Source of the DNA: Lentibacter sp.
GTDB taxonomy: Bacteria > Pseudomonadota > Alphaproteobacteria > Rhodobacterales > Rhodobacteraceae
NCBI GenBank assembly: GCA_016744435.1
Contig: JADGEJ010000009.1
Location: forward strand, 620 to 64,619
Direction of reading: 5' to 3'
Length of the DNA stretch: 64,000 nt
Positions 1-64,000 of this stretch are shown here, piece after piece. The notes below the pieces were generated by a model. That model saw only the letters and a list, made by a program, of their open reading frames with translations. It did not search any database and was not told the origin of the DNA. A program made the position numbers and the translations under genes. Positions within the stretch are counted from its first letter, which is position 1, and the number at the start of each line of letters is the position of its first letter.

Positions 1-468
1 CTTGCAGTATCGCCGCTGGTTTTGGGCACAGGATTGTTCATCATGATCAACCCTTACTACAGCCCCTCGGCGCTGGCTTTGCCTGTCACGGCGCTCGTCA
101 ACGCGCTCATGGCGCTGCCGTTTGCTCTGCGGGTTATTGCGCCGGAATATGCCCGCGTTGAGCGTGAATATGGCAAGCTTGCCAGTGGCTTAGGCATGAG
201 TGGCATGGCGCGTTTCCGGTTGTTGCTTTGGCCTCAAATTCGGCCTGCGCTGGGCTTCGCAGCAGGGCTTACTGCGGCGCTTTCGATGGGTGATTTGGGT
301 GTCATCACGCTCTTTGCAGATGCCGAGCAAGCAACGCTGCCATTGCAGGTTTACCGGCTGATGGGGGCTTATAAGATGGATGATGCAGCAGGCGCTGCAT
401 TGCTGCTGTTGGGGCTGAGTTTCACACTCTTTGCTCTACTGGATTGGGGAGGCCGTCGTGGCACTTGA
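1..468 (+). CDS. thiP: Thiamine-type ABC transporter permease, C-terminal fragment (gene starts upstream of the window)
   Basis: The frame is open from nt 1. The sequence is hydrophobic with an ABC-permease cytoplasmic loop (YARVEREYGKLASGLGMSGMARFRLLLWPQIRPAL). It overlaps the start of the downstream ATPase. Confidence 0.65.
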   Translation, partial: LAVSPLVLGTGLFIMINPYYSPSALALPVTALVNALMALPFALRVIAPEYARVEREYGKLASGLGMSGMARFRLLLWPQIRPALGFAAGLTAALSMGDLGVITLFADAEQATLPLQVYRLMGAYKMDDAAGAALLLLGLSFTLFALLDWGGRRGT

Positions 469-1159
469 ACTGGACAAGATGACCCTGCGCCAAGGCGCGT
501 TTGAACTGCATGCTGACTTCAGTGTCGAGGCTGAAAAACATGTCGCGGTGATCGGGCCTTCGGGGGCGGGAAAGTCAACGTTACTCTCTGTTATTGCTGG
601 ATTTTTGCAGCCGTCTCAGGGGCGAATTTGGTGGAATGGTGAAGACATCACCAACCACCCCCCAAGTGCGCGACCAACGGCAATGCTGTTCCAAGATGGC
701 AATCTTTTCCCGCATCTCACGGTTTGGCAAAACGCCGCTCTTGGGGTGCATCCGGGGCTACGGCTCAGCCCGCAAGATAAGGCTCGCGTTATGGCGGCGC
801 TCAAGCGTGTGGGCCTGAGCGAATATGCGCAGCGCAAGCCCTCGGAACTGTCGGGTGGGCAGCAAAGCCGCGTGGCTTTGGCGCGGGTGTTACTTCAGGA
901 TAAGGCCCTGATATTGCTCGATGAACCCTTCTCAGCACTTGGCCCTGCGTTGAAGGCCGAGATGCTCGCATTGGTCGGCGAGATCGCGGCGGAGCGGAAG
1001 GCCGCGGTGCTCATGGTGAGCCACGATCCACGCGACGCTGAGGGCCTCGCAGAAGAAGTTATCTTGGTGGCTGATGGGCAAGCTCACCAGCCGCGTAAAA
1101 CGGCTGATCTGTTCGCCGATCCGCCCGCCGCCTTGAAAGCCTATCTGGGCCAAAACTAA
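458..1159 (+). CDS. thiQ: Thiamine-type ABC transporter ATP-binding protein
   Basis: Walker A GPSGAGKST, signature LSGGQQSRV, Walker B LILLDEP. I prefer the GTG at 458 because a GGGGAGG RBS lies 6 nt upstream and it leaves about 32 aa before Walker A. The ORF track begins at TTG 431. Confidence 0.8.
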   Translation: MALELDKMTLRQGAFELHADFSVEAEKHVAVIGPSGAGKSTLLSVIAGFLQPSQGRIWWNGEDITNHPPSARPTAMLFQDGNLFPHLTVWQNAALGVHPGLRLSPQDKARVMAALKRVGLSEYAQRKPSELSGGQQSRVALARVLLQDKALILLDEPFSALGPALKAEMLALVGEIAAERKAAVLMVSHDPRDAEGLAEEVILVADGQAHQPRKTADLFADPPAALKAYLGQN

Positions 1160-1400
1160 AACGTTTCGAGTTTAAGTTGAGACATGACTTAAACTTGAAG
1201 CGCGCGAAATATCCCGATTGCGTGGGAGCTGCGTTCGGTATGGTTAACGCGAGATAGTTAGCCGTGAAACGAATGTGCCTACGGTGTGCAGCTATGTATG
1301 CAGCACCCTGTGCATAACGTGTGCATACGATCTTGGGCGGGCGCTGCGCCCCGAAAACCCTTAACGCGGCGTGCGTTGCGGCAAAGAGAGCAGGGCAAAG

Positions 1401-1428
1401 AAAAACCCCCGCCGGTGAGGGCGGGGGC
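1401..1428 (-). terminator. Rho-independent terminator downstream of petC
   Basis: An 8-bp GC stem (cccccgcc / ggcggggg) with a 6-nt loop. On the minus strand it is followed by a T5 run (aaaaa at 1401-1405 on plus). It sits 24 nt after the petC stop. Confidence 0.75.
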
Positions 1429-1451
1429 TAATTTAGCAAGCTGTCTAAAGC

Positions 1452-2240
1452 CTAGTGCTTTTTGGGCTTGTGTGGTGCCCAGAGGCGCTTGTTGGTCAGG
1501 TAGAGCAAGCAGGCGAGAATCGCGAGCATGATCACACCGATAAAGCCAGTCTGCTTGCGCGCCATCATCTTGGGTTCGGCTGTCCACATCAGGAAGGCTG
1601 ACACGTCTTCTGACATGTGATGCACAGAAGTGTCGTGACCATCAGCATACTCGACTTGCTCGTCGCTGAGCGGTGGCGCCATGGCTATCCAACCGCCCGG
1701 AAAGGCTGTGTTGGCGTAGAACGTCGTGCCGGCTTCTTCTTTTTCCTCGCCGGTATAACCGGTCAGGATCGAGACGATGTATTCCGGGCCGCCCATGCCT
1801 TTGAAGAGCTGGTTCATGCCTGTGCCGTATGGCCCGTGAAAACCAGCCCGCTTTTTCGCCATCAGCGAAAGATCAGGCGCGTTTTCGTCACCAGACGTCG
1901 GGAAGCTGTCCGTCGCCTTGGCTGCGCGGTCCTCGTCCAACTCGGCGTCGTAGACCGAGAAGTTTTCAGCCGCGTAGGCGCGCACTTCTGCGGCCGAGAA
2001 GTGTGGTCCACCTTCGTCGCCCAATGTGCGCAGTGGCACATACTGCAAGCCGTGACAGGCTGAGCAGACTTCAGTGTAAACCTGAAGGCCGCGTTGCAGT
2101 TGGAATTGGTCGAAGGCGCCAAACGGCCCTTCAAACGAGAAGTCCACGTCGTGAATGTGGCTTTCGCCACCTGCGGCTTGCAAGCCACCCGCCGAAAGGG
2201 CGAGGGCTGCTACTGCTGAGATTGCTAGTTTCTTAAGCAT
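1452..2240 (-). CDS. petC: Cytochrome c1 of the bc1 complex
   Basis: Signal peptide, heme motif CSACHGL, and a C-terminal TM anchor. It is the last gene of a petA-petB-petC arrangement. Confidence 0.92.
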
Positions 2241-2258
2241 TGTTTCCCTAGTCCTTTC

Positions 2259-3581
2259 TTATTCAGCCGGAGTTTCGGCTTTGCCGTAATGGGCTTCGAA
2301 GTCTTCTTCGATGGTTGCAGGTGTTGGCAGTGGCTTCTCGACCACTCCGAGAACCGGCAAGATAACGAGGAAGTAACCAAACCAATAGGCTGAAGCGATG
2401 AGCGACCACGTTGCGTAGGGCTCTTCGGCTGGCATTGCGCCAAGCCACATCAGCACCACGAAGTCGATGCAGAGCAGCCAGAAGTACCACTTGAACATCG
2501 GGCGGTAACGGCCCGAGCGCACGCGTGACGTGTCAAGCCATGGCACCAGCGCCATCACGATGATCGCACCGAACATCGCAAGCACGCCGAAGAACTTCGC
2601 GTCGATGATGCCGCCTGTAAGCGCCGAGGCCCACTGGACAACCCAGACTTCTGAAGTGAAGGCGCGCAAGATTGCGTAGAATGGCAGGAAGTACCATTCG
2701 GGCACGATGTGAGCAGGTGTCACCAGCGCGTTGGCTTCGATGTAGTTGTCAGGGTGGCCAAGGTAGTTTGGCATAAAGCCAACGATCGCCCAGAACACCA
2801 TCATGATCAGCGCCAGTGCGAACAGGTCTTTGATCACGAAGTATGGCCAGAATGGCAGTGTGTCTTTTTCCACTTCGGCTTTCGAGCCATTGCGCACGTC
2901 AACGCCTGTCGGGTTGTTGTTGCCCGTGGTGTGGAACGCCCAGATGTGAACAACAACCAGAGCGGCAATAACGAATGGCAGCAGGTAGTGCAGCGAGAAG
3001 AAGCGGTTGAGCGTTGCGTTGTCAACGGCTGGCCCGCCAAGAAGCCATGTTTGCAAGCCTTCGCCAATGAACGGGATCGCGCCGAAGAGGCCGGTGATTA
3101 CCGTAGCGCCCCAGAACGACATTTGGCCCCAAGGCAGAACGTAGCCCATAAAGCCTGTCGCCATCATCGCGACGAAGATCAGCATGCCGACAATCCATGT
3201 GACTTCACGCGGGGCTTTGTACGAACCGTAGTACAGGCCGCGGAAGATGTGGATGTAGACCGCAAAGAAGAACAGCGAAGCACCGTTCATGTGCAAGTAG
3301 CGCAGGAAGTGGCCGCCGTTCACGTTGCGCATGATGTGTTCAACGCTTGCGAAAGCAAGGTCAACATGCGGCGTGTAGTGCATGGCAAGGATGATGCCCG
3401 TGACGATCTGCAACACAAGGCAGAACGCGAGCACGATGCCCCAGATCCACCACCAGTTCAGGTTTTTCGGTGTTGGGATCATCAGTGTGTCGTAAAGCAA
3501 GCCAACGATAGGCAGGCGCTTATGGAGCCATTTTTCTGCGCCCGTTTTGGGCTCGTAATGGTCGTGCGGGATACCAGACAT
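2259..3581 (-). CDS. petB: Cytochrome b of the bc1 complex
   Basis: A 440-aa polytopic protein with classic cytochrome b sequence ([39 protein letters not shown]). Confidence 0.95.
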
Positions 3582-3592
3582 AGCGCGTCTCC

Positions 3593-4159
3593 TTATCCGA
3601 GGATCAGTTCGCTGCCCTCAAACGAGGCAACAGGAACGAGAAGGTTGAGAGGAGCCGGGCCTTTGCGGATGCGGCCTGATGTGTCGTAGTGCGAGCCGTG
3701 GCATGGGCAGAACCAGCCGCCAAAGTCGCCAGCGCCGTCGCCGATCGGAACGCAGCCAAGGTGCGTACAGACGCCGATCATGACAAGCCATTCACCGGCT
3801 TCGTCAAGCGAGCGGTTCTCGTCGCTTGCGTCAGCGTCGAAGTTGTTGTTGTTCTGCGATGTTTTGTCGATCGTCAGATCGTCCACCGTGACTGCGCGCG
3901 CATCGGCGATCTCGGCTTCTGAGCGGCGGCGGATAAACACTGGCTTGCCGCGCCACTTAACTGTGAGCTGCGTGCCAACTTCGACATCCGCCGTATCAAC
4001 GCGAATTGAGGACATGGCCTGAACATCTGCTGATGGGTTCATCTGGTTGACGAGAGGCCAAACTGCGGCACCTGTTGCCACAGCACCTGCGCCTGCGGTC
4101 GCGTAGTAGATAAAGTCTCTACGTGTGCCTTCGTGATCGTCTGCGTGGGACACGAGCAT
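3593..4159 (-). CDS. petA: Rieske 2Fe-2S subunit of the bc1 complex
   Basis: Rieske boxes CTHLGC and CPCHGSHY, with a Tat-like N-terminus ([14 protein letters not shown]). Confidence 0.95.
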
Positions 4160-4454
4160 TCTCCATTTTTCTCAGGCGTTTGCCGCCTATACGGTTCGGG
4201 GCCGCAGAAATCTGCAGCCTCTTGAGGCGTTCTTTAAACCTGCTTGGGCTTTGCGTCTAGCTTAGATTGGTTGTCAAACCCTTATGGCGCGTTTGTGTCG
4301 CGGGAAATCGGCCTGGTTGAGCCTGAGTGGGGAGGTTGCAGAGATGCATGACAGGGCGACTCATCTTTTGGGGGCATTTATGCCTATACATACCACTTTT
4401 ACGGATATACCCCTTGTTTAAACGAGTTGGAATTTTGCGTTTAGAGGGCACGGT

Positions 4455-5246
4455 ATGTCTTGGGCCAGATCAGAAAAAGAGGTGCTGGGGAGCTTTAAGG
4501 CTAACCTGACATCTATTTTGCGGGCTCAAGAGCTCACGGAAGCAGAACTGTCAGTGCTTGCCGGGTTCTCTGAAGAGGGGGCCATCGCGGAGATAATGCA
4601 GGGAGATGGCCTGCCGAATATGGCGGTGCCTGTACGGATTGCCGATGCATTGGGTGTTTCTGTTGAGGCGTTGCTGCGCGATAGGCGGGAGCATCTGAAC
4701 CAAGAGTTTGAGGCGCTTCCGGTGATGGAGGTTGATCGACAGGCAGCGCGGCTGTTGTCGGCTGTTTTCAAGTCAGCCGAGCGGGCTCTGGCCAATGGCG
4801 AGAGGCCGTCTTTGGACGCAATCATATCCTGGTGGAAGGACACCGATGGCGACTTGTCGCGCAGCGATCAGATATCGCCTCACTTTGACCTTATCAGCGC
4901 GGCTGAAGCCTTGAGCGCCATTCCGAGGATCCACCATGTTGGCGCGCTTGGGCTGTCGGCAACAACTTTGGGCTCGGCTGAGAACGTGCGCTTGGAGAGC
5001 TTTCTTGAGACGCTGAGCAAATCTGACCTCGCACAGCTGAATGGGCAGATAAAATCGGTCGCACTTTCTGGTGTTGGGCTGATCACGCCGCAAAAACGGA
5101 TTGTGGAGCCGCCAGAGACGAACGAAACTATGACTGTGAGTTTCGTTCGCCTGATGCTGCCTGTTAAAGACGCGTCGGGCACGCCCTTTGTGATGAACTA
5201 TTCGACGCTTCTGAGCGAGTCGACGCCGAGCAAGCAGGACGGGTGA
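4455..5246 (+). CDS. XRE/Cro-type HTH regulator with a C-terminal PAS-like sensor-type domain
   Basis: N-terminal HTH-like segment (LTEAELSVLAGFSE...VPVRIADALGVSVEALL). The C-terminal 150 aa alternates alpha/beta in a way typical of small-ligand sensor domains. The family call is tentative. Confidence 0.5.
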   Translation: MSWARSEKEVLGSFKANLTSILRAQELTEAELSVLAGFSEEGAIAEIMQGDGLPNMAVPVRIADALGVSVEALLRDRREHLNQEFEALPVMEVDRQAARLLSAVFKSAERALANGERPSLDAIISWWKDTDGDLSRSDQISPHFDLISAAEALSAIPRIHHVGALGLSATTLGSAENVRLESFLETLSKSDLAQLNGQIKSVALSGVGLITPQKRIVEPPETNETMTVSFVRLMLPVKDASGTPFVMNYSTLLSESTPSKQDG

Positions 5247-5917
5247 TGATGGATGAAGCGAGCCATGTCGAGCAGCTCGCCAGATTGTATCGCGACCAGA
5301 TACTCTCCTAAGGCACGCCCTTTGGGCAGAGCTTCCCATGAATGCGCTCCGGGATACTGGCGGGTGAAACCATATTCGGTGGCATATCCGAGGCGCGCGT
5401 CATCGGCCCTTATGAAGGCATAGAGCCAGTCGGGCTTCCAGCGGAGTTGGCAGTAGGCAAACAGCAGGTGCGTATAGAGCGACAGCAAGTGCCGTGAGCC
5501 GCGCACGCCTTTGGCGATAAAAAACTCACCCATATAGATGACCTGACCCGAGATTTCGTCGCAGGCCCGTGTTGCGAAAGGCTCGGCGTGTAGCTTGCCT
5601 TTGCCTTTGTAGAGCCTGCCATAGCTTCTTGCCCAATAGCTTGTCAGAGTTTCCGAGATGAGCGTGTCGTGGCGCGCGGCGACACCGCCTATATCGACGC
5701 CATCTTTTCGCAGGATCAGCCAGACAGCGTGATCTGCCGAGAGGTCATTGTGTTGTGATGAGATCATTGGCGTGACTGCGTGCTTGCCGATGGCGTTCAT
5801 ACGGTCTTCGCAGGCTTGAAAGTCAGATGACTCTTCGATGGTAATGCCTTTTTCTTCGAGACGTTGAGCGCAGGTGTTGAAGAGCTTCATCAGGTCTAGG
5901 ATTGCTGTGTTGGGCAC
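5198..5917 (-). CDS. GNAT-like acyl-CoA N-acyltransferase fold protein (function unknown)
   Basis: GTG start with a GGAG RBS 8 nt upstream. The beta-alpha pattern (AVWLILRKDGVDIGGVAARHD ... VIYMGEFFIAKGVRGSRHLLSLYTHLLFAY ... LYAFIRADDARLGYATEYGF) resembles a GNAT core. Its 3' end overlaps the convergent regulator by 49 nt. Confidence 0.45.
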   Translation of the reverse strand: MPNTAILDLMKLFNTCAQRLEEKGITIEESSDFQACEDRMNAIGKHAVTPMISSQHNDLSADHAVWLILRKDGVDIGGVAARHDTLISETLTSYWARSYGRLYKGKGKLHAEPFATRACDEISGQVIYMGEFFIAKGVRGSRHLLSLYTHLLFAYCQLRWKPDWLYAFIRADDARLGYATEYGFTRQYPGAHSWEALPKGRALGEYLVAIQSGELLDMARFIHHHPSCLLGVDSLRSVE

Positions 5918-6090
5918 GGGCGTTTCTCCATGAGGGGTTGAGGGTTAAAGCCTCAAATCAACTTAATCATGTATCAACGCCAAGCCTTACTTGCGCATTT
6001 TCCCCGATTTTTTGGGAAAACTTGGGCGCAGGCTGCTTGATTGAAACAAACATGCTGCGGTACTGATCTAGGTGTTCAAAGGGGCCTCCA

Positions 6091-6702
6091 ATGGAAAAGA
6101 CCGACCTGAAAAAGCAACTCAAAGAGTTTTACCAGCCATCCTCCAAGGATTTCTCTGTCGTTGATGTGCCCGAGATGCCCTTTGTGAGTGTGGAGGGCCA
6201 AGGCGCGCCTGAGGGCGAGGCTTATAGCCACGCGGTGCAGTGGCTCTACTCGGTGATTTACCCGATGAAGTTTATCGCCAAGAAGAAATACGGCAAAGAC
6301 TTTGTCGCGCCGCCGCTTGAAGGCCTCTGGTGGGCTGACGACTGGGGCGATTTCACAGCAGGCAAGCGTGACAACTGGAAATGGCGGATGATGATAACGG
6401 CGCCGACATGGGCCGACCAAGCGTTGTTTGACGAGGCCGTCGCTAAGGCCACTAAGAAGCTCGGTGATGTGCCCGAAAGCTTAAAGCTCGCGCCGTTTCA
6501 CGAGGGCAAAAGCGTGCAGATCATGCATATCGGGGCGTATGCCGACGAAGCCCCTGTGATTGAGCGGATGCACAACGTCTTCATGCCCAAGCAGGGCCTC
6601 AAGCCACGCGGCTATCATCACGAGATTTACTTGAGCGATCCGCGCCGCGTGGCGCCGGAAAAGCTCAAGACAGTTCTGAGGCAGCCCGTGGCTGAGGCCT
6701 AG
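6091..6702 (+). CDS. GyrI-like small-molecule-binding domain protein
   Basis: About 200 aa with a sequence pattern typical of GyrI-like/SOUL-type proteins (FVSVEGQG.P...Y..A...LY...Y ... FHEGKSVQIMHIGAYADE...HHEIYLSDPRR). Confidence 0.6.
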   Translation: MEKTDLKKQLKEFYQPSSKDFSVVDVPEMPFVSVEGQGAPEGEAYSHAVQWLYSVIYPMKFIAKKKYGKDFVAPPLEGLWWADDWGDFTAGKRDNWKWRMMITAPTWADQALFDEAVAKATKKLGDVPESLKLAPFHEGKSVQIMHIGAYADEAPVIERMHNVFMPKQGLKPRGYHHEIYLSDPRRVAPEKLKTVLRQPVAEA

Positions 6703-7586
6703 GCCTGCGCGCAGATCATGTCATGCAGCCAGTTAAAGCCGCCGTCGCCCTCGCGCAGTTGAGCGTAAGTCATGAACACTTCGAGCGGCTCAAGCGTGAC
6801 GGGTGGCGCGCACTGCGCAAAGCCAGCAAAGTCGCCAGTGCAGAGCTTGGCTGGCAGGGTTGTGACCATCTCGGTGCCGCGCATCATGCGAGAGAGTGCC
6901 GAAAAGCTGGGCACTGACAGTTGCACATGCCGCTTGCGGCCAAAGTGGGCGAGGGCCTTATCAACATTGCTGTAAGGCGTGCCGTCATCAACAACAACGC
7001 CATGCGCCGCCGCGCAGTAGGCCTCAAGCGTGTCAGGCGCGGCGCGGGCTGAGCTGTCATAAAATGTCACATAGTCGTCGCGCAGAAGCGGAGTTTGGGA
7101 CACGCCCGCACGCGACAAGGGCAGCGGCGCAAAGATGATGTCGATGTCTTCAAACAGGCGCTCAAGCTGCACGGTTGGCCGCGTCTCTATGATCCGCAAA
7201 GACAGGTTTGGCCCTTGCGTGAGCAGCCTTTGAGCAACCTCGCCGAGAAAGCCGCCAAGCTCGTAGTCTGTTGCCATTATGGTAAAGCTGCGCTCGCTTT
7301 TGGCGGGGTCAAAGCCGCGTTGCTCTTGCAGGCTGTCCATCTCGGCAAGGAAGGCCTTGGCGCGCTCGGCGTATTGGCGGCCAAACTCGGTTGGCCGAAA
7401 GCCGTGACTCGTGCGCACCAAGAGCGTGTCGTCAAGAGCCACGCGCAGGCGCTCAACCGCGTAACTGACGGCAGAGGTGCTCATCGAGAACTTGTTCGCC
7501 ACAGGCCCGATGCGCCCCGCCTCGACCAAGCTGACAAGAATGTTGAGGTCGCGCAGCGAGACTTTAGAGAATCCTGATTTGTTCAC
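6699..7586 (-). CDS. LysR-family transcriptional regulator
   Basis: N-terminal wHTH (LRDLNILVSLVEAGRIGPVANKFSMSTSAVSYAVERLR) plus a LysR substrate-binding domain. It is divergent from a small membrane-protein gene. Confidence 0.85.
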   Translation of the reverse strand: MNKSGFSKVSLRDLNILVSLVEAGRIGPVANKFSMSTSAVSYAVERLRVALDDTLLVRTSHGFRPTEFGRQYAERAKAFLAEMDSLQEQRGFDPAKSERSFTIMATDYELGGFLGEVAQRLLTQGPNLSLRIIETRPTVQLERLFEDIDIIFAPLPLSRAGVSQTPLLRDDYVTFYDSSARAAPDTLEAYCAAAHGVVVDDGTPYSNVDKALAHFGRKRHVQLSVPSFSALSRMMRGTEMVTTLPAKLCTGDFAGFAQCAPPVTLEPLEVFMTYAQLREGDGGFNWLHDMICAQA

Positions 7587-7669
7587 TTTTAACTAAAGCC
7601 TTATCCCGATTGATAGGATTGAGTGTAGCCCCCTAAACTGGCTTGGCAATAGCTTAGAGGAAATTTGCA

Positions 7670-8038
7670 ATGCTAAGACTTCTGTCAATCGGGCTGATCT
7701 TGTCTACGGGAATGGGCGTCGGCTCGCTCCACAATGCGCAGATGCGCGAGGCGCTTCCGGGCTTCTTTACGCCGCTTGGGTTTACGCTGATCGCGCTGAC
7801 GTTTCTGGCGTTTCTCGGCGGCTTGCTGTTGTTGTTTTACGCCGAGAAGGCGGGCGGCTTTACCCGCGCTCATGCCTTGGGCGCGGCCGTTTTTGCAACC
7901 GTGATCGAAGGGCTCAACCTTGTCACGACGCTGGCGTCAGAAGGCTCACTGCACGGCTGGCTGTTTCACGAATACCTCGGCGTTATCGTGGCACCGCTTA
8001 TCTTGGTGGTACTGTTGATGAAGCCTCAAAAGGCCTAG
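7670..8038 (+). CDS. Small integral membrane protein (about 4 TM), function unknown
   Basis: The 122 aa are almost entirely hydrophobic helices. It is divergent from the LysR gene. Confidence 0.5.
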   Translation: MLRLLSIGLILSTGMGVGSLHNAQMREALPGFFTPLGFTLIALTFLAFLGGLLLLFYAEKAGGFTRAHALGAAVFATVIEGLNLVTTLASEGSLHGWLFHEYLGVIVAPLILVVLLMKPQKA

Positions 8039-8787
8039 CGTGATGTGCCCGGCGGGTTGAGCACGGCGAGGTAATCAGCTTTGCTGATCTTCACGAGGCC
8101 CTTGAGGCTAAGCGCGGCTTTGTCATCGGGCGAAAGCCGCGCAAGAGCAGCGCTGACAGCGATGAAAATCGCGTCAGCGTCGCGGCCTTGCGCAGTGATC
8201 AACGGCAGGCCCGGGGTGGGCGCTGTCCACTCCAGCACGCGCAGCTTGGCGGCCCAAGGCTCGTAGCGCTCCATCATCAGCCACGACACAGCGTCAAGCG
8301 CAGCAATGTCAGCCTGCCCCTCGGCGACGGCTTTGGCCGAGGCGAGGTGTCCGCCCGACTGCACGCGGTTTTCAAACCAGAAGCCCTGCTCTTGGCTATG
8401 AAAGTAGGGCGCGCCGAAGCCTGACTGTGAGAAGGTTTGGTTGTAGGTGAAAGTCGCATCTTTGAACGCGATAAGCGTGTCGCGCCCATCGTCAGCGCGC
8501 ACCACGATGGGGCTGCGGTAGTAGCCCGCCTTGCAGCCCTCAAGGCCGTAATCTGGCGTACCGACGAGCTGCACCTTGTCATGCAACCACGTGCGGTAAG
8601 GCATGCCGCAGGTTTGGCTGAGCACCAGTTCGGGGTTCTCCCAAACGAAGAATTCTTCGGCATCTTGCGAAAGCTCCTCTGGGCTGTCGATGCCGCGTTT
8701 GGCCAGCTCGGCGCGGATAAGCGCCCAGTAGCGGGCGTGGGCGTCAGCCAGTTGAGGCCGCTGGTACATCATCATATTAGCAATCAT
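8035..8787 (-). CDS. PhnD/SsuA-like substrate-binding-fold protein without a signal peptide
   Basis: I chose the ATG at 8787 (MIANMMMYQRP...), which lies 2 nt after the TAA of the upstream TPR gene. The longer 299-aa ORF would overlap that gene. The periplasmic-binding-protein type 2 pattern includes (GTPDYGLEGCKAGYYRSPIVV...GQADIAALD). Confidence 0.55.
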   Translation of the reverse strand: MIANMMMYQRPQLADAHARYWALIRAELAKRGIDSPEELSQDAEEFFVWENPELVLSQTCGMPYRTWLHDKVQLVGTPDYGLEGCKAGYYRSPIVVRADDGRDTLIAFKDATFTYNQTFSQSGFGAPYFHSQEQGFWFENRVQSGGHLASAKAVAEGQADIAALDAVSWLMMERYEPWAAKLRVLEWTAPTPGLPLITAQGRDADAIFIAVSAALARLSPDDKAALSLKGLVKISKADYLAVLNPPGTSR

Positions 8788-8789
8788 GC

Positions 8790-10469
8790 TTACTCTCCCG
8801 AACAGCAGGGTTTCGCGGCCATTCCGCGGCACATGCAGGATGAGGTTATCTCCACATCTGTGAGTGCTAAGGCGCGTTTGAGGCGCGGTTCGAACTGGGC
8901 TATCTCGCCCGTTGCGCCGCGACGCTTCAGGCACTCGACAAGCCCGTGTAGTGCCCAGACGTTGTCGGGGTGTTGGGCGCAGCGTTGCAGCTTGCCGTCA
9001 AGGCCAAGGTCGCTCCGGTAGACAGCCTCGGCCTCTTCCCAGTGCCCCTGCTCTGAGAGCAGTGCTGCCAAAGCGTGGCGCGGCGGATGCATCCAGGCCC
9101 ACGGCTCGGTATAGGCGAGGTTGTCATCGCGGTGCACGCTTTCGCGCAGGTGCTCGAAGGCCGCGGCGTAGTTGCCCTTGTGATATTCTAACTCGCCGTT
9201 CAGCATCTCTTCCCCGACAGCGAGAATGTCGCGTGCTGTGTTGTTGAAAAATGCCCGCTCCTGCGGAACGCGTTTGACAGCGGCATAGAAGGCAGCGCGT
9301 TCGGCGTCCGCCTTAGCGAAATTGCCAAGAGCCGCATGGGCGACGCCCTTGGCGTAATGGTGCATCGCGGTTGAGACGCAGTAAAGCGCGGCGTCGTCAG
9401 GCATCGGCGCATCCACGATGTCTTGCCAGCGCCCAAAGCGCACCAGCACGTGCATCTTCATCGAGTAGTAGCCCTCCATCGTAGTGGCAAGCTGGGGCCG
9501 CCCTTTGACGCTGAGCACATCGTGAGAGAGCGTCGCGCACATCTGCTCGGCAGCCTCCATCGCGGGGGTGAGTTGGCCAAGAAACATGCAAGTATACATC
9601 ATCAGGTGCAGATCATGCGCGCGCGCCGTGGTGTAGAAGTTAAAAGGCCCCGCGTAGTCGAGATACATGTTGTCAGCCGCGATGGCCTTCTCGCTGGCAA
9701 GCTTGGCCTTCGCGTAGTCGCCAACGAGTACATAGGTGTGGCCGGGCATGTGGTTCATGTGGCCCGCGTCGGGGCAGAGCATACCGAGAATATCGGCCGA
9801 GCGTAGGGCAGCTTCTGGCGCGTCTGACATCTCGGTGCAGTGGATGTGTAAGTGCAAGATCGCGGGGTTTTGCTGTGTGCCTGCCGCATCGTGCAGCGCG
9901 ATTGAGCGTTCGATAACCGCAAGCGCTTCAAGCGTGTCGGCTCCTTCGGCGGGCTTGCCTGTTTTGACGTCCCAAAGCCGCCACGGCGTGCGCGTCATAA
10001 GGGCCTCGGCGAAGACCGCCATAACGTCGTGATCATCGGGGAACTGCTCGTAAACGCGGCGCATGGCGGCGGCGTAGGCTGTGTCCCAAGCATCATAGTC
10101 TTCGCCGCTGGAGGCGTGGGGCTTCTGGAAGCGCTGGGCCAATGCCTCAACGACCGCGTGCTCAAGCGGCGTGGCCTCGCAAGCCCGCGCTAGGGCGATG
10201 TGTTTACAGGCCGTCGCTGTTGCCGCGTCAGCCTCGGCCTCGCTAAACTGCCGCCAAGCGTTATTGTAGAACGGGCCTGAGCCATAAGCGATGCCCCAAT
10301 GGGCCATCGCGCAGTTTGGGTCGTGCTCTAAAGCACGCTCAAAGCAAGCAACGCCCTCTTCGTGGTTAAAGCCGTAACACCAGTTGAGGCCCATGTTGAA
10401 CCAGCGCTGCGCTTCTGGTGACGTGGTGGTAACGGGCTTTTCGTGCTGGCCCAAATTGAAACGGTCCAT
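8790..10469 (-). CDS. TPR-repeat protein with a Cys-rich C-terminal tail, function unknown
   Basis: 559 aa of repeated helical hairpins (WFNMGLNWCYGFNHEEGVACFERALEHDPNCAMAHWGIAY ...). The C-terminus is TSSCMCRGMAAKPCCSGE. Its ATG shares 1 nt with the GST stop codon (both at 10469). Confidence 0.6.
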   Translation of the reverse strand: MDRFNLGQHEKPVTTTSPEAQRWFNMGLNWCYGFNHEEGVACFERALEHDPNCAMAHWGIAYGSGPFYNNAWRQFSEAEADAATATACKHIALARACEATPLEHAVVEALAQRFQKPHASSGEDYDAWDTAYAAAMRRVYEQFPDDHDVMAVFAEALMTRTPWRLWDVKTGKPAEGADTLEALAVIERSIALHDAAGTQQNPAILHLHIHCTEMSDAPEAALRSADILGMLCPDAGHMNHMPGHTYVLVGDYAKAKLASEKAIAADNMYLDYAGPFNFYTTARAHDLHLMMYTCMFLGQLTPAMEAAEQMCATLSHDVLSVKGRPQLATTMEGYYSMKMHVLVRFGRWQDIVDAPMPDDAALYCVSTAMHHYAKGVAHAALGNFAKADAERAAFYAAVKRVPQERAFFNNTARDILAVGEEMLNGELEYHKGNYAAAFEHLRESVHRDDNLAYTEPWAWMHPPRHALAALLSEQGHWEEAEAVYRSDLGLDGKLQRCAQHPDNVWALHGLVECLKRRGATGEIAQFEPRLKRALALTDVEITSSCMCRGMAAKPCCSGE

Positions 10470-11071
10470 CAGGCAGGTGCTGTTGCCTTCATGCTTTGTC
10501 GTTCCGAGAACACGGCGTACCAGTCGTCAAGCGCGTCGACGCCTTTGCGCCAGTGGCGGGCGTCATGGCGGAAGTCGAGGTAACCAAGCGCGCAGCCGAC
10601 GGCGATGTGGGACGCATCAAGCGGGCCAGCAAGGTGGCTCATCCAGCGCTCGTTGATGACCTTCAAGGCCGCTTCGACTTTGCCCCATTGCGCCTCCATC
10701 ATGTCGTGCGACTGGTGCTCTGGCGGGCGCAGGCGGCCTTCATAAGTGATCAGCACAGCCGCATCCATGATCGCATCTGCCATGCTTTCAAGCGTCAGAA
10801 CTTCCCAGATGCGCGCTTCAGGGTAGAGGCCCGCCTTGGCGCGCGCGTCGAGATAGCGCGTGATCACCCGACTGTCGTGAAGCGCCACTCCATCAGGGCG
10901 GATCAGCGCTGGAATTTTGCCAACCGGGTTGGCGGCGCGGGCCTCATCGGCGGTGGCGATGGGCGAGGTGGCGATGTTCACTTCTTCCACGTCGGCGGTT
11001 TGGCCGGTTTCGTGCAGCAAGGCACGTACTTTACGCACGAACGGGGAGGCAGATGCAGAGACGAGTTTCAT
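10469..11071 (-). CDS. Glutathione S-transferase family protein
   Basis: Thioredoxin-like N-domain (SPFVRKVRALLHE...GKIPALI..DG..LHDSRVITRYL) plus a helical C-domain. Confidence 0.75.
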   Translation of the reverse strand: MKLVSASASPFVRKVRALLHETGQTADVEEVNIATSPIATADEARAANPVGKIPALIRPDGVALHDSRVITRYLDARAKAGLYPEARIWEVLTLESMADAIMDAAVLITYEGRLRPPEHQSHDMMEAQWGKVEAALKVINERWMSHLAGPLDASHIAVGCALGYLDFRHDARHWRKGVDALDDWYAVFSERQSMKATAPA

Positions 11072-11102
11072 GGTGGCGGCCTTTCCTAAAGTGTGGGTCT
11101 TT

Positions 11103-11132
11103 AGAAAAGGGTAAGGCCCGCAGTGCGGGCCT
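11103..11132 (-). terminator. Probable intrinsic terminator after the RTX metalloprotease gene
   Basis: An 8-bp stem aggcccgc/gcgggcct with a 3-nt loop (11114-11132). On the minus strand it is followed by a T-rich stretch (tacccttttct). Confidence 0.5.
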
Positions 11133-11157
11133 GTCCAATGCTTTCATGCACCTTTTC

Positions 11158-11739
11158 TCAAACGATCTGGATATTGTCTGTGATCGTGTCGAGGCCAAGG
11201 TAGATCGTGATGTCGATGGTGTTGCCGCCGCCGAAGTCGAGGAAGACGTTGGTGTCGGTCACGGTGCCGTAAGTGTTGAGCACTTGCTGGCCTGTCGTTG
11301 CCGAGCCTACGAGTGCGCTTGAGAGCTCCAAGATGTCGTGCCGGCCTTCGAAGTCGCCGATCGTGTCGTGGCCGTGGCCTGCTGCGAAAATGAAGGTGTC
11401 GATCAGGCTGCCGCCGTAGATTTCGTCGTTGCCAGTGCCTGCGTCAATCGTGTCGTGGCCTTGCGAACTATAGATCGTGTCATTGCCCGCGCCGCCGCTG
11501 ATGTAGTCACTGCCTGTCGCGCCTGAGAGGTAGTCGTTGCCATTGCCGCCGTAGAGATCATCCTGGCCTTCGGAGCCAAGCAGGCTGTCGTCGCCGTCGC
11601 CGCCATACAATGTGTCCCAGCCGGTGCGGCCAATGATGTAGTCATCGCCGTCTTCGCCGTAGACGACATCAACGCCGTTGCCCGAACTGATCCAGTCGCC
11701 GCCATCGCCACCGTAGATCAGATCAACGCCAGTGTTGCC
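11158..11739 (-). repeat. Left arm of a large inverted repeat (core); partner at 33252-33833
   Basis: The last 193 codons of this gene and of the 853-aa RTX gene differ at only 9 residues in my manual alignment. The same mirror shows up in shadow ORFs (11338-11526 vs 33465-33653). Similarity decays to about 80% nt over a further 250 bp or so. Confidence 0.85.
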
Positions 11740-12972
11740 GAACAGGCGGTCATCGCCCGCGTCGCCGTGCAGCGTGTCAGCGCCCGTGCCACCCGCCATC
11801 GTGTCCTTGCCTGTACCGCCGTGAAGCTCGTCAACCGAGCTGTCGCCAAACAGGCTGTCGTTGCCGACGCCGCCGAGCAGATTGTCGCCGCCCGTGCCGC
11901 CGCGCAACGTGTCGTGCCCCGAGCCACCATCAATTGTGTCGTGCCCCGCGTTGCCTTGCGCGCTGTCGTTGCCAGCCGAAAGCTCGATGTTGTTTGACGC
12001 GCCGTTGCCTGTGACTGTGTCGTTGCCACTGCCCGTGATCGCGTTCTCGATGCTCACGCCGTTGGCGACAGTAAAGCCGCCTGCAACGCCGGCTGCGTTT
12101 GACACAAAGCCAAGTCCGCCAGCCTCGTTGTTGAGCGTTGCTGCGCGCAAGTCGATGACTGCATTTGTCGAGCCGTTGTGGCGCAACGTGTCAACGCCGC
12201 CAGTGTCCCAGATGGACTGCCATTGGGTGCCGGAGACATTGCTGGCGGGCAGAACGTAGGTGTTGTTGCCCGAAGCGTGGGTGGTGTTGGCGCCGTAAAG
12301 GTCTTGCAGGGCCGCAATGTCGAGCGCCATTGGCCCGCTTTCATAGCCCCAGTCCCAGCCCGTGTCACCGACTGTGCCGTTGGCACCGGCATGGAAGCCG
12401 CTGTTGTAGGTCATCGTGGTGTAGATGCCTTGGTTGAAGTTGTTGTTGCCAAAGTCATCAAACGCTGCCCCGACGCCAGCCATAATGCCCGTGCCACCGC
12501 CCGTGTCATGCGGGTGCCCAAGGCCGAGGCCGTGCAGCATTTCGTGGACCATTGTGACGTAGCTGTAGCCGCCTGCTTCAAGGTCTCCGCCTGAGGTGCG
12601 GTCCCACAAAGTTGCGTTGAACACGCCGATGCTCTGGTTTGATGTTGGCAGGTAAAAATAGCCGAGCGCGTTGTCGTATTCGGCCGTTTCATCGGTGTCG
12701 AGGATCATGACATACTCGGCGCCGGACGACGAGTTTGTGATGTTGAAGTTCACGTCAATGACCGTTGCGATGGTGTCAAAAACGCTTTGGAATTGTTGAA
12801 TTTCGTAAGCGTTCCAGCCGTTGGACCTGACGCCATCCCAGCTGTTGTAGCCCGAGGGTGCAAAGTAGACATCAAATGTCGAGCCACTCATTGAGTAGTC
12901 ACTTTTGACCGAGTCTATGAGTGTCTCTGAACGCATCTGTGGCGCGGGGCTGGGTGTGGTGTCTGGCATCAA
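11158..12972 (-). CDS. Serralysin-like (metzincin) zinc metalloprotease with C-terminal RTX Ca-binding repeats; predicted T1SS substrate
   Basis: HEMLHGLGLGHPHD (HExxHxxGxxH) and a Met-turn-like IYTTMTYN. More than 20 GGxGxD nonapeptide repeats fill the C-terminal half, and there is no signal peptide. Confidence 0.85.
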   Translation of the reverse strand: MMPDTTPSPAPQMRSETLIDSVKSDYSMSGSTFDVYFAPSGYNSWDGVRSNGWNAYEIQQFQSVFDTIATVIDVNFNITNSSSGAEYVMILDTDETAEYDNALGYFYLPTSNQSIGVFNATLWDRTSGGDLEAGGYSYVTMVHEMLHGLGLGHPHDTGGGTGIMAGVGAAFDDFGNNNFNQGIYTTMTYNSGFHAGANGTVGDTGWDWGYESGPMALDIAALQDLYGANTTHASGNNTYVLPASNVSGTQWQSIWDTGGVDTLRHNGSTNAVIDLRAATLNNEAGGLGFVSNAAGVAGGFTVANGVSIENAITGSGNDTVTGNGASNNIELSAGNDSAQGNAGHDTIDGGSGHDTLRGGTGGDNLLGGVGNDSLFGDSSVDELHGGTGKDTMAGGTGADTLHGDAGDDRLFGNTGVDLIYGGDGGDWISSGNGVDVVYGEDGDDYIIGRTGWDTLYGGDGDDSLLGSEGQDDLYGGNGNDYLSGATGSDYISGGAGNDTIYSSQGHDTIDAGTGNDEIYGGSLIDTFIFAAGHGHDTIGDFEGRHDILELSSALVGSATTGQQVLNTYGTVTDTNVFLDFGGGNTIDITIYLGLDTITDNIQIV

Positions 12973-13127
12973 AACTATCCTTGCTCGATATATTATTCGG
13001 GTGCGCGAGGGCGCGGCGGGCTGTTGACCGCTCGTTAAACGATCAGGGTTTTAAACGCAGTTCACGAGTATGTAGCATATCCGAGGCTTTGGTTGAATCA
13101 CTTTTTGGATGGTATTTTCACTAAGCA

Positions 13128-13142
13128 TTAACAATGCGTTAA
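13128..13142. promoter_or_regulatory. Perfect CtrA-type box TTAA-N7-TTAA
   Basis: The sequence ttaacaatgcgttaa lies in the divergent intergenic region, 79 nt upstream of the DUF2793 ATG and about 155 nt from the RTX protease start. Confidence 0.4.
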
Positions 13143-13220
13143 GATTTGGGGCGGGTCCGTAAGGTATCGTGAGGATGGACAAGGTTAGGTGATGCCGAAC
13201 CTTTGCAACCGGAGAACCCT

Positions 13221-14189
13221 ATGCCCAATCAATCAGCGCGACTAACGCTACCGTTTATCTTGCCAAGCCAGGCGCAGAAACATGTGACACACAACGAAGC
13301 GCTCGAACGGCTCGACGCGGTAGTGCAACTTTCGGTGGCCGGCTTTGATGCGGTCACCCCGCCAGCTCTTGCTTCGGAGGGAGACCTCTACCAACTAGGT
13401 GCAGGCGCAACAGGGGCATGGGCGGGCAACGACAGCGCGTTGGCCTACCACTCAAACGGCGGCTGGCTGTTTGTCGCCCCGCAGGAAGGCTGGCGCGCTT
13501 GGGACCTGGCAGCAAACACACTGCGTATTCTGGTAGGCGGTGCATGGCAGCCCTTCACACCACAGTTGCAAAACCTCATTGGCCTCGGCATCGGCACCAC
13601 GTCAGACGCCACAAACCGCCTTGCTGTGGCCTCGGATGCCTCACTGTTTACCCATGACGGGACAGACCACCGCATGGTTGTGAACAAGGCCGCGGCGGCA
13701 GACACTGCAGCGCTGGTGTTCCAGGACAACTACACAGGCCATGCCGAGATGGGCCTCGCGGGCGATAACGACTTTCAAGTCAAGGTCAGCGATGATGGCA
13801 TCAGCTGGTCCGAGGCTATGAGGGTGCGCAACACTGACGGCGTCGTCACAGTACCCTGCCTTATGAGCGGCAAAGTCACGATCGACAACGACGATTTCGT
13901 CAGCGTACCGACGCCAAGCGCTGGCGGAATGGTCGCGATTTCGATGGTTGATCTGGGCTACCCGCAATCGACACACAGTGGCCTTTTCTCGTATGATACA
14001 GGCGGATCTTTGTCGCTCTACACGCTGGCGAAAGGGGCGAGCCTTGAAAATGAGGGCTCCACAGCGCTTACCGGAACCAGCTCAACAGACGGGCGCAGCG
14101 CTCTTGCCGTCGCGACGGGTGCTCTGCTCATTGAAAACCGTCATGGAGGAACGAGGCATTATGCCTATACGTTCCTTAACTCTTACTAG
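13221..14189 (+). CDS. DUF2793-type, phage/GTA tail-fibre-like protein
   Basis: N-terminal signature ARLTLPFILPSQAQKHVTHNEALERLDA. The mid region (NRLAVASDASLFTHDG..HRMVVNKAAAADTAALVFQDNYTGHAEMGLAGDNDFQVKVSDDG) is typical of this family. I chose the ATG at 13221 because a GGAG lies 6 nt upstream. Confidence 0.6.
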   Translation: MPNQSARLTLPFILPSQAQKHVTHNEALERLDAVVQLSVAGFDAVTPPALASEGDLYQLGAGATGAWAGNDSALAYHSNGGWLFVAPQEGWRAWDLAANTLRILVGGAWQPFTPQLQNLIGLGIGTTSDATNRLAVASDASLFTHDGTDHRMVVNKAAAADTAALVFQDNYTGHAEMGLAGDNDFQVKVSDDGISWSEAMRVRNTDGVVTVPCLMSGKVTIDNDDFVSVPTPSAGGMVAISMVDLGYPQSTHSGLFSYDTGGSLSLYTLAKGASLENEGSTALTGTSSTDGRSALAVATGALLIENRHGGTRHYAYTFLNSY

Positions 14190-14371
14190 GATTAATGGGT
14201 CCTGACCCTAAAGCTCTTGCGAGTGTATTGACGCTTTCGGGGCGGCCACGGGTTGTCACGGCTTGGAAAGAACTGGCGGCGCTTTACTTGCGCCGCTGGT
14301 GCCAGGCTGACAAGCGTAGTAAAGGATAGTCCCGTTGTGGCGGGATTAGAGCGTAGGCAGCTGGTAAGTAG

Positions 14372-16150
14372 GTGAGTTTTGTGAAGGTATATTTGGACAA
14401 GCCTCAAAATTTTTGGGCCAATCTTTCAGTCGATTTCCAAGAACACCGTGAGGTGTTTCGCAACATGCTTGAGGCGATGATGTTGGCCGGGCACGACTTG
14501 AGTGTCTTCCAACGCCGCCCTTATATCGAACGAGGGCTTGAGGCGGGTTTTGCCGATGGTATCTACTATTCCTATCACAATGCGCAGCCCGGCGAAAACA
14601 GCTATTGCTACAAGCGCGGCCCTTTCCCGTACCTTTGGTATATGGATCCTGCGGGCTATGCGGGCTGGAGCCAGATAGCTTTGGACACCTCCCTACAGGA
14701 AGAAGCCGCGCAGTATCCTGTGGAGAAAGCCACTGCCGTTGTCCAGGAATACTGCCGCCGCATGCTGACGGAGAACCACTCTGTTTTGCCTCAGCCTGAA
14801 ACCATTCCGGAGGCCGAGATTGAAGGTCTGGAAAGCTTTGTTTTCTATTCTCTTCAAGTCAACAATGACGAAGTCATGAAGCTGACAGAAGTCGCGCAGT
14901 ACGAGAGCATTAAAGCTGCGGCGGCTGCGGCCAAGAAAATGAAACGCCACCTTGTTTTCAAACAACATCCTTTGTGCAAATCATCCGTTGTTGCACGGCT
15001 GTTGGGCGAGTTGGCGAAGTCAAAATATGTTCATGTCAGCGTTGGCTCAGTGAACAAGCTGCTCAGCAAAGCGCGCAGTGTCTTGGTTACCAATTCAACT
15101 GTCGGCTTTCAGGCGCTCGTTCTTGGCAAGCCCGTGTTCACAGTGGGTAAGAGCGAATATAGCTTCATGACCCAGCCAATTCAGACGCCAGAAGAGATTG
15201 CTGAGGTTTTCCGCGTTACTGACTTCAGGCAGCCGGAGCGTGTTTTGCGCCAAATCGGCTATTTGCTAAGTGAGTACTTTGTCGACATGCGCGACCCTCA
15301 AAGGCTGGGCGCGCGGCTGCAAGAGCATGCTGCAGTGTTTGCCCGGAAAAACAACAACACCCAAAGCCGGTTTCAAGCCGAGGAGTTGGACAGTTACAAA
15401 ATCTACCTCACGGCAGCACACCGACTGGAAAAAGAAACACATGAGCGCCTTGAGTTTTTGCTGGAAAGCTACAGCGCGCTCACCCCTCCAGAAAAGCCAG
15501 CTATTGTAGCGGCGCTTTCGAATTTTGTGTCGCACGGGCACTTTGTCGAAAAAATCCTGAGAAGCACCGATGGGGAAGTTGCCCTACGCAGCCTGAAGCT
15601 TGTCGACAAACGCAAAGACAGCCTCAAGAAAGACCAAATTTTGCGGGCGCTCTGCGACATCAAAACCAGTGCAAGCGCCAAAGTGTTCTATGACCGAAGC
15701 AGAGAGTATTACGCCGCAGGCGACGAATTCGAGGGCTTGAGGTTTGCGCGCTTGGCGGCGAGCCACCCTAAGGCCTCTACAAATGCCAGTGTGTTTTGCG
15801 CTCGCAAGTTGCTGTCAGCGAGCAACTACGACAACCCGGAGCTGCGGCTGCTAATCCAAGGCCTTGCGGGGCATTCGACAAGCAATACGTGGCTTATGAA
15901 ACTCCGGTTTGGCCTTGCGCTACACGACAACGAGCTCGAGCGCGCGGCTGAGGTTTTGAAAGTAGCGTCGCGAGACGCATGGGACAAAAGCGAAGCTGAG
16001 TTGCATCGTAAGCAACTTCAGAAACGGCTTAAGCCGCCAGCGCCCACCGCCAAAGCGCGGCCGGTTGCGAAACCCAAGCCCGCAGCCAAGCCGAAAGCGG
16101 CGGCTACGCCAAGCCCAGACGCACCGAAGAAGCGACAGAAGTCGCATTGA
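14372..16150 (+). CDS. Capsule_synth (KpsS/KpsC, GT107-like) domain protein with a helical C-terminal extension and a Lys/Pro/Ala-rich tail
   Basis: YMDPAGYAGWSQIA and HLVFKQHPL...VLVTNSTVGFQALVLGKPVFTVGKSEY match the capsule biosynthesis (LipB/KpsS) pattern. The C-terminal 39 aa are KPPAPTAKARPVAKPKPAAKPKAAATP.... The GTG start is uncertain. Confidence 0.6.
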   Translation: MSFVKVYLDKPQNFWANLSVDFQEHREVFRNMLEAMMLAGHDLSVFQRRPYIERGLEAGFADGIYYSYHNAQPGENSYCYKRGPFPYLWYMDPAGYAGWSQIALDTSLQEEAAQYPVEKATAVVQEYCRRMLTENHSVLPQPETIPEAEIEGLESFVFYSLQVNNDEVMKLTEVAQYESIKAAAAAAKKMKRHLVFKQHPLCKSSVVARLLGELAKSKYVHVSVGSVNKLLSKARSVLVTNSTVGFQALVLGKPVFTVGKSEYSFMTQPIQTPEEIAEVFRVTDFRQPERVLRQIGYLLSEYFVDMRDPQRLGARLQEHAAVFARKNNNTQSRFQAEELDSYKIYLTAAHRLEKETHERLEFLLESYSALTPPEKPAIVAALSNFVSHGHFVEKILRSTDGEVALRSLKLVDKRKDSLKKDQILRALCDIKTSASAKVFYDRSREYYAAGDEFEGLRFARLAASHPKASTNASVFCARKLLSASNYDNPELRLLIQGLAGHSTSNTWLMKLRFGLALHDNELERAAEVLKVASRDAWDKSEAELHRKQLQKRLKPPAPTAKARPVAKPKPAAKPKAAATPSPDAPKKRQKSH

Positions 16151-16211
16151 TGCGGGTTTGCCAGCCCTGATCCCCGCACGAGCTCAGGGCGGATCATGGC
16201 TCAGTTTTCAA

Positions 16212-19200
16212 CTAGGATTTCGTCGTAAACGCGCTCTTGGAGCTGCGCGCTTTCCCCCGAACACCAACATATTTCTCATGCCCGGGCTCGAACCGCTCGC
16301 CCAAGGCCCGCCCAACCAGCTCGCTTAAAGACGGGTTTGCTTTTTTGGCATGCGCCTTGAGGTCATCTTTGAACCAATAGGGTGGATAGATCACCTTGTT
16401 GGTCACGGGGCGGGCGTGAAAACGGTAGGGTTGAGTGAAGTCGTCATTGGCCATGTAGTCCAGCCAAACAGCTGCGCGTTCGCGAAAGTCAGGCGCAGGG
16501 ATCACAGGCTTCTCGCCGCGTAGATAAGCTTCGTATTCTTGGCGGCTTTCTAGCTCTACCTGCCCGATGGGGTAATCCACCGGAGCAAAATGACCGGCTG
16601 TAATACACGGGATACCCATCAGTCCCAGTTCGATCGTGGTCGTCCCATTGTAGACTAGGCCCATGTCGATCCGGTGGCGCATATCATCCATGTCAAACCA
16701 GCGGTGGCCCATGAAAATGGCATTGTCGCCCAGTGGTTCTTCCAGCAAGTCGCTGAAATATTCTGTGGGGAAGGTCGCGATCTGGTTGTTCAGCTCATGA
16801 GGGTGCGGCTTGATCAGCAGCAAGGTATTGGTGCCCTGTACTGACCGAATTGAATGATTGATCCAATCTTTCATACTGCTGTGCCCCGGCCCCCCGTCAA
16901 AAGGTACAGAGCTGTCACAGACAACCTTGCCAAAGGCGCAGGCGACTTTGCCACCTTTTGCACGCCACTGGGTGATGCGCTCATCCAACGCCTGTGCCTC
17001 GGCAGGGCGATCATCGCTGCCCTCGGTAGACCGACGCACCTTCGTGATCGGCGCAAAGCGCTTGATGATCTGTGGCAACTGTTTTTGATGGCTGTCATAG
17101 TAGCGCTCAAAGTTTTCGGGCAAGGGAAAACTGCCTGAGCGCGCATGCGGACTGCGTGTCATGTTGCGCATAACCAACCGCTGCGAGATGTTGGTAGAGA
17201 AGTTGGTGAAATAGTTCTGATAGCCATTGGCTGTGTGCAAATAGAAGAACTTTTCCGGATCACCGTATTCTTCGCAATAAAAGCGGAACAATGAATCAGG
17301 TAGGCGACAGTTGTAGAGAGAAACCAAACCCACCTTGAGGTTCTCGGACTTATGCAGCGCCAGAGTGTAATCCAACACCCGCGCCATCGAATGCGTCCAA
17401 TCAGAGAGCGTGCCCAGATATCTCTGCAACTCGGGGCAACCGTGGTTGAGCGAGTAGCGGCGGCGGTTGATGGCGCCGTCTTCCCAGACAGAATGCGACA
17501 GGTCAATAGGGCCCCATGTCAGGCGCCCACGGTCTAACTCCGGAACGTAGTTCTTGACTTGCGGCATGGCCTTTTCTGCCCGTGCCACAAGCGAAACTAC
17601 AGGGCTGATCGCGCCATTGATGACATCGATTTTTGGGTTGCCTGTTTGCTCGCGCGGCAACAACCCTTCGACCATTGGCAGCACGGCCCAGCCGCGACGC
17701 TTGAACTCCAACAGGGCCATCAGCGGATAGCGGCGCAACTGGTCGATATTGCGCGGCGCTACAAGGATAATCCCCTTTGGGTTTTTCGGCTGCGGCACGG
17801 ATTTGTAGATATTCGCCGTTTCGATCAGGAATTTCAGCTCGCCGTAGCGTTTGATCAGGCTGTGGTTGGAAAATGCGTTGATCCTGCTGGGGTTGGCGAG
17901 GCTTTGCCCGTGCACATCTTCCAGCAGGCGCAGCGCGTGGCCAAACTTGCCTTGGCGTTGCAGAATATTGACATAGTGCAACAGCCCCTGACGGCGGAGC
18001 AGGTTTTTGGGCAAGACATCAAAGAAGTCATTGGCCTTTTTGTAATTGTGGGTCAGCGAGGCCCAGCGGAAGAAATGCTGCATGTCACGGTTGATGCGAG
18101 GAGGGTTGCTCGACGCAACTTCCATGATCCGAGCCGCCGCTTTCATGTTCTTGGTGGTATGGGCCAAGGCAGCTGGAGCAGGCCACAGTGCATGTGCCAG
18201 TTCTGGTTGGGCACTGAGCGCCTCAAGATATGCCGTGATCCGCTGTGTCAGATCACTGCGACCAAGCCGATGTGCCAGAGGCAAATAGGCACACAGATCA
18301 ATCACGGTTTGCTCTGCAAGCTTGAGGGTTTTCACGCCAGCAGGGTCGAACAAGGCTTCAAAGCGCTCTTCGTAAGCGCGTAGCTGCGTGGCGGCGCGCT
18401 CGTACGACTGAGTGTAGTCGGGGATATGCCGGATGCCGGTGCGCAACATGCTGGCAATGATGTTGATCTGGGCGAGCGGCTTCGTGGCCGCGTTGAGTTC
18501 CGTGTCACAGATATCAAGATACTGATCGCGTTGGCGCGATTGCAGTGCTTTTTCCTTAAAGGAAGTTTGCAGTTTCGCTGGGGCGGCGGCATCTTCGCTG
18601 AGAATGTCTTGGGGCTGCGCCTCGTTCGGCGCGGTTGTCTTTACCTTGCCATTTACGGCGTCAAGCAAGGTACCAGAGTTGACGCGTTCGCGTTCGCGCT
18701 CTCGATCCTGAGGGTTGGACGTTTCTTGTGTGTCGTCTGTCCAGTCCATCTGTTCGCGGGCGATCAGATCCAGCACCCGCCAGGACTGCTGGAGGATCAG
18801 CATACGGCGTTTTTGCAAATCTTCGGGGGCATCATAGGGGTTCTCGATCGTTTCGATCAGCAGCTCACTAGCACCGCGATAATCTCCCTGCATACCGCGG
18901 CAGATTGTGATCAAATGGACAAGAAAAACGCTCTCGTGGAACCGCTTGTTTGCCTCGATGGCCGCTTCGAGCAACGTCTTGCGGCCCTCTTCGCTGATCA
19001 GCAATTGAGAAATCAGACGCCCCGCTTGAAACTGTCCAGCGCGCTGGGTGCGCTCCAGTTCGGCCATGTTTTTGAGCAGCCCGACATAATTTTTCGACCG
19101 GATGTGTGGAACCATAAGGCTGCGCAACCGCTCAGTTCTGTAGAGCGCGGCCTGCTCTTCATTGCCCAAAGCTTCGTAAGCTAGTGTCCGAGCGCGGGCC

Positions 19201-19376
19201 ACTTGCTGTGTCTTGGGCTTATTGAGCTCTGCAACTTTCAGAACCTTCAAAGCCAGCGACGGCATCTTGGCGCGGATGAGCAAATTGCTCCATTTGAGAG
19301 GCCTGTGGTGGCCCAGCCTACGGACCGCCTTGCGCGCCAAGGAGCGAGTTTTTATCTGTTGAAATGTCTTATTCAT
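16212..19376 (-). CDS. Giant (1054 aa) protein: N-terminal TPR-like helical region of about 450 aa plus a C-terminal Capsule_synth/GT-B-like domain
   Basis: The C-terminal pattern (FGKVVCDSSVPFDGGPGHSS ... LLLIKPHPHE ... GLVYNGTTTIELGLMGIPCITAG) resembles KpsC/KpsS-type transferases. It starts 24 nt after the pseI stop on the same strand, so it is probably co-transcribed. Local GC is lower (about 45-53% in the stretches I counted). Confidence 0.55.
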   Translation of the reverse strand: MNKTFQQIKTRSLARKAVRRLGHHRPLKWSNLLIRAKMPSLALKVLKVAELNKPKTQQVARARTLAYEALGNEEQAALYRTERLRSLMVPHIRSKNYVGLLKNMAELERTQRAGQFQAGRLISQLLISEEGRKTLLEAAIEANKRFHESVFLVHLITICRGMQGDYRGASELLIETIENPYDAPEDLQKRRMLILQQSWRVLDLIAREQMDWTDDTQETSNPQDRERERERVNSGTLLDAVNGKVKTTAPNEAQPQDILSEDAAAPAKLQTSFKEKALQSRQRDQYLDICDTELNAATKPLAQINIIASMLRTGIRHIPDYTQSYERAATQLRAYEERFEALFDPAGVKTLKLAEQTVIDLCAYLPLAHRLGRSDLTQRITAYLEALSAQPELAHALWPAPAALAHTTKNMKAAARIMEVASSNPPRINRDMQHFFRWASLTHNYKKANDFFDVLPKNLLRRQGLLHYVNILQRQGKFGHALRLLEDVHGQSLANPSRINAFSNHSLIKRYGELKFLIETANIYKSVPQPKNPKGIILVAPRNIDQLRRYPLMALLEFKRRGWAVLPMVEGLLPREQTGNPKIDVINGAISPVVSLVARAEKAMPQVKNYVPELDRGRLTWGPIDLSHSVWEDGAINRRRYSLNHGCPELQRYLGTLSDWTHSMARVLDYTLALHKSENLKVGLVSLYNCRLPDSLFRFYCEEYGDPEKFFYLHTANGYQNYFTNFSTNISQRLVMRNMTRSPHARSGSFPLPENFERYYDSHQKQLPQIIKRFAPITKVRRSTEGSDDRPAEAQALDERITQWRAKGGKVACAFGKVVCDSSVPFDGGPGHSSMKDWINHSIRSVQGTNTLLLIKPHPHELNNQIATFPTEYFSDLLEEPLGDNAIFMGHRWFDMDDMRHRIDMGLVYNGTTTIELGLMGIPCITAGHFAPVDYPIGQVELESRQEYEAYLRGEKPVIPAPDFRERAAVWLDYMANDDFTQPYRFHARPVTNKVIYPPYWFKDDLKAHAKKANPSLSELVGRALGERFEPGHEKYVGVRGKARSSKSAFTTKS

Positions 19377-19400
19377 AATGTCGAGTTTTCAGCGTTTAGA

Positions 19401-20480
19401 TCAAATCGAGTCAGGGTCCGCGTCCAGAAGTTCCCAACTCATTGGAGTACCTTTGGTTACATCGCGCCCTACACGTCGGCCAATTAGTGCATCAAAATAC
19501 TTCGGCGCTAAGCCAAGGCCAGGGCGAATACGGCGCAAATTCGCCGCAGTGAGTACGTCACCTTGTTTCATGTCTTCGCCGATGTAAAGAGAACGGCGCT
19601 TTTTGCGGCCCGCTTGTTCTGACGCTGTTCCGCCAAACCAGATCTGGCCGAGCGACTGTGCAGCGCGTGTTGTTTCGACAACCAGCTGGGTGAATTCGTC
19701 AGGCTCAAGCGAGAACGCGCTGTCAACGCCGCCTTCGGAGCGGTCGATGATGAAGTGCTTCTCGATCACACTGCCGCCGAGTGCTGTTGCGGCCACGGCC
19801 ACGCCGCAGCCCATGGTGTGGTCTGACAGGCCGTAGTTGACGCCAAAGGTGTTGCCGATCACCGGCATTGTCACAAGGTTGGTGTTTTCTGGCGTCGCCG
19901 GATAGCTTGAAGTGCACTTCAGCAACGTGAGGTTTTTGCAGCCAGCACTGAGCGCCGTTTCAACCGCTTCGCCTATCTCGACAATGCTTGCCATGCCAGT
20001 AGAGATGATCATCGGCTTACCAGTCTGCGCAACGCGGCGCACCAGCGGCAGATCAACTGTTTCAAACGAGGCGATCTTATAGGCCGGCGCATCAAGGCTT
20101 TCGAGCAAGTCAACGGCATCTTCCGAGAACGGCGATGAAAACGCCAAGATGCCCTTTTCTTTCGCGCGATCAAAGATCGGCTTGTGCCACTCGGCGGGCG
20201 TCATCGCGATCTGGTAAAGCTCATAGAGGTTGCGGCCATACCAAAGCGACTTCGGGTCAGTAATGGTAAACTCACCTTCCTTCAGATCAAGCGTCATGCT
20301 GTCTGGCGTGAATGTCTGGATTTTGATCGCGTCAGCACCTGTGGCTGCCGCTGCATCAACAATAGCTAAAGCGCGCTCAAGCGACTGGTTATGATTGCCC
20401 GACATCTCGGCGATGATGAAAGGTGTGCCATCATCTTTGAGGGCGTGGGTTTTTGCCAGTTCCTGTCTCAGTGTCAGCAT
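19401..20480 (-). CDS. pseI: Pseudaminic acid synthase (NeuB family with a C-terminal SAF domain)
   Basis: FIIAEMSGNHNQSLERALAIVDAAAATGADAIKIQTF and the C-terminal SAF-like LYIGEDMKQGDVLTAANLRRIRPG. It is the last biosynthetic gene of the pse operon. Confidence 0.8.
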   Translation of the reverse strand: MLTLRQELAKTHALKDDGTPFIIAEMSGNHNQSLERALAIVDAAAATGADAIKIQTFTPDSMTLDLKEGEFTITDPKSLWYGRNLYELYQIAMTPAEWHKPIFDRAKEKGILAFSSPFSEDAVDLLESLDAPAYKIASFETVDLPLVRRVAQTGKPMIISTGMASIVEIGEAVETALSAGCKNLTLLKCTSSYPATPENTNLVTMPVIGNTFGVNYGLSDHTMGCGVAVAATALGGSVIEKHFIIDRSEGGVDSAFSLEPDEFTQLVVETTRAAQSLGQIWFGGTASEQAGRKKRRSLYIGEDMKQGDVLTAANLRRIRPGLGLAPKYFDALIGRRVGRDVTKGTPMSWELLDADPDSI

Positions 20481-20485
20481 CGTCT

Positions 20486-21409
20486 TCAGGCCTTCTTGTT
20501 GGAATTATCTGCAGTTTCGCGCAGGTCTTGCAGGCCAGCGCGCAAATCAAGCTTCGGGGTCCAGCCTAGCATCTTGCTGGCAAGATTAACATCCATAGCT
20601 GTATGCGGCATAGGGGTGTCGCTGTCAGTGTCGTAGCGTATGTTGCCTGCGTTGCCGAACACCTCGTTGGTTGTCTCGGCGATCTGGCCGATAGACCAAG
20701 CCGTGCCGCCACCAACGTTCACGGGGCCCTGCGCGTCAGTACTTTGCAGCGCGGCTAATATGGCCGAGGTGGCGTCGCGCACATAGAGCTGGTCAATCCG
20801 GTAGTCGGGGTTGCCTGTCAGCACGATCGTTTCGCGCGCCTGCGCCTGACCGATGAATTTCATCATCGCGGGCGTACCCTTTTCGCCGTGGCCATAGACA
20901 GCGGCAAACCGCAGTGAAACCTGCGCTGGGCCACGCGTGCGCGTCAGCATTTCAAGGTGCTGCTCGGCCATGAGTTTGGACAAGGCATAGGCGTTGATAG
21001 GGCGCTCAGGCGCGTCCTCGCGGTAGGGCAGACCAGACGCTGGAGAGTAGACAGCGATCGTCGAAGCAAAGACAATCTTGCGCACCCCGGCCTCGCGCGC
21101 GGCATTCACCAAATCAGCAATCATCGCGACATTGGGTTGCCAGAACGGGCCGATATCCATCGGCGCGTCTTCCCGCGTCATGCGGCGCCCTGCAAGGTGC
21201 ACAACCGCGTCGGCACCCTCAAAGGCCTCTACGAGGCTGGCGAAGCTGTAGTCTGTCTGGCGTGCTTGCGGGCCGATGGGAGCCGAGCGACCAATGCTGA
21301 CGCAACTATAGCCCGCAGCGTGCAGATCATCGCGCAGATAACGGCCGATAAACCCGCCTGCGCCGGTGACAGCGACGGTGCCAGTCGTTATGCCAGCGGC
21401 ATCGCTCAT
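20486..21409 (-). CDS. NAD-dependent epimerase/dehydratase (extended SDR)
   Basis: Rossmann motif VTGAGGFIGRYL and catalytic YALSK. It has a 4-nt overlap with the upstream ATP-grasp gene. Confidence 0.8.
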   Translation of the reverse strand: MSDAAGITTGTVAVTGAGGFIGRYLRDDLHAAGYSCVSIGRSAPIGPQARQTDYSFASLVEAFEGADAVVHLAGRRMTREDAPMDIGPFWQPNVAMIADLVNAAREAGVRKIVFASTIAVYSPASGLPYREDAPERPINAYALSKLMAEQHLEMLTRTRGPAQVSLRFAAVYGHGEKGTPAMMKFIGQAQARETIVLTGNPDYRIDQLYVRDATSAILAALQSTDAQGPVNVGGGTAWSIGQIAETTNEVFGNAGNIRYDTDSDTPMPHTAMDVNLASKMLGWTPKLDLRAGLQDLRETADNSNKKA

Positions 21410-22536
21410 GCGCGTTTCCTGACGTAATAGCCGATCACTTCCAGTGTGCCGTTCACAGCGCGGACTGTCTCGCCCGCTTCGTAGCGGTATTCGTGATAGC
21501 TCGCGTCCTCCGGTGCGGGAAAGATGCTTGGCTCGAACGCGGTATCAGGTGGCACTTGCTGAAACATCAGCTCGTGAATGCCTTCCTGCAAGGTGCCCTC
21601 AGCGGCATTTGGCAATGTCGGCACATCGGCGGCACCTGTGAGGCAGTTCACGGCCATTTCAATCAGATCAGCGCCAGTGGTTGCTTTGATCAAACGCCAC
21701 ATGTGGCAGCCGTCAAGCCGAGGAGCGATCTCGATGATGCGCGGGCCTTCTGGCGTGACGATCATCTGGAAGTAAAGCACCCCGTCGCGCGCGCCCATTG
21801 CGGCGATCACGCCATCAACCAGCTCAAGAGCGGCACGTTGGTTTGCAGGTGAAACATTCTCGGTCGGCACCAAGTGCCCAACCGGAACACCCAGCGCATG
21901 CGGGCCGTGGACCAAACGCTCGGAGAGAACTTTGAGGCGTGTCTTGCCACCGCAAACGAGCACGTTGCACGAAATTTCGACACCCTCGAGAAAGCCTTCT
22001 ACGATCGCTTGTTTTGAGTGCGAAAAGCCAAGCGCGTTGTTCACGGCGACTTCGATATCTTCAGGGCGATCAACCCGCACAACCCCGCGCTGACCCTGGC
22101 CATCGGTGGGTTTGACGATGCACGGAAAATGCGCCCATTCGCTGGCTTCATCTGCGGCGGCGATCTGGATGAATGGCACGGGCGAGAGCTTGTTCTCGTG
22201 CAGAAACGCGCGGAAAGCGGCTTTGTTGTCGAGCAGATCAATAAAGGCACTGTCGTAGAAATGCGGCAGGCCAAGCCGCTCTGAAAGAGCCACGACCGAG
22301 CGCATCGCGACATCAGAGGAAATCGAGTACACAAGGTCAACGGCGTGGCGCTTGGCAACCTCTTCCAGCGCGTCCAGATCAACGATGTTGACAGCTTCGA
22401 CGACATCACAAAACGCTTGTCCGGACTCGCCAGCAACGGGGGAACAGCCGATCACAAACCAGCCCAGGTCTTTCATGTGGCGGATCAAGTCGGCTTGGCC
22501 GGCGTTGGTGCCGAGAATAAGGATCTTCTTTGTCAT
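21406..22536 (-). CDS. ATP-grasp domain ligase
   Basis: 376 aa with PCIVKPTDGQGQRGV, EGFLEGVEISCNVL and IIEIAPRLDG, which fit an ATP-grasp fold. It has 4-nt overlaps with pseG upstream and the SDR downstream. Confidence 0.75.
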   Translation of the reverse strand: MTKKILILGTNAGQADLIRHMKDLGWFVIGCSPVAGESGQAFCDVVEAVNIVDLDALEEVAKRHAVDLVYSISSDVAMRSVVALSERLGLPHFYDSAFIDLLDNKAAFRAFLHENKLSPVPFIQIAAADEASEWAHFPCIVKPTDGQGQRGVVRVDRPEDIEVAVNNALGFSHSKQAIVEGFLEGVEISCNVLVCGGKTRLKVLSERLVHGPHALGVPVGHLVPTENVSPANQRAALELVDGVIAAMGARDGVLYFQMIVTPEGPRIIEIAPRLDGCHMWRLIKATTGADLIEMAVNCLTGAADVPTLPNAAEGTLQEGIHELMFQQVPPDTAFEPSIFPAPEDASYHEYRYEAGETVRAVNGTLEVIGYYVRKRA

Positions 22537-23582
22537 ACTGTCTCTCTTTCTAGCAAGGCATCCACAAGGCGCGTAGTGCCTTTTCCGTCAACAACTGCGC
22601 AGCCCTTGGCGGCCATCTGCGCACGTGCGGCTTCATCGTTTATCATCTTGTGTGTCGCCTTTAAAAGCTGCGCGCGCGACACGTCTTCAAACTGGCCAAG
22701 ATAGGATGCTCCTGTCAGGTCTTGCCAGCCAAGGCAAGGGCGCTGCTGATTGCCAGCGAGGCCCAAAAACAGGGTTGGCAAACCGCAAGCCGCGGCTTCA
22801 TAGCTCATCGTGCCGCCGCCGATAATGCACATATCACAGCCAAGCATCAGCTCGACAAGGTTCTGCGGCGCGACGTGCAACTCGGCAGCACCTTCAGGCA
22901 GCGCGGCGATCATCTCGGCAATGCTATCGCGGCGCGGATTGCTCGGGCCAGACACAACAACCAGCGTCACATCAGAGCCAATTTGCCCGGCAAGTGATGT
23001 TAGCACATTGCTGATAGCGCCACGGTCGTCACCGCCGCCAAAGGACACCAGTATGCGCCGAACTGCCCGCCCGTGGGGGCGCAGTTTCAAGCCGTTGAAC
23101 GCTGGCCGCAGCACTGCATAGGCGGGGCCAAACAGCGTTTGGGTGTGCGCCGCGTCTTCAAGCCATTGCAAATATTGCTCACGCCGCTCAAACGGGCTGG
23201 CGTTGACCAGAATATCGCAACTGAACGGCCAAGGCGCGCTGGCATCAAATTGCTGCATCCAGCGGATGCCTGCACCACGCAGAAGATGCTGATATTCAGG
23301 GTCAGTACGGTAGTCATCCATGATAACATGCCGCGCACTGGCTTCTGCACAGGCCTGCAATACGCGCGCGGCGTCATCTTGCGATGTGCCGCGCTCGGGC
23401 ACGGGCTGCCAGCTTTGAAAAAGTGTGCTGTCTTCGGGCTGCTTGAGGCTTTCTGGCGGGCCGATGATATGAGCGTCATGGCCCGTCTCACCCAAGTGCC
23501 GTGCGATCTCGCGGCAGCGCATCAGGTGGCCGATGCCAACTGTCGGGCTGACATTGCAGCGCATGACAACCGGGCCGCTCAC
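22533..23582 (-). CDS. pseG: UDP-2,4-diacetamido-2,4,6-trideoxy-beta-L-altropyranose hydrolase
   Basis: N-terminal MRCNVSPTVGIGHLMRCREIARHL and a C-terminal GT28-like region (GGGTMSYEAAACGLP). It sits in the position expected between pseF and pseH/pseI. Confidence 0.75.
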   Translation of the reverse strand: MSGPVVMRCNVSPTVGIGHLMRCREIARHLGETGHDAHIIGPPESLKQPEDSTLFQSWQPVPERGTSQDDAARVLQACAEASARHVIMDDYRTDPEYQHLLRGAGIRWMQQFDASAPWPFSCDILVNASPFERREQYLQWLEDAAHTQTLFGPAYAVLRPAFNGLKLRPHGRAVRRILVSFGGGDDRGAISNVLTSLAGQIGSDVTLVVVSGPSNPRRDSIAEMIAALPEGAAELHVAPQNLVELMLGCDMCIIGGGTMSYEAAACGLPTLFLGLAGNQQRPCLGWQDLTGASYLGQFEDVSRAQLLKATHKMINDEAARAQMAAKGCAVVDGKGTTRLVDALLERETV

Positions 23583-24286
23583 CCCAAGGAACCTTTTGAG
23601 CGCAGAACTTCGAACAGGGCCTCGGCGAGGCTCCAGTCGTCAGGCGTGTCGATATCGACAGCACGCTCACGCGGCATCAGAAAGGGCAGGGATTGCGGCG
23701 AGAACATTGGCTGCTCGCTCACAAAGGCATCGCGCTTTCCCCAATAAAACATGCCGACGTCATGGAAGGCTTCCGGCAGGTCTTGCGTGCGCGTGCTGCG
23801 GTGCTCGGGAAACAGCATTTCGACGCCGCCATCTTTGGCGCGGGTCATGGCTCGCTGCACTGGATGAGCATATTCGGCGGCGGCAAATGCAAAGTGTTTG
23901 CTCTCGTCTTGCATCAGGGCCGCACGCGCTTGGAGTAGGTCAGCAGCCGTCGCGAAGGCAGCTGTCGCATAGACCGTGCACACCATTTCGACAGTTTGCC
24001 CGTGGCGCTTTTCCGCATCCAAAATAGCATGGTTGATAACCCCACGCGCCGGGCTCATGTCGTCAGACAGTTCGGCAGGGCGCATAAACGGAACGCTGGC
24101 TCCGGCTGCGCGCGCCACATCAGCGATCTCTGCGTCATCCGTTGAAACGATAACCTCATCAAACACCCCCGCTTCCAAAGCGGCAGCGATTGGCCAGCCG
24201 ATCATGGAGCGACCAGCAAATGGAATAACGTTTTTGCGGGGGATACGTTTGGAGCCGCCACGCGCGGGAATGATCGCGATTTGCAT
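23579..24286 (-). CDS. pseF: Pseudaminic acid cytidylyltransferase (CMP-NulO synthetase family)
   Basis: MQIAIIPARGGSKRIPRKN. I chose the ATG at 24286 because a GAGG RBS lies upstream; the ORF track starts 12 codons earlier. Confidence 0.8.
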   Translation of the reverse strand: MQIAIIPARGGSKRIPRKNVIPFAGRSMIGWPIAAALEAGVFDEVIVSTDDAEIADVARAAGASVPFMRPAELSDDMSPARGVINHAILDAEKRHGQTVEMVCTVYATAAFATAADLLQARAALMQDESKHFAFAAAEYAHPVQRAMTRAKDGGVEMLFPEHRSTRTQDLPEAFHDVGMFYWGKRDAFVSEQPMFSPQSLPFLMPRERAVDIDTPDDWSLAEALFEVLRSKGSLG

Positions 24287-24340
24287 AGTCAAGCCTCGGT
24301 TCTGCGAGAGGCCGACGGGCATGCCGCGCCGGCCATTTCG

Positions 24341-26505
<2,165 letters not shown>

Positions 26506-26512
26506 TTAACTA

Positions 26513-26527
26513 TTAATTCTCGGTTAA
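26513..26527. promoter_or_regulatory. Perfect CtrA-type box TTAA-N7-TTAA immediately upstream of pseB
   Basis: The sequence ttaattctcggttaa lies 20-34 nt upstream of the pseB ATG, inside an AT-rich 157-nt gap. Confidence 0.35.
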
Positions 26528-26586
26528 TTCCTACAGCGCAAAGTATCAATAGAGGTATACCCTACTTGTGACTCTGAACTGTGTTG

Positions 26587-26600
26587 GTTTTTAAAAAAAA
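26587..26600. repeat. Homopolymer tract T5A9
   Basis: The sequence tttttaaaaaaaaa lies in the methyltransferase-pseB intergenic region. A tract like this is unusual in a roughly 60% GC background. Confidence 0.9.
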
Positions 26601-26650
26601 AGTACTCGGTATCGTATGTTGAAATTGACTTACCGCTTTCAAACGGGTCG

Positions 26651-27421
26651 TCAAATTGGCTTGCGGCCCGCATAGTTTACTCGGACATTCTCGCGCCACC
26701 CGCCAAATGCGTCGGGCTTCACGGCGTTTCGGCCCTGACCGCGCACATCGCGACGGCGTTCCGTGTAGTCAAACTCTGATGTCAGGCACTCAAGTCCCTC
26801 AAAAAGTGATTTTAAGCCCTCGGCAGTATAGCGCCAATAGTCGATGGGGCAAGGATGGTAACGCCATGCAAACAAGGTGCTGTGCACTGTCACACCGCCG
26901 GGTTTCAAGATCCGCTGGATCTCAGAGGCTGCCAACCAAGGCTTGTTGATGTGCTCGAAGACATCAAAGCTGAAGATGAAGTCATAGCTGTTGTCGGCGA
27001 TATGCGGGCAGTTGGTTATGTCTCCCACCGCCACTTCAATGTCGGCCCCGGGCGCGCCTTTGAGGTCAAGCGCCTGATAACGGAACTCTTTGAACTCAGC
27101 GTTGCGCGGGTTGTGGCGGCCACCAATCTCGAGCATCAGGCCGTCGTTGACCTTACCGCGCGTTAAGGCGTCGCGGGTCATGTCGCGGACTCGGTCCCAG
27201 CGGGGGGTACCAAGCTTCCAAGCATTCCCGTCAGCTTCAAACTGGCGCAGCTTGAGTGTCGCGCTTCCGTCAGCCGAAAAGGGCCCCTTGCCGCTTTGAC
27301 CGGCCTGCACCGCTTGAGTGATGCGATCATCAACAAGTGAGGAAAGCGACCGCGAATTTACAAGGCGCGACGGATCACTGAATGCCTTCATGGCGGCGGA
27401 GATACGTTTTTTCAGTCCCAT
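26651..27421 (-). CDS. Class I SAM-dependent methyltransferase
   Basis: Motif I-like LEIGG, an acidic loop, and DFIFSFDVFEHI...LKPGGV, which fits the Methyltransf_11-like pattern. Confidence 0.7.
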   Translation of the reverse strand: MGLKKRISAAMKAFSDPSRLVNSRSLSSLVDDRITQAVQAGQSGKGPFSADGSATLKLRQFEADGNAWKLGTPRWDRVRDMTRDALTRGKVNDGLMLEIGGRHNPRNAEFKEFRYQALDLKGAPGADIEVAVGDITNCPHIADNSYDFIFSFDVFEHINKPWLAASEIQRILKPGGVTVHSTLFAWRYHPCPIDYWRYTAEGLKSLFEGLECLTSEFDYTERRRDVRGQGRNAVKPDAFGGWRENVRVNYAGRKPI

Positions 27422-27484
27422 GATGACCCTTTAGATCGAGTTTTTTTCCGGTGCTCCGCTTGTTTCGCGCAGACACCTGACAGT

Positions 27485-28231
27485 TTATCCCCGCCTTATG
27501 CGGTTGAAACTGTGAGAAAGCAAACAGGCAAGCGCTTTTTTACGCGAGAAGCCTAAGTGCGCGCGGTAAACGCGCCACGTACCAAGCGATGCGACCAGTT
27601 TGTTGTTGGACAGAGAATTGCTGACAACGTGATAATCCAGCAAAATCTCGTTAAGACCATGGGCCTTGTGGTGCGTCTTGAGCAGGTCAAGCCAGAGCGC
27701 ATAGTCTTGCCGTCTGTGAAACGCAGGCATCGGCGTTTTTCCGCAGATTGCGCTGTCGTATATGGCCGTTGAGCAGCAGATCACGTTGCCCCGCAACAGC
27801 GCCTCGTAAGTTGTGCTTTGCGGCACTTGCACAGGGCGCGATCCGTTTTTACTGACGCGGTTAAAGCCGGTGTAACTAAGTGCTGCGCCCGTGCGTTCCA
27901 TAAGTGCGATCTGATGGTCTAGCTTGTTAGGCCACCATGCATCATCGGCATCCAGAAAAGCAATGTAGCGCCCGCGTGCTGCTGCAATGGCAAGGTTGCG
28001 GGCCGCTGCAACGCCCTGATTCGCGGGCAGCTCATCAAAGAAGATATTCGCCGCAACGTCTGCAAATCTTTGGGCGATCTTGCTTGTCGCATCGCTTGAG
28101 CCGTCGTCAACAATACGCAGTTCCCAGTCGGTGAAGCTCTGCGCCTGCACCGAGGCAACAGCCTGCTCGAGTGTCGCAGCCGCATTATAGGCGGGCAGAA
28201 CAACAGTGACACGGGGAGTGCTTGGCAACAT
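27485..28231 (-). CDS. Family 2 glycosyltransferase
   Basis: VTVVLPAYNAAATLEQAVASVQAQSFTDWELRIVDDGSSD and the DxD region AFLDADDAWWPNKL. Confidence 0.85.
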   Translation of the reverse strand: MLPSTPRVTVVLPAYNAAATLEQAVASVQAQSFTDWELRIVDDGSSDATSKIAQRFADVAANIFFDELPANQGVAAARNLAIAAARGRYIAFLDADDAWWPNKLDHQIALMERTGAALSYTGFNRVSKNGSRPVQVPQSTTYEALLRGNVICCSTAIYDSAICGKTPMPAFHRRQDYALWLDLLKTHHKAHGLNEILLDYHVVSNSLSNNKLVASLGTWRVYRAHLGFSRKKALACLLSHSFNRIRRG

Positions 28232-28248
28232 CTGTTCCTTCGGGTGCT

Positions 28249-29064
28249 CTATTTGAGCAACATTGACTGGCCGTAACGATACAGCATGAGAAAACCAAAG
28301 AACATTGGAACTAGCGCTAGAAAAATCACAAACGAGACCATCGGATATTGCGGGTCATAAGTTGCGTAAAAGCCTTCACGTGACATCCCGACAACATGAA
28401 CGATCGGATTGAACCAAAGCAGATCCTGGATCGCGCGGGGCAGGTCTTCAAAGGTGTAAAACACGCCTGACACCAGCATCAAAGGGCGCGTTGCCACGCC
28501 CCAAAGTGACTTCCAGATCGGAAATGAAAAGAAGGCATATGCGTTGAACACTCCAAAGCCGAAGCCCAGAAAGGCGCTGAGTGCAAATGCCAGAAAGACA
28601 GGCCCAAAATCTACGCTCTCCTGAATGCCTTGCTGCAGGTAAATGCCTGTGAGGATGATCGCGCAGACCATAATCTGCGTCAGAATCGCCAGCAACGCAC
28701 GCGCCACGACAACATCAACCAGCGTTACGCGCGGGTAGCCTAACAGCGCCAAATTAAAGGCAATTGAATTGCCAACATTTGCGGAAACTTCCTGAAACAT
28801 CCTCAAAGGCAGCAGGCCTGTCGCGTAAAACATTAGAAAACTCGTGCCAAGCGAAGGTGCGCGCAGCAAAAGCGAAAACCCAAGCGCCAGCACCAGGATT
28901 GTGCCGACAGGCTGCAACACCGCCCAGACATAGCCACCTGGTGAGCGGCCATAAGTTGTCGACATCTCGCGCAAAATAAGTGCCGCAACAGTGCGGGCCA
29001 TGGGGAACCGCAGATCAGGTGTTTGCGGGCGGGCGGGCCGGTCTGGTTCTTTCGCTACGTCCAT
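28249..29064 (-). CDS. kpsM: Capsule/polysaccharide ABC-2 exporter permease
   Basis: 271 aa with about 6 TM in an ABC-2 pattern. It is divergent from kpsE-kpsT. Confidence 0.8.
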   Translation of the reverse strand: MDVAKEPDRPARPQTPDLRFPMARTVAALILREMSTTYGRSPGGYVWAVLQPVGTILVLALGFSLLLRAPSLGTSFLMFYATGLLPLRMFQEVSANVGNSIAFNLALLGYPRVTLVDVVVARALLAILTQIMVCAIILTGIYLQQGIQESVDFGPVFLAFALSAFLGFGFGVFNAYAFFSFPIWKSLWGVATRPLMLVSGVFYTFEDLPRAIQDLLWFNPIVHVVGMSREGFYATYDPQYPMVSFVIFLALVPMFFGFLMLYRYGQSMLLK

Positions 29065-29136
29065 CTTTACTAGAATTCCTGCCAGAGATATGTGATCATC
29101 ACTTAGTTATCATATACATGGGCGTGGACCAAACAC

Positions 29137-30471
29137 TTGGCCGATAATCAAAAAACACCCGAGCAGTCTCAAACACCTTCTGCAGTCGAGAGCAAGCCAG
29201 TACCTGCTCCAGAGGCACCCAAGGCACCGGAGCCAAAGCCCGTTCTTGCGGTGCCTGCCTCCGCTGTGAAGCCCGCAACTGCAGCCAAGCCGGCCCCCGC
29301 CAAGCCTGTGCCCGCAAAGCCAGCCCCTGCCAAGATTGATATCGCTCCGACAGTGGCGCCCGCCCGCCCAAAGCGCAGGCATGTCATGTTGCTTGTCAGC
29401 TTCTTGGTGTTGGTGTTGCTTCCGGCAGCCATTTTCGCGGGATACCTCTGGATAAAGGCGGTTGATCAGTACGCCTCTAACGTGGGCTTTACTGTGCGCC
29501 GCGAAGAAGCGCCAACCGCTGTTGATCTGATCGGCGGGCTAAGCAACCTGTCCTCCTCAAGCTCGTCAGACAGTGACGTGCTTTACGAGTTTATCCAGTC
29601 TCAGGAGCTGATTCAGCAAATTGACGACAAGCTTGATCTGCGCAAGATTTATTCCGAGCATCACTCCGGAGATCCGCTGTTCACCCTTAAGGAAGGCAGT
29701 AACATCGAGGAGCTTTTGCAATACTGGAAGCGCATGGTTCAGATTTCCTATGCACCGGGCACCGGCCTTATCCAGATCAAGGCACTCGCTTTTACGCCGC
29801 AAGATGCGCAAAACATCTCTACCGAGATATTTGAGAAAAGCTTGGTGATGATCAACGAGCTGTCGGCAGTCGCGCGCAACGACACGATGCGCTATGCCAC
29901 TGAAGAGCTTGATCTCGCGATCATACAGCTCAAAGAAGCTCGTCAAGCGCTGACGCGGTTTCGCTCAGTGAACCAGATCGTCAACCCGACAGCCGACATT
30001 CAAGTTCAGATGGGGTTGCTCACGACACTTCAACAGCAACTTGGCGAAGAGCTGATCACCTTTGATTTGCTCAAGGAGAACATCAAAGACAGCGATCCGC
30101 GACTTGTGCAATCTGAGCTCAAGATCAAGGCGATCAGAGCCCGGATCACAGAAGAGCGGCTGAAGCTTGGCACCGGTGGTTCAACGATCAGCGGCGAGAG
30201 CTATGCAACGCTTTTTGCTGATTTCGAGCGCCTGTCGATAGACCGTGAGTTTGCCGAGCAGAAATATACCGGAGCCTTGTCAAACCTTGACAGCGCCCGC
30301 GCCGATGCGCGCCGCCAGAACCGTTATCTCGCTGCGTTTATTCGCCCGACATTGCCTGAAAGTGCCGAGTATCCACGCCGCTTGCTTGTGCTGGCGGTGG
30401 CCACGTTCTTCCTGTTGGCGGCTTGGAGCATTCTCGCCCTGATCTATTACTCGCTGCGTGACCGCCGCTAA
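29137..30471 (+). CDS. kpsE: Capsule export inner-membrane (PCP-3, KpsE-like) protein with a Pro/Ala/Lys-rich N-terminal extension
   Basis: TM helix, then YASNVGFTVRRE, a long coiled-coil region, and a C-terminal TM (the KpsE/RkpR pattern). The TTG start at 29137 is uncertain; in-frame GTG codons and the ATG at about 29383 are alternatives. Confidence 0.7.
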   Translation: MADNQKTPEQSQTPSAVESKPVPAPEAPKAPEPKPVLAVPASAVKPATAAKPAPAKPVPAKPAPAKIDIAPTVAPARPKRRHVMLLVSFLVLVLLPAAIFAGYLWIKAVDQYASNVGFTVRREEAPTAVDLIGGLSNLSSSSSSDSDVLYEFIQSQELIQQIDDKLDLRKIYSEHHSGDPLFTLKEGSNIEELLQYWKRMVQISYAPGTGLIQIKALAFTPQDAQNISTEIFEKSLVMINELSAVARNDTMRYATEELDLAIIQLKEARQALTRFRSVNQIVNPTADIQVQMGLLTTLQQQLGEELITFDLLKENIKDSDPRLVQSELKIKAIRARITEERLKLGTGGSTISGESYATLFADFERLSIDREFAEQKYTGALSNLDSARADARRQNRYLAAFIRPTLPESAEYPRRLLVLAVATFFLLAAWSILALIYYSLRDRR

Positions 30472-30480
30472 AGGTTTCTG

Positions 30481-31161
30481 ATGATCAAGCTGGAAAATGT
30501 CACCAAGAGCTTTGCAACCCCGCGCGGCCCGAAATATGTCGCGCGCAACATCAATGCGGTGTTTCCAAAGGGGCAGGCCGTTGCCTTGATGGGCCGCAAT
30601 GGCGCGGGCAAAAGCACCATGCTCCAGATGATGTCAGGGCGCACACCGCCTGACCAAGGCAGCATTATCGCGGAAGGCTCGGTTTCGTTTCCCGTGGGTT
30701 TTGCCGGTACGTTTCACCGCGACCTGACAGGCGCGCAGAACACTCGGTTTATCGCGCGCATTTACGGCGTTGACACCGACGAGCTGATGGAGTTCGTCGC
30801 CGACTTTGCCGAACTGGGCGGGCATTTTCACATGCCAATTCGCAGCTATTCCTCCGGAATGCGCTCGCGGCTGGCCTTCGGCATTTCGATGGGCATCCAC
30901 TTTGATACTTACCTCGTTGATGAGGTGACATCCGTTGGCGACCAAAGCTTTCGCAACAAAAGCGCGGCTGTCTTTCGGGCACGGCTCGAGCATTCGAGCG
31001 CCATTGTTGTCAGCCACTCTCTCGCCGAAATGCGCAACCTTTGCACCTCGGGCGCAGTGCTTGAGAACGGCGAACTCACGTTCTTTGACAAGGTAAACGA
31101 CGCCATCGCGCAGCACGTCGAGAACATGCAGCAACCGATTAAAGCCATCCTAAAACCTTAA
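30481..31161 (+). CDS. kpsT: Capsule export ABC transporter ATP-binding protein
   Basis: Walker A GRNGAGKST, signature YSSGMRSRLAF, Walker B YLVDEV. Confidence 0.88.
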   Translation: MIKLENVTKSFATPRGPKYVARNINAVFPKGQAVALMGRNGAGKSTMLQMMSGRTPPDQGSIIAEGSVSFPVGFAGTFHRDLTGAQNTRFIARIYGVDTDELMEFVADFAELGGHFHMPIRSYSSGMRSRLAFGISMGIHFDTYLVDEVTSVGDQSFRNKSAAVFRARLEHSSAIVVSHSLAEMRNLCTSGAVLENGELTFFDKVNDAIAQHVENMQQPIKAILKP

Positions 31162-31271
31162 ATTTCTCTGAAAATTCTGAACATAGGCCATGTTTTAGAC
31201 ATTGGCCCGATCTGCATCTTGCCCACCGCCTTTGAGACCAAGGCACCAAGTTTACGCTTGGAGCAAGATAC

Positions 31272-33833
31272 ATGTGGTTTGGGCAATCCACCCACCTAAC
31301 CGGATTACCAGAGGCCTTTAACGCCGTCACGCCGCAGATCGCGGTGACGACACTTGGTGGCGATATCTCAGTCTCTTTGTACTCGGGTTGGGAATATGGC
31401 CAAAGCAGCTTCTCTTTCTCTGTTGGGGACGGGCTTCTGTTTGACGGATTTGCTGATCGCACAGCCTCGTTCAGTGCTCTGGTGGTTGCTGGACAGCAGT
31501 ATAGCGTGCTTGACCACTACCTTGACCACCTGACCGACGAAGGCTCAGGCGCGAGCACCGCAACAGGCATCTATGGCTCGCAAACCGGGCAATACCGCGA
31601 CTTGGTCAACCTGCTGCATGTCGAGCAAGACGGGGTGTCTTACTTTGTTGCCTCGGCGGCCGCGGGCGAGGGGTTGAGCGTGTTCATCCGCGACGCAAGC
31701 GGAAGCCTCTCTGCGGTTCATTCGGTCAATGACAACAACAGCCGCTACCTTGACGGCGTCTCGACGCTTTGCGCCTATGAAAGCGCTGATGGAACGACAT
31801 TCATCTTCGCTGGTAGCCAGATCGAAAATGGGCTGACAGTTCTGGAGATGCGGTCCAACGGCACACTCTCTTTCGTTGAAGCGCAGGGCGTGAAAGAGAC
31901 TATCGCAGTCGCCACGCCGACAGCCATGTGTACGGTCCAGATTGGCGGACAGGGCATGCTCGTTGTGGCTGATTCTGGCACAAGCGCTCTGACGGTTTTT
32001 CTCATTGCTGATGACGGAACGCTCACACTTGCCGACACCTTCTGGGACAGTCGCGATACGCGCATCGGCGGCGTCAACGCGATCGAGCTAGTTGAGACGC
32101 CAGAAGGTGTTTTCATAATCGCGGGTGGAGCCGACGACGGGCTGAGCATTTTTCAGCTTCTGCCTTCGGGCACGCTCATGCACCTTGACACGATTGCCGA
32201 CAGCCTTGTCACTGGCCTCTCCAATGTGAACAACATCGAGGCAGCTGTTGTCGGTGGCACGATACAGGTGTTCGTCACGTCCGAGCAGGAAGCAGGTATC
32301 ACGCTTGTGAGCGTTGACATTCCGGCGGGCTACACCACTCGCACGGGCACTGCAGGCAACGACCAGCTGGCAGGCAACAACAACGCCAGTGTCTTTTGGG
32401 ATGGGGCAGGCCGCGACACGCTCACAGGCGGCGCGGGCAGTGAAGTTTTCGTGCTTGATGCCGACGGAGACCGCGACGTGATTGCCAACTTCACGCTTGG
32501 CTCGGATGTACTGGACTTGTCCGCGTGGCAAGGGCTTTACACCACCTTGCAACTGGACTTCACCAGCACATCCGACGGCGCCATTCTCGTGTTTCAGAGC
32601 GAAGAGCTCGTGCTGCAAACCACCACAGGACAAAGCCTTACATATGAAGACTTGCTTGAGACAAACATCACCGGGCTAACCCAGATCGCGGCACCTCTCG
32701 AGGTGCTTGGACCAAGCAACGGCAACGATATCCTGCATGGCACGAGTCAGGCTGAGGCGCTGCTGGGATTGGGCGGAAGTGACATCATCCGCGGTGAGGG
32801 CTCTGGCGACACACTGAATGGTGGCACGGGCAATGACACGCTTTTTGGCGGCTCAGGCAACGACACTTTAGAGGGCGACAGAGACAATGACAGCCTGCTC
32901 GGAGAGGCGGGCCACGACAGCCTGTTTGGCGGCAGTGGCAATGACACGCTTATCGGCGGTGATGGCAACGATGTGATGCTCGGCGAAGACAACAACGACA
33001 GCCTGTCAGGCGGCGCAGGTAACGACAGCGCCCAGGGCGGCGCAGGCCACGACACCATGCAGGGTGGCATCGGCAACGACACGCTGCGCGGCGGCACAGG
33101 CGCTGATGATCTCTTCGGCGACGACGGCAATGACAGCCTTTATGGCGACAGCTCGATTGACGAGTTGCACGGCGGCGACGGGCTCGACACGCTCACGGGC
33201 GGCATCGGAGCTGACACGCTCTACGGCGACGCGGGCGATGACCGATTGCTGGGCAACACTGGCGTTGATCTGATCTACGGTGGCGATGGCGGCGACTGGA
33301 TCAGTTCGGGCAACGGCGTTGACGTAGTTTACGGTGAGGGCGGTGATGATTATATCATCGGCCGCACGGGCTGGGACACATTGTACGGCGGCGACGGCAA
33401 CGACAGCCTGCTTGGCTCCGAAGGCCAGGATGATCTCTACGGCGGCAATGGCAACGACTACCTCTCAGGCGCGACAGGCAGTGACTACATCAGCGGCGGC
33501 GCGGGCAATGACACGATCTACAGCTCGCAAGGCCACGACACGATTGACGCAGGCACTGGCAACGACGCCATTTTTGGCGGCAGTCTGATCGACACCTTTA
33601 TCTTTGAAGCAGGTCACGGCGCCGACACGATCGGCGACTTCGAAGGCCGCCACGACATCTTGGAGCTCTCAAGCGCACTCGTAGGCTCGGCCACAACAGG
33701 CCAGCAAGTGCTCAACACTTACGGCACTGTGACCAACACCAACGTCTTCCTCGATTTTGGCGGCGGCAACACCATCGACATCACGATCTACCTTGGCCTT
33801 GGCACGATCACAGACAATATTAGCATTGTGTAG
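31272..33833 (+). CDS. RTX Ca-binding protein with an N-terminal beta-propeller-like repeat domain; predicted T1SS substrate
   Basis: The N-terminal half has repeats of about 55 aa (G[LI][ST]V[FL]....DG[ST]L[ST]). The C-terminal 380 aa or so carry GGxGxD nonapeptides. There is no signal peptide, and a GGAG RBS precedes the ATG. Confidence 0.8.
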   Translation: MWFGQSTHLTGLPEAFNAVTPQIAVTTLGGDISVSLYSGWEYGQSSFSFSVGDGLLFDGFADRTASFSALVVAGQQYSVLDHYLDHLTDEGSGASTATGIYGSQTGQYRDLVNLLHVEQDGVSYFVASAAAGEGLSVFIRDASGSLSAVHSVNDNNSRYLDGVSTLCAYESADGTTFIFAGSQIENGLTVLEMRSNGTLSFVEAQGVKETIAVATPTAMCTVQIGGQGMLVVADSGTSALTVFLIADDGTLTLADTFWDSRDTRIGGVNAIELVETPEGVFIIAGGADDGLSIFQLLPSGTLMHLDTIADSLVTGLSNVNNIEAAVVGGTIQVFVTSEQEAGITLVSVDIPAGYTTRTGTAGNDQLAGNNNASVFWDGAGRDTLTGGAGSEVFVLDADGDRDVIANFTLGSDVLDLSAWQGLYTTLQLDFTSTSDGAILVFQSEELVLQTTTGQSLTYEDLLETNITGLTQIAAPLEVLGPSNGNDILHGTSQAEALLGLGGSDIIRGEGSGDTLNGGTGNDTLFGGSGNDTLEGDRDNDSLLGEAGHDSLFGGSGNDTLIGGDGNDVMLGEDNNDSLSGGAGNDSAQGGAGHDTMQGGIGNDTLRGGTGADDLFGDDGNDSLYGDSSIDELHGGDGLDTLTGGIGADTLYGDAGDDRLLGNTGVDLIYGGDGGDWISSGNGVDVVYGEGGDDYIIGRTGWDTLYGGDGNDSLLGSEGQDDLYGGNGNDYLSGATGSDYISGGAGNDTIYSSQGHDTIDAGTGNDAIFGGSLIDTFIFEAGHGADTIGDFEGRHDILELSSALVGSATTGQQVLNTYGTVTNTNVFLDFGGGNTIDITIYLGLGTITDNISIV
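33252..33833 (+). repeat. Right arm of the large inverted repeat (core); partner at 11158-11739
   Basis: See the left arm. 184 of 193 encoded residues are identical, and nt similarity appears to be above 90% by eye. Confidence 0.85.
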
Positions 33834-33890
33834 GGGGCAAAGCGCAGAATGGTCCTTGCCTTTCGCACGCTCCGCGCAAATTGTGGGCCT

Positions 33891-35312
33891 ATGATTACAC
33901 CAGTTATTCTTTGCGGCGGTTCAGGCACGAGACTTTGGCCGCTTTCGCGTAAAAGCTACCCCAAGCAGTTCTCCCAGCTGACGGGCAAGCTGAGCCTGTT
34001 TCAACAGACGGCGCAGCGTTTTGCTGGCGCTGGCTATGCCGCGCCCGTGATTGTGACCAACGCGGAGTTTCGCTTTATCGTCACGCAGCAGTTGCAGGAA
34101 GTTGGGATAGACCCAGCCGCAGTTCTGATCGAACCTGAGGGGCGCAACACAGCACCTGCTATCTTGGCGGCAGCGCAGTGGATTGCGGCAAAGACACCAG
34201 AGGTGCTGATGCTTGTCACGCCCTCTGACCACGCGATCCCCGATGGACCGCTGTTCTGTGATGCTGTCAGCGCTGGGGTCTCTGCTGCAGAGGCAGGTAA
34301 GATCGTAACCTTCGGAATAGACCCAACCCACGCAGAAACAGGCTATGGCTATCTGGAACTGGCAGAGCCGCTGGGCAGCCGCGACATGCGCCCGTATGAT
34401 CTAAAAGGCTTTGCGGAAAAGCCCGATGCAACCCGCGCGCAAGCCATGTTTGAAGGCGGCTGCCACCTCTGGAATGCTGGCGTTTTCCTGACGGCGGCTT
34501 CGGGGCTACTCGCAGCGTGCAACACCCACGCGCCAGACCTTGGCCCGCAAGTTGCGGAAGCGATTGCACAGGGCCAATCCGACCTTGGGTTTTTCAGGCT
34601 GGCCCCCGTGCCTTGGGCCGAGATCACGCCAATTTCTATCGACTATGCCGTGATGGAAAAATCGCAACATTTGAGTGTTGTGCCCTTCTTCGGCGTCTGG
34701 TCTGATCTGGGCGATTGGCGCGCCATCAAAGCCCTCGCAAGTGATGGCGGGCAGCAGACCGCGACAAGCGGTGCCGCAATCGCGATTGATTGTGAAGACA
34801 GCTTGTTGCGCGCTGAGGCTGACACGCAAACAGTGGTAGGCATCGGCCTCAAAAACGTTGTGGTTGTGGCCATGCCGGATGCCGTGCTTGTGGCCGACAT
34901 TGCGCGCAGCCAAGACGTGAAAGACGCTGTTGAGGAGTTACGCGCACGCCAGTTGCCACAGGCTGAAGCATTTCCGAAAGACCACAGGCCTTGGGGCTGG
35001 GTCGAGCAGCTTGTCAGCGGTGACCGGTTTCAAGTGAAACGCATTCATGTGAACCCCGGCGGTGTGCTGAGTCTGCAAAGCCACCATCACCGCGCCGAGC
35101 ATTGGACCGTGGTGAAAGGCACCGCCAAGATCACCCTTGGGGAAGATGTGAAATTGCTGTCAGAGAACGAGTCGGCCTTTGTGCCTTTGGGCCAAAAGCA
35201 CCGTCTCGAAAACCCCGGGAAAGTGCCTGTGGTAATTATCGAAACCCAGACAGGCAGCTACCTCGGGGAAGATGATATCGTGCGCTACGATGATGTTTAC
35301 CATCGTGGTTAG
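33891..35312 (+). CDS. manC: Bifunctional mannose-1-phosphate guanylyltransferase / mannose-6-phosphate isomerase (type II PMI-GMP)
   Basis: MITPVILCGGSGTRLWPLSRKSYPKQF and a C-terminal cupin (SLQSHHHRAEHWTVVKGTA). I chose the ATG at 33891; the ORF track starts 14 codons earlier. Confidence 0.88.
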   Translation: MITPVILCGGSGTRLWPLSRKSYPKQFSQLTGKLSLFQQTAQRFAGAGYAAPVIVTNAEFRFIVTQQLQEVGIDPAAVLIEPEGRNTAPAILAAAQWIAAKTPEVLMLVTPSDHAIPDGPLFCDAVSAGVSAAEAGKIVTFGIDPTHAETGYGYLELAEPLGSRDMRPYDLKGFAEKPDATRAQAMFEGGCHLWNAGVFLTAASGLLAACNTHAPDLGPQVAEAIAQGQSDLGFFRLAPVPWAEITPISIDYAVMEKSQHLSVVPFFGVWSDLGDWRAIKALASDGGQQTATSGAAIAIDCEDSLLRAEADTQTVVGIGLKNVVVVAMPDAVLVADIARSQDVKDAVEELRARQLPQAEAFPKDHRPWGWVEQLVSGDRFQVKRIHVNPGGVLSLQSHHHRAEHWTVVKGTAKITLGEDVKLLSENESAFVPLGQKHRLENPGKVPVVIIETQTGSYLGEDDIVRYDDVYHRG

Positions 35313-35320
35313 GCTGGTGG

Positions 35321-36472
35321 TTAGTCTTCAGCGAGCACGCCGCCCTCAGGCGGGGTGTACTGAAAGGGCCGGCTCTCAAATTTAGCGATCGTATCCAAGA
35401 CTTGCTGGCCCAAGTTAGCGCCGCAAAACATGTTGTCGAGCCACTTTTGGTCGGGCGCGGAAAAGCGCAGGTTGAGCATGTCGTCAAGCGGGGTAATCAG
35501 CCCGCTGGCCGCGAACAGATCGCGCATTGGGACATTCAGCGGATCGCTAAAGTTGTCAACGTAGTCAAGGTTCACCATGCAAGGCAGACCTTCACGCACC
35601 ACATCAATTGCGGCTGTTGACGTGCAGGTGACGCCAAGTGCCGCATTCTTAAGGGCCTCGTCCATCGTGCAGGCGGTGGTCTTGAGGTTGTCAGGCAGAT
35701 CGCCAAGTTCAGCAAGCAAACCCGGATAGTCGTATATTTCTGTGTGCAGGTGCTTGCGGTTTTCTTGCGGCAGGTGGCGCAGTTTTATCCAGATAGTTCT
35801 GTCTGGGTTGGCGCGTGCCATAGCGGCCATGGCGCGCAGCATATGCAGCCGCCCGTTCTTGGTTGACGGGGAAAGCGCCTGCGTGAAAAAGTAGATATCG
35901 CCTTTGCCGAGCGTGCCTGTCGCGGTGGCAGGCTTTGGCGAGGTGAAAGAGGGGTGCCCAAAACAGACATCTTGCCAAGTAACATCCCAGTTTTCGGCAA
36001 GTGTTTTGTAGCTCCGGATCTCGTCGCGGGGGAACAGATAGATCGCATCAGCGTGGCGCCGGTTCCAAAAGCCGTTCTGCGGGGAAAAGTCGAGCCCGCC
36101 CAAAAACGAGATCACACAGGTTCGGCCCGCTGTCACGCGCCGCAACTTGCTTTTGAGCAAGTTACCAAGGCCGCCGTAGGTGCGGCTCGTCAGAACTGCA
36201 GAAAACGCGCCAGAATCCAGCAGAGGCTGGAAGTCTTCGTCGCGCACAACTTGGTCAGGCCCCTCGGGGAGCAGCATTTCCATTTGCCGAAATGACAGCG
36301 CATTCTCGTCGTAGACCCAGCCCATCTCTATCACGACATTCTTTGAGACAGCCTGCAAAAGGCTGCGCATGCGCAGAGCGAAAAACAAGGTTGAGTCGTC
36401 GCTGAAAAGTAGCAAAAGCTTCAGCGCGGGCTTAGTCTTGGTCTTAGGAGTGCTGCTTGCGGTTGCCATCAC
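35321..36472 (-). CDS. Uncharacterised protein, possibly a GT-B-like glycosyltransferase
   Basis: 383 aa in a two-lobe alpha/beta pattern, with a C-terminal TSTAAIDVVREGLPCMV that resembles a GT-B nucleotide-sugar lobe. The context is a glycan locus. This is a weak call. Confidence 0.35.
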   Translation of the reverse strand: MMATASSTPKTKTKPALKLLLLFSDDSTLFFALRMRSLLQAVSKNVVIEMGWVYDENALSFRQMEMLLPEGPDQVVRDEDFQPLLDSGAFSAVLTSRTYGGLGNLLKSKLRRVTAGRTCVISFLGGLDFSPQNGFWNRRHADAIYLFPRDEIRSYKTLAENWDVTWQDVCFGHPSFTSPKPATATGTLGKGDIYFFTQALSPSTKNGRLHMLRAMAAMARANPDRTIWIKLRHLPQENRKHLHTEIYDYPGLLAELGDLPDNLKTTACTMDEALKNAALGVTCTSTAAIDVVREGLPCMVNLDYVDNFSDPLNVPMRDLFAASGLITPLDDMLNLRFSAPDQKWLDNMFCGANLGQQVLDTIAKFESRPFQYTPPEGGVLAED

Positions 36473-36772
36473 TTATGGGCCTTCTCAAATTTGGCCAGCA
36501 CAGCTTGTTGCGTTGCGTTGTGTTTCCGATTGGCGGGTTTCAAGCTTTGCGCCCAAGAGGTGACTGCCTTTACAAGCTCGGAGAAGAGCTTCAACGGCAA
36601 GCCAAGCAAAGTAGTTTTTTTGAGGCGATGGAGCGCCTTACCAAAGGGTGTTTGCTTGAGTCTTTGGATCATGGGGCGGCTCTCGCGCTGGCTTGAAACT
36701 ACCTTGGCATTTACACAGCAAGCATTGATTTGTAAACGATAGACGGCTGGTTGAGCAGCGAGGGACATAGAC

Positions 36773-37975
36773 ATGGATGAGCATTTGACCAACCAAACAA
36801 TATTGCGGGCGCAGAATGTTGCCTGCGTTATTCTGGCGAGGGGTGGCTCAAAAGGCGTGCCGCACAAGAACCTGCGCAAAGTTGGCGGCGTTTCTTTGGT
36901 TGCGCGCTCGGTGCGAGCTGCCCGCGGGGCCCAAGATGTGGGCGCTGTCTATGTGTCAACTGATGATGCCGCGATCGCTCAGGAAGCGCGCAGCCATGGT
37001 GCGACAGTTATCGAGCGGCCAGCAGAATTGTCGGGTGATACTGCCAGTTCGGAAGCTGGCTGGTTGCACGCTCTTGGCCCTATTAGGACAGAGCAGGCTC
37101 ACTTGGAAGAGTTGGTATTCTTGCAATGCACCTCGCCCTTCACCACAGGCGAAGAAATTGATGCCTGCCTTCAAGCCATGCGCCACCAGAATGCAGACTG
37201 CGCCCTCTCGGTTGTCGAAGATCACTCATTTCTTTGGGGGCGCGACGCGACTGGCTTTGCCGTTGGACTCAATCACAACGAACAGGAACAACGCCAGCGC
37301 CGCCAAGACTTGCCGCCGCAATATTGCGAGAACGGCGCGATATATTGCGCCCGTGTTGAGGCATTCGAGCGGGTCGGCCGCCGTTTTTGTGGCCCCGTCG
37401 CTTTGCATGTCGTTGATCATCCGCCTGTTGAAATTGACAGCTTCGCAGACTTAGACCTGTGCAGCCAAATCGCCCACACGCGCGGCGCTGCCGAAGTTGG
37501 TGCTGATAGGCTCAAACAGATCAAAGCTGTGGTTATGGACTTTGACGGCGTGCACACCGACAACCTCGTGCTGACCGATGAAAACGGCGTTGAAACTGTG
37601 CGCACCTCGCGTGGCGACGGCATGGGCCTGTCGATGTTGCGCCGATCAGGCCGCGCCAAACTGATGATCCTGTCAAAGGAGCGTAACCCTGTGGTGCTTC
37701 GCCGAGCCGAGAAGCTGCAGATCGAGGTTTACAATGCGGTTGATGACAAAGTCGCAGCACTTGAGGCGTGGCTTGCAGAGCACAACCTAAGTTGGAGCGA
37801 GTTGCTCTATGTTGGAAATGACGTGAACGACAGTGCGGCAATGGCGCGCGCTGGCCTGTCTGCCTGCCCGTCAGACTCGCATGTGTCTGTGCTCTCGGAA
37901 GCGGACTGGATTTTGCCTTACGCAGGTGGCCAAGGCGCGTTAAGATATCTTTGTGATACTATGGTTAACCAGTGA
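36773..37975 (+). CDS. CMP-nonulosonate synthetase (NeuA-like) fused to a KdsC-type HAD phosphatase domain
   Basis: N-terminal ACVILARGGSKGVPHKNLRKVGG (CTP_transf_3). C-terminal VVMDFDGVHTDN ... GDGMG ... YVGNDVNDSAAM, which are HAD-IIIA motifs I-IV. Confidence 0.8.
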   Translation: MDEHLTNQTILRAQNVACVILARGGSKGVPHKNLRKVGGVSLVARSVRAARGAQDVGAVYVSTDDAAIAQEARSHGATVIERPAELSGDTASSEAGWLHALGPIRTEQAHLEELVFLQCTSPFTTGEEIDACLQAMRHQNADCALSVVEDHSFLWGRDATGFAVGLNHNEQEQRQRRQDLPPQYCENGAIYCARVEAFERVGRRFCGPVALHVVDHPPVEIDSFADLDLCSQIAHTRGAAEVGADRLKQIKAVVMDFDGVHTDNLVLTDENGVETVRTSRGDGMGLSMLRRSGRAKLMILSKERNPVVLRRAEKLQIEVYNAVDDKVAALEAWLAEHNLSWSELLYVGNDVNDSAAMARAGLSACPSDSHVSVLSEADWILPYAGGQGALRYLCDTMVNQ

Positions 37976-37978
37976 TAT

Positions 37979-38764
37979 ATGAGTAAAACATCTGACGTTT
38001 ACATTGTGGCTGGTAACGGCCTTTCGCTAAACAAGATAGAACCGGGCCGTGTGTTGAGCGACGATGTCTTCATTCGGACCAATAATTTCTTCTTTGAACC
38101 TGATTACTACCTCGGGCGTCGCATAGATTACGCGTTCATGGGCGGCGATCCGCGTGTTTCTCCGTTCATGTTTGAAACCCTGCACCAATGCCGCGAAGAC
38201 TATTCGCTTCACAAATGGACAAGCCACGACGCACGTGTGATCCGCGCTGGCCAAAAACGGTTTGCCGAAAATTTTCAGCCAATGGCTGTGCTTGACCCTG
38301 CCTTGCGTGCCGAAGTTGACAGCCTTGTGCAGGCCCATGGCAAGCAGCCAACCACAGGCGCGCAGGCCGCGTTGTTTGCCTGTGCGATGGGGGCGAAGCA
38401 GATCATTCTGGCCGGTTTTGACCTCTATTCCAAAGGCAAGCGCTATCCGTTTGAGCCGGGGCCAAACTTCAAGTCGCTTATGGGCCAGGACATTGGCAAT
38501 CGCGCGATCGACACGCGACTTCACGATGCAACGCTTGATCGCGAAATTCTGTTGTTGCTGGCGCGCAAAGGCGGGGTAGAGATTTTCTGCGCCACCGAAG
38601 CCTCAGCCCTGAGCGATCTTTTCCCGCTTGCCCCGATGCGCCACGGGGAAGCGGTGTTTGAAAACCGCAGTAATCCTCCCACAGATTGGGCCTCTTGGGT
38701 GGGCCTCTACCCGATTGGCTTGCTTAAGCTGCTCCGAAAGGGTAGCGCATTTGTGAGGAAATAG
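37979..38764 (+). CDS. GT42-family (CstII-like) sialyltransferase
   Basis: VYIVAGNGLSLNKI, DVFIRTNNFFFEPDYYLGRR, PTTGAQAALFACAMGAKQIILAGFDLY and RLHDATLD align with the C. jejuni CstII blocks IIAGNGPSL, FRCNQFYFEDKYYLG, TSGVYM..A..GYKEIYLSGIDFY and the His188 region. Confidence 0.8.
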   Translation: MSKTSDVYIVAGNGLSLNKIEPGRVLSDDVFIRTNNFFFEPDYYLGRRIDYAFMGGDPRVSPFMFETLHQCREDYSLHKWTSHDARVIRAGQKRFAENFQPMAVLDPALRAEVDSLVQAHGKQPTTGAQAALFACAMGAKQIILAGFDLYSKGKRYPFEPGPNFKSLMGQDIGNRAIDTRLHDATLDREILLLLARKGGVEIFCATEASALSDLFPLAPMRHGEAVFENRSNPPTDWASWVGLYPIGLLKLLRKGSAFVRK

Positions 38765-38780
38765 AGGATGTTCCGGCAGA

Positions 38781-39872
38781 ATGGTGCCTTTTTTCAAAGA
38801 TCCTGAAGATGTGCAGAACTGGCTCGACCAAGACGCATTTGTGCTTTGGGCCGATGCGGGGATCGACACTGCTACAGGCGCGTCTTGGGAAGCGCTCAAC
38901 CACGATGGAACACCCTGCAAGAACCTTGACCGCCGCATAAGAGTGCAGGCACGACAGGCGTTTTGCTTTTCGCAGTCGCCTGCCAAAGTGCATCACGGCC
39001 TTGCAGAGCGCCTGTTTCGCAATGTGATGGCGCGCGGGTTTGAGCCTGCCACAGGCCACTTGGCAGCGCTTTGGTCGCCTGACCTTGAGATTGTCTCTGC
39101 TCCGCATGATCTGTATGATCTGGCCTTCATGCTGCTCGCCTGCGCGGCCCTCTTGGAAGCTGGCCACGATGTCGGCGATGACTTGCGCAGGCTTGAAGAA
39201 AGCCTCGCTAGGCTCAAAGCAAAGCGAGGCTGGGTTGAGACTGCTGACTGCCGACTGCCGAGGCGTCAAAACCCGCATATGCATTTGTTTGAGGCCTCGA
39301 TTGCACTGTTCAAAGCCACGGGTGCTCCGCGCTTTCGGGTGCAGGCTCAAGAGTGTCTGGGGCTGTTCAAGGACGTGTTTTTGCAGCCCTCAGGCGTTGT
39401 TTCTGAGTATTTTGATGCCGACTGGGCGCCATACAGCGGTGCCGCTCAAGGCGTTGAACCGGGGCATATGGCCGAGTGGATATATCTGCTTCAGCACTAC
39501 GAAAGCGTCACTGGTCTTAGCTCGGGCGTTGACCTTGAGCAGGTTTGGGGCAAGGTTTTGGCTGGCCAAAACGCGATCGGCCTTCTGCGCGACCAGAACG
39601 CCAAAGGCAGCAGCACGAGCCGTATGTGGCCGCAAACCGAGTTTTTGAAAGCGTCAATCGTTGTGAGCAACGCTGGGGTTTCCGTGCCGGCCACTGCCCA
39701 GCCCAGCCAGATTCTGGAGCGTTTGGCACAGAACTTTCTGAACAGTGAAATCAGGGGCGGCTGGTATGACAAGCGCGGCGAAGACGGTCGCCTGCTGTCG
39801 CAAAACATGCCGGCTTCAAGCCTTTACCATCTCGTGCTCGCTGTGCGTGCCTATGTGAACTTCAAGAGCTGA
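38781..39872 (+). CDS. AGE-family (N-acylglucosamine 2-epimerase / aldose-ketose isomerase) protein
   Basis: An (alpha/alpha)6-barrel pattern with W..DAFVLWADAGID, RVQARQAFCFS, HMHLFEA and GHMAEW. Confidence 0.7.
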   Translation: MVPFFKDPEDVQNWLDQDAFVLWADAGIDTATGASWEALNHDGTPCKNLDRRIRVQARQAFCFSQSPAKVHHGLAERLFRNVMARGFEPATGHLAALWSPDLEIVSAPHDLYDLAFMLLACAALLEAGHDVGDDLRRLEESLARLKAKRGWVETADCRLPRRQNPHMHLFEASIALFKATGAPRFRVQAQECLGLFKDVFLQPSGVVSEYFDADWAPYSGAAQGVEPGHMAEWIYLLQHYESVTGLSSGVDLEQVWGKVLAGQNAIGLLRDQNAKGSSTSRMWPQTEFLKASIVVSNAGVSVPATAQPSQILERLAQNFLNSEIRGGWYDKRGEDGRLLSQNMPASSLYHLVLAVRAYVNFKS

Positions 39873-39873
39873 C

Positions 39874-40785
39874 TTAGCCTTGGTTAACCCACTTCAGTTT
39901 GTCGCGCTGCACCTGTTCAACAGGCAGGATGTCTTGCGACTTGTGGCTTAGGGCTGCGTCAACATTTGTCAGGTCACGGCACAGGCGGCGCATGCCGTCA
40001 GGCTCAAGTGAGGCCGCGTGGTCGGTGCCCTTCCACGTGCGATCAAGTGTAAAGTGGCGCTCGACGTGTGTGAAGCGGCCCTTGCCGTCAGCTTCCATCG
40101 CGCGGCCCAAAGCCAGCGCAGCAACATCAGCCGCAATACCAAGGTGGTGGCCTGAAAAGCCGATGCCGCCAACGCGCTCGCCGTATTTTTCCATCAGGTT
40201 GCGGATTTCAAACAAGCAGATGTCCTCAAAAGCAACCGGATAGCCTGAGGTGCAGCTGTAAACATACAGGTCTTTGGCGCGGCCACGTTCTTCGTAAAAT
40301 GCGACGAGTTCAGCGATTTCAGTGCCAGTAGACATGCCGGTCGAAACGTGGATCTCGCCGGCGAAGTGCTCGCACAGGTAGTTTTGAAGTTCATAGTGTT
40401 GGTTTGTTGCTGAAGGAATCTTCAACAATGGTGGGTTAAGTGCTGCCATTTCCTGCGCTGAGATCAAGTCCCAGACGCTGGTGGAATATGCAATGCCAAG
40501 GTCTTTGCAGTAAGTGATCAGCTCTTTGTGCTGGTCTGTGTCAAACTCAAGAAACTCGCGGTGCGCGCCGTAAGTGTCGCCATATGAGTTGGCAGGGTTC
40601 GGGTGCGGCGCCTCATATTGGGCTGGTGGCAAAAGTGACTTGTTGTGGCGCTTCTGAAACTTGGCAACATCGGCCCCACAAACTGTCGCGGCAACTTTGA
40701 TCAGCTCCTTGGCAAGATCCATCTCGCCTTTGTGGTTGCAGCCGATCTCGGCAATGACTTGAACAGGTTGTTTTGTCGTGCTCAT
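39874..40785 (-). CDS. NeuB-family nonulosonate (Neu5Ac/Kdn or 9-phosphate) synthase, short form apparently lacking a full SAF domain
   Basis: VQVIAEIGCNHKGEMDLAKELIKVAATVCGADVAKFQKR and GFSGHH. I chose the ATG at 40785 (303 aa); the ORF track starts 24 codons earlier. Confidence 0.75.
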   Translation of the reverse strand: MSTTKQPVQVIAEIGCNHKGEMDLAKELIKVAATVCGADVAKFQKRHNKSLLPPAQYEAPHPNPANSYGDTYGAHREFLEFDTDQHKELITYCKDLGIAYSTSVWDLISAQEMAALNPPLLKIPSATNQHYELQNYLCEHFAGEIHVSTGMSTGTEIAELVAFYEERGRAKDLYVYSCTSGYPVAFEDICLFEIRNLMEKYGERVGGIGFSGHHLGIAADVAALALGRAMEADGKGRFTHVERHFTLDRTWKGTDHAASLEPDGMRRLCRDLTNVDAALSHKSQDILPVEQVQRDKLKWVNQG

Positions 40786-40944
40786 TTGCCAGCGCTCTTT
40801 CTTGTTAGGGGCCTGCACTTTATTTGTGCATTGGTTTGACGAGCCACTAACGTGCAAAACAGCGGGATGTCAAACTCTGATCGCCGCGCATTGCAGAGTC
40901 TTGCTGATTGGGGTCAAGAATGCCGCAATCGGCATATCTACAAC

Positions 40945-41763
40945 CTAGGCGTGCCCGAGGGCAAACTTGATCACGGCTTTTATGCTGCCAAGAGCCTTGC
41001 GGTGTTTGGCAGCATAGGCAGTTCGCAACAAAGGCGCACGCCGCCCGAAAACCCGCTTCAGCATGGCGATGCGCGCCTGCACAATTACCGGATCATCCCA
41101 GATGTCGCCAGTGCTTTGCCCATCGTGCCAACCTGCCAGAACAGGCAGCGACATGCCAGAAAGCCCCGCTTTCAGCATGTCAGTCACGAAAATATAGTCT
41201 TCACCGATGGGAAAGCGCGCGCCGACGCCAAATGCGCTGTCAAATGTGAGGTCCGTTGTTTTCACATCAACCAGCCGAACCAGCAACTCGGGCACTGCCA
41301 CACGGCCGCTGTTGTAGGGGGTAAGCTGATATTCGCGTTTGGCGCGCGGGCTACTCGCAAACCGCTCACCGCGCCAACCCATCACGAAGCTTAAGGCCTT
41401 GTCGCCGGCCAGCGCAGCTTTCATGGCGGCGATCCCGTCAAGCGAAAGGCGAATGTCATCATCACAAAACAACAGAAACTCGGTGTCTGCCAGCTTAAGC
41501 GCCGCATTCCGGCTGTTGGCGATGCCAGCGTCTGTCAGTTCAACCACTGTAACGTCTGGCCGCTCAAAGGCTTGCGGCAGTGCCGCGGCTTCGGCTTTCT
41601 GGACGAGCACAATATAGCGCAAGCCGCCTTCAGGCGCGGGAAGGCTCACTTGTGCTGCGCGTGTGCCCATCGTGGAAATGGCCACAGTGACAATGCTTTG
41701 TTTGCCGGTTCGGCGAGCAGACAAGGAGTTTCCTTCGTGAGAGCGGCGCAGCGGCGTAGCCAT
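40945..41763 (-). CDS. Family 2 glycosyltransferase
   Basis: VTVAISTMG and a DxD-like FLLFCDDDIRL. Confidence 0.7.
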   Translation of the reverse strand: MATPLRRSHEGNSLSARRTGKQSIVTVAISTMGTRAAQVSLPAPEGGLRYIVLVQKAEAAALPQAFERPDVTVVELTDAGIANSRNAALKLADTEFLLFCDDDIRLSLDGIAAMKAALAGDKALSFVMGWRGERFASSPRAKREYQLTPYNSGRVAVPELLVRLVDVKTTDLTFDSAFGVGARFPIGEDYIFVTDMLKAGLSGMSLPVLAGWHDGQSTGDIWDDPVIVQARIAMLKRVFGRRAPLLRTAYAAKHRKALGSIKAVIKFALGHA

Positions 41764-41766
41764 GTT

Positions 41767-42381
41767 TTAGCCCTCTCGCATGAGCGCGGCCAGCGCCACA
41801 GTGTTTTGCCCGATTGAGCTTTGCGCAAGGGCGTCGGCAGCTGCGAGGCGGGCCGTATCAGGCTTGTTCTGGCCCAGTTTCCACGTGCCTTCAATGGCTT
41901 CAATGTGCAGCCGGAAAGGCACGATCTGGCGCAGCATCTTGGCCAGCGCGTCATCTGACACTTTGCTCATTTTCCAAATCGGCTTGGGGGCCAGTTGTTG
42001 CTCAAACTGCTCGGACAAGCGTTCAAGAACACCGGGCAACTCGGCGTCCGGCAGGCGCTCCAGTTGCCCGACCACATGTGCCGCGACATAGTTCCAAGTC
42101 GGCACCTGATCGTCCACTCCATACCAGTCTGGCGAGATATAGCCATGCGGGCCTTGCACCACGAGGCGCGCTGGCATTGGCGCCTTCATGGCACGGGTAA
42201 TATGCGTTGAACGCACCAAATGCAGCTCGGCGCTGGTGCCATCCTCAGACAGGCGGAACGGCACGTGGCTTACCAACGGGGCGCTCTCGGTGCTAACAGC
42301 TAACAGTCCAAAATTCTGCTCGCGGATGAACGCGAGACAATCAGCTTCGGGAGTTTGACGAAAAGCCGCGTTAGGGTGCAT
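41767..42381 (-). CDS. paiB: FMN-binding PaiB-family protein
   Basis: MHPNAAFRQ..., YISPDWY, VPTWNY and KLGQNK are PaiB hallmarks. The 117-codon N-terminal extension in the ORF track would run through the GST gene, so I rejected it. Confidence 0.75.
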   Translation of the reverse strand: MHPNAAFRQTPEADCLAFIREQNFGLLAVSTESAPLVSHVPFRLSEDGTSAELHLVRSTHITRAMKAPMPARLVVQGPHGYISPDWYGVDDQVPTWNYVAAHVVGQLERLPDAELPGVLERLSEQFEQQLAPKPIWKMSKVSDDALAKMLRQIVPFRLHIEAIEGTWKLGQNKPDTARLAAADALAQSSIGQNTVALAALMREG

Positions 42382-43018
42382 GGAGTGCCTCCGGAAAACT
42401 TGAGCCTGATGTGCCTGCTTGCCATGCAGGATATTTCCCCATGATCGCGGCAAAGCGGCCAGAGGCTTTGAATGCGCTGAGCCAAGCCACGACATGCGGC
42501 CAAGGCTGGGCCTCAAACCACGCGAGGTCAATATGGGCGAACTGGCGGATGAACGGTAGAATGGCGAAGTCAGCCAGCGTCGGCTTGGCCCCAAACAGCC
42601 AAGGCGCACCGTTAAGCTGCGTGTTGAGAGCAGTGACAAACTCGCTGGCCTGCGCGCGCTCGAGAGCAACGTCGACACCTTCATAGCGGCTGGCATATTT
42701 GGTGCGGTCCAGCGCTGCCTTGAACGGCCCATCGCAGGTCTTGATCAAGTCAAACCCGACGTCTGGCATGTTGAGCAGCGCTTCAGGGTCACTCTGCTCA
42801 AGAGCCCAAAGCATGATGTCAAAACTCTCGTCAATGTTGCCTGTCGCCAGCTCAAGGCAGGGCACTGTCGCGCTGGGGGACGCGGCGAGAAATGCCTCGG
42901 GTTTGTCGCGCAGTACGATCTCGCGCAGCTCGCATTCTGTGCCGCAGGAAAGCAAAGCTAGCCTTGCGCGCATCGCGTAGGGGCAGCGCCGAAACGACCA
43001 AAGCACAGGCCGCGCCAT
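42371..43018 (-). CDS. Glutathione S-transferase family protein
   Basis: LWSFRRCPYAMRARLAL...TVPCLE (thioredoxin-like N-domain) plus a helical C-domain. Confidence 0.7.
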   Translation of the reverse strand: MARPVLWSFRRCPYAMRARLALLSCGTECELREIVLRDKPEAFLAASPSATVPCLELATGNIDESFDIMLWALEQSDPEALLNMPDVGFDLIKTCDGPFKAALDRTKYASRYEGVDVALERAQASEFVTALNTQLNGAPWLFGAKPTLADFAILPFIRQFAHIDLAWFEAQPWPHVVAWLSAFKASGRFAAIMGKYPAWQAGTSGSSFPEALHAP

Positions 43019-44292
43019 TAGCAGGCCTCGGCAAGGAGGTGGCCGCCGGATTGCCCGACAACCTGCGCCTTCAGGACCGAGCCCTCGGCTTGTGGCTGTG
43101 CAATGCGCACTTCGGTGAACTGCTCAGTGCGGCCCATGTGGGCATTCTCCATCAGCACATGGTGTGTCTTGCCCTGTTGGTGGCTCAGATGCATCGCCAC
43201 GCGTTGCTCTCCCGCGGCTCGCAGTTGTGCCGCGCGTTCCTTGATGGCGCCGCCGTGCACGGCAGGCATTCGTGCCGCTGGCGTGCCTTCACGGGCGGAA
43301 TAGGGGAAGACATGCAGCCACGTTAGCTGGCATTCATCCACCAGCTTGAGGGAGTTCTCAAAATGCGCCTCTGTCTCTGTCGGGAAGCCCGCGATGATGT
43401 CGGCACCGAACGTCATGTCAGGCCGCAGCTTCAGCGCTTCTTCGGTAAAGCGGATCGCGTCGTCTCGCAGGTGCCGCCTCTTCATGCGCTTGAGGATCAA
43501 GTCATCGCCGTGCTGCAAACTGAGGTGTAAGTGCGGCATCAGGCGGTTTTCGGTGGCGATAGCCTGCATCAGGTTTTCGTCGGCCTCAATGCTGTCGATC
43601 GAGCTGATCCGCAGGCGCGGCAAGTCAGGCACCAGCTTCAGGATGCGCATCACCAAGTCGCCAAAGCGCGGTGCGGCAGGCAAGTCAGCGCCCCAACTGG
43701 TCAGGTCAACACCGGTCAGCACGACCTCGTTGAAGCCACGGTCAACCAGCCTCTTGATCTGCTCAACCACGACACCTGCGGGAACAGAGCGCGAGTTGCC
43801 GCGCCCGTATGGGATGATGCAAAACGTGCAGCGGTGGTCGCAGCCATTTTGCACCTGCACATAGGCGCGTGAGCGTGTGCCGAACCCGTCGATCATGTGG
43901 CCCGCAGTTTCCGTCACAGACATGATGTCGTTGACGATCACTTTCTCGGTGTCGCCGATCATGTCAGGCGCAAGGCTGGCCCAGGTTTCTGGCTGCATCT
44001 TCTCGTGGTTGCCGACAACGCGGGTGACTTCGTCCATCGCGGCGAAAGTCTCAGGCTCGGTTTGCGCGGCACACCCCGTCACGATGATCGGTGCCTCAGG
44101 GTGCTCGCGACGCAGCCGTCTGATCTCTTTCTTGGCCTTGCGCACAGCCTCAGCCGTGACGGCGCATGTGTTCACAACCTGCGCGTCTTGCAAGCCCGCG
44201 CTCGCGGCCAACTCGCGCATCGCCTCGCTTTCGTAAGCGTTCAGGCGGCAGCCCAGTGTCGTAAACTTCGGCGCGCTCATGTCAGCCGCCAT
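43018..44292 (-). CDS. mtaB: MiaB-like radical-SAM methylthiotransferase (tRNA ms2t6A)
   Basis: N-terminal UPF0004 ([12 protein letters not shown]), a radical-SAM motif [15 protein letters not shown], and a TRAM-like C-terminus. Confidence 0.85.
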
Positions 44293-45098
44293 TGCCCGTC
44301 AAACACATGCGCGGTTGCGCCCGTCATCCAGACGCCGTCGTCGCGCTGCTCGATAAAGAGCGAGCCTCCGTCAAGCACGATCTCGGCCTTAGCGCCCGTG
44401 ATGCCCTGCGCATGGGCCGCAACCAAAGTTGCACAAGCGCCCGACCCGCAGGCCAAGGTGATTCCTGCGCCGCGCTCCCAAACCCGCATGCGCAGTTTGT
44501 TTTCGCCAAGCTTTGAAACGAACTCAACATTCGTCGCCTCGGGGAAGAGCGGGTCATGCTCAACTGCTGCGCCACGCATCGGCAGGTCAACCGCCTCGGC
44601 GTTGTCGACAAAAAACACAGCGTGCGGGTTGCCCATACCGACGGCATGCGGTGCGCCCTCGATCGGCAGCGCACGCGTGTCGACATCCTGCGCCAGCGGC
44701 ACCTCTTGCCAGTGCGTTTGCGGCAAGCCCATGTTCACGCTCGGCCCTCCGGGTGTCATCCGTGCCTCTAGCAGCCCGCGCGCCGTGCGAATGCGCACGC
44801 CCTTGGCGCCGCTCTCGCTCATCACATGCTGCGCGACACAGCGGGTTGCGTTGCCGCAAGCGCCCGCTTGGCTCCCGTCCGAGTTCCAGAATGTCAGGTG
44901 AATATCTGCATCATCTGCATCCGTGATCTCGGCAAGCTGATCATAACCAACACCGCGGTGCCTGTCGCCCATCGCGCGGGCAAGCTCTTCTGTCATCAGT
45001 GAGTCGCGCCCACGGCTGTCGATGACAACGAAATCGTTGCCAAGCCCATGCATTTTCATGAAAGGAATATGAGTCGCGTGTGTGTTCATAAGGCGCAT
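44277..45098 (-). CDS. dapF: Diaminopimelate epimerase
   Basis: [21 protein letters not shown] and CGSGACA. I prefer the ATG at 45098 because an AGGAG lies 9 nt upstream. Alternatives are 45128 and 45089. Confidence 0.88.
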
Positions 45099-45195
45099 AT
45101 ACGCCCGCTCCTGAAAGGAATCCAGCATCAGGGCGAATTTCCTCCATTTTCGGGGTTGACCCCCCCGCCCGCTCTTTCTAGATACGGCGCTTAGT

Positions 45196-45271
45196 GGGCC
45201 GTTAGCTCAGTTGGTAGAGCAACTGACTTTTAATCAGTAGGTCGATGGTTCGAACCCATCACGGCTCACCA
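45196..45271 (+). tRNA. tRNA-Lys (anticodon UUU)
   Basis: Manual cloverleaf: acceptor GGGCCGT/ACGGCTC (one G-U pair), D arm GCTC-AGTTGGTA-GAGC, anticodon arm ACTGA-CTTTTAA-TCAGT, T arm GATGG-TTCGAAC-CCATC, and an encoded CCA. Confidence 0.9.
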
Positions 45272-45296
45272 TTTTTTCCATTATGATCAATTGGTT

Positions 45297-45316
45297 GCGC
45301 GAATTGCAATTCGCGC
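45297..45316. repeat. Perfect 20-bp palindrome GCGCGAATTGCAATTCGCGC
   Basis: Read directly from the sequence. It lies 26 nt after the tRNA 3' end. Confidence 0.9.
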
Positions 45317-45483
45317 CGCTCGCTGCATTTGATTTGCCGGAAGCTATACGGAAGCAACGTGACAGAGAAAACCCTGTGATGATTCTGCATCAGCGTGAAA
45401 AGCTGGGCATGGCTGGCTGTTCTAATCACACGACGGCTTGAAAGTTCTAGCGGCCCCTCGCTACAGTCAGCAAAACACAAGGG

Positions 45484-48400
45484 ATGGTTGCATTGGGCCT
45501 CATAGAAGAATTTCTCGCCAAAGTTCAGGCAATCCATAAAACAGGCATTGCGACAGAGCATTCCTACCGCTCGGCTTTTGAATTTTTGTTCGCCGCACTA
45601 GACGAAAACGTCAGCGCCTTGAACGAGCCGAAGCGCGTTCAGTGCGGCGCGCCTGATTTCATTGTTCAGCAGGGCGACATTGTGATTGGCCATGTTGAGG
45701 CCAAAGACTTGCACATTGGCCTTCGCGGCATGAAAGACGCCAACAAAAACCAGCAAGATCGCTACCGTAAAGCGCTTTCCAACCTGATCTATACCAATTG
45801 CCTTGATTGGGACTTTTACCGCGATGGCGAGCTATACGCTTCTGTCACAATCGCTGATTTCGTCATGGGTCTTCAGCCTAAGCCAGAGCAGTTTGAGGCA
45901 CTCGAAAACCTGTTGCGCGACTTTATCGCCCAGCGTCCACAAACGATCACCTCGCCAAAAAACCTCGCCGAGCGCATGGCGGGCAAGGCTATCTTGATCA
46001 AAGATGTGCTGCAAAACGCGCTGCGTGAAGATGAGCACCTGCAAACAGAGCTGGCAAACCAGTACCGCGCATTCAAAACCCACCTGATTCACGACATCAC
46101 AGCGACTGACTTCGCCGATATCTACGCCGAGACAATAGCTTACGGCATGTTCGCGGCGCGCCTTCACGACAAAACGCTAGACACGTTTGACCGCCACGAA
46201 GCGCTAGAGCTGTTGCCAAAGTCCAACCCGTTCCTGCGCTCGCTTTTCGGCTATATCGCGGGGCACGATCTGGACGAGCGCATCAAGTGGATCATCGACG
46301 ATCTGGCGCGCGTGTTCCGCGCCGCCGACGTCGGCAAGATCATGCAAGGCTTTGGCAAGCTGACAGGGCAGTCTGACCCGTTCCTGCACTTCTACGAAAC
46401 CTTCCTCGCCGCCTACAACCCTGCCAAGCGCAAGGCGCGCGGGGTTTGGTATACGCCCGAGCCCGTCGTCAACTTTATCGTGCGCGCAGTCGACGAAGTG
46501 CTGCAAACCGAGTTTGGCTTGCCTGACGGGCTGGCCGACACTTCAAAAGTCACGATTGATTGGGATACAGGCCAGACCGACAAAAAGGGCCGCGCCCAAA
46601 CCATCAAGAAAGAAGTGCACCGCGTTCAAGTGCTTGACCCTGCCACAGGCACAGGCACGTTTCTGGCCGAGGTGATCAAACAGATCGCGCCCAAGGTAAA
46701 GGACGTCGCCGAGGGCATGTGGTCGCCCTATATCGAGCGTGACTTGATCCCGCGCTTGCATGGCTTTGAGTTGCTCATGGCCTCCTACGCGATGTGCCAC
46801 ATGAAGCTTGATATGATGCTGACAGAGCTTGGCTATGTGCCCACAGGGACGCCGCCGCGCCTTGGGGTCTATCTGACAAACTCGCTGGAAGAGGGCGAGC
46901 CGGCCAACCAAGCGCTGCCCTTTGCGCAGTGGCTGTCCAACGAGGTTAAGGAAGCCAATACCATCAAGCGCGACATGCCGATCATGTGCATCGTGGGGAA
47001 CCCGCCTTACCTTGGCGAAGGCGGCAAATCCGAGGGCTGGATCGGCGGCCTAATGGACGACTACAAAAAAGAGCCGGGCGGCAAAGAAAAGCTGAAAGAG
47101 CGCAACCCCAAATGGCTCAATGATCTTTACGTCAAGTTCCTGCGCATGTCCTCACACCTTATCGAGAAGAACGGCGAGGGCGTGCTGGGGTTTATCACCA
47201 ACCATGGCTACCTCGACAACCCGACATTCCGCGGCATGCGCTGGCATTTGCTCAAGACATTCGACAAGATTTACATCCTTGATCTGCACGGAAACGCGAA
47301 GAAAAAGGAAGTCACCCCTGAGGGCAAACCCGACAAGAACGTCTTTGATATTCAACAGGGCGTGGCGATCATCATTGGGGTGAAAAAGAAAGACGGTGGC
47401 GACGGTCTGGCCGAGGTGTTCCACGGTGATTTGTGGGGAGATCGGGCAGGGAAGTATGCGGCTTTGCTAAATGCAGTTGTTTCGTCGGATGTCTTTCAAA
47501 CGATCGAATGTCCCGCACCACAACATTCCTTTGTGGCAAGGGACTATGAATTACTTGAAAAATACGAAGTTGGCTTTTCGATTAAGAAAATCTTCCTTGA
47601 TGGACAGCTAGGTTTTCAAACGCATCGAGATCAGTTCGCGACGTCAGAAAACTATTCAGAATTGGCTTTACGTCTGCAGGCGCTTTCGGATTCAAATAGA
47701 GAACCGACAGAACTAGCGAAGGCTTTTGGCTTAAACGAAAGAAATTCATTGGCCTTGGCCAAAGCCTGTAAACGACTGCGCGTTCGATGCAACGAAAGCG
47801 CAGAAATCTCAAACTGTTGGTATCGTCCTTTTGAAAAACGTTTCTACTTCACCAGCAATGATCTGAATGACCGTCCAAGACCAAACCTGAACAAGCATTT
47901 TGGGAGTAACCAAAATTTGTCAATTTGCCTATCGAGGCAACTTTCGTTTGAGGGCTACAGGCACGCTATTGTCGCAGACTTAGCTGCTGAAAGCTGCTAT
48001 ATTTCCAATAAGACGAAGGAAGGGAACGTTAATTTCCCCCTCTACCTTTACCCAGACGAGCAAGAGCTTGATCAAACCCGCCGTGTGAACTTTGATCCGA
48101 AGCTGTGGAAACAGCTCCAAGCCAAGGCCAAGCACAAGACCCACGGCACGCCTGACGAGGTGCAGACGTTTGACTACATCTACGGCGTGCTGCATTGCCC
48201 TGCGTATCGCGAGACATATGCCGAGTTTCTCAAGATCGACTTTCCGCGCATTCCGTGGCCCGCCAGCCCCGACGAGTTCTGGGATATCTCCGCCAAAGGC
48301 TGCGAGCTGCGCAAGCTTCACCTGATGGAGCCCGCAGCTGTCGGCCGCGCGCCTTACCCGTTCAAAGGGCAGGGCGACGGCACGGTTGAAAAGCCCGTGT

Positions 48401-48636
48401 TCAAAGACGGCCAAGTCTGGATCAACGAGACGCAATACTTTGACGCCGCCCCGCCCGTGGCTTGGGAGTTCTACATCGGCGGCTACCAGCCTGCGCAAAA
48501 GTGGCTGAAAGACCGTAAGGGGCGTGAGCTTTCGTTTGAAGACGTGAAGCACTACCAGAGCATTCTCAAAATCCTGTCTGAAACTGACCGGATCATGCAA
48601 ACGGTCACTATGACACTGGATTCACCCGCAAGCTGA
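45484..48636 (+). CDS. Single-chain Type IIG-like restriction-modification enzyme (PD-ExK nuclease + gamma-class N6-adenine MTase + specificity/Type-ISP-like C-terminal domain)
   Basis: N-terminal GAPDFIV...GHVEAKD (PD...ExK). MTase motif I VLDPATGTGTFL and motif IV IVGNPPYL. The C-terminal FDYIYGVLHCPAYRETYAEFLKIDFPRIPWP is typical of Type ISP/YeeA-like C-domains. No helicase domain is present. Confidence 0.7.
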   Translation: MVALGLIEEFLAKVQAIHKTGIATEHSYRSAFEFLFAALDENVSALNEPKRVQCGAPDFIVQQGDIVIGHVEAKDLHIGLRGMKDANKNQQDRYRKALSNLIYTNCLDWDFYRDGELYASVTIADFVMGLQPKPEQFEALENLLRDFIAQRPQTITSPKNLAERMAGKAILIKDVLQNALREDEHLQTELANQYRAFKTHLIHDITATDFADIYAETIAYGMFAARLHDKTLDTFDRHEALELLPKSNPFLRSLFGYIAGHDLDERIKWIIDDLARVFRAADVGKIMQGFGKLTGQSDPFLHFYETFLAAYNPAKRKARGVWYTPEPVVNFIVRAVDEVLQTEFGLPDGLADTSKVTIDWDTGQTDKKGRAQTIKKEVHRVQVLDPATGTGTFLAEVIKQIAPKVKDVAEGMWSPYIERDLIPRLHGFELLMASYAMCHMKLDMMLTELGYVPTGTPPRLGVYLTNSLEEGEPANQALPFAQWLSNEVKEANTIKRDMPIMCIVGNPPYLGEGGKSEGWIGGLMDDYKKEPGGKEKLKERNPKWLNDLYVKFLRMSSHLIEKNGEGVLGFITNHGYLDNPTFRGMRWHLLKTFDKIYILDLHGNAKKKEVTPEGKPDKNVFDIQQGVAIIIGVKKKDGGDGLAEVFHGDLWGDRAGKYAALLNAVVSSDVFQTIECPAPQHSFVARDYELLEKYEVGFSIKKIFLDGQLGFQTHRDQFATSENYSELALRLQALSDSNREPTELAKAFGLNERNSLALAKACKRLRVRCNESAEISNCWYRPFEKRFYFTSNDLNDRPRPNLNKHFGSNQNLSICLSRQLSFEGYRHAIVADLAAESCYISNKTKEGNVNFPLYLYPDEQELDQTRRVNFDPKLWKQLQAKAKHKTHGTPDEVQTFDYIYGVLHCPAYRETYAEFLKIDFPRIPWPASPDEFWDISAKGCELRKLHLMEPAAVGRAPYPFKGQGDGTVEKPVFKDGQVWINETQYFDAAPPVAWEFYIGGYQPAQKWLKDRKGRELSFEDVKHYQSILKILSETDRIMQTVTMTLDSPAS

Positions 48637-48878
48637 CACGCGAAAACGCCCTACGTAATGTAAGGCGTTCGCGACTGTCTGTAATGTTACTTTACGGCTC
48701 TGGTCGTTGGATAAGCGAACACCTAAGCATATTGCTCCGCCGATTACAGTCTCGCGCAAAACAAAGCATACCTTAGACCGAACGTGATCCAAGATATGCT
48801 TTTTGGTACAAAGCTGCCTTCCTCTCAATCTCAGTGAAGCATGCTTCCGGCGCTTTTCGTTTGTGTGATGAGCCGCTC

Positions 48879-50873
48879 TTAGAACGTCTTCGCCAAAGTG
48901 AACTTGAAGTTTCGGCCCGGGGCTGTGCGTGTCGCGAGGTGTGGCGTGTATTCCTTGTCGAACACATTCTCGACGCCAAAACGCAACTCTGCTCCTTCAA
49001 GTATACCAGTTTGCGGCTTATACGTTGCACGCAGGTTATGGGTCACGTTTGAAGCACTCGGCGTTGAAGCGCGTGTCATCTTCTTGTTCGCGACAACTTC
49101 CCAGCTCAGGTCAAGCTCTTCGTCCCACTTTTTACCAACGGTCAGGCGAAGTTGATCAGCAGGGATACCTCTCCAGTCGCCACCGGGGGCCGGTGAAACG
49201 TACTTACCGCGCTGGATGTTCGCATTCAGATCAAAGTAGAGACCTGACGCCATGCTATACGCGGCTTCAAGCTCAAGGCCTTCCATCTCGGCGGAGCCAA
49301 GTGAGGCAAACGAGCCCGGAACGTTGTAGGAGGTGATGTCCCAGAACTTCGTTTTGTAGATGTTGGCTTTGAAGGCCAAGTCATCGCCTTCCGTGAACAC
49401 TTCGACATTGTCGTATGAGAAGCCAAGCTCAAAAGTCGTCGCCTTTTCACTTTGGGTCATTTTTGTTGGTGACCCCATATCGTCGATGATCGGCATGCTT
49501 TCGGTGTAGGCTGCCGAGCCGAACACACCAAAACCGTTGTCAAACTTGTAGAACGCCGACACGCCGCCCATCAGAGCATCATTGCTATACGATACAGTGC
49601 CGTCACCAATCGACTGGCTCTCATAGCGCAATGCAGGTGTTAACGTGAGGCGATCACCGATGGACATATCGTCAACAACAAAGAGCGCGATACGGTCATC
49701 TGTCCCGCCGGGGGCAGAAGCCGCACCAAGACGTTTTTTGCGTTTGAACTCCACACCAGTGCGCAGGTCGTGCGAGACAGTGCCTGTCACGAACTCAGCC
49801 GTGTTTTTGACAGTAAGTTTGGTCGTCTCATAGCGGTGGTCTGCTTCAACCAGCGGCTCAAGGAAAGGCCAGCTAAAGCCGCCCTCAAGTGGCGAGCTGC
49901 CTGAGACATAACTTTGATCAATTTTCTGATCACCGTAGGAAAGTTTTACATCAATGTCGATCAGGTCATTGTCGAGTGGGTTGTAGTTGTAGCCCAGTGT
50001 CGCGGTGCGCGAATGTGTCTGCCTGTCAACATTACCAAAGCTGCCGCCCGTTGTTTGGAACGAGTCGTAAGGAACATCTTTGGCGTCCGAGTTCGTGTCT
50101 GTCATTGAAAAGCCGACTGAATGGTCGCCATCGCCAAATGTTTTCTTTGCTTTGATCTGCCAGCTTGGCAACGAGAATGCCGAATTGCCTATCGTGTTGC
50201 CAGCGCCGTCAACTTGGTCGTCTTGGGTTGTGTAGGTGTAGTTCCCCAGAACTTCGAAGTCTTCGGTAACCTGCCAAGCAAAGATTGACGAGCTGGAAAT
50301 ACCACTGCCATTGCTTGAGAACTGCATGCTTTGACGGAGCTTAAAGCCAGGAACGCCGCCTGTGAAATCAGACGCATCCTTTGTTTGCAGCCGCACCATG
50401 CCACCGATAGCGCCTGAGCCGTACTCAAACGTGCCGGCCATACCGCGGACAACATCAACTGTCTTGTAAAGCGCTGGGTCGGTGTAGAGTTGTGTGCCGA
50501 TCCGGTAGAGTTCTTCCGCGCCAACGTCGGCGTCATCCACCTGAATGATGACCTTCTGGTCAGAGCCGTAAGTTGAGTTTGATCCAAAGCCGCGAATGTT
50601 GATGCCCGAGCCTTGCGGCGTCTGGCCGTTGATCAGCGTGACACCAGGGATCGAGTCTACCAGTTCAGCAACGGTGCTGGCTTGGCGGTCGTCCATTTCG
50701 GACTGATCAACCGTGGTCGCGGCGGTCGCTGTGTCCGTCTGGACCTCGCGTTTGGTTTTGCCGAGGATAACCTCATCGAGGTCGGTGGCGTTGTCTTGCG
50801 CAAAGACCGGCATTGTCAGAAGCACAGCTGTGCTGCTCCACAATGTGGCTTTCGCGAATCTCTGAATTCGCAT
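48879..50873 (-). CDS. hmuR: TonB-dependent outer-membrane heme/hemoglobin receptor
   Basis: Signal peptide, a plug domain (TonB-box-like DEVILGKT), and a beta-barrel ending in FKFTLAKTF. I chose the ATG at 50873 because a GGAAGGGA RBS lies upstream; the track starts at TTG 50888. Confidence 0.85.
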   Translation of the reverse strand: MRIQRFAKATLWSSTAVLLTMPVFAQDNATDLDEVILGKTKREVQTDTATAATTVDQSEMDDRQASTVAELVDSIPGVTLINGQTPQGSGINIRGFGSNSTYGSDQKVIIQVDDADVGAEELYRIGTQLYTDPALYKTVDVVRGMAGTFEYGSGAIGGMVRLQTKDASDFTGGVPGFKLRQSMQFSSNGSGISSSSIFAWQVTEDFEVLGNYTYTTQDDQVDGAGNTIGNSAFSLPSWQIKAKKTFGDGDHSVGFSMTDTNSDAKDVPYDSFQTTGGSFGNVDRQTHSRTATLGYNYNPLDNDLIDIDVKLSYGDQKIDQSYVSGSSPLEGGFSWPFLEPLVEADHRYETTKLTVKNTAEFVTGTVSHDLRTGVEFKRKKRLGAASAPGGTDDRIALFVVDDMSIGDRLTLTPALRYESQSIGDGTVSYSNDALMGGVSAFYKFDNGFGVFGSAAYTESMPIIDDMGSPTKMTQSEKATTFELGFSYDNVEVFTEGDDLAFKANIYKTKFWDITSYNVPGSFASLGSAEMEGLELEAAYSMASGLYFDLNANIQRGKYVSPAPGGDWRGIPADQLRLTVGKKWDEELDLSWEVVANKKMTRASTPSASNVTHNLRATYKPQTGILEGAELRFGVENVFDKEYTPHLATRTAPGRNFKFTLAKTF

Positions 50874-50974
50874 GAGAGTCCCTTCCAAATCCTAACGAAA
50901 TAAGGCTGGCGGGAGGCTGGCGCTTCGTTGTATCGCGCCCGTTTCATCGGGCAATGCGGGTTTGCTATTGATCC

Positions 50975-50989
50975 TGACTGTTTTTGTCA
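50975..50989. promoter_or_regulatory. Iron-responsive operator-like motif (TGA-N9-TCA; TGACTGTTTTTGTCA)
   Basis: It lies in the divergent hmuR/hmuS intergenic region. Its reverse complement, TGACAAAAACAGTCA, matches the two boxes upstream of hemP at 14/15 and 13/15 positions. Confidence 0.55.
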
Positions 50990-51088
50990 ATATTAACAAA
51001 TTCAGGAAATCAGGCGCACCAGCAAGCTGTATCTTCAAAGATACACAGCCAGACGCACCCCCCAATTCGTATCAAAAGGAGAGCTCAC

Positions 51089-52153
51089 GTGGGAGCGACT
51101 ACAGCTATTTCGGCAGACAAAATAAAGGCTGCACGCCTAGAAGAGCCAAAGATGCGCGACCGTGACTTCGCAGACAAATTCGGGATCTCCGAAGGCCAGC
51201 TTGTTGCGGCTCATGTCGGCGAAGATGCCGGCGAAAACGCGACGCGAATCACGGCAGACATGGATGTTCTCATGCCGGCTCTCACGCGACTTGGCGAAGT
51301 GATGGCGCTGACACGCAACGAAAGCTGCGTGATCGAAAAAATTGGCGTTTATGACAAGTTCCGCAGCGGCGAGCATGCTTGCCTGATCGTCAATGGCGAG
51401 ATGGACCTGCGGATGTTCCCCAAACACTGGAAGCATGCTTTCGCGATCGAGCATGAAACCGACAAGGGCATTCGCCGCACCATTCAGGTGTTTGATGCAG
51501 CGGGGGACGCTGTGCACAAAGTGTTCATGCGCGAAGGCTCAAACCATGACGCTTGGGCTGATGTCGTTAAAGAGCTGCGCATCGACGATCAGAGCGACAC
51601 GCTCGTTGTCGAGCCGCGCGCGCCTGTCGAAGACGCTAAGGGCGACCCGGAGCAAGCCCAAAGGTTGCGCGACAAGTGGGACAAGATGACAGACACCCAT
51701 CAGTTCTTGATGATGACGCGCAAGCTCAAGTTCAACCGTCTGGGCGCGTACCGTGTGGCTGGCGAAAAATATGCCCGCAAGCTTGATCCAAAGGCAGTGG
51801 AGCCTCTGCTGCACAAGGCCGCAGAAAAAGACGTTCCGATCATGGTTTTTGTCGGCAATATGGGCTGCATCGAAATCCACACAGGGCCGATCAAACGCGT
51901 GGTCGAGATGGGGCCTTGGATCAATGTGCTTGATCCGGGTTTTGATTTGCACCTGCGCAAAGACCACATCACCGAAGTTTATGCTGTCCGAAAGCAAACC
52001 AAACGCGGTGACGCGATCTCGGTAGAAGCCTTTGGTGCCGACGGCGCTTTGATCACTCAAATGTTCGGCGTGCTGGCCGAAGAAGGGGCCGCCGAAAAGT
52101 GGAACGCCCTTGTTGCCGAGCTTCCCGGTGCAGAAGCGGATGCTGCGTCATGA
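51089..52153 (+). CDS. hmuS: Hemin-degrading/transport protein (HmuS/ChuS/ShuS family)
   Basis: 354 aa counted from the GTG at 51089, with an AAGGAGAG RBS upstream. A duplicated HemS-type domain is present, and the gene sits upstream of hmuTUV. Confidence 0.8.
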   Translation: MGATTAISADKIKAARLEEPKMRDRDFADKFGISEGQLVAAHVGEDAGENATRITADMDVLMPALTRLGEVMALTRNESCVIEKIGVYDKFRSGEHACLIVNGEMDLRMFPKHWKHAFAIEHETDKGIRRTIQVFDAAGDAVHKVFMREGSNHDAWADVVKELRIDDQSDTLVVEPRAPVEDAKGDPEQAQRLRDKWDKMTDTHQFLMMTRKLKFNRLGAYRVAGEKYARKLDPKAVEPLLHKAAEKDVPIMVFVGNMGCIEIHTGPIKRVVEMGPWINVLDPGFDLHLRKDHITEVYAVRKQTKRGDAISVEAFGADGALITQMFGVLAEEGAAEKWNALVAELPGAEADAAS

Positions 52154-53019
52154 CCAAGCTACACCCGTTTTTCTGGATGCAAATTGCGTTGAGCTTCGTA
52201 GTCTTTTGCGTGATCGCGACGTCTGCCATCGCCGAAGAGAAGCCAAGCCGGATTGTCTCGGTTGGCGGCTCGATCACCGAGATCATTTATGCTTTGGGCG
52301 AGGAGGGCCGCCTCGTTGCGCGTGATACCACGTCGAACTACCCCGCAGAAGCCAACGCGCTGCCTGACGTCGGCTACATCCGTCGTCTGTCGCCCGAAGG
52401 GCTTTTGTCAGTCAATCCCGACTTGATTATCGCACGCGAAGGTTCAGGCCCGCCGGAAACTGTCGAGCTGATCCGCGAGGCCTCAATCAACATGGTCGAA
52501 ATCCCACATCAGTTCACGGCTGAGGGGATTGTTCTAAAGATCAACTTGGTCGCCGATGCGCTCGGCGTGCCTGAAAAGGGCAAGGTTCTGGCTGACAAAG
52601 TGGCGGCTGATCTTGCGGCAGCGCGTGCCGCCGTCAAAGCTGATGAGCCCAAGCGCGTGTTGTTTATCCTGTCAATGACGGGCGGCAACATCATGGCCGC
52701 GGGGGACAAAACGTCAGCCCAAGCGCTTATTGAGCTTGCAGGCGGTGTGAATGCGCTGGAGGGCGTGGAAGGCTTCAAGCCGCTTACGCCTGAGGCGGTC
52801 TCTTTAAGCAACCCTGACGTGATCCTCGTGATGGATCGCGAGGGCGACCACGAGATCAGCAAAGAAGACATCGTCACGCACCCTGCACTCGCCTCAACGC
52901 CCGCCGCGCTCAATGGGGCGCTTGTCAAGCTTGACGGCATGCTGATGCTCGGGTTCTCTGTTCGCACAGCCGAGGCTGTCACAGCGCTTTCCCAAGCGCT
53001 CATGAGCACTGGAAGCTAA
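52150..53019 (+). CDS. hmuT: Hemin ABC transporter periplasmic binding protein
   Basis: The start overlaps the hmuS stop as ATGA. Signal peptide plus RIVSVGGSITEIIYALG, a class III (FecB-like) SBP pattern. Confidence 0.85.
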   Translation: MTKLHPFFWMQIALSFVVFCVIATSAIAEEKPSRIVSVGGSITEIIYALGEEGRLVARDTTSNYPAEANALPDVGYIRRLSPEGLLSVNPDLIIAREGSGPPETVELIREASINMVEIPHQFTAEGIVLKINLVADALGVPEKGKVLADKVAADLAAARAAVKADEPKRVLFILSMTGGNIMAAGDKTSAQALIELAGGVNALEGVEGFKPLTPEAVSLSNPDVILVMDREGDHEISKEDIVTHPALASTPAALNGALVKLDGMLMLGFSVRTAEAVTALSQALMSTGS

Positions 53020-53022
53020 GTC

Positions 53023-54102
53023 ATGAGCCTTGCACTGCAAGATACCGTTTCACAGCCGAAATTGGCTGGTGACAGAACACACCGCGCACGCCAACTTACG
53101 TGGTTACTGGCGCTCGGGCTTGTTGGCGCGATGCTGCTCAGCCTTGCAGTTGGGGCTTCAGGCGCGTCGCTTTGGGACGGTGTGTTTGACCTTGCGATGG
53201 GGCGTGAGCTGTCCTTGCGCGACAGCATCATCCTGTTCGAGATCCGCTTACCACGCACCATCATGGGCGTCTTGGTTGGCGCGGCTCTGGCGGTGTCGGG
53301 GGCCGTAATGCAGGGTTTATTCAGAAACCCGCTAGCTGATCCGGGGCTTGTTGGCGTCAGCGCCGGCGCGGGGCTCGGTGCGATCATCGCGATCGTGCTT
53401 GGCGGGATGCTCCCCGCCGCGATACAGGCCGCTGTCGGCTACTATCTCGTCCCGCTTGCCGCCTTTGTTGGCAGCTGGTTTACGACGATCTTGCTCTACC
53501 AGATATCAACTCGCAAGGGGCGCACCTCTGTCGCAACCATGCTGCTTGCAGGCATCGCACTGGGGGCACTTACAGGCGCTCTCTCAGGCATGCTTGTTTA
53601 CATGGCTGACGACGCGCAGCTGCGCAAACTGACGTTCTGGGGCATGGGCTCGCTTGCGGGCGCGACGTGGTCGAAAGTGCTCGCCGCATCGCCGCTGATC
53701 GTGATTGCGCTCAGTGTTTCGCCTTTCCTTGCGCGGGGCCTGAACGGGCTTGCCTTGGGGGAGGCTGCTGCGTCGCATATGGGCATTCCTGTGCAGATCA
53801 CCAAGAACGCCGCGATCCTTATGGTTGCGGGGGCGACAGGGGCCGCCGTTGCCGTCAGTGGCGGCATCGGCTTTGTCGGCCTTGTCGTGCCCCACCTGCT
53901 GCGCCTTCTCGTCGGGCCTGACCACAAATACCTCCTGTTAAACTCGGCTCTGCTTGGCGCGGCCTTGCTGCTGCTCGCCGATGTGATCAGCCGCATCATC
54001 ATCTCTCCCGCTGAGCTGCCTATCGGTATTGTCACGGCGACGCTGGGTGGGCCGTTCTTCCTCTGGATTTTGCTGCGTCAGCGCGGCCTGTTGGACATGT
54101 AG
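53023..54102 (+). CDS. hmuU: Hemin ABC transporter permease (FecCD family)
   Basis: 359 aa with about 9-10 TM and a FecCD pattern (RLPRTIMGVLVGAALAVSGAVMQGLFRNPLADPGL). Confidence 0.88.
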   Translation: MSLALQDTVSQPKLAGDRTHRARQLTWLLALGLVGAMLLSLAVGASGASLWDGVFDLAMGRELSLRDSIILFEIRLPRTIMGVLVGAALAVSGAVMQGLFRNPLADPGLVGVSAGAGLGAIIAIVLGGMLPAAIQAAVGYYLVPLAAFVGSWFTTILLYQISTRKGRTSVATMLLAGIALGALTGALSGMLVYMADDAQLRKLTFWGMGSLAGATWSKVLAASPLIVIALSVSPFLARGLNGLALGEAAASHMGIPVQITKNAAILMVAGATGAAVAVSGGIGFVGLVVPHLLRLLVGPDHKYLLLNSALLGAALLLLADVISRIIISPAELPIGIVTATLGGPFFLWILLRQRGLLDM

Positions 54103-54105
54103 GCC

Positions 54106-54891
54106 ATGCTGAAAGCTCAAGATATCACCGTCAAACTTGGCAGGGTCGAAATCCTGCATAACGTTTCTTTCGAAGCGCATCCGGGTCAGCTTACAGCGAT
54201 CGTTGGGCCAAATGGCTCGGGTAAAACAACGCTGTTGCGCGCCATGACCGGCGACATTGAATACAGCGGTCAAGTCACTCTCAACGGCCGTGACATCAAG
54301 ACCGCCCGCGCCTGGGAGCTTGCTTCTGAGCGCGCAGTGCTGCCGCAAGCCACGCCGCTGGCCTTCCCCTTTACGGTGCACGAAGTTGTTCGGCTTGGCC
54401 TCACCAATGGCGTGGCTGCTGACAAAGCGGGCTTGGTTTTGCGTGCGTTGCAGCGCGTTGGGCTTGCGGGCTTTGAAGGCCGCTTTTACCAAGAGCTGTC
54501 AGGCGGCGAGCAGCAGCGTGTGCAACTGGCGCGCGTGCTGTCGCAAGTCTGGGAGCCTGTCGCCGAGAACACCCCGCGCTGGTTGTTTCTTGATGAGCCT
54601 GTTTCGGCGCTCGACATAGGCCACCAGTTGCAAGTGATGCAGATCGCGAAAAACTATGCCGATGCAGGCGGCGGCGTTATCGCCGTGATGCACGACCTCA
54701 ACCTCACGGCCATGTTTGCCGACAGCATCGCCCTCATCAGCGAAGGGAGTGTGCTGTGTCAGGCTGCACCTGAAACGGTGCTTCAAGATGCACTTCTCAG
54801 CCGCGCCTACCAATGCACGGTGCGCGTAAACACCCCACCTGCAAATGGCACATATCTGCTGCCTCACGCGGCCTCGGTTGCGGCGGAATGA
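54106..54891 (+). CDS. hmuV: Hemin ABC transporter ATP-binding protein
   Basis: Walker A GPNGSGKTT, signature LSGGEQQRV, Walker B LFLDEP. Confidence 0.88.
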   Translation: MLKAQDITVKLGRVEILHNVSFEAHPGQLTAIVGPNGSGKTTLLRAMTGDIEYSGQVTLNGRDIKTARAWELASERAVLPQATPLAFPFTVHEVVRLGLTNGVAADKAGLVLRALQRVGLAGFEGRFYQELSGGEQQRVQLARVLSQVWEPVAENTPRWLFLDEPVSALDIGHQLQVMQIAKNYADAGGGVIAVMHDLNLTAMFADSIALISEGSVLCQAAPETVLQDALLSRAYQCTVRVNTPPANGTYLLPHAASVAAE

Positions 54892-54892
54892 T

Positions 54893-55279
54893 ATGCTAGA
54901 CCTAGAGGCACTTCCTATCCTTCTGACACCCGATATCGCGGCAACGCGTGCCTTCGGGCACGAGGCTGGCTTTGACGTTGAGCTTGCCACGCCAGACTAT
55001 CTGATCTTTCGTGGCTATGGCATCGAGTTGCACTACGCCCTCACGACACGGCCTGAAGTTTGCGGCGAGACAAGCTGCTACATTCGCGGCGGTGGTATCC
55101 TGCTCTTGTTTGAAGAGCTCATGATCAGAGATATCGCGAACCTCTCAGAGATCAGCTCGCGGCCTTGGGGAATGACGGAGTTCTACCTGAATGACCCGCA
55201 CGGCAATCTGCTCAAGTTCGGGATGAGCACTGACGAGCTACCCATAACACACCATCACTTGAAGGAGCCCTCAACATGA
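54893..55279 (+). CDS. VOC (glyoxalase/bleomycin-resistance fold) protein
   Basis: 128 aa counted from the ATG at 54893, 1 nt after the hmuV stop. The C-terminal PWGMTEFYLNDPHGNLLKFG is typical of bleomycin-resistance/VOC proteins. Its stop overlaps the exbB ATG. Confidence 0.6.
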   Translation: MLDLEALPILLTPDIAATRAFGHEAGFDVELATPDYLIFRGYGIELHYALTTRPEVCGETSCYIRGGGILLLFEELMIRDIANLSEISSRPWGMTEFYLNDPHGNLLKFGMSTDELPITHHHLKEPST

Positions 55280-55950
55280 ATGCTGATCTGACTGCGCGAA
55301 TGGTAGGCGCTCTGGACTTCCTCATAAAAGGCGGCCCGGCCATATGGGCGATTGCTGCCTTGTCAGTTATCACGCTGGCTTTGATCTTGTTCAAGATCTG
55401 GCGCCTTGCGTTGCTCGGAGCCTGGGCGAAAAACAAGACGGCGCGCGCGGTCACCCTATGGGAAGCCGGAGACGTGAAAGGCGCGAAGGCGCTGATAGCA
55501 AACCGTCGCTCAATGCGGGCCATCGTGGTGCGCACAGCGTTTGAAGCGCGCACATCCGAGAGCTTCACCGATGCCGAAGCGCGAGAGGAAATCGCCCGCG
55601 TTGCCAAGAACACGCTCGCCAGTGCGCGCACTGGCTTGCGTGGCCTCGATTTGATCGCCACCATCGCGCCACTGCTCGGCCTGCTCGGCACAGTTCTCGG
55701 GATGATTGAAGCCTTCCAAGCCCTGCAAGACGCGGGCTCGCGAGCAGACCCTGCAGCTTTGGCAGGCGGCATCTGGGAAGCCCTCCTGACAACGGCGGCG
55801 GGCATGGCTGTGGCTATCCCTGCGGGTATTGCGCTGACTTGGTTTGAAAGCGTTATCGACCGCTCGCAAAGAGACATGGAAGACAGCATAACGCGGGTTC
55901 TGACACGCCATCCCAAGACAACAACAGAAGTCTTGAAAGCAGCTGAGTAG
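55276..55950 (+). CDS. exbB: MotA/TolQ/ExbB proton-channel protein
   Basis: Three TM helices and the conserved LGLLGTVLGMIEAF and AGGIWEALLTTAAGM. Confidence 0.88.
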   Translation: MNADLTARMVGALDFLIKGGPAIWAIAALSVITLALILFKIWRLALLGAWAKNKTARAVTLWEAGDVKGAKALIANRRSMRAIVVRTAFEARTSESFTDAEAREEIARVAKNTLASARTGLRGLDLIATIAPLLGLLGTVLGMIEAFQALQDAGSRADPAALAGGIWEALLTTAAGMAVAIPAGIALTWFESVIDRSQRDMEDSITRVLTRHPKTTTEVLKAAE

Positions 55951-55954
55951 CCCT

Positions 55955-56332
55955 ATGCAGCTCGGCCCTTCCCCCAAACGGCGCAAACCCAGCCTCACGC
56001 CGATGATCGACGTGGTGTTCCTCTTGTTGGTGTTCTTTATGCTGGCTTCGCGGTTTGGGCAGGACGTCGAGATCAACCTGCCTCTGACGGCGGCTTCCAA
56101 CAAGCCTTACACCGGCCCGCCGAGGCTGATAGAAGTCCTGCCAACAAGGGTGAAGCTGAACGGCGTTGAGCTTGCCCCCGATGTGTTGGTCGCCGAGATT
56201 GGGCAAATGATGCTGTCTCACACTGACGCGATCATCCTCAGGCCGCGTGAGGAAGCCGAGTTGCAGCGCATTGTCGAAGTGATGGAACTGCTTGCAAAAG
56301 CGGGTTACGAAACCCTTGTGTTGGTAGAATGA
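55955..56332 (+). CDS. exbD: ExbD/TolR family protein (copy 1)
   Basis: LTPMIDVVFLLLVFFM N-terminal TM helix plus a periplasmic domain. Confidence 0.85.
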   Translation: MQLGPSPKRRKPSLTPMIDVVFLLLVFFMLASRFGQDVEINLPLTAASNKPYTGPPRLIEVLPTRVKLNGVELAPDVLVAEIGQMMLSHTDAIILRPREEAELQRIVEVMELLAKAGYETLVLVE

Positions 56333-56715
56333 GCATGGACCTGTCCCCCCTTGCCAAGCGCGAGACCCGCGAAAGCGTCGTTCCGATGATCAACGTGGTG
56401 TTCCTGCTGCTGATCTTCTTTTTGATGACCGCGCAAATAGCCCCGCCCGAGCCGTTTGAAGTGACACCCCCGCAGTCAGGCGCCGAGGCCCCCGCCGAAG
56501 GCAAGCGCATATTATATATTTCCGCGAGCGGAGAGCTGGCGATGGACGAAAGGCGCGGCGATGCCGTGTTTGAGGGCTTGAGTGACCTTGGCGAGAACGA
56601 ACCGTTGATGGTCAGGGCGGATCAGGCCCTCAAAGCCAGCGAAATCGCAAAGCTCTTGCCCAAGCTCGCCAGTTATGGCGTGCGTCAAGTCAAACTTGTG
56701 TCGAGATCGAGATAG
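56329..56715 (+). CDS. exbD: ExbD/TolR family protein (copy 2)
   Basis: VVPMINVVFLLLIFFLM. The start overlaps the stop of copy 1 as ATGA. Confidence 0.85.
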   Translation: MSMDLSPLAKRETRESVVPMINVVFLLLIFFLMTAQIAPPEPFEVTPPQSGAEAPAEGKRILYISASGELAMDERRGDAVFEGLSDLGENEPLMVRADQALKASEIAKLLPKLASYGVRQVKLVSRSR

Positions 56716-56718
56716 CTC

Positions 56719-57591
56719 ATGCGCGCATTATTTGAAGTCATTTCATTCGGTGCCATTGCGCTGGCGGCGCATCTGGCTATCTGGCCGGCGCCAGACGAGG
56801 CCTCGTTGGAAAGCGCAGGCAGCGAGGGCGAAGAGCTCCTGACAATCAGCGCATCCAGCGCTTCTGTCGCACAGATGGTTGAGATATGGGACAAGCCACC
56901 AGAAGTTGCTGAAGCTATCGAGCCAGACATTGCACCACCCGAGACACCAGAGATGCAGCCAGCTGTTTTGCCGCAGCCTCAGGCTTCTCAGGCGATGCCA
57001 ACGATCAAAATGCCTGAGTTGTCTCCCTCCGCCAATGCGCCTGCGCTTCCGACCTACGAAAAGCCGAAACCGAGGCCAGAGCCCGAACCGCCTAAGAAAG
57101 TCGAAAAACCCAAGCCGACACCAAAGCCAGCACCAAAAGCGGCACCTAAGCCTCGCAAAAAGGCGGCGGTACAGCCAAAGCCAAAGGCCGCTGCGCAGCC
57201 CAAGAAGCCAACGCGAGCTGCGAAGCAATCGACGGCGCGCAAGGCGCAAGGCACTGGTGGAAATCGAGCAAAAGGCAACAATCAGAGAGCCAAGACAGCG
57301 ACGCTCTCAAAATCAAAACGCAACTCTTTGTTGGGAAAATGGGGTGGCCAAATCCGCGCTCGCGTTGCGCGCCGCTCGCCTAGGGGTGTGGGGCGAGGCA
57401 AAGCCATTGTACGGATCACAGTCGCGGGAAGCGGCTCGTTGATTTCAGCCCGCCTTGCCAAGTCGTCAGGCAACAGCAAGATCGACAAGCTAGCGCTTCA
57501 AGCCGTTAAGAGCGCAGGCCGTTTTCCCGCCGCGCCAAAGCAGCTCCGGATTTCAAAGCACACTTTCAACCTTCCTATCGTTTCGAAGTAG
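56719..57591 (+). CDS. tonB: TonB energy transducer
   Basis: N-terminal TM helix, a Pro/Lys-rich spacer (PKPRPEPEPPKKVEKPKPTPKPAPK...), and a C-terminal TonB domain (GKAIVRITVAGSGSLISARLAKSSGNSKIDKLAL). Confidence 0.85.
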   Translation: MRALFEVISFGAIALAAHLAIWPAPDEASLESAGSEGEELLTISASSASVAQMVEIWDKPPEVAEAIEPDIAPPETPEMQPAVLPQPQASQAMPTIKMPELSPSANAPALPTYEKPKPRPEPEPPKKVEKPKPTPKPAPKAAPKPRKKAAVQPKPKAAAQPKKPTRAAKQSTARKAQGTGGNRAKGNNQRAKTATLSKSKRNSLLGKWGGQIRARVARRSPRGVGRGKAIVRITVAGSGSLISARLAKSSGNSKIDKLALQAVKSAGRFPAAPKQLRISKHTFNLPIVSK

Positions 57592-57593
57592 AA

Positions 57594-58505
57594 ATAAGGT
57601 CAGAACCTCATTTTCATACTCATTGGATCGCAACATCTGGGCGAGAAGGCTCTTTCGGGGCAGCCGAGGCGCGTTTTCCGTATTGGAGTTTTACCAAGGT
57701 CGTTATCGCAGTCTGTGCGCTCAAACTCGCCGAGAAAGGCACGGTTGAACTTGATGCCAAGGTGACGGGGCAGGCTTACACATTGCGTCAGCTTCTCGCG
57801 CATACGACAGGCCTGCCTGACTATGGCCAGTTTCCTGAATATGGCAAGGCTGTCAGCGCAGGTGAGGTCCCTTGGTCGCGACAGAAAATGCTCGATGTGG
57901 GGCTTTCAAAGGGAATGCTCTTTGAGCCAGAGCAGGGCTGGTCATATTCAAATATCGGTTACATGTTTGCGCGAGAGATACTCGAAGCCGCGTCAGGGCG
58001 AGGACTTGGGGAAATCGTGAATGAATTGGTTTGCGAGCCCTTGGGGCTTGTGAGCGTTGAGCTTGCGGAGACGCAAAAACAGTTTGCTCAGCTCCATTGG
58101 AGAGCAGCTGCAAATTATGACCCGAAGTGGGTTTATCACGGCTGCTTGATAGGCACAGCGCGAGATGCGGCCAAGCTGTTGCACGCGCTTTTCTCGGGCG
58201 AGCTGCTTTCGCAAGGATCCCTCAAATTGATGCTAGAGACGAGGTGGCTCGATGACATCACACCAAGGCAGCCTTGGGCTAGATGCGGATATGCCTTGGG
58301 TCTCATGGCGGGGGGCGTTGATGGGCTGGGCCGCTCTATCGGGCACTCGGGAGGAGGCCCGTTTAGCACGAATGCTGTTTATCACTTCCCTGATCTACCA
58401 GCCCCCATGACTGTCGCCTGCTTTACTCAAGGGATTGACGAAGGGATCGCGGAAGTTGAAGCGGTGAGACATGTGCAGGCCATACTTTACCAACAAAGTC
58501 GCTAG
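57594..58505 (+). pseudogene. Beta-lactamase/serine-hydrolase family gene, apparently 5'-truncated
   Basis: The frame is open from the tonB stop onward. The catalytic S-x-x-K (SFTK, 57687-57698) lies upstream of the first canonical start (GTG 57762). YSN and GHSGGG motifs lie downstream. At most 32 codons are available before the Ser, and none of them is ATG, GTG or TTG. Confidence 0.45.
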
Positions 58506-58534
58506 CCTTACGAGGCCTACTCAAGAGGTGGTTC

Positions 58535-59335
58535 TCAGTCTTTCTTGAAAGCCAAACAAGGATCTTCACGCTCGGTTACGGGCGCGCTAACCACTTGGTC
58601 AAACGTGCCTTCAGCGCTGCGCCCGTCTTCAACCTGCCCCAGGGCAAAGACCGTCAGGTCAGGCTTCACACGTGCAAGATAGACAGGCAGGCCGCGGTCT
58701 TTTCTGGCATGGCCATTGCCTGTTATCACCGCAACTGGCCCGCCAGTTTCGTCTATCGCCCGCGCTACCGCGCGCGCCAAAGCGGCGTCGCGCAACCGTT
58801 GCAAGCTGACAAGGACGGGCAACATTTCTGCAGGCATCGCATCGCAGTGTGCCGCAAGCTGGTCGGCTTCGCGTGCCGTCTGCTCGGTTTCTGGCAGGGT
58901 CGTATCAAGGCCGTAGGCTGCGGCGTCAGCGCCAAACGTCTCAGCGATGCCAGTTTTCATGGCGGCCTGCATAGCGGGCCGATCAAGCAGAGCACCATAA
59001 AGCTTGGCATCTGGTGCGGCCTCAACAATTGGCCAATACATCTCGGCGTCTTCGCTGGCGCGGCCCCACCAGTTTAACTGGGCAAGCATGGCTGCTTTGT
59101 CGTGCCGTATGTCTGCACTCACACCCTTTGCGGCCTCGTTTGAGAACATCTCGAAAACCAGCGCTTTCGGGGCAAGGCCAGATACCCACTCTGCCTGAGT
59201 GGTGTGATGGTGCGGATTGTCATGAAGCTCTCCGAGTAACACCACGTCAGTTTGCGGGTAGCTTTCGGCATTAGGAGAGGTCGCAGTAAGGGTGAGTAAA
59301 AGAATCAGGTATTTCATCCCCCATGTGTGCCTCAC
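58535..59335 (-). CDS. chaN: ChaN-family (heme-binding, Tiki/erythromycin-esterase-like) lipoprotein/periplasmic protein
   Basis: Signal peptide MKYLILLLTLTATS and the GExHD-type motif VVLLGELHDNPHHH. The start is either GTG 59335 or ATG 59317. Confidence 0.7.
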   Translation of the reverse strand: MRHTWGMKYLILLLTLTATSPNAESYPQTDVVLLGELHDNPHHHTTQAEWVSGLAPKALVFEMFSNEAAKGVSADIRHDKAAMLAQLNWWGRASEDAEMYWPIVEAAPDAKLYGALLDRPAMQAAMKTGIAETFGADAAAYGLDTTLPETEQTAREADQLAAHCDAMPAEMLPVLVSLQRLRDAALARAVARAIDETGGPVAVITGNGHARKDRGLPVYLARVKPDLTVFALGQVEDGRSAEGTFDQVVSAPVTEREDPCLAFKKD

Positions 59336-59522
59336 TCGTTCTCTATACTCAAGCCTTTAGTTAATCTTGCAGCAACGGCTCAATCGGAATGCCGCTTTTC
59401 ACGTGCAACGCAGCAATTGGCGGCTAGGCTTGTCCAAGTTCCAATCCAAATGGTTCACCCCAGACTTGCCGGAGAAATAACGCAGGGCCTCGTTGGTCAG
59501 TTCGCTTGGGTTGCGATTAATC

Positions 59523-59537
59523 CGACAAAAACACTCA
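59523..59537. promoter_or_regulatory. Iron-responsive operator-like motif, copy 2 (CGACAAAAACACTCA)
   Basis: It forms a direct repeat with 59550-59564 (14/15 identical). It lies about 100 nt upstream of hemP. Confidence 0.5.
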
Positions 59538-59549
59538 GGTTGACTTAGG

Positions 59550-59564
59550 TGACAAAAACACTCA
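59550..59564. promoter_or_regulatory. Iron-responsive operator-like motif, copy 3 (TGACAAAAACACTCA; TGA-N9-TCA)
   Basis: It lies 73 nt upstream of the hemP ATG and matches the reverse complement of the hmuR/hmuS box at 14/15 positions. Confidence 0.55.
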
Positions 59565-59636
59565 GATAATAACTGACAGCCACCCCGCTGATTCGTAATT
59601 GGGGAAGCCAGACCCGAATTCGAATGAGACCCAAGC

Positions 59637-59825
59637 ATGACGGAAACCGACAGCAACAAACCGATAGCGAGCCGTGGACCTACTGAAAAGCGGGCGGCTC
59701 AACCTATTCCCAGACACACAGCAAGCGAATTGATGGAACGCGGAACACTCGCACATATTGATCACGATGAGCAAACCTACACGCTGCGCATTACGCGTGC
59801 GGGTAAGTTGATCTTGACCAAATGA
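59637..59825 (+). CDS. hemP: Hemin uptake protein HemP
   Basis: 62 aa ending in HDEQTYTLRITRAGKLILTK, the HemP family signature. Confidence 0.8.
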   Translation: MTETDSNKPIASRGPTEKRAAQPIPRHTASELMERGTLAHIDHDEQTYTLRITRAGKLILTK

Positions 59826-60298
59826 GCCACGCGGTACCCCATAGAGGCGGTGCGCCTGTCGGGTTCATACAGGAACTTCCCGCGCTGGAAGAGCGTGCAG
59901 TCATGTGCTTGCGTTTGTGGCACACAGGCAAGCACGAGCGTCACCAGGTCTGCAGAGATTTTGACCATCTGCTCGGCAATGAGATGGCGCTGTCAGCTGT
60001 TGAGTCTCTTGAGCAGATTTGCGAGCTTTGCACCCGACACGCCCGTCGCCCCCTGATGCGCCACCATGTGACTTGCAAGTGCTTAGGCGCCGATGAGGCC
60101 TGCTTTGCGAACTTCATAGGAGCTGCCGCAGAGGGTGAGCGCGAAGATGCGATGCTGATAGCAACGCTTCTGATACGCCACGACTTTGCGCCTTCACTCG
60201 TTAGCTTGGCCGAAAACCTGGGCCTCGCGCTCAAGCATATGACGCGGGACAAAACTGGCCTGCGATCCCTCAACCCCATCTCAAATTCGGTTCACTAA
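59822..60298 (+). CDS. Cys-rich hypothetical protein, translationally coupled to hemP
   Basis: The ATG overlaps the hemP stop as ATGA. 158 aa with 7 Cys, including ICELC and TCKC. I recognise no family. Confidence 0.5.
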   Translation: MSHAVPHRGGAPVGFIQELPALEERAVMCLRLWHTGKHERHQVCRDFDHLLGNEMALSAVESLEQICELCTRHARRPLMRHHVTCKCLGADEACFANFIGAAAEGEREDAMLIATLLIRHDFAPSLVSLAENLGLALKHMTRDKTGLRSLNPISNSVH

Positions 60299-60309
60299 AA
60301 GGAATACAC

Positions 60310-61572
60310 ATGAAACGTGCACTACTTCTCTCGACGGCAATCTGTCTCGGTGCCTCAGCACAAGCAAAGGCAGCCGAAATGGCCGAGGTGCTCGACACTT
60401 ACGCCAACATTGCCGAAGCCGCGTTTGGCGACAGCCTGACGACAGCCAAAACACTGCAGGCCTCTGTGGATGCGTTCGTTGCCGAGCCATCAGCCGAAAA
60501 CCTGCAGGCCGCGCGCGCCGCTTGGCTCGCTTCTCGCGTTCCCTATCAGCAAACCGAAGTGTACCGCTTTGGCAACGCCATCGTTGACGACTGGGAAGGT
60601 AAAGTGAACGCCTGGCCACTTGACGAAGGCCTGATTGACTATGTCGACGGCGGCTATGGTGGCCCGTCTGATGAAAACGAACATGCTGTCTTGAACGTTG
60701 TGGCCAATCCGGGCTTCACGCTCTCAGGCAAAGAGATCGATGCGAGCGAGATCACGCCAAAGCTGTTGGCCGAAACACTGCACGAGGCCGACGGTATCGA
60801 AGCCAATGTCGCCACAGGTTATCACGCGATCGAGTTCCTGCTTTGGGGGCAAGACCTGAACGGCCACAGCGCGGGCGCGGGCAACCGCAGCTATACTGAC
60901 TACATTCAAGGCGACGCCTGCACAGGCGGTAACTGTGACCGACGCGCAGCATACCTGACAGCTGCAACAGCGCTTCTGGTGTCTGACCTTGAATGGATGA
61001 CTGCTCAGTGGGCAGACGGTGGCGCAGGCCGCACGGCACTGGGCGAAAGCGAAGCAGCGGGTATTTCAACGATGCTCACGGGCATGGGCTCGCTGTCATA
61101 TGGTGAGCAAGCTGGTGAGCGCATGCGCCTTGGGCTGATGCTCAACGACCCGGAAGAAGAGCATGACTGCTTCTCGGACAACACTCACAACAGCCACTAC
61201 TACGACGGTCTTGGTGTGCAGAATGTTTACCTTGGCGAATATGTGCGCGTTGACGGCACGCTTGTTTCGGGCCCGTCACTGTCAGACCTGGTCGCAAGTG
61301 CAGACGCGGGCCTTGACACCGAGATGAAAACCAAGCTGTCCACAACGATGATGTCGCTTGGTCGGATCAAATCAGCTGCGGAAGCTGGCTTTGCTTACGA
61401 TCAGATGCTTGAGCAGGGCAACACAGCGGGCGAAGCGCTTGTAATGGGTGGTGTGAACGGCCTGATTGACCAGACCAAAACGATCGAACGCATCGTCGCC
61501 AAACTCGAGATCGAGCAGATCGAGTTTGAAGGCTCAGACAGCCTTGACAATCCGACAGCAGTCTTCGAATAA
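60310..61572 (+). CDS. Imelysin-family (IrpA / peptidase M75-like) periplasmic protein
   Basis: Signal peptide, then LDTYANIAEAAFGDSL, AARAAWLASRVPYQQTEVYRFGN and VNAWPLDEGLIDYV, which fit the imelysin pattern. Confidence 0.75.
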   Translation: MKRALLLSTAICLGASAQAKAAEMAEVLDTYANIAEAAFGDSLTTAKTLQASVDAFVAEPSAENLQAARAAWLASRVPYQQTEVYRFGNAIVDDWEGKVNAWPLDEGLIDYVDGGYGGPSDENEHAVLNVVANPGFTLSGKEIDASEITPKLLAETLHEADGIEANVATGYHAIEFLLWGQDLNGHSAGAGNRSYTDYIQGDACTGGNCDRRAAYLTAATALLVSDLEWMTAQWADGGAGRTALGESEAAGISTMLTGMGSLSYGEQAGERMRLGLMLNDPEEEHDCFSDNTHNSHYYDGLGVQNVYLGEYVRVDGTLVSGPSLSDLVASADAGLDTEMKTKLSTTMMSLGRIKSAAEAGFAYDQMLEQGNTAGEALVMGGVNGLIDQTKTIERIVAKLEIEQIEFEGSDSLDNPTAVFE

Positions 61573-61650
61573 ACCAGTTCCCTCGGTTGGATCACAAGCC
61601 GCCGCCAGTGGTCGGCCATGGGAAGTTTACACACCTAAAGGACTAAAAGA

Positions 61651-62259
61651 ATGAAAACCCAATACCTGCTCGCGGGCGCTTTGGCGCTTGCGCTCCCATC
61701 GGTTACTTCGGCCAACGAAGTTGAATTCTCAGGCGAAGTTGGCATCAACCTCGCAACGTCGGGCGGCTCGACAGAAACAACAGCCTCTGCCGCGGCGGAA
61801 GTGTCGTACGGCGGTGCTTTCTTTGGCGCTGAAATGGAGTCTCTTTACAAGGATCCGGCAGACGATATTGAGGTCACACTAACCTTGGGCTACTCCTTCG
61901 AGCTTGGCTCGGATACCGAGGTGACGGTGTCATACTCACGCATTTACCTGGACAACAGCGGCTTCAGCTCGCATGAAGCGGCCATCGCACTTGGCTTCCC
62001 AATCTCCGACAACGTGAGTGCAGGCGTTGAAGTTGTTCGTGACCTTACTGGAAAATCAACCGACATCAGCCTCGGGGCTGAGTTCGGGCTTGGCAATGGC
62101 TTCACCGGAGAAGCTCTGGTCGGGTATGACGGGGCAGACAGCTATGCCGAAGCAGGCGTGTCATACGATTTCTCTGACAACGTTTCAGCGGGTTTCCTCC
62201 TGGAAGTTGCCGAGCACTCCAAGCCAACCTACAACTTTGGCCTAACCTACTCGTTCTAA
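61651..62259 (+). CDS. Small outer-membrane beta-barrel protein
   Basis: Signal peptide ending in SVTSANE, alternating amphipathic strands, and a C-terminal ...FGLTYSF. Confidence 0.65.
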   Translation: MKTQYLLAGALALALPSVTSANEVEFSGEVGINLATSGGSTETTASAAAEVSYGGAFFGAEMESLYKDPADDIEVTLTLGYSFELGSDTEVTVSYSRIYLDNSGFSSHEAAIALGFPISDNVSAGVEVVRDLTGKSTDISLGAEFGLGNGFTGEALVGYDGADSYAEAGVSYDFSDNVSAGFLLEVAEHSKPTYNFGLTYSF

Positions 62260-62287
62260 ACGCGTAAGCTGTTCATTAAGCTTAAAG

Positions 62288-62319
62288 CCGGGGTCTTAAC
62301 GGGCCCCGGTTACTTTTTT
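62288..62319 (+). terminator. Rho-independent terminator after the OMP gene
   Basis: Stem ccggggtc/ggccccgg (8 bp including one G-U pair), a 6-nt loop, then ttactttttt. Confidence 0.7.
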
Positions 62320-62437
62320 GTCAGATCAAAACAGCATGTCCTGCGACAAAACCTCTATCCTTAGTATTTTGATCAGTTATTTCTGGCCGTGTCCGCACTT
62401 TCAACTTATGAAGTAGGTGAAACCGAGGCCAAAAGAC

Positions 62438-63979
62438 ATGCACAACAGATTCGCCCATAGATGGGAAAAGAAAATCCTCCCGTTCTTTGCTCTTTGCGTA
62501 TGGGCAGGCGCTGCGCCAGCCCAGAGCTTGAACGACGTGCATCTCAAGTTTATTCCCCGAACCGCCGAAGAGAGCATGCGGATCAAGGCTGTCACAACTC
62601 CAACTGACGACTTTAGCGCCCCTTCAAAGTTTGAAGAGCTCTCGGCAGGTGCGGCCACTGTCCGCGCGCGGCGCACGCCTGACGCTTTCTCGCAGCCTTC
62701 GGCCAACATAGGCTTTGATGGTGAGCTGAACTTCAAAGTCGGCAATGGGCTCTTTCGTAAGCTCTGGGTTTCATCACCGGCATCGACGCTGGCCTCCGAC
62801 GGTCTCGGGCCGCTCTACAATGCGCGCTCCTGTCAGCGCTGCCACGTCAAAGACGGGCGCGGCCACCCGCCCGAGGGGCCCGATGACAGCTCTATCTCGA
62901 TGTTCATGCGTATCTCTATACCTGGCGCGCCAGAGGATGAAATCGCAGAGATCGAAGACTATATAGCCACCCGTGCCGACCCGAACTACGGAAGGCAGAT
63001 CCAAGACTTCGCACTCGCGGGCCACGCGGCCGAAGCGCAGATGCAGATCGAGTACACCGAGATCGACGTGCCGCTCTCAGACGGCGAAACTGCCTCGCTA
63101 CGTGCGCCGACTTACACCGCCGCCAGCCTCGGCTATGGCCCGCTTCACCCCGAGGCAATGCTCAGCCCTCGCGTGGCACCTCAGATGATCGGGCTCGGCC
63201 TTCTTGAGGCCATCCCTGCTGCTGATATCTTGGCCAGCGCAGACCCCGACGACAAAGACGACGACGGTATCTCAGGCCGCGCCAATGTGGTCTGGTCGAT
63301 CGAATATGATCAGCCGATGCTGGGCCGCTTTGGCCTGAAGGCGGGCTCTCCAACGGTCAAACATCAGTCGGCGGGTGCCTTTGCGGGCGACATTGGGATA
63401 TCCAACCCGCTCTTTCCGACGCCGCAGGGCGAGTGCACTAGCCTACAAGCCGAGTGTTTGGCAGCCCCCCACGGCGACGGTGATGTGCGCGGCCACGAAG
63501 TCGATGGCGAAGGGCTCGATCTTGTCACCTTCTACAGCCAGAACCTCGCGGTTCCCAAGCGCCGCGATGTTGGCGCCCCTGAGGTTCTACGCGGCAAAGA
63601 GCTGTTTTACACAACCGGCTGCACGAGCTGCCACCAGCCTTCTTACGTCACCCACCGGCTTGAAAATCAGCCAGCCCAGAGCTTTCAGCTGATCTGGCCC
63701 TACACTGACATGCTGCTCCATGACATGGGCGAAGGGCTGGCCGACAATCGCCCCGAAGCCCGTGCGACGGGCCAAGAGTGGCGCACACCGCCACTTTGGG
63801 GCGTCGGCCTGACAGAGCGAGTCAGTGGGCACACCTACTTCTTACATGACGGGCGCGCGCGTTCACTTCTGGAAGCTGTCCTCTGGCATGGCGGTGAAGC
63901 AGGGGCTATTAAGGACACCGTGGTCAACATGCCCAAAGAAGACCGCGACGCTCTTATCCGCTTCTTGGAGAGTTTATGA
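62438..63979 (+). CDS. DUF1111-family di-heme cytochrome c (peroxidase-like) protein
   Basis: Two CxxCH motifs (CQRCH, CTSCH), a signal peptide, and the conserved FLHDGRARSLLEAVLWHGGEA. I prefer the ATG at 62438 over the GTG at 62417. Confidence 0.75.
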   Translation: MHNRFAHRWEKKILPFFALCVWAGAAPAQSLNDVHLKFIPRTAEESMRIKAVTTPTDDFSAPSKFEELSAGAATVRARRTPDAFSQPSANIGFDGELNFKVGNGLFRKLWVSSPASTLASDGLGPLYNARSCQRCHVKDGRGHPPEGPDDSSISMFMRISIPGAPEDEIAEIEDYIATRADPNYGRQIQDFALAGHAAEAQMQIEYTEIDVPLSDGETASLRAPTYTAASLGYGPLHPEAMLSPRVAPQMIGLGLLEAIPAADILASADPDDKDDDGISGRANVVWSIEYDQPMLGRFGLKAGSPTVKHQSAGAFAGDIGISNPLFPTPQGECTSLQAECLAAPHGDGDVRGHEVDGEGLDLVTFYSQNLAVPKRRDVGAPEVLRGKELFYTTGCTSCHQPSYVTHRLENQPAQSFQLIWPYTDMLLHDMGEGLADNRPEARATGQEWRTPPLWGVGLTERVSGHTYFLHDGRARSLLEAVLWHGGEAGAIKDTVVNMPKEDRDALIRFLESL

Positions 63980-64000
63980 TGATACGTTCCTTAACTGCGC
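63976..64000 (+). CDS. Start of a downstream gene (truncated by the window end)
   Basis: The ATG overlaps the DUF1111 stop as ATGA, and MMIRSLTA... follows. Only 8 codons are visible, so I cannot name a product. Confidence 0.3.

Follow-up and report, generated by a model that had tools for sequence, protein, structure and literature searches.

Described systems and how the locus compares

Site-specific switches such as the PS promoters of Bacteroides fragilis with Mpi, fimS of E. coli and hin of Salmonella combine inverted repeats of tens of bp, a small promoter segment that flips relative to fixed genes and a dedicated recombinase. In Salmonella enterica, gene conversion reportedly makes the inverted paralogues tufA and tufB evolve together, and the DNA between them is at times inverted (Abdulkarim & Hughes 1996; Hughes 2000). 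Enzymes secreted by type I secretion systems (T1SS) are also encoded beside exopolysaccharide loci, examples being the AlgE epimerases of Azotobacter, PlyA/PlyB of Rhizobium and ExsH of Sinorhizobium. In the case of inverted tuf genes, recombination gives inversions in up to 50% of the events (Brandis et al. 2019, PMC6735719), and the fitness effect of the inversion comes from the swapped promoter/terminator context (PMC6735719). The FrpA/FrpC-like RTX proteins of Neisseria meningitidis are T1SS substrates with variable N-termini and shared RTX/C-terminal parts (PMC5472700).

The window analysed here, which is the whole stretch of 64,000 nucleotides, contains a genuine inverted repeat between the 3′ ends of a serralysin-type M10 metalloprotease gene and of a beta-propeller RTX gene, at both sides of a block of glycan genes (Table 1). 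The shared tails around this capsule block are real but an ordinary product of gene conversion, and the repeat falls within kinds already known, the inverted paralogs of the tufA/tufB type and the shared RTX tails of the FrpA/FrpC type. As for tufA/tufB, the repeats are inverted paralogous coding sequences, whose similarity would be kept by conversion; a crossover between them would flip the interval with the ORFs intact, and any phenotypic effect would come from the promoter/terminator context exchanged at the junctions. The tuf genes, however, are whole-gene paralogues about 99% identical whose inversion has been experimentally shown, whereas the present genes, otherwise unrelated, have only their 3′ 810 nt in common (92.6% identity in the core, 77.5% in its flank), with 21.5 kb of accessory glycan genes between the arms and only one orientation observed. 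As in the case of FrpA/FrpC, RTX proteins of one genome, putative T1SS substrates, pair different N-termini with a common repeat and signal part, but the Frp proteins form one family in which the N-terminal ~350 residues vary, whereas here the N-termini have different folds (a metzincin protease and a beta-propeller) and the sharing is demonstrably recent relative to the same gene pair in relatives. In common with the site-specific switches, DNA between inverted repeats near surface-structure genes could take two orientations. Unlike in those switches, each repeat consists of 806 nt of coding DNA, a whole gene block would move together with its promoters, and no match to a recombinase or invertase family was found among the ORFs scanned (8.8–53 kb). 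Finally, and similarly to AlgE, PlyA/PlyB and ExsH, RTX-type secreted proteins are encoded beside polysaccharide export genes, but no catalytic role could be assigned to the beta-propeller domain from its Foldseek PDB matches, and the link with the capsule is one of gene neighbourhood only.

Table 1. Features of the repeat-bounded segment and its surroundings (positions in the window).
Feature	Position	Strand	Basis or remarks
GST gene, conserved left flank	10469–11071	-	96% identical to relative GCA_947497495.1
Whole variable glycan/RTX island, ~30.7 kb	11072–41766		splits GST200 from FMN_bind_2/GST215, contiguous in relatives
Terminator-like GC-rich hairpin, then T-rich tail	11115–11131	-	downstream of M10 stop codon; fold -24.3 kcal/mol, z = -3.67
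Serralysin-type M10 metalloprotease / RTX gene, 604-aa ORF	11158–12972	-	Pfam Peptidase_M10_C and 9 HemolysinCabind stretches; HEMLHGLGLGH
Left arm core, last 193 codons of M10 gene	11161–11739	-	92.6% nt and 95.3% aa identity to 33252–33830; dN 0.028, dS 0.27
Left arm, older 5′ part, codons -270 to -194	11740–11970	-	77.5% nt identity to 33021–33251; pS 0.43, pN 0.16
Interior glycan block	13203–31161		Pfam and NCBIfam
DUF2793 protein	13203–14189		Pfam
Capsule_synth-domain (KpsS/C-like) protein	14372–16150		Pfam
1054-aa protein of no assigned family	16212–19376		
PseI	19401–20480		NCBIfam equivalog, above cut-off
Epimerase, then ATP-grasp protein	between PseI and PseG		Pfam
PseG	22533–23582		NCBIfam equivalog, above cut-off
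PseF	23579–24322		NCBIfam equivalog, above cut-off
PseC	24341–25495		NCBIfam equivalog, above cut-off
PseB	25492–26493		NCBIfam equivalog, above cut-off
Methyltransferase, then GT2	between PseB and KpsM		Pfam
KpsM	28249–29064		ABC2_membrane
KpsE-family protein	29137–30471		BexC/CtrB/KpsE family, 7.7e-63; 213 bits, below the cut-off of 437
KpsT	30481–31161		ABC_tran
Beta-propeller RTX gene, 853 aa	31272–33833	+	15 HemolysinCabind stretches; AlphaFold pLDDT 79; Foldseek
Right arm, older 5′ part, codons -270 to -194	33021–33251	+	partner 11740–11970
Right arm core, last 193 codons of beta-propeller RTX gene	33252–33830	+	partner left core, same comparison
Second identical run, 71 nt	33252–33322	+	partner 11669–11739; candidate recent conversion tract
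Longest identical run, 121 nt	33400–33520	+	partner 11471–11591; candidate recent conversion tract
manC (GDP-mannose pyrophosphorylase / mannose-6-phosphate isomerase)	33849–35312	+	Pfam

Two unrelated genes with a common tail

The M10 protein is made of an M10-specific part (residues 1–334) followed by the shared module (335–604), and its translation keeps the metzincin zinc-binding motif HEXXHXXGXXH. Pfam matches to PF08548 (6e-10) and nine stretches of PF00353 correspond to Peptidase_M10_C and the RTX nonapeptide beta-roll, while the NCBIfam model Zn_serralysin gives 148 bits, below its 500-bit subfamily cut-off, and therefore the protein is a divergent member of the serralysins. Among the matches listed, its best homologs are M10 proteins of Rhodobacteraceae, 51–62% identical in the N-terminal part. 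In the other protein, a propeller at residues ~110–350 is followed by RTX repeats and by the shared module (584–853). Its N-terminal domain is modelled as a seven-bladed beta-propeller: the AlphaFold prediction has an all-beta blade pattern, and the top Foldseek matches in the PDB are all seven-bladed propellers. Homologs of this family show 29–39% identity.

When anchored at their stop codons the two gene tails align without gaps, and a repeat finder detected a single long inverted pair (11171–11976 with 33015–33820) of 806 nt, 89% complementary, with a spacer of 21,038 nt. The preliminary description of the locus had claimed that the last 193 codons differ at 9 residues, that a further 250 bp or so are about 80% identical and that the N-terminal domains are unrelated. 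Exactly nine amino acid differences were counted (43 of 579 nt), the second stretch measured 77 codons (231 nt), and the N-termini are, as said, a metzincin and a modelled propeller. Upstream of the last ~270 codons identity drops to 34–43%, a level that amounts to no similarity, and at the 3′ side the likeness stops at the stop codons, within about 10 nt. The interval between the arm cores spans 21,512 nt (11740–33251), and the tail module occurs in the window in two copies only.

This shared module comprises the final RTX nonapeptide repeats (Pfam HemolysinCabind) and a non-repeat C-terminus of ~90 aa. It is homologous, at 35–47% identity, to the C-terminal regions of other RTX proteins of Rhodobacteraceae, and its last 90 aa align over their full length with the C-termini of further family members at 35–46%. 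The earlier proposal that it unites a T1SS signal with the last RTX repeats agrees with this position and C-terminal homology, from which the ~90-aa C-terminus would act as the secretion signal. A cognate T1SS (ABC transporter, membrane fusion protein and outer-membrane factor) is usually encoded next to such proteases, but the HlyB/HlyD/TolC type had no match in the 30 ORFs scanned (8.8–53 kb of the window), which leaves a transporter common to both proteins as an inference.

The genes between the arms do form the capsule/pseudaminic-acid block previously described, with kps export and Pse genes over 21.5 kb. All of PseB, PseC, PseF, PseG and PseI were recovered, while the acetyltransferase PseH was not identified in the cluster, where an ATP-grasp protein and an epimerase are present instead. 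Capsule export would be of the ABC-transporter-dependent, group 2/3-like class, with KpsM, KpsT and KpsE components; one Capsule_synth protein was found, and Poly_export/KpsD had no match among the scanned ORFs. The arms bound only a part of the glycan island, and a second nonulosonic-acid cluster at 35.3–41.8 kb lies outside the repeat-bounded segment. The 3′ contexts of the arms also differ: the terminator-like hairpin found behind the M10 gene has no counterpart at the right arm (fold z = 0.07), where manC starts 15 nt past the RTX stop codon, and manC is therefore probably co-transcribed with the beta-propeller RTX gene.

Support for the repeat in independent assemblies

The window comes from a short-read metaSPAdes metagenome-assembled genome (MAG) obtained by co-assembly (PMC7883544), an origin that raises the question of whether mis-assembly of strain variants could have created an apparent inverted duplication, or a wrong orientation of the interior. 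In this regard, an independent assembly of one sample splits precisely at the repeat into three scaffolds, broken at the 71- and 121-nt identical runs because these exceed the k-mer length of 55, and 214 nt of the right arm (33252–33465) are covered by the NCBI contig alone. Against such an artefact, the three scaffolds (ENA) agree with the window save for 0–1 mismatches, the outer ones carry each its own arm variant joined to unique flank (GST side and manC side), and the middle one has exactly 21,512 nt, equal to the interval between the cores. Moreover, a scaffold from another sample (SAMN14087007, L082) covers the left arm completely, with the variants of that arm throughout, and runs on for 23 nt into M10-specific sequence, at a single mismatch in all, and the 43 differences of the core are mostly synonymous and in frame, as for two real genes. 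A mis-assembly is the least probable of all the explanations considered here. The case nevertheless carries a caution for metagenome assembly, as the repeat splits short-read assemblies exactly at the identical runs, so the orientation of the capsule block in MAGs has to be inferred.

Probable conversion and purifying selection in the tail

The preliminary description held that the tails are kept homogeneous by gene conversion, and the differences within the core are indeed unevenly spread. The 121-nt run has no differences where about nine were expected; a run of at least this length had P = 0.0006 in a permutation test that kept the codon-position counts, and the sum of the top two runs (121 + 71 nt) was reached in 0 of 20,000 permutations. 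In the same line, pS is 0.05–0.10 at codons -150 to -91 and 0.42–0.50 at codons -180 to -151 and -90 to -61, so that it shifts roughly ten-fold between adjacent 30-codon windows, and the unconverted patches match the synonymous divergence of the 5′ flank (0.43). Non-allelic conversion between the arms is supported by this mosaic, although uneven constraint on synonymous sites could explain part of the patchy pS. The claim stood in that respect but not as a full account of the likeness, given that purifying selection weighs as much as homogenisation in the 95% protein identity of the tails.

A simpler history would do without later conversion, with one swap or duplication of the 3′ end followed by divergence under purifying selection, the identity reflecting constraint on the T1SS signal. 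The low dN/dS of the core (0.10), with synonymous sites well diverged (0.27 overall and up to 0.50 locally), fits this scheme, as does the fact that the contrast between core and 5′ flank lies mainly in non-synonymous sites (pN 0.027 in the former and 0.158 in the latter). It does not account for the two long identical runs or for the ten-fold alternation of pS, and we regard it as unlikely, while still the most serious of the competing explanations.

As for the direction of the transfer, the identity of the M10 protein to its own family falls from 56–73% to 43–49% exactly at residue 335, and its closest relatives among the matches listed are ~140 aa shorter. Moreover, the idiosyncratic motif GRTGWDTL, found in the tail within GNTGVD...DW(I/M)S...IGRTGWDTL, occurs in the best homolog of the beta-propeller family (P0148) and in none of the 118 other M10 homologs listed. 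The beta-propeller gene was thus probably the donor and the M10 gene the recipient, as judged from this one homolog and the identity profiles.

Relatives and a proposed history

The likeness of the arms is far above the paralog background. In Lentibacter algarum (L086) and in L092 the two genes occur as tandem RTX-M10 pairs whose last 120 aa are 41–43% identical, compared with 94% here. Best non-self matches to the 193-aa module reached 47% among the 118 non-self homologs listed for the M10 family and 45% among 21 homologs of the beta-propeller family. The near-identity of the tails is specific to this lineage, and no close relative with the same tail module was found among the homologs examined. 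The tandem pair lies beside GST-FMN_bind_2-GST-cyt bc1 in L088–L090 and L092/L093, and in L086 it is present without this flank. In the relatives, kpsE-kpsT, the genes for capsule export, are followed downstream by the RTX-M10 genes. Taking the cyt bc1 flank as reference, the kps-RTX unit of the window has an orientation opposite to that of L092/L093; for M10 and this flank, L088 agrees.

The history that best accounts for the locus, to which we assign a probability of roughly 0.7, combines a tail replacement, later short conversion tracts, purifying selection and an incidental inverted repeat. In related Rhodobacteraceae the M10 and beta-propeller RTX genes are tandem neighbours with C-termini ~42% identical; in this lineage, the last ~270 codons of one gene, with the final RTX repeats and the C-terminal secretion-signal domain, would have replaced the tail of the other. 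The boundary of similarity at the stop codons is unusual for simple homologous conversion and may reflect a founding event of an illegitimate or duplication type, which would be old if the synonymous difference of ~0.45 in the unconverted stretches is taken as a guide. Also in this lineage, the kps/RTX unit now has an inverted position with respect to M10, and the pseudaminic-acid genes separate the two. Short non-allelic conversion tracts would afterwards have restored identity in some patches within the final 193 codons, and strong purifying selection would have held the tail protein nearly identical, presumably because both proteins need to be recognised by one T1SS. Such a history would offer a clean natural case of modular evolution in type-I-secretion substrates, in which a complete secretion tail passed to an unrelated neighbouring gene and was then kept in step by selection and patchy conversion, and it would help to understand the matching between a T1SS and its cargo proteins.

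Could the interval flip?

According to the proposed history, the 806-nt inverted repeat would be a by-product that could allow an occasional RecA-dependent inversion of the 21.5-kb interval, much as between tufA and tufB in Salmonella, with the 121- and 71-nt runs as the candidate best substrates for RecA pairing. The arms are inverted, in frame and ungapped, and therefore any crossover inside them keeps both ORFs, just as the preliminary description had pointed out. A flip would exchange no more than the 3′ context of each gene, either terminator and GST or manC, together with between 9 and about 37 residues of the tail. The N-terminal domains, the upstream regions and the interior genes all move together, so the capsule genes would not be switched, and the effect would be confined to read-through into manC or termination before GST.

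The further step taken in that description, an invertible capsule cassette with no dedicated invertase, in which recurrent RecA flipping of the 11.7–33.3 kb segment would be a selected switch of surface phenotype, found no support. It draws on the inverted in-frame arms with perfect runs of up to 121 nt, and on the mechanistic tie between conversion and inversion at inverted repeats seen for the tuf genes (PMC6735719). A flip would also take manC out of the kpsE-kpsT-RTX transcript and into that of M10, and set the terminator hairpin behind the kps-RTX unit, and the orientation of this unit, opposite to that of relatives, indicates that an inversion involving the block occurred at least once. 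One flip between the arms, however, cannot yield the historical rearrangement relative to other genomes, since neither flip state gives the tandem layout. Only the orientation of the window was found in two metagenome samples, with no chimeric arm in the window or in L082, and the breaks of the independent assembly are accounted for by its k-mer length. The capsule and Pse genes, with the promoters and N-termini inside the segment, keep their mutual arrangement and leave no ON/OFF logic, and the island is only partly enclosed by the arms. Moreover, a divergence of 7.4% between the arms is expected to depress homologous recombination (RecA/MMR). We therefore see the cassette as very improbable, and more improbable again a slow RecA-dependent switch in which the flip would change the transcript (kpsE-kpsT-RTX or M10) that reads into manC and possibly into the second nonulosonic-acid cluster. 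In that event, the only terminator-like hairpin would come to stand after the kps-RTX unit, the supply of GDP-mannose or nonulosonic acid, and hence the surface glycan composition, would vary between subpopulations in a heritable and reversible way, and the orientation difference with relatives would be a trace of flips. Inversion is thus a merely passive possibility here, not a switch of the capsule, and these repeats reveal no new kind of phase variation.

As a separate observation, the order kpsE-kpsT-RTX(-M10) is kept in several Rhodobacteraceae, and this succession of export genes, beta-propeller RTX and M10 RTX may point to a link between capsule export and secreted enzymes.

The Inverted Repeat and Its Two Genes

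The arms of the inverted repeat correspond to the 3' ends of a serralysin-type metzincin RTX gene of the M10 family and of a beta-propeller RTX gene, and were recovered by a repeat finder as one long pair of 806 nt with 89% complementarity (coordinates in the table). When anchored at their stop codons, the two ORFs align without gaps. The preliminary description had counted nine residue differences over the last 193 codons, the core of the shared module, and this count is exact, with 43 of 579 nt differing (92.6% identity). A further stretch of about 250 bp at about 80% identity had also been described; such a stretch is present, but its actual values are 77 codons at 77.5%. Upstream of this 5' flank the identity is 34-43%, which amounts to no similarity, and on the 3' side all resemblance is gone within ~10 nt of the stop codons. 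The module occurs only twice in the window, with 21,512 nt between the two cores.

The label of beta-propeller given to the right gene holds, because a model of its N-terminal domain (pLDDT 79, built on 20 aligned family members) is all-beta with four-stranded blades, and the best PDB matches are all seven-bladed propellers. The predicted fold comes without an assignable catalytic function.

Features of the locus in the window and the corresponding gene layout in relatives
Feature	Contig	Position	Strand	Remarks
TPR protein gene	window	8790-10469	-	559 aa
GST200	window	10469-11071
Terminator-like hairpin	window	11115-11131		3' of M10 gene
M10 gene (serralysin-type metzincin RTX)	window	11158-12972	-	HEMLHGLGLGH motif, Peptidase_M10_C, nine RTX stretches
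Left arm	window	11171-11976		paired with right arm
Interval between GST200 and GST215/FMN_bind_2	window	11,072-41,766
Segment between cores	window	11740-33251
DUF2793 protein	window	13203-14189	+	edge of kps locus
1054-aa ORF	window	16212-19376	-	middle of Pse/kps block
Beta-propeller RTX gene	window	31272-33833	+	15 RTX stretches; N-terminal domain model
Right arm	window	33015-33820		paired with left arm
Second nonulosonic-acid cluster	window	35321-41763		DUF6716 glycosyltransferase, NeuA-HAD fusion, CST-I-like sialyltransferase, GlcNAc 2-epimerase, NeuB, GT2
GST215/FMN_bind_2 pair	window	41767-43018
1050-aa protein	window	45484-48636	+
Haem-uptake cluster	window	48879-54102		TonB-dependent receptor, HemS/ChuX, periplasmic binding protein
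Layout, kpsE-like/kpsT/RTX part	window	29137-33833
Layout	Lentibacter algarum L086	3769-11767
Layout	L088-L090			RTX gene 3' end directly upstream of M10
Layout	L091	2673-8096		kpsM, kpsE, kpsT, RTX gene
Layout	L092	691-5542
Layout	L093	3705-11386

Selection and Conversion in the Shared Tail

The core protein is under strong purifying selection (dN 0.028, dS 0.27, dN/dS 0.10), and judged by their silent sites the arms are not young. The differences between the two cores are strongly clustered, leaving perfectly identical runs of 121, 71, 43, 41 and 41 nt. In a permutation test where the difference counts per codon position were held fixed (20,000 trials), a run of at least 121 nt had a probability of P = 0.0006, and none of the permutations reached the combined length of the two longest runs. 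The proportion of synonymous differences (pS) in 30-codon windows, numbered back from the stop, is 0.50 for codons -180 to -151, 0.05 and 0.10 for codons -150 to -91, 0.42 for codons -90 to -61, 0.13 for codons -60 to -31 and 0.30 for codons -30 to -1, with values of 0.39-0.49 in the 5' flank. Flank and core differ mainly in amino-acid-changing positions (pN 0.158 versus 0.027, Fisher P = 2 × 10−8). The simplest reading of the patchy pS is a single old founding event spanning the whole ~810 nt (pS ~0.45), after which several short conversion tracts would have arisen inside the last 193 codons. The earlier idea that the tails were kept homogeneous by gene conversion is half right: the clustered runs and the patchy pS do reveal conversion, yet much of the 95% identity is explained by selection acting on the protein.

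Origin of the Shared Tail

The near-identity of the arms is a derived, lineage-specific feature of the window, because the same gene pair elsewhere is only ~42% identical: in the tandem pairs of two relatives the last 120 residues show 41-43% identity, versus 94% in the window. Measured against the paralogue background, as the preliminary description had proposed, the window lies far above the value for this very gene pair. With the full M10 protein as query against 5.8 billion proteins, no close orthologue was found, the best full-length match being 51% identical. The best match of the 193-aa module reached 47% among the 118 non-self M10-family members listed, versus 95% for the other arm of the same genome, and 45% among 21 homologues of the beta-propeller protein. 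Genome contigs scanned with the same module yielded no relative of the locus, the best among the matches listed being RTX proteins from many phyla (36-54%), and the top 150 hits in a search of representative proteins were giant multi-repeat RTX proteins (37-47% identity). Scans of metagenome contigs with the last 85 aa and with a 74-nt pattern of the non-repeat tail, masked at wobble positions, found no relative, and a look-up of contigs encoding the full beta-propeller protein gave no record. A module-wide protein search returned only proteins of up to 338 aa and missed the window's own two, which leaves room for further copies.

Sequence comparisons tentatively suggest that the tail of the M10 gene came from the beta-propeller gene. 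An unusual stretch of the module, GNTGVD..GGDGxDW(I/M)S.GNG.D...GDD(Y/F)(I/L)IGRTGWDTL, recurs in P0148, the closest homologue of the beta-propeller family, and its GRTGWDTL motif is found in 0 of the 118 other M10 homologues listed. Up to residue 335, the first of the module, the M10 protein is 56-73% identical to its own family, and from precisely this point on only 43-49%; the beta-propeller protein, for its part, shows a continuous 44-51% identity to P0148 across the module boundary. Finally, the closest M10 relatives among those listed are ~140 aa shorter. These three observations are the basis for the proposed direction. The similarity ends at the stop codon with no flanking homology, which speaks against a founding event by simple homologous conversion.

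Assembly Support and Orientation

Exact sequence matching puts the window on an NCBI contig of 101,833 bp from a Rhodobacteraceae MAG. The same strain was found in the ENA re-assemblies BORC21-1_SAMN14087005 and SAMN14087007, from biosamples of a study on marine bone-degrading biofilms whose MAGs were co-assembled in metaSPAdes (k up to 99) (Borchert et al. 2021; PMC7883544). In the SAMN14087005 ENA assembly the locus is split into three scaffolds: the first stops inside the left arm at a distance of 121 codons from the stop codon, the second starts at the equivalent point of the right arm, and the third, of exactly 21,512 bp, is the segment between the cores. The break points are the two longest identical runs of the repeat (121 and 71 nt). 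An apparent 155-nt indel between the window (~6722-6776) and an ENA scaffold of the same strain (L081, reverse-complemented, 6154-6253) was rejected as a real difference, being a 100-N scaffold gap plus a duplicated 55-nt overlap, which indicates that the ENA assembly used K = 55. The fragmentation at the arms is therefore the product of identical runs longer than k and no sign of two orientations.

The window shows 0-1 mismatches to all the ENA scaffolds. Moreover, the second sample has a scaffold of 1,784 bp that extends from the TPR gene across the GST and the entire left arm to 23 nt of M10-specific sequence, with one mismatch and without right-arm variants, which independently confirms the left junction in the window orientation. 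An assembly artefact is rejected, given that three independent scaffolds and one second-sample scaffold agree with the window, the right-arm stretch 33252-33465 being supported by the NCBI contig alone. The alternative junction was not seen on any contig, and the GC-skew and composition profile, with no step at the arms, is of no use for judging orientation or a foreign origin. As a practical warning, the reliability of the orientation that short-read MAGs give for the capsule block depends entirely on how well the assembler resolves an identical run of 121 nt.

Would the Segment Flip?

The geometry described for an inversion is correct, as the arms are inverted, in frame and gap-free, so that a crossover anywhere within them would flip 21.5 kb and leave two intact ORFs. 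Such a flip would exchange just 9 to ~37 tail residues together with the 3' context. According to folding, the M10 gene is followed by a strong terminator-like hairpin (z = -3.67) and then the GST, and the beta-propeller gene by manC after 15 nt and no structure (z = 0.07); consensus promoter and terminator scans gave no excess over shuffles and missed this hairpin. A weak regulatory effect of the flip on manC is a possibility of low probability. Because a flip would carry all the capsule genes along with both 5' regions, there is no ON/OFF logic for the capsule. A divergence of 7.4% should make recombination infrequent. Altogether, the proposal of an invertible capsule cassette is not supported, with no second orientation observed, no recombinase among the 30 ORFs scanned (8.8-53 kb) and no switching logic.

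The locus does not fit the pattern of programmed invertible switches, in which the repeats are short, the recombinase is dedicated to the switch and a promoter flips against fixed genes. A documented analogue of the geometry exists in tufA/tufB, inverted paralogues that evolve together through gene conversion and whose interval can invert; there, up to half of the recombination events are inversions, and a phenotype results from the changed promoter/terminator context (PMC6735719). FrpA/FrpC-like proteins also resemble the window's pair, as type I secretion system (T1SS) substrates with different N-termini and common RTX/secretion tails (PMC5472700). The finding is a combination of these two known phenomena, RTX tail sharing and inverted paralogous sequences under conversion.

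Layout in Relatives and Rearrangement History

A recurrent layout in Rhodobacteraceae consists of kpsM(-), kpsE-like(+), kpsT(+), beta-propeller RTX(+) and usually M10 RTX(+) in tandem with it, a layout that in three of the lineages adjoins genes for GST, FMN_bind_2, GST, a phosphonate-binding protein and cytochrome bc1. This conserved kpsE-kpsT-RTX-M10 synteny is among the most useful by-products of the analysis, and the presence of T1SS substrates after capsule export genes suggests secreted capsule-associated enzymes.

In the window, the M10 gene keeps the position and orientation seen in relatives with respect to the GST-cytochrome bc1 flank, and the kpsM/E/T-RTX unit is inverted relative to it and now 21.5 kb away, with Pse genes in between. 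The GST215/FMN_bind_2 pair, contiguous with GST200 in three relatives (L083, L088, L092; proteins 69-96% identical in the two checked), is split from it in the window by ~30.7 kb holding both RTX genes, the Pse/kps block and a second nonulosonic-acid cluster. A historical inversion of the kps-RTX block did occur, which is not attributable to the arms because neither flip state gives the tandem layout. A single inversion of the block from that layout would fit the gene order; as a full derivation of the present layout it was rejected, as it leaves the relocated GST-FMN_bind_2 pair and the orientations of the biosynthetic genes unexplained. The locus looks like a rearranging hotspot for surface-polysaccharide islands, of which the repeats enclose only a part.

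On the other side of the GST/FMN_bind_2/GST trio, the same three relatives carry a different glycan cluster. The TPR protein gene, between GST200 and the phosphonate-binding protein gene, is missing at that position in L083 and L092, which indicates a small lineage-specific insertion.

Gene Content of the Glycan Block and Its Surroundings

The interior of the segment encodes PseB, PseC, PseF, PseG and PseI, all with scores exceeding their NCBIfam equivalog cut-offs, as well as KpsM, KpsT, a Capsule_synth-domain protein, a GT2, a methyltransferase, a DUF2793 protein and a KpsE-family protein, the latter scoring under its NCBIfam cut-off. No T1SS components were found among the 30 ORFs scanned. 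The DUF2793 protein is 47% identical to that of Lentibacter algarum (L086 1501-2646), where it likewise stands at the edge of the kps locus. The 1054-aa ORF, with no Pfam or NCBIfam match, may be a novel polymerase or transferase. The repeats do not enclose the second nonulosonic-acid cluster, which is sialic/legionaminic-like.

Further downstream, the 1050-aa protein shows N6-methylase, Eco57I/MmeI-type methylase and Type ISP C-terminal specificity domains, with no nuclease or helicase part detected in it, and is possibly a Type ISP-like methyltransferase, either truncated or stand-alone. The haem-uptake cluster would plausibly suit an organism of bone-surface biofilms.

What the first reader, a model, noticed from the sequence alone, without database searches (positions are those of the whole stretch)
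14372..19376. Two oversized Capsule_synth (KpsC/KpsS-like) proteins fused to TPR-like helical regions, one co-transcribed with pseI: candidate CMP-Pse polymerases
Seen in sequence: a 1054-aa ORF (about 450 aa of TPR-like helices plus a C-terminal KpsS/KpsC-like GT-B domain) starts 24 nt after pseI on the same strand. A convergent 592-aa ORF has the same catalytic-domain pattern plus a helical/basic tail. No canonical-size kpsC or kpsS, and no kdsB/kpsU/kpsF, is visible. Established knowledge: KpsC/KpsS (GT107) use CMP-beta-Kdo, an ulosonic-acid donor chemically close to CMP-Pse and CMP-Neu5Ac. Inference: these enlarged homologs may have been recruited to transfer or polymerise nonulosonic acids. 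The TPR part could act as a scaffold or chain-length ruler. The architecture does not match textbook group-2 capsule proteins.
Basis: partly seen in the sequence, partly recalled or inferred. Interest (0 to 1): 0.7.

Follow-up and report, generated by a model that had tools for sequence, protein, structure and literature searches.

The report
Candidate pseudaminic-acid capsule transferase pair
Two large soluble enzymes beside a pseudaminic-acid sugar operon in a marine alphaproteobacterial capsule locus are probably the transferases that build that sugar into the capsule, and the larger one carries an unannotated catalytic domain that sits next to pseudaminic-acid genes in many bacterial phyla.

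Summary
Both ORFs exist exactly as described. The 592-aa protein is a divergent Capsule_synth (GT107-like) enzyme followed by TPR-like helices and a very basic tail. The 1054-aa protein starts 24 nt after pseI. It has a roughly 520-aa TPR-like solenoid and a roughly 500-aa GT-B domain ("CD"). CD has no Pfam, NCBIfam or PDB sequence match. A diversified profile-profile comparison links CD to Capsule_synth (92% probability, E=6e-7). That alignment places an invariant KxxxD/KPHP signature on the QxxxD/HP signature of KpsC-type retaining ulosonic-acid transferases.

CD is a widespread modular domain, found in 431 clusters at 50% identity. In 40 of 56 well-flanked loci from Proteobacteria, Actinomycetota, Firmicutes and Acidobacteriota, at least three kinds of pse genes lie within 10 kb. 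No locus has flagellin nearby. CD is often fused as Capsule_synth–TPR–CD, for example in a Sinorhizobium rkp-3-like locus. The window also encodes KpsM, KpsE and KpsT.

Best reading: the 1054-aa protein is a CMP-Pse-dependent transferase of an uncharacterised family, working with the 592-aa module in K-antigen-type capsule synthesis. Polymerase activity, the acceptor, a TPR "ruler" role and the 592-aa protein's donor remain untested. KpsS1 (GT118) is already a precedent for a Pse transferase in this superfamily.

The parts
16212..19376 (-). 1054-aa soluble protein (X1054): TPR-like solenoid plus a GT-B catalytic domain (CD). Candidate CMP-Pse transferase.
   Evidence: ORF confirmed. No Pfam, NCBIfam or PDB sequence hit. 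AF2 pLDDT 80.6. No TM segment. 30 full-length homologs at 50-74% identity, all named 'hypothetical'.
17805..19376 (-). X1054 residues 1-524: all-helical TPR-like solenoid. A low-confidence acidic linker at residues 210-272 corresponds to nt 18561-18749.
   Evidence: DSSP and pLDDT of the model. Foldseek matches SPY/OGT TPRs, Tom70 and Naa15. No Pfam TPR hit.
16287..17804 (-). X1054 residues 525-1030: CD, a GT-B-like domain of an unannotated family that is remotely related to Capsule_synth.
   Evidence: 431 representative clusters. hhalign against Capsule_synth gives prob 92%, E=6.3e-7. Controls: reversed profile 0.1%, PseB/PseC 0.2%, PseG 45%. Foldseek finds KpsC 8fux/8fuw (prob 1.0, TMt 0.5) and generic GT-B folds.
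16914..16928 (-). K817-V-V-C-D821. D821 is the putative nucleophile, aligned with the QxxxD motif of Capsule_synth/KpsC.
   Evidence: hhalign alignment. D821 is conserved in 99% of 121 diverse CDs. In the 6mgd KpsC alignment the family QxxxD lies on GQVESD, whose Asp I infer from numbering to correspond to E. coli KpsC D160, the residue mutated in the Kdo-adduct entry 8fuw.
16794..16811 (-). K856-P-H-P-H-E861: the 'HP' motif of the nucleotide-binding half.
   Evidence: K856, P857, H858, P859 and E861 are conserved in 96-100% of 121 CDs. The motif aligns with K197-Q-H-P200 of X592.
14372..16150 (+). 592-aa soluble protein (X592): divergent Capsule_synth/GT107-like domain (about residues 1-320), TPR-like helices (about 330-545) and a basic Pro/Lys/Ala tail (546-592). 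The probable true start is GTG 14381.
14855..14869 (+). Q162-V-N-N-D166: QxxxD motif of X592.
   Evidence: Invariant in the family alignment A2. Aligned to GQVESD of KpsC 6mgd.
14960..14971 (+). K197-Q-H-P200: HP motif of X592.
   Evidence: Invariant in A2. Aligned to KvHP of KpsC.
19401..26493 (-). Pse operon upstream of X1054. Genes: pseB 25492-26493, pseC 24341-25495, pseF 23579-24322, pseG 22533-23582, ATP-grasp 21406-22536, SDR 20486-21409, pseI 19401-20480.
   Evidence: NCBIfam equivalogs are all above cutoff for PseB/C/F/G/I. Pfam hits.
28249..31161 (.). Capsule ABC-export genes: kpsM-like 28249-29064 (-), kpsE/ctrB/bexC-family 29137-30471 (+), kpsT/wzt-like ATPase 30481-31161 (+).
   Evidence: KpsE family E=8e-63; KpsM E=1e-28.

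Best explanation
The two genes encode the locus-specific ulosonic-acid glycosyltransferases of an ABC-transporter-dependent (group-2 / rhizobial K-antigen-like) capsule.

X1054 is cytoplasmic. Its C-terminal GT-B domain (CD) binds the CMP-activated pseudaminic-acid derivative made by the operon immediately upstream. It transfers the sugar to the growing glycan, probably by the retaining double-displacement chemistry of KpsC/WbbB-type enzymes, with Asp821 as nucleophile and the KPHP motif holding CMP. Its N-terminal TPR-like solenoid serves assembly or partner binding.

X592 is a second, more conventional Capsule_synth-type ulosonic-acid transferase module with its own TPR region and a basic tail. 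It works with X1054, as the two domain types do when fused as Capsule_synth-TPR-CD in other bacteria.

Shown: ORFs, domain folds, motifs, remote homology, gene neighbourhood, fusions. Inferred: donor (CMP-Pse), catalytic residues, mechanism, cooperation of the two proteins. Open: polymerase versus single addition, acceptor, linkage.
For: (1) Position. X1054 starts 24 nt after pseI on the same strand, at the end of pseB-pseC-pseF-pseG-ATPgrasp-SDR-pseI.

(2) Neighbourhood. The public-genome scan gave 77 loci, and 81 loci in all were analysed. Of 56 loci with at least 5 kb on both sides, 40 carry at least 3 kinds of pse genes within 10 kb. 24 have a pse gene within 300 bp, and in 16 of these it is pseI. 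PseB hits are 50-72% identical even in Actinomycetota and Firmicutes loci.

(3) Catalytic signature. D821, G829, H832, K856-P-H-P859, E861, N885, D904 and E916 are each conserved in 96-100% of 121 CDs that share 22-57% identity.

(4) Remote homology. CD versus the Capsule_synth profile gives prob 92%, E=6.3e-7 over 152 columns. KxxxD aligns to QxxxD and KPHP to KQHP, and the controls are far lower. By numbering, the QxxxD Asp corresponds to KpsC D160, the residue mutated in the Kdo-adduct structure 8fuw.

(5) Fold. The model is GT-B. KpsC, OGT/SPY and a TPR-containing capsule multienzyme (8qoy) are among the matches.

(6) Fusions and co-occurrence. S. americanum has a 1360-aa protein with Capsule_synth (E=8e-44), TPR and CD (E=4e-71 to X1054), directly upstream of pseB..pseI and kpsE/T/M-like genes. 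33 of 150 representatives combine Capsule_synth and CD. A separate Capsule_synth gene sits in the same operon in Psychrobacter and Rhizobium herbae.

(7) Capsule export. KpsM/E/T are in the window. KpsM/T/E/D lie beside the homolog in Brevundimonas, with few other GT candidates.

(8) Precedent. KpsS1 (GT118) is a retaining Pse transferase related to GT107/GT99 (PMC12887879).
Against: There is no biochemical datum for any family member.

The CD-Capsule_synth link is remote. Pfam, NCBIfam and PDB HMM searches find nothing. The first hhalign with shallow alignments failed. The domain-only model (pLDDT 68) matches generic GT-B enzymes better than KpsC. Q of QxxxD is K in CD.

16 of 56 well-flanked CD loci lack a pse cluster nearby. 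Only 16 of 81 loci have a Capsule_synth partner within 10 kb.

The window locus also has two GT2s, a GT42-like sialyltransferase, a DUF6716 putative GT and a second ulosonic-acid pathway. The glycan is therefore probably complex, and Pse could be a side or terminal residue rather than polymerised.

Classic Pse K-antigen strains (S. meliloti Rm41) show no CD homolog on their replicons. KpsD and canonical KpsC/KpsS were not seen in the window.
Confidence: 0.6

Rival explanations
1. X1054 is a protein O-glycosyltransferase of the FlmG/OGT type. The TPR solenoid would bind a protein substrate (flagellin, an RTX or S-layer-like protein) and the GT-B domain would decorate it with Pse.
For: TPR-N plus GT-B-C is exactly the FlmG architecture, in which the TPR binds flagellin and the GT-B sets Pse/Leg specificity (PMC7591256; bioRxiv 10.1101/2022.03.25.485807). 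The best whole-model Foldseek hits are the protein glycosyltransferases SPY and OGT (E=1e-7 to 2e-5). Two RTX proteins flank the locus in the window, and RTX853-like genes occur in 5 related loci.
Against: None of 81 loci has a flagellin gene within 10 kb, and the window has no flagellar genes. KpsT/E/M-type exporters recur next to the gene. CD is fused to RkpZ-like Capsule_synth domains. CD (about 500 aa) is much larger than the roughly 280-aa FlmG C-terminal domain. The SPY/OGT hits have TM 0.15 and are driven by the TPR repeats. No FlmG-named protein appeared among 199 profile hits, of which the best 120 were listed.
Confidence: 0.1
2. X592, possibly together with X1054, is the functional equivalent of KpsS/KpsC. 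It would use CMP-Kdo to build the conserved beta-Kdo lipid linker that primes export, and would not handle Pse at all.
For: X592 is a Pfam Capsule_synth member whose profile hits KpsC (E=7e-8). Group-2 systems need KpsS and KpsC, and none of canonical size is in the window. KpsC itself has two tandem GT107 modules, like the Capsule_synth-TPR-CD fusions. The basic tail could bind anionic lipid.
Against: X592 scores 27.7 bits against the KpsS equivalog, whose cutoff is 600, and only its C-terminal half matches PF05159. CD tracks pse genes rather than kps genes, including in Gram-positive phyla that lack KpsMT-type capsules. Canonical kpsC/kpsS could lie outside the 64-kb window.
Confidence: 0.2
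3. X1054 adds a single Pse, as a side branch or a chain-terminating cap like the WbbB GT99 Kdo terminator, rather than polymerising. This is a variant of the best explanation, not an exclusive alternative.
For: Relatives in this superfamily include single-addition enzymes: KpsS, WbbB GT99 and KpsS1 (PMC12887879). The window locus has at least four other GT candidates. The Psychrobacter homolog lies in a locus ending galU-pgi, a layout that, from my recollection, resembles the Wzy-type K loci of the related genus Acinetobacter.
Against: Brevundimonas and Mesorhizobium loci contain pse genes, X1054 and kpsMTE(D), with very few other GT candidates. The two-module fusions resemble bifunctional polymerases.
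Confidence: 0.3
4. CD is a GT-B-fold enzyme that is not a transferase, for example a nucleotide-sugar hydrolase or epimerase acting in Pse metabolism (as with PseG or UDP-GlcNAc 2-epimerases).
For: The domain-only Foldseek search ranks UDP-GlcNAc 2-epimerases high (E about 1e-5). hhalign gives 45% probability to PseG over 46 columns.
Against: The operon already has a complete set of PseB/C/G/I/F. The similarity to Capsule_synth is longer and stronger (152 columns, 92%). Fusion to TPR and to a second transferase module, and the roughly 500-aa size with a conserved acceptor-side half, fit a transferase.
Confidence: 0.05

Closest known systems
KpsC / KpsS (CAZy GT107, Pfam Capsule_synth PF05159), the beta-Kdo transferases of group 2/3 capsules
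   Same: X592 is a Pfam member with QxxxD and HP motifs. CD of X1054 aligns to the same nucleotide-binding half with an invariant Asp and KPHP. The donors are CMP-ulosonic acids. The context is a capsule locus with KpsM/E/T. Two-module arrangements exist: KpsC N and C modules versus Capsule_synth-TPR-CD.
   Different: X1054 is invisible to PF05159 and to PDB HMM searches. Its first motif is KxxxD, not QxxxD. CD is about 500 aa, against about 320. Both proteins carry TPR-like regions that KpsC/KpsS lack. X592 is far below the KpsS equivalog cutoff. The genomic linkage is to Pse genes, not Kdo genes.
KpsS1 of Acinetobacter baumannii (GT118), a retaining Pse5Ac7Ac transferase
   Same: It shows that a KpsS-like enzyme can use CMP-Pse. 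It is encoded beside pse genes in a capsule locus. This is the function predicted here.
   Different: KpsS1 is a single-domain, KpsS-sized enzyme that is reportedly 30% identical to E. coli KpsS (PMC12887879), so it is readily recognised. CD is not recognisable in this way. KpsS1 has no TPR and acts in a Wzy-type locus.
RkpZ and the rkp-3 K-antigen region of Sinorhizobium
   Same: The gene content is the same: pseB..pseI (rkpL-Q) plus kpsE/M/T (rkpR/S/T) plus a Capsule_synth protein. The N-terminus of the S. americanum 1360-aa fusion is 53% identical to the Rm41 RkpZ region.
   Different: Rm41 itself has no CD homolog. The window proteins are split, and X592 is much more divergent than RkpZ.
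FlmG (Caulobacter/Brevundimonas flagellin Pse/Leg transferase)
   Same: N-terminal TPR plus C-terminal GT-B. Soluble. The donor is a CMP-nonulosonic acid.
   Different: FlmG is 596 aa and acts on flagellin. Here there is no flagellar linkage, the catalytic domain is much larger, and the context is capsule export. Homology was not tested.
TPR-containing multi-enzyme group-2 capsule polymerases (e.g. A. pleuropneumoniae serotype 3 enzyme, PDB 8qoy) and TagF/TarL
   Same: Large soluble capsule enzymes that combine GT-B-type catalytic modules with a TPR scaffold. Foldseek E=1.4e-4 (full model) and 2e-4 (domain only).
   Different: Those enzymes are, to my knowledge, TagF-like phosphotransferases that use CDP-polyol donors. 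No sequence similarity was detected.

Membership tests
Pfam Capsule_synth (PF05159) / CAZy GT107 | Significant match to the family HMM above the gathering score | tested here: met
   This row is for X592: 50.5 bits against a cutoff of 20, E=2.7e-13, but only HMM positions 134-269 of 310. The family profile hits KpsC structures at E=7e-8.
Pfam Capsule_synth (PF05159) / CAZy GT107 | Significant match to the family HMM (X1054) | tested here: not met
   No Pfam or NCBIfam family at E<=0.01. No PDB hit with the single sequence or with two profiles. Only hhalign with diversified profiles gives prob 92%, E=6.3e-7 (controls).
Retaining ulosonic-acid transferase superfamily (GT99/GT107/GT118/GT140) | Asp nucleophile in a QxxxD-type motif plus an HP motif in the nucleotide-binding half | tested here: met
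   X592 has Q162xxxD166 and H199-P200, invariant in A2 and aligned to KpsC. X1054 has K817xxxD821 and K856-P-H-P859, conserved in 90-100% of 121 CDs (K817 90%, D821 99%) and aligned to the X592 motifs. The catalytic role itself is inferred.
Retaining ulosonic-acid transferase superfamily (GT99/GT107/GT118/GT140) | KpsC/WbbB-like GT-B fold | tested here: inconclusive
   The full-length model hits KpsC 8fux/8fuw (prob 1.0, E=5e-3, TMt 0.47-0.50). The lower-confidence domain-only model matches generic GT-B enzymes best.
KpsS (NCBIfam NF050054 equivalog) | Score above the equivalog cutoff | tested here: not met
   X592 scores 27.7 bits against a cutoff of 600. X1054 has no hit.
GT118 (KpsS1 Pse transferase) | Sequence relationship to KpsS1, and transfer of Pse from CMP-Pse | not tested
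The activity is not testable in silico. Only the genomic linkage to pse genes was tested.
FlmG-type flagellin glycosyltransferase | TPR N-domain plus GT-B C-domain | tested here: met
   AF2 model and Foldseek results.
FlmG-type flagellin glycosyltransferase | Association with flagellin or flagellar genes as substrate context | tested here: not met
   None of 81 loci has a flagellin hit. No flagellar genes are in the window.
Group-2 / K-antigen (ABC-transporter-dependent) capsule locus | KpsM, KpsT and KpsE homologs adjacent to serotype-specific biosynthesis genes | tested here: met
   Window 28249-31161. The same arrangement occurs in Brevundimonas, Mesorhizobium and Hyphomicrobiaceae loci.
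Group-2 / K-antigen (ABC-transporter-dependent) capsule locus | KpsD outer-membrane exporter and canonical KpsC/KpsS | tested here: not met
   None among the window ORFs scanned. They may lie outside the 64 kb. KpsD is present in the Brevundimonas locus L028.

The most novel reading that the evidence does not exclude
CD founds a new, CAZy-level glycosyltransferase family of dedicated pseudaminic-acid transferases or polymerases. This family would be a fifth deep branch of the retaining ulosonic-acid transferase superfamily, spread across Proteobacteria, Actinomycetota, Firmicutes, Acidobacteriota and Campylobacterota. The Capsule_synth-TPR-CD proteins, and split pairs such as X592 plus X1054, would be self-contained two-module polymerases. 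These would make Pse-containing K-antigens in Gram-negatives and possibly Pse-containing wall polymers (teichulosonic acids) in Gram-positives.
Probability: 0.4. Interest if true: 0.75.

Novelty: new variant of a known kind. Interest (0 to 1): 0.6.

Why it matters
Pseudaminic acid decorates capsules, O-antigens, flagella and pili of many pathogens and symbionts. Very few enzymes that transfer it are known (Maf, FlmG, KpsS1), and this limits glycoengineering, vaccine glycan synthesis and inhibitor design.

This locus points to an unannotated domain family of hundreds of clusters, named 'hypothetical protein' almost everywhere. Its invariant catalytic signature and cross-phylum linkage to pse genes make it a directly testable candidate for the missing Pse transferase or polymerase of K-antigen-type capsules. 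It would also extend the recently recognised superfamily of retaining ulosonic-acid transferases (GT99/107/118/140) and explain how such modules are combined through TPR scaffolds.

If the prediction fails, the result is still a better annotation of a marine Rhodobacterales capsule locus.

Tried and rejected
(1) Direct family searches on X1054 (Pfam, NCBIfam, PDB phmmer, PDB hmmsearch with close and with diverse CD profiles) found nothing.

(2) A first hhalign of the shallow family alignments A1 and A2 found no catalytic-domain match. The link appeared only after diversifying both profiles, so controls were run.

(3) The RkpY lead was tested. I suspected the S. meliloti Rm41 rkpY product might be the homolog. 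However, Rm41 pSymB matches only the RkpZ-like N-terminus of the S. americanum fusion and has no CD. The paper is not held. The lead was dropped.

(4) The 'gene fission' idea was that the helical regions of X592 and X1054 correspond to the two halves of the linker in fused proteins. hhalign probabilities were 0.7-19%, so it is not supported.

(5) A domain-only structure prediction to sharpen the fold assignment gave lower confidence (pLDDT 68) and only generic GT-B neighbours.

(6) Flagellin or FlmG context was sought. No flagellin was found in 81 loci, and no FlmG-named hits appeared. No FlmG sequence was available for direct comparison.

(7) RTX proteins as possible acceptors: co-occurrence is weak (5 of 81 loci), and the N-terminal part of the 853-aa RTX protein has no recognisable relative.

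(8) Source names for family members: nearly all are 'hypothetical protein', with a few automatic 'Capsule polysaccharide biosynthesis', 'TPR repeat protein' or 'methyltransferase' labels.

(9) Literature searches for this family, for pseudaminyltransferases, for capsule polymerases with Pse, for Roseobacter Pse and for teichulosonic acids turned up no characterised member.

Full report
**Observation.**
The gene upstream of X1054 is pseI (TIGR03586, E=7e-143). It closes a run of pseB, pseC, pseF, pseG, an ATP-grasp enzyme, an SDR and pseI, and all five Pse enzymes score above the NCBIfam equivalog cutoffs. The pseI stop and the X1054 ATG are separated by 24 nt, and no terminator-like site lies in that gap. 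X592 and X1054 converge with a 61-nt gap. Neither protein has a predicted membrane segment.

**Wider context.**
- The window (55-60% GC) carries kpsM-like (28249-29064), kpsE/ctrB/bexC-family (29137-30471, E=8e-63) and kpsT/wzt-like (30481-31161) genes.
- It also has two GT2 enzymes, a methyltransferase and manC.
- A second ulosonic-acid pathway is present: a NeuB without a SAF domain, an AGE-type 2-epimerase, and a cytidylyltransferase fused to a KdsC/KDN-9-P-phosphatase-like domain.
- A CST-I/GT42-like sialyltransferase and a DUF6716 putative GT lie alongside that pathway.
- There are no flagellar genes, no KpsD, and no canonical KpsC/KpsS among the ORFs scanned.
- This is an ABC-transporter-dependent capsule locus of the kind known as rkp-3 in Sinorhizobium (PMC4881576). 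Homologs place it in the Roseobacter group of Rhodobacterales.

**X592.**
- Pfam Capsule_synth matches residues 143-266 (E=2.7e-13, above gathering). The KpsS equivalog scores 27.7 bits against a cutoff of 600.
- A profile of its small family hits KpsC structures (E=7e-8), WbbB GT99 (3e-5) and, for residues about 330-545, designed TPR proteins.
- Q162xxxD166 and K197-Q-H-P200 are invariant. They lie on the GQVESD and KPHP motifs of the KpsC 6mgd chain. By numbering, that Asp corresponds to E. coli KpsC D160, the residue mutated in the Kdo-adduct entry 8fuw.
- The last 47 residues are Pro/Lys/Ala-rich, with 15 K/R and 1 D/E.
- Homolog N-termini (MKFYLDKP) show that the public 556-aa gene call is too short. 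The likely start is GTG 14381.

**X1054.**
- No Pfam, NCBIfam or PDB sequence match was found. Thirty full-length homologs (50-74% identity) are all 'hypothetical' with no precomputed Pfam domain.
- The AF2 model built on that alignment (pLDDT 80.6, pTM 0.78) shows a helical solenoid at 1-524, with a disordered acidic insert at 210-272, and an alpha/beta domain at 535-1030.
- Foldseek returns TPR+GT-B enzymes (SPY, OGT; E=1e-7 to 1e-5, low TM), a TPR-containing capsule multienzyme (8qoy) and KpsC (8fux/8fuw; prob 1.0, E=5e-3, TMt about 0.5).
- A domain-only model was less confident (pLDDT 68) and matched generic GT-B enzymes.

**The C-terminal domain is a modular family.**
- An exhaustive profile search found 431 clusters (at 50% identity) with E<=1e-3.
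- Beyond the close family, the match is to profile positions of about 485-1000, at the C-terminus of proteins of 550-2645 aa.
- Among the 150 best, 33 also carry an N-terminal Capsule_synth-like domain (about 28 convincingly, typically about 1300 aa: Capsule_synth-TPR-CD). 26 have the window-type N-domain, and 86 have other or no N-terminal regions.
- A 121-sequence CD profile against a 28-sequence Capsule_synth profile gives hhalign probability 92%, E=6.3e-7 over 152 columns (X1054 768-935 against X592 114-271). K817xxxD821 superposes on Q162xxxD166, and KPHP on KQHP.
- Controls: reversed profile 0.1%, PseB and PseC 0.2%, and PseG (another GT-B) 45% over 46 columns.
- D821, G829, H832, K856, P857, H858, P859, E861, N885, D904 and E916 are each conserved in 96-100% of the 121 CDs.
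- CD is therefore best described as a deeply divergent relative of the retaining ulosonic-acid transferases. It keeps their catalytic signature but falls outside the current Pfam model.

**Comparative genomics.**
- A scan of one genome per species returned 77 loci.
- Full-length relatives occur in Rhodobacterales, Rhizobiales, Brevundimonas and Psychrobacter.
- CD-only relatives occur in Halomonas, Vibrio, Microbulbifer, Sulfurimonas, Acidobacteriota, Actinomycetota and Erysipelotrichales/Clostridiales.
- Of the 56 loci with at least 5 kb on both sides, 40 have at least three kinds of pse genes within 10 kb. 24 have a pse gene within 300 bp, and in 16 of these it is pseI.
- The PseB hits are 50-72% identical to the window PseB even in Gram-positive loci.
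- No locus has a flagellin gene. KpsT-like, KpsE-like and KpsM-like genes occur in 26, 13 and 8 loci.
- In S. americanum CCGM7, a 1360-aa protein combines Capsule_synth (E=8e-44), a TPR region and CD (E=4e-71 to X1054). It lies directly upstream of pseB..pseI and opposite kpsE/T/M-like genes.
- In Psychrobacter the operon reads pse genes, X1054 homolog, two unknowns (one a TPR protein), GSCFA, PhyH, a 371-aa Capsule_synth protein, galU and pgi.
- In Rhizobium herbae an X592-like gene flanks the pse/X1054 operon.
- In Brevundimonas the locus holds wecB/wecC, pse genes, X1054, kpsM/T/E/D and almost no other GT candidate.
- In Aquicoccus and Roseovarius, a second X1054 paralog (39% identical) takes the convergent position that X592 holds in the window.

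**Interpretation.**
- The evidence supports X1054 as a CMP-Pse-dependent glycosyltransferase acting in capsule (K-antigen-type) synthesis. X592 is a second ulosonic-acid transferase module that functions with it.
- The mechanism is inferred by analogy with KpsC/WbbB: double displacement via D821, with CMP bound by the HP motif.
- Whether X1054 polymerises or adds one residue, what the acceptor is, and what X592 transfers (Kdo, Pse or the second ulosonic acid) remain open.
- The TPR regions are real, but their role as scaffold or ruler is untested. They show no significant similarity to each other or to the linkers of the fused proteins.
- The main rival is a FlmG/OGT-like protein glycosyltransferase. 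It shares the architecture but has no supporting genomic context.
- A KpsS/KpsC-surrogate role is plausible only for X592.

**Comparison with the known.**
KpsS1 of A. baumannii is a retaining Pse transferase (GT118) related to GT107/GT99, and KrkA (GT140) shows that further deeply divergent members exist (PMC12887879).
- What is new here is the CD family itself, its cross-phylum linkage to pse genes, and its recurrent fusion to Capsule_synth and TPR modules.
- I found no paper on it in the held library. Source annotations are almost all 'hypothetical protein'. I could not check CAZy or paywalled literature.

**Verdict.**
This is a new variant of a known kind, and its interest (0.6) rests on a directly testable candidate family of Pse transferases.

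Noticed in passing
window 20486-22536 (-): The pse operon has no PseH-type N-acetyltransferase. An ATP-grasp ligase and an SDR sit between pseG and pseI instead. These two genes co-occur with the full-length X1054 subfamily in 36-40 of 81 loci, but not with distant CD-only relatives. This suggests an unusual N-acyl pseudaminic-acid derivative as the donor.
   Followed up: partly
window 33849-41763: A second ulosonic-acid pathway lies in the same locus. It comprises manC, a DUF6716 putative GT, a cytidylyltransferase fused to a KdsC/KDN-9-P-phosphatase-like domain, a CST-I/GT42-like sialyltransferase, an AGE 2-epimerase, a NeuB lacking the SAF domain, and a GT2. It is possibly Kdn or Neu5Ac.
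   Followed up: partly
window 31272-33833 (+) and 11158-12972 (-): Two RTX-repeat proteins flank the locus. The 853-aa one sits inside the same-strand run kpsE-kpsT-RTX-manC, and its N-terminal roughly 480 aa has no Pfam or PDB relative. Similar genes occur in 5 related loci.
   Followed up: partly
window 13203-14189 (+): A DUF2793 protein lies immediately upstream of X592. DUF2793-like genes recur in 5 related loci (L005, L007, L036, L053, L063).
   Followed up: no
window 14372-14482: The public gene call for X592 (556 aa, from M37) cuts off a conserved N-terminus. Homologs begin MKFYLDKP, which matches a GTG start at 14381 preceded by AGGTGA.
   Followed up: yes
L001 12937-17203; L003 12937-17153; L029 13734-14891: In Aquicoccus and Roseovarius, two X1054 paralogs (39% identical) lie convergently with a roughly 390-aa protein between them. 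That protein has a GxSxG-like N-terminal motif and C-terminal TPRs, and it recurs in 13 loci, including Psychrobacter.
   Followed up: partly
proteins P0067 (2645 aa), P0071 (2561 aa), P0080 (2077 aa), P0046 (1332 aa): CD also ends giant proteins. P0067 (2645 aa) has no Pfam match and P0080 (2077 aa) only a weak TPR hit; P0071 (2561 aa) was not scanned. P0046 (1332 aa) is named a SAM-dependent methyltransferase by NCBI. These may be multi-module glycan synthases.
   Followed up: no
window 45484-48636 (+); 48879-59335; 1452-4159: Unrelated neighbours: a Type ISP restriction-modification enzyme (1050 aa), a TonB-dependent haem uptake cluster, and cytochrome bc1 genes.
   Followed up: no
L066, L067, L069, L074, L078, L080 (Actinomycetota); L068, L070-L073, L075, L076 (Firmicutes): CD homologs of about 670-1110 aa lie beside pseB/pseC/pseI in about nine of these Gram-positive genome loci (the rest, mostly short-flanked, show none). 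From my own recollection, some actinomycete cell walls contain Pse-bearing teichulosonic acids, so these could be their synthases. The held literature did not confirm this.
   Followed up: no

Follow-up and report, generated by a model that had tools for sequence, protein, structure and literature searches.

Beside a pseudaminic-acid (Pse) operon in a marine alphaproteobacterium lies a second group of genes of nonulosonic-acid (NulO) type, which raises the question of which sugar acid this module makes and by which route. The window considered here is the whole 64-kb stretch of DNA that was analysed. Gene content, domain architecture, catalytic-residue conservation, phylogenetic placement and synteny were computed, and all substrates and products are inferred from them. 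On this basis, we hold it moderately probable that the module constitutes a self-contained pathway to a CMP-activated, sialic-acid-type NulO formed via a 9-phosphate, the acid most likely being Kdn.

Gene content of the module and the surrounding island

All genes of the original prediction were found, with boundaries agreeing to within a few codons, and a metagenome contig carrying this sequence, whose genes were called independently, gave the same gene lengths. The features of the island are:

14372..16150, + strand: Capsule_synth protein (KpsC/KpsS-like; PF05159, E 3e-13; weak KpsS match), left end of the island
19401..26493, - strand: pseudaminic-acid operon (PseB, PseC, PseF, PseG, ATP-grasp, SDR, PseI)
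28249-29064, - strand: kpsM-like (NCBIfam KpsM, E 1e-28, below the equivalog cut-off)
29137-30471, + strand: kpsE-like (BexC/CtrB/KpsE, E 8e-63, below the equivalog cut-off)
30481-31161, + strand: kpsT-like ABC ATPase (below the equivalog cut-off)
33849..35312, likely true start ATG 33891, + strand: manC, bifunctional mannose-1-P guanylyltransferase / mannose-6-P isomerase (PMI)
35321..36472, - strand: DUF6716 putative glycosyltransferase, 383 aa (PF20471, E 9e-36)
36773..37975, + strand: NeuA-HAD fusion, 400 aa (PF02348 + PF08282)
37979..38764, + strand: GT42 (CstI/CstII-like) sialyltransferase-family protein (PF06002, 48 bits, cut-off 25)
38781..39872, + strand: AGE-superfamily epimerase/isomerase (PF07221, E 6e-43)
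39874..40785, - strand: SAF-less NeuB-family synthase, 303 aa from ATG (PF03102 only)
40945..41763, - strand: GT2-family glycosyltransferase (PF00535, E 6e-6)

The NeuA-HAD, GT42 and AGE genes form an operon in that order, from which the DUF6716 gene is divergently transcribed, and the GT2 gene precedes the equally oriented short neuB; the short NeuB reading frame itself extends upstream to a TTG at 40857. Methyltransferase genes adjoin the module in the window as well as in loci L003 and L088. Among the larger ORFs of the window (64 kb), none encodes Epimerase_2/NeuC, NanE, GNE or a ROK/ManNAc kinase, which bears out the earlier remark that no NeuC is visible.

The neighbouring Pse operon is genuine, with PseB (548 bits), PseC (530), PseF (283), PseG (167) and PseI (476) all exceeding their NCBIfam equivalog cut-offs. 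The island accordingly holds two separate CMP-nonulosonate activation routes, as originally proposed, one represented by PseF and the other by the NeuA-HAD fusion. The KpsM/T/E ABC-transporter export system is presumably common to the whole island, and a mixed glycan, i.e. one polysaccharide carrying both Kdn and a pseudaminic-acid derivative, is plausible. Pse genes adjoin the module in at least five roseobacter loci; the module is also present at loci without them.

The short synthase and its NeuA-HAD partner

The short NeuB had been described as lacking a full SAF domain, and in fact this domain is wholly absent. The protein scores under both the NeuB and the PseI equivalog cut-offs. The phylogeny that the original prediction had called for, a neighbour-joining tree with 100 bootstraps and limited sampling (without LegI, human NANS or algal sequences), places it apart from PseI in a phosphosugar-using clade with 100% bootstrap, together with SAF-less relatives, SAF-containing NANS-like proteins, the BT1714 orthologue and the Streptomyces enzyme; N. 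meningitidis NeuB, B. subtilis SpsE and three PseI sequences fall outside. This clade rules out a PseI or NeuB-type paralogue. Its members have in common the motifs KFQKR...P(H/Y)xxPxN(S/A)(F/Y)GxTYGxHRxxLE and DRTWKGTDHAASLEP-type, which are absent from NeuB and PseI. In the human enzyme, the alpha2-beta2 loop favours a phosphorylated substrate (PMC8208679). BT1714 is a characterised Kdn-9-P synthase according to work cited in PMC6200933, and both Man-6-P and ManNAc-6-P can be used by NANS-type enzymes (PMC7845648). The short NeuB is thus predicted, from its placement and its fusions, to be a Kdn-9-phosphate synthase using a sugar 6-phosphate and PEP. Against a Kdn assignment stand the Thr found at the equivalent of Glu134 in N. 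meningitidis NeuB and the low identity to BT1714 (31%) and to the Streptomyces enzyme (33%).

Natural fusions of the synthase were scanned in 20 multi-domain relatives among 150 listed representatives (50%-identity clusters nearest the short NeuB). One of the 20, P0123, joins a PMI cupin to NeuB and is the single PMI fusion in this set; HAD domains are joined to the synthase in both orders (NeuB + HAD in P0122, HAD + NeuB in P0124 and P0155), and NeuA precedes NeuB in P0150 and P0164. P0251, P0256 and P0259 are HAD fusions among the relatives of the short NeuB.

In the NeuA-HAD fusion, CTP_transf_3 covers residues 17-190 and a KdsC-type HAD domain residues ~245-400, corresponding to a CMP-sialic-acid synthetase domain at ~nt 36809-37474 and a C0-type HAD phosphatase domain at ~nt 37505-37972. 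The fusion matches the CMP-Neu5Ac synthetases 6ifd and 1eyr (E ~1e-28), and the best solved relative of its HAD domain is 3mmz (E ~4e-31 to 4e-32, ~43-50% identity). The HAD motifs DFDGVHTDN and GNDVNDS are present as first quoted, and the catalytic aspartates, whose loss would have counted against the original prediction, are kept: D10 and D12 are conserved in 65/65 fusion domains. The residues E56, R64, K67 and N106, which we take to mark substrate specificity in the Kdn-9-P phosphatase BT1713, recur almost throughout the fusions (64/65, 65/65, 64/65 and 63/65, respectively), and the window domain has all four, as well as D10 and D12, in common with BT1713. The two KdsC-type sequences compared differ at positions 56, 67 and 106, where R, S and P stand in P. 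syringae KdsC (3mn1) and A, Q and P in the Legionella HAD hydrolase 3n1u. A bifunctional enzyme, (Kdn-)9-phosphate phosphatase and CMP-NulO synthetase, is predicted, and two observations weigh against the Kdn pathway: motif IV reads GNDVND instead of GDDLND, and the NCBIfam Kdn-9-P phosphatase model gives 86.5 against a cut-off of 180, with the KdsC model scoring no worse.

The route had been called rare in bacteria. This does not hold at the sequence level, since many phyla have the synthase/NeuA-HAD pair: of 82 loci, 72 have the NeuA-HAD fusion next to the short NeuB (median gap 15 bp; median length of these fusions 387 aa). The 82 loci span at least six phyla, and the groups represented are Flavobacteriia, Bacteroidales, Verrucomicrobia, Lachnospiraceae, Rhizobiales and others. 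The core of the gene set is thus widespread in bacteria.

Sugar supply, transfer and competing products

The proposed pathway would begin with the conversion of fructose-6-P to mannose-6-P, for which ManC (through its PMI domain), the AGE-family isomerase or both would be responsible. ManC (TIGR01479 GMP_PMI, 538.5 bits, cut-off 373) comprises NTP_transferase (PF00483), ManC beta-helix (PF22640) and MannoseP_isomer cupin (PF01050) domains, of which the last could supply Man-6-P; manC is also present at the R. pomeroyi locus L001, and at two loci from Firmicutes a PMI-cupin gene comes directly after the synthase/NeuA-HAD cassette. The AGE gene keeps its operon position at L003, L090, L091, L093 and L094. 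A 767-aa Sinorhizobium pSymB protein carries NTP_transferase, ManC beta-helix and then AGE, an order in which AGE takes the place of ManC's PMI cupin. The window AGE protein aligns over its full length with this domain (33% identity, E 8e-41), whose nearest solved relatives are YihS-type aldose-ketose isomerases, and it is predicted to form a mannose-configured precursor in a PMI-like supply step. Against this reading, the AGE family takes its name from GlcNAc 2-epimerase, and no member of the superfamily is known to act on sugar phosphates.

The SAF-less NeuB would then join mannose-6-P and PEP to Kdn-9-P, as clade membership and fusions suggest; the C-terminal HAD domain, with its catalytic and BT1713-like residues, would remove the 9-phosphate; and the N-terminal NeuA domain, by family membership, would make CMP-Kdn. 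Transfer into the polysaccharide would fall to the GT42 protein, probably with the DUF6716 and GT2 proteins, and export to the adjacent KpsM/T/E system. The GT42 protein had been termed clearly CstII-like, and its match to CstII (1ro7, E 6e-14) agrees: the protein has counterparts of Tyr156, Tyr162 and His188, and AGNGxSL, GxDxY...Y and the catalytic His equivalent are conserved in seven homologues. The Arg129 position is a Gln in the window protein, and most homologues have a basic residue 1-2 positions earlier. Transfer of the NulO from its CMP donor is predicted for this protein. The 383-aa protein, at first left unassigned, belongs to PF20471 and is a candidate CMP-NulO-dependent transferase; no sequence relative of it was found in the PDB. 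Homologues lie beside the module in L001, L003, L010, L011, L090, L091 and L094, and in the Streptomyces locus L087 a member of the same family (E 5e-105) immediately precedes NeuA-HAD. A GT2 homologue (45% identical) occurs near the short NeuB in L088, and a 'family A' glycosyltransferase takes the equivalent position in Maritalea (L094).

An unlikely alternative product is Neu5Ac, made by a mammalian-style phosphorylated route in which the AGE protein, as a GlcNAc(-6-P) 2-epimerase, would yield ManNAc(-6-P), NeuB Neu5Ac-9-P and, after the HAD step, NeuA CMP-Neu5Ac. The Pfam/RefSeq names agree with it (GlcNAc_2-epim, 'N-acetylneuraminate synthase family', 'acylneuraminate cytidylyltransferase', 'alpha-2,3-sialyltransferase'), as do glmS and glmU paralogues adjoining the module in Ruegeria and Phaeobacter, the NANS-like enzymes in the synthase clade, human NANS taking ManNAc-6-P (PMC7845648, PMC8208679), and a putative ManNAc-6-P 2-epimerase, SCO4873, in the S. 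coelicolor cluster (PMC3479208). However, the window lacks ManNAc kinase, NanE, GNE and NeuC. Among the relatives scanned, no sugar-supply domain other than PMI is fused to the synthase, and where sugar-supply genes adjoin the cassette they encode PMI or ManC. The AGE protein has only weak relatives in the PDB, and its similarity to the PMI-replacing domain (E 8e-41) is much stronger than to any solved GlcNAc 2-epimerase (E 7e-4). The glmS/glmU paralogues may simply feed the adjoining Pse pathway, whose demand for UDP-GlcNAc would explain them. Finally, Kdn is made by Streptomyces, which also has the set of NeuA-HAD, DUF6716 and SAF-less NeuB (PMC11481543).

A product of another kind, i.e. an undescribed or modified ulosonic acid (a Kdn epimer, an O-methylated form or one derived from another sugar phosphate), is quite improbable, and would require the SAF-less clade to have a substrate range of its own. 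This clade is indeed tight (59-78% identity across phyla) and well apart from characterised enzymes (~31-33%), with the Glu134 equivalent and the SAF domain both lost. The closest relative looked up, the 84%-identical synthase of L088, is accompanied by a stand-alone cytidylyltransferase, an inositol-monophosphatase-family phosphatase, a SIS isomerase and an oxidoreductase, so that the clade's substrate may not be uniform; methyltransferases adjoin the module as noted above, and 5-O-methyl-Kdn is made by S. fredii (PMC7845648). Nevertheless, PMI domains occur fused to the synthase and PMI genes next to the cassette, AGE is part of a ManC-type fusion and the HAD domain has BT1713-like residues, all of which speaks for ordinary Man-6-P/Kdn-9-P chemistry, and later modification such as O-methylation would leave the core pathway unaffected. 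An unphosphorylated route, with the short NeuB using free mannose or ManNAc from an AGE protein whose known superfamily members act on unphosphorylated sugars, no kinase in the module, and the HAD domain a structural remnant like the homologous C-terminal domain of mouse CMAS (3ewi, E 2e-20, Asn replacing the nucleophile Asp), is very improbable, given the nucleophile and +2 Asp kept in every fusion domain, the conserved substrate-contacting residues, the recurrence of independent HAD-synthase fusions and the phosphosugar clade of the synthase.

The early lean towards a phosphorylated, Kdn-type route has thus been strengthened, because the synthase is naturally fused to HAD phosphatases and to a PMI domain, because the HAD domain has BT1713-like residues at the presumed marker positions, and because AGE stands in place of PMI in the Sinorhizobium ManC-type fusion. 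Kdn is also favoured by the synthase clade, the synteny with NeuA-HAD, a Streptomyces Kdn producer with common parts, the lack of NeuC, NanE or a sugar kinase in the window and the precedent of an alphaproteobacterial Kdn capsule.

Comparison with known systems

The B. thetaiotaomicron Kdn pathway, consisting of the synthase BT1714, the phosphatase BT1713 and an adjacent cytidylyltransferase, comprises the same three steps as predicted here, and both synthases lie in the same clade with the KFQKR-type motif. However, BT1714 has 346 aa and a SAF domain, and phosphatase and cytidylyltransferase are separate genes in Bacteroides but fused in the window; no GT42, DUF6716 or AGE gene was seen on the short Bacteroides contigs.

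In Streptomyces (L087), DUF6716, NeuA-HAD and a SAF-less NeuB stand in a row as parts like those of the window, and the HAD domain is the protein of 3mmz. From synteny and gene order, this locus is presumably orthologous to SCO4879 (hypothetical, 'NeuE-related'), SCO4880 (NeuA) and SCO4881 (NeuB) of S. coelicolor. SCO4873-4882 is the cluster for teichulosonic acid, a Kdn-Gal polymer (PMC3479208, PMC13011467, PMC11481543). The Streptomyces NeuB occupies a different branch of the clade, a polysialyltransferase-like PF07388 enzyme is found where the window has GT42, no AGE gene was seen at the locus, and the product is a wall-linked polymer of a Gram-positive organism.

The vertebrate NANS/NANP/CMAS system likewise combines a phosphosugar synthase with a 9-phosphatase, and CMAS has the same layout of cytidylyltransferase and KdsC-like domain (matches to 3ewi and 1qwj). 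Its C-terminal domain, however, is without the nucleophile Asp, dephosphorylation being left to the separate NANP, while NANS has a SAF/antifreeze-like domain and the precursor comes from GNE. C. jejuni CstII/CstI (CAZy GT42) belong to the same Pfam family as the window GT42 and correspond to it in the motif and residues named above, but similarity is low and limited to two blocks, and the donor in the window may be Kdn or Neu5Ac.

[quoted passage not shown]

The module and its surroundings

A six-frame ORF listing with translation places seven genes in the module (33.8-41.8 kb of the window); they are given here together with PseI, the island's true pseudaminic acid synthase.

Genes of the module, with PseI (window coordinates)
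33849-35312, plus strand: ManC, bifunctional mannose-1-P guanylyltransferase/mannose-6-P isomerase, 487 aa; TIGR01479 538.5 bits against a cut-off of 373
35321-36472, minus strand: DUF6716 protein, 383 aa; PF20471 "putative glycosyltransferase", E 9e-36
36773-37975, plus strand: NeuA-HAD fusion, 400 aa; PF02348 CMP-sugar synthetase domain, then KdsC-type HAD
37979-38764, plus strand: GT42-like protein, 261 aa; Pfam CST-I threshold passed, CstII match E 6e-14
38781-39872, plus strand: AGE-superfamily protein, 363 aa; PF07221, E 6e-43
39874-40785, minus strand: short NeuB, 303 aa counted from ATG; sole domain NeuB
40945-41763, minus strand: GT2, by domain search
19401-20480: PseI, TIGR03586 family

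All the module genes described in the original prediction were borne out by the ORF listing, translation and domain searches, and independent gene calls on a metagenome contig of identical sequence agree with them. The 383-aa protein that had been left unassigned now falls in PF20471 (DUF6716), and the remark that no NeuC was visible holds for the larger ORFs of the window, among which neither a NeuC-type epimerase nor a KpsD-type exporter was found. ManC carries NTP_transferase, ManC beta-helix and PMI cupin domains. Since NeuA-HAD, GT42 and AGE are separated on the plus strand by just 3 and 16 bases, they look like one operon, with the DUF6716 gene divergent from it and the short NeuB and GT2 genes convergent on it. 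RefSeq names exist for all module genes, but they are generic and Neu5Ac-derived.

A surface-polysaccharide island spans roughly 13-42 kb of the window, with the module at its right-hand end. From left to right it comprises a Capsule_synth (KpsC/S-like) protein, a 1054-aa protein without a Pfam match, the Pse operon, a methyltransferase and a TuaG-like GT2, kps-like genes, an RTX-repeat protein and the module itself. On either side it is bordered by housekeeping genes (for cytochrome bc1, haem uptake, dapF and a MiaB-like enzyme), along with a Type ISP restriction enzyme. PseB, PseC, PseF, PseG and PseI each score above their NCBIfam equivalog cut-offs; of the parts of an ABC-transporter-dependent (group 2-like) capsule locus, the export proteins (KpsM-, KpsE- and KpsT-like) and Capsule_synth are present but all score under theirs. 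A Poly_export/KpsD outer-membrane exporter was not found in the window and is presumably encoded elsewhere in the genome; KpsD/Poly_export adjoins the homologous module in Ruegeria pomeroyi and Phaeobacter gallaeciensis. PseF and NeuA-HAD give the island two CMP-nonulosonate synthetases, in line with the two separate activations proposed earlier, and a single export system is visible.

Several other features of the island and its edges deserve mention. No PseH acetyltransferase is recognisable in the window's Pse operon, and an ATP-grasp protein and an SDR lie between PseG and PseI (20486-22536, minus strand), a layout shared by Ruegeria, Phaeobacter and Tritonibacter; their presence where PseH is missing suggests that the operon makes a non-standard N-acyl Pse derivative. 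Next to PseI lies the 1054-aa protein (16212-19376, minus strand), a candidate transferase or polymerase for Pse; R. pomeroyi and P. gallaeciensis have proteins of 1023 and 1050 aa, respectively, in this post-PseI position. Large proteins with RTX/HemolysinCabind repeats, in some cases with M10 at the C-terminus, directly adjoin the nonulosonate module in the window (31272-33833, plus strand, and 11158-12972, minus strand) and in three other roseobacter loci (L088 2700-4979, L091 10175-12478, L093 10663-11715), which makes one ask whether the glycan has a functional link to a secreted protein of RTX or S-layer type. The Type ISP restriction-modification enzyme (45484-48636, plus strand; 1050 aa, with Type_ISP_C, N6_Mtase and Eco57I domains) stands beyond the last gene of the island, about 3.7 kb further right, with four housekeeping genes between. 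Finally, a 321-aa ORF at 41767-42732 (minus strand), with FMN_bind_2 starting at residue 118, is called as 204 aa on a metagenome contig (L095) and is probably over-extended.

The SAF-less synthase and its relatives

The short NeuB belongs to the NeuB family (PF03102, E 7e-59) and keeps the PEP, metal and catalytic residues (N. meningitidis numbering E25, K53, K129, S132, S154, S213, H215, E234, H236, D247). As had been suspected, a full SAF domain is missing: by domain search and alignment the protein consists of a NeuB domain and nothing else, the SAF domain that holds Arg314 being absent. It stays below the equivalog cut-offs of both TIGR03569 (NeuB/NnaB; 172.8 bits against 399.65) and TIGR03586 (PseI; 122.3 bits against 340.25). 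A neighbour-joining tree (274 columns, 45 sequences, 100 bootstraps; without LegI, human NANS or the algal enzyme) unites the short NeuB, its SAF-less relatives, the fusion proteins, SAF-containing NANS-like proteins, the orthologue of BT1714 (the Bacteroides thetaiotaomicron Kdn-9-P synthase) and the Streptomyces enzyme in a single clade with 100% bootstrap, outside which lie N. meningitidis NeuB, B. subtilis SpsE and three PseI sequences; the SAF-less group that holds the short NeuB itself has 100% bootstrap. The clustering check proposed earlier thus sets the short NeuB apart from the three PseI sequences, and this tree, in which NeuB-type N. meningitidis NeuB stood proxy for LegI, together with the motifs speaks against a degenerate PseI or NeuB paralogue and probably also against a degenerate LegI.

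Two motifs of the clade are missing from NeuB and PseI, namely KFQKR...P(H/Y)xxPxN(S/A)(F/Y)GxTYGxHRxxLE and DRTWKGTDHAASLEP. The N(S/A)(F/Y)GxTYGxHRxxLE part is found in the short NeuB, BT1714 and the NANS-like proteins, is degenerate in the Streptomyces enzyme (WGRMTYIDYRHRVEF) and is absent from N. meningitidis NeuB, SpsE and PseI. It is probably located in the region of the alpha2-beta2 loop, which in the human enzyme is reported to favour the phosphorylated substrate (PMC8208679). The residue equivalent to N. meningitidis Glu134, said to sit near the phosphate (PMC8208679), is Thr in the short NeuB. The short NeuB is predicted from its sequence to be a phosphosugar-type synthase of the Kdn-9-P/Neu5Ac-9-P class.

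Two expectations about its relatives proved wrong. The BT1714 orthologue, reached via the PDB sequence of its neighbour BT1713 (the Kdn-9-P phosphatase), was expected to be SAF-less like the short NeuB, but has 346 aa with a SAF domain, at 31% identity. The SAF-less Streptomyces NeuB, expected to be a close relative, is just 33% identical, for which reason SAF loss is probably polyphyletic. In addition, alphaproteobacterial members (as seen in the window and in Ruegeria) have an insertion of 10 residues, at ~229-241 of the short NeuB and within RAMEADGKGRFTH, that separates the GHH and ERH metal-binding segments; neither the flavobacterial and Firmicutes members nor any outgroup has it.

Among 1.8 billion cluster representatives, 266 relatives of the short NeuB were found at E <= 1e-30, and the closest of these representatives (57-58% identity) are multi-domain proteins. 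According to Pfam scans of 20 multi-domain relatives, plus one sequence read directly, the synthase is fused to a HAD phosphatase in six cases (P0122, P0124, P0155, P0251, P0256, P0259), to NeuA in four (P0150, P0164, P0212, P0266), and once each to a mannose-6-P isomerase cupin (P0123) and a GT29 sialyltransferase domain (P0223). The recurrent phosphatase fusion is as expected of a synthase that makes a phosphate ester, and the isomerase fusion points to its likely substrate.

In a scan with one genome per species, which gave at least 583 relatives, the best 80 loci (59-78% identity to the short NeuB) came from Roseobacteraceae, Rhizobiales, Sphingomonas, Flavobacteriia, Bacteroidales, Verrucomicrobia, Lachnospiraceae/Ruminococcaceae, Coriobacteriia and Thermodesulfobacteriota. 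NeuA-HAD adjoins the synthase in 72 of 82 loci (median length 387 aa, median gap 15 bp), the exceptions being mostly contig ends. The view that such a route is rare in bacteria thus stands for characterised cases but not for genomes, where the pair is found across many taxa.

Two roseobacter relatives do not carry the module. The closest one looked up, 84% identical to the short NeuB, lies in a metagenome-assembled genome (L088 5182-15720, GCA_030597585.1) beside a stand-alone cytidylyltransferase, an inositol-monophosphatase-family protein, a SIS_2 isomerase, a GFO/IDH oxidoreductase and a methyltransferase; NeuA-HAD, GT42 and AGE genes are missing from this locus, which may encode a different ulosonic-acid pathway and whose different partner set is a caveat on generalising from the window's module. 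The other, in Celeribacter halophilus (L089 8474-10924), is an orphan 83% identical to the short NeuB, located beside a Mutator-type transposase and with no pathway partners within 10 kb.

The NeuA-HAD fusion and the accessory genes

The NeuA domain (PF02348, E 6e-19) matches the CMP-Neu5Ac synthetases 6ifd (E 5e-29) and 1eyr (E 9e-29), and is predicted to be a CMP-sialic acid synthetase by family. The best solved relative of the HAD domain is 3mmz (E 4e-31). HAD motifs I-IV are present (DFDG, S, K, GNDVND), motif IV beginning with GND and not GDD, so that its first acidic residue is Asn. Both catalytic aspartates (D10, D12), whose presence had been put forward as a check, are kept in the window and in all 65 fusion HAD domains, and the domain looks active; a vestige like the inactive mouse CMAS domain, in which Asn replaces the nucleophile, is rejected on account of this conservation.

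At the positions of BT1713, the fusion HAD domains have Glu56 (64/65), Arg64 (65/65), Lys67 (64/65) and Asn106 (63/65), and the window's domain has E, R and K at 56, 64 and 67. Glu56 and Lys67, with Arg64, are what we take to be the specificity markers of a BT1713-type Kdn-9-P phosphatase (C0 HAD), reportedly described by Lu et al. in 2009. Two KdsC-type sequences depart from the fusions at 56, 67 and 106: P. syringae KdsC (3mn1) with Arg, Ser and Pro, and the HAD hydrolase 3n1u of Legionella with Ala, Gln and Pro. The NCBIfam models do not separate the two activities for the window's domain, which scores 86.5 bits with the Kdn-9-P phosphatase model NF058599 (cut-off 180, not passed) and 87.4 bits with the KdsC model (cut-off 208).

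The GT42-like protein scores 48 bits with PF06002, against a gathering cut-off of 25, and its GFDLYSKGKRYPFE and RLHD segments align to GIDFYQNGSSYAFD and IGHS of CstII, giving equivalents of Tyr156/Tyr162 and the catalytic His188; its homologues retain the CstII N-terminal motif, the two Tyr and the catalytic His. For DUF6716, sequence searches gave no relative of solved structure, the literature search nothing, and an AlphaFold2 model built without an alignment was unusable (pLDDT 33).

Among the loci listed, GT42 and AGE accompany the synthase/NeuA-HAD cassette in Alphaproteobacteria only, and DUF6716 does so mainly there, the exceptions being the Streptomyces locus and, in other phyla, weak DUF6716-like matches at four loci. 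The block "short NeuB, DUF6716 / NeuA-HAD, GT42, AGE" recurs in P. gallaeciensis, Pelagibacterium, and plasmids of Tritonibacter mobilis (p4), Marinovum algicola (pMaD10) and Maritalea myrionectae (pHL2708Y3); R. pomeroyi has short NeuB, DUF6716, NeuA-HAD and GT42 without AGE and with manC. In other phyla, the candidate transferases at the cassette are GT52/polysialyltransferase-like proteins, a 465-aa GT-B-like protein and pyruvyl transferases.

The AGE protein scores 147.8 bits with PF07221 (cut-off 23.4), and its best solved relatives are GlcNAc/cellobiose 2-epimerases (a cellobiose 2-epimerase, E 2.5e-8; 3gt5, E 7e-4). A 767-aa protein on Sinorhizobium meliloti pSymB (L092 4885-7188, CP140959.1), matched over most of its length in about 30 Sinorhizobium plasmid records, fuses NTP_transferase and ManC beta-helix domains to an AGE domain that stands exactly in place of ManC's PMI cupin. 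The window's AGE protein aligns with this domain end to end (33% identity, E 8e-41), and the solved structures closest to the fused domain are those of YihS-type aldose-ketose isomerases. On the strength of the ManC-type fusion, this match, the YihS relatives and the weakness of the epimerase matches, AGE is read as a putative supplier of a mannose-configured precursor (free sugar or phosphate), not as a GlcNAc 2-epimerase. We know of no activity on sugar phosphates in the AGE superfamily, for which the AGE/ManC fusion suggests a directly testable enzymatic activity.

A proposed Kdn pathway and known Kdn producers

The following scheme combines the observed architecture, residues, phylogeny and synteny with substrates that we infer throughout. 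Fru-6-P would be converted to Man-6-P by the PMI domain of ManC and/or by AGE, and Man-6-P would be condensed with PEP to Kdn-9-P by the short NeuB. The HAD domain of NeuA-HAD would then release Kdn and the NeuA domain activate it to CMP-Kdn, for transfer by GT42, DUF6716 and GT2, and the polymer would be exported by KpsMTE. That a second CMP-nonulosonate pathway runs through a 9-phosphate intermediate we regard as highly probable; that its sugar is Kdn is a more guarded assignment, which we favour. Its main rival is Neu5Ac made from ManNAc-6-P. Neither NanE nor a ROK kinase was found among the larger ORFs of the window.

Pse genes are neighbours of the module in the window, in R. pomeroyi and P. 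gallaeciensis, on T. mobilis p4 and in a Jannaschia genome; given this adjacency and the single export system, one polymer carrying both nonulosonic acids is plausible. In Maritalea, Marinovum and Pelagibacterium the module is found with no Pse genes, so the two are separable. Mass-spectrometric surveys of environmental prokaryotes found Kdn/Neu-type acids about as frequently as Pse/Leg-type ones, and often two types per species, a chemically common combination (PMC8157484).

The most far-reaching interpretation, which we offer tentatively and consider rather unlikely in its entirety, is that the SAF-less synthase and NeuA-HAD constitute the main bacterial Kdn route, a two-gene cassette in which a single protein takes the phosphate off Kdn-9-P and also activates Kdn with CTP, that Alphaproteobacteria recruited AGE as a phosphomannose isomerase substitute, and that the capsule carries Kdn and a Pse derivative in one polymer. 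If true, it would explain the frequent detection of Kdn-type acids in environmental bacteria.

A compact and widespread pair of a SAF-less phosphosugar synthase and a bifunctional phosphatase/cytidylyltransferase could account for much environmental Kdn chemistry and would also supply enzymes for CMP-Kdn synthesis. Its right assignment would improve surface-glycan prediction in roseobacters, rhizobia, flavobacteria and gut Firmicutes, whose capsules shape their dealings with algae, plants, phages and hosts.

As far as we could find, the combination of a SAF-less synthase clade and a NeuA-phosphatase fusion that looks active, the spread of this pair over many phyla, and the AGE enzyme in place of PMI are undescribed; the top-ranked literature matches held nothing relevant on bacterial NeuA-phosphatase fusions or on nonulosonic acids in roseobacters. 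To our knowledge, the pathway of B. thetaiotaomicron is the only biochemically defined bacterial Kdn pathway. The chemistry itself is known from B. thetaiotaomicron, algae and vertebrates (PMC6200933), and Kdn polymers from Streptomyces, S. fredii, K. ozaenae and S. marcescens (PMC7845648, PMC9000132).

The solved HAD relative 3mmz is itself a Streptomyces protein. The Streptomyces locus encodes DUF6716 (E 5e-105), a NeuA-HAD gene split by an assembly gap and a 312-aa SAF-less NeuB, with a polysialyltransferase-like protein and a GT2 alongside. SCO4879 (hypothetical, NeuE-related), SCO4880 (NeuA) and SCO4881 (NeuB) belong to the teichulosonic-acid cluster SCO4873-4882 (PMC3479208, PMC13011467), and the teichulosonic acid polymer consists of Kdn and galactose (PMC11481543). 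Thus, a chemically established Kdn maker also has DUF6716, NeuA-HAD and a SAF-less NeuB: Streptomyces differs from the window in that its NeuB is a distant cousin (33% identity), but shares with it this same parts list.
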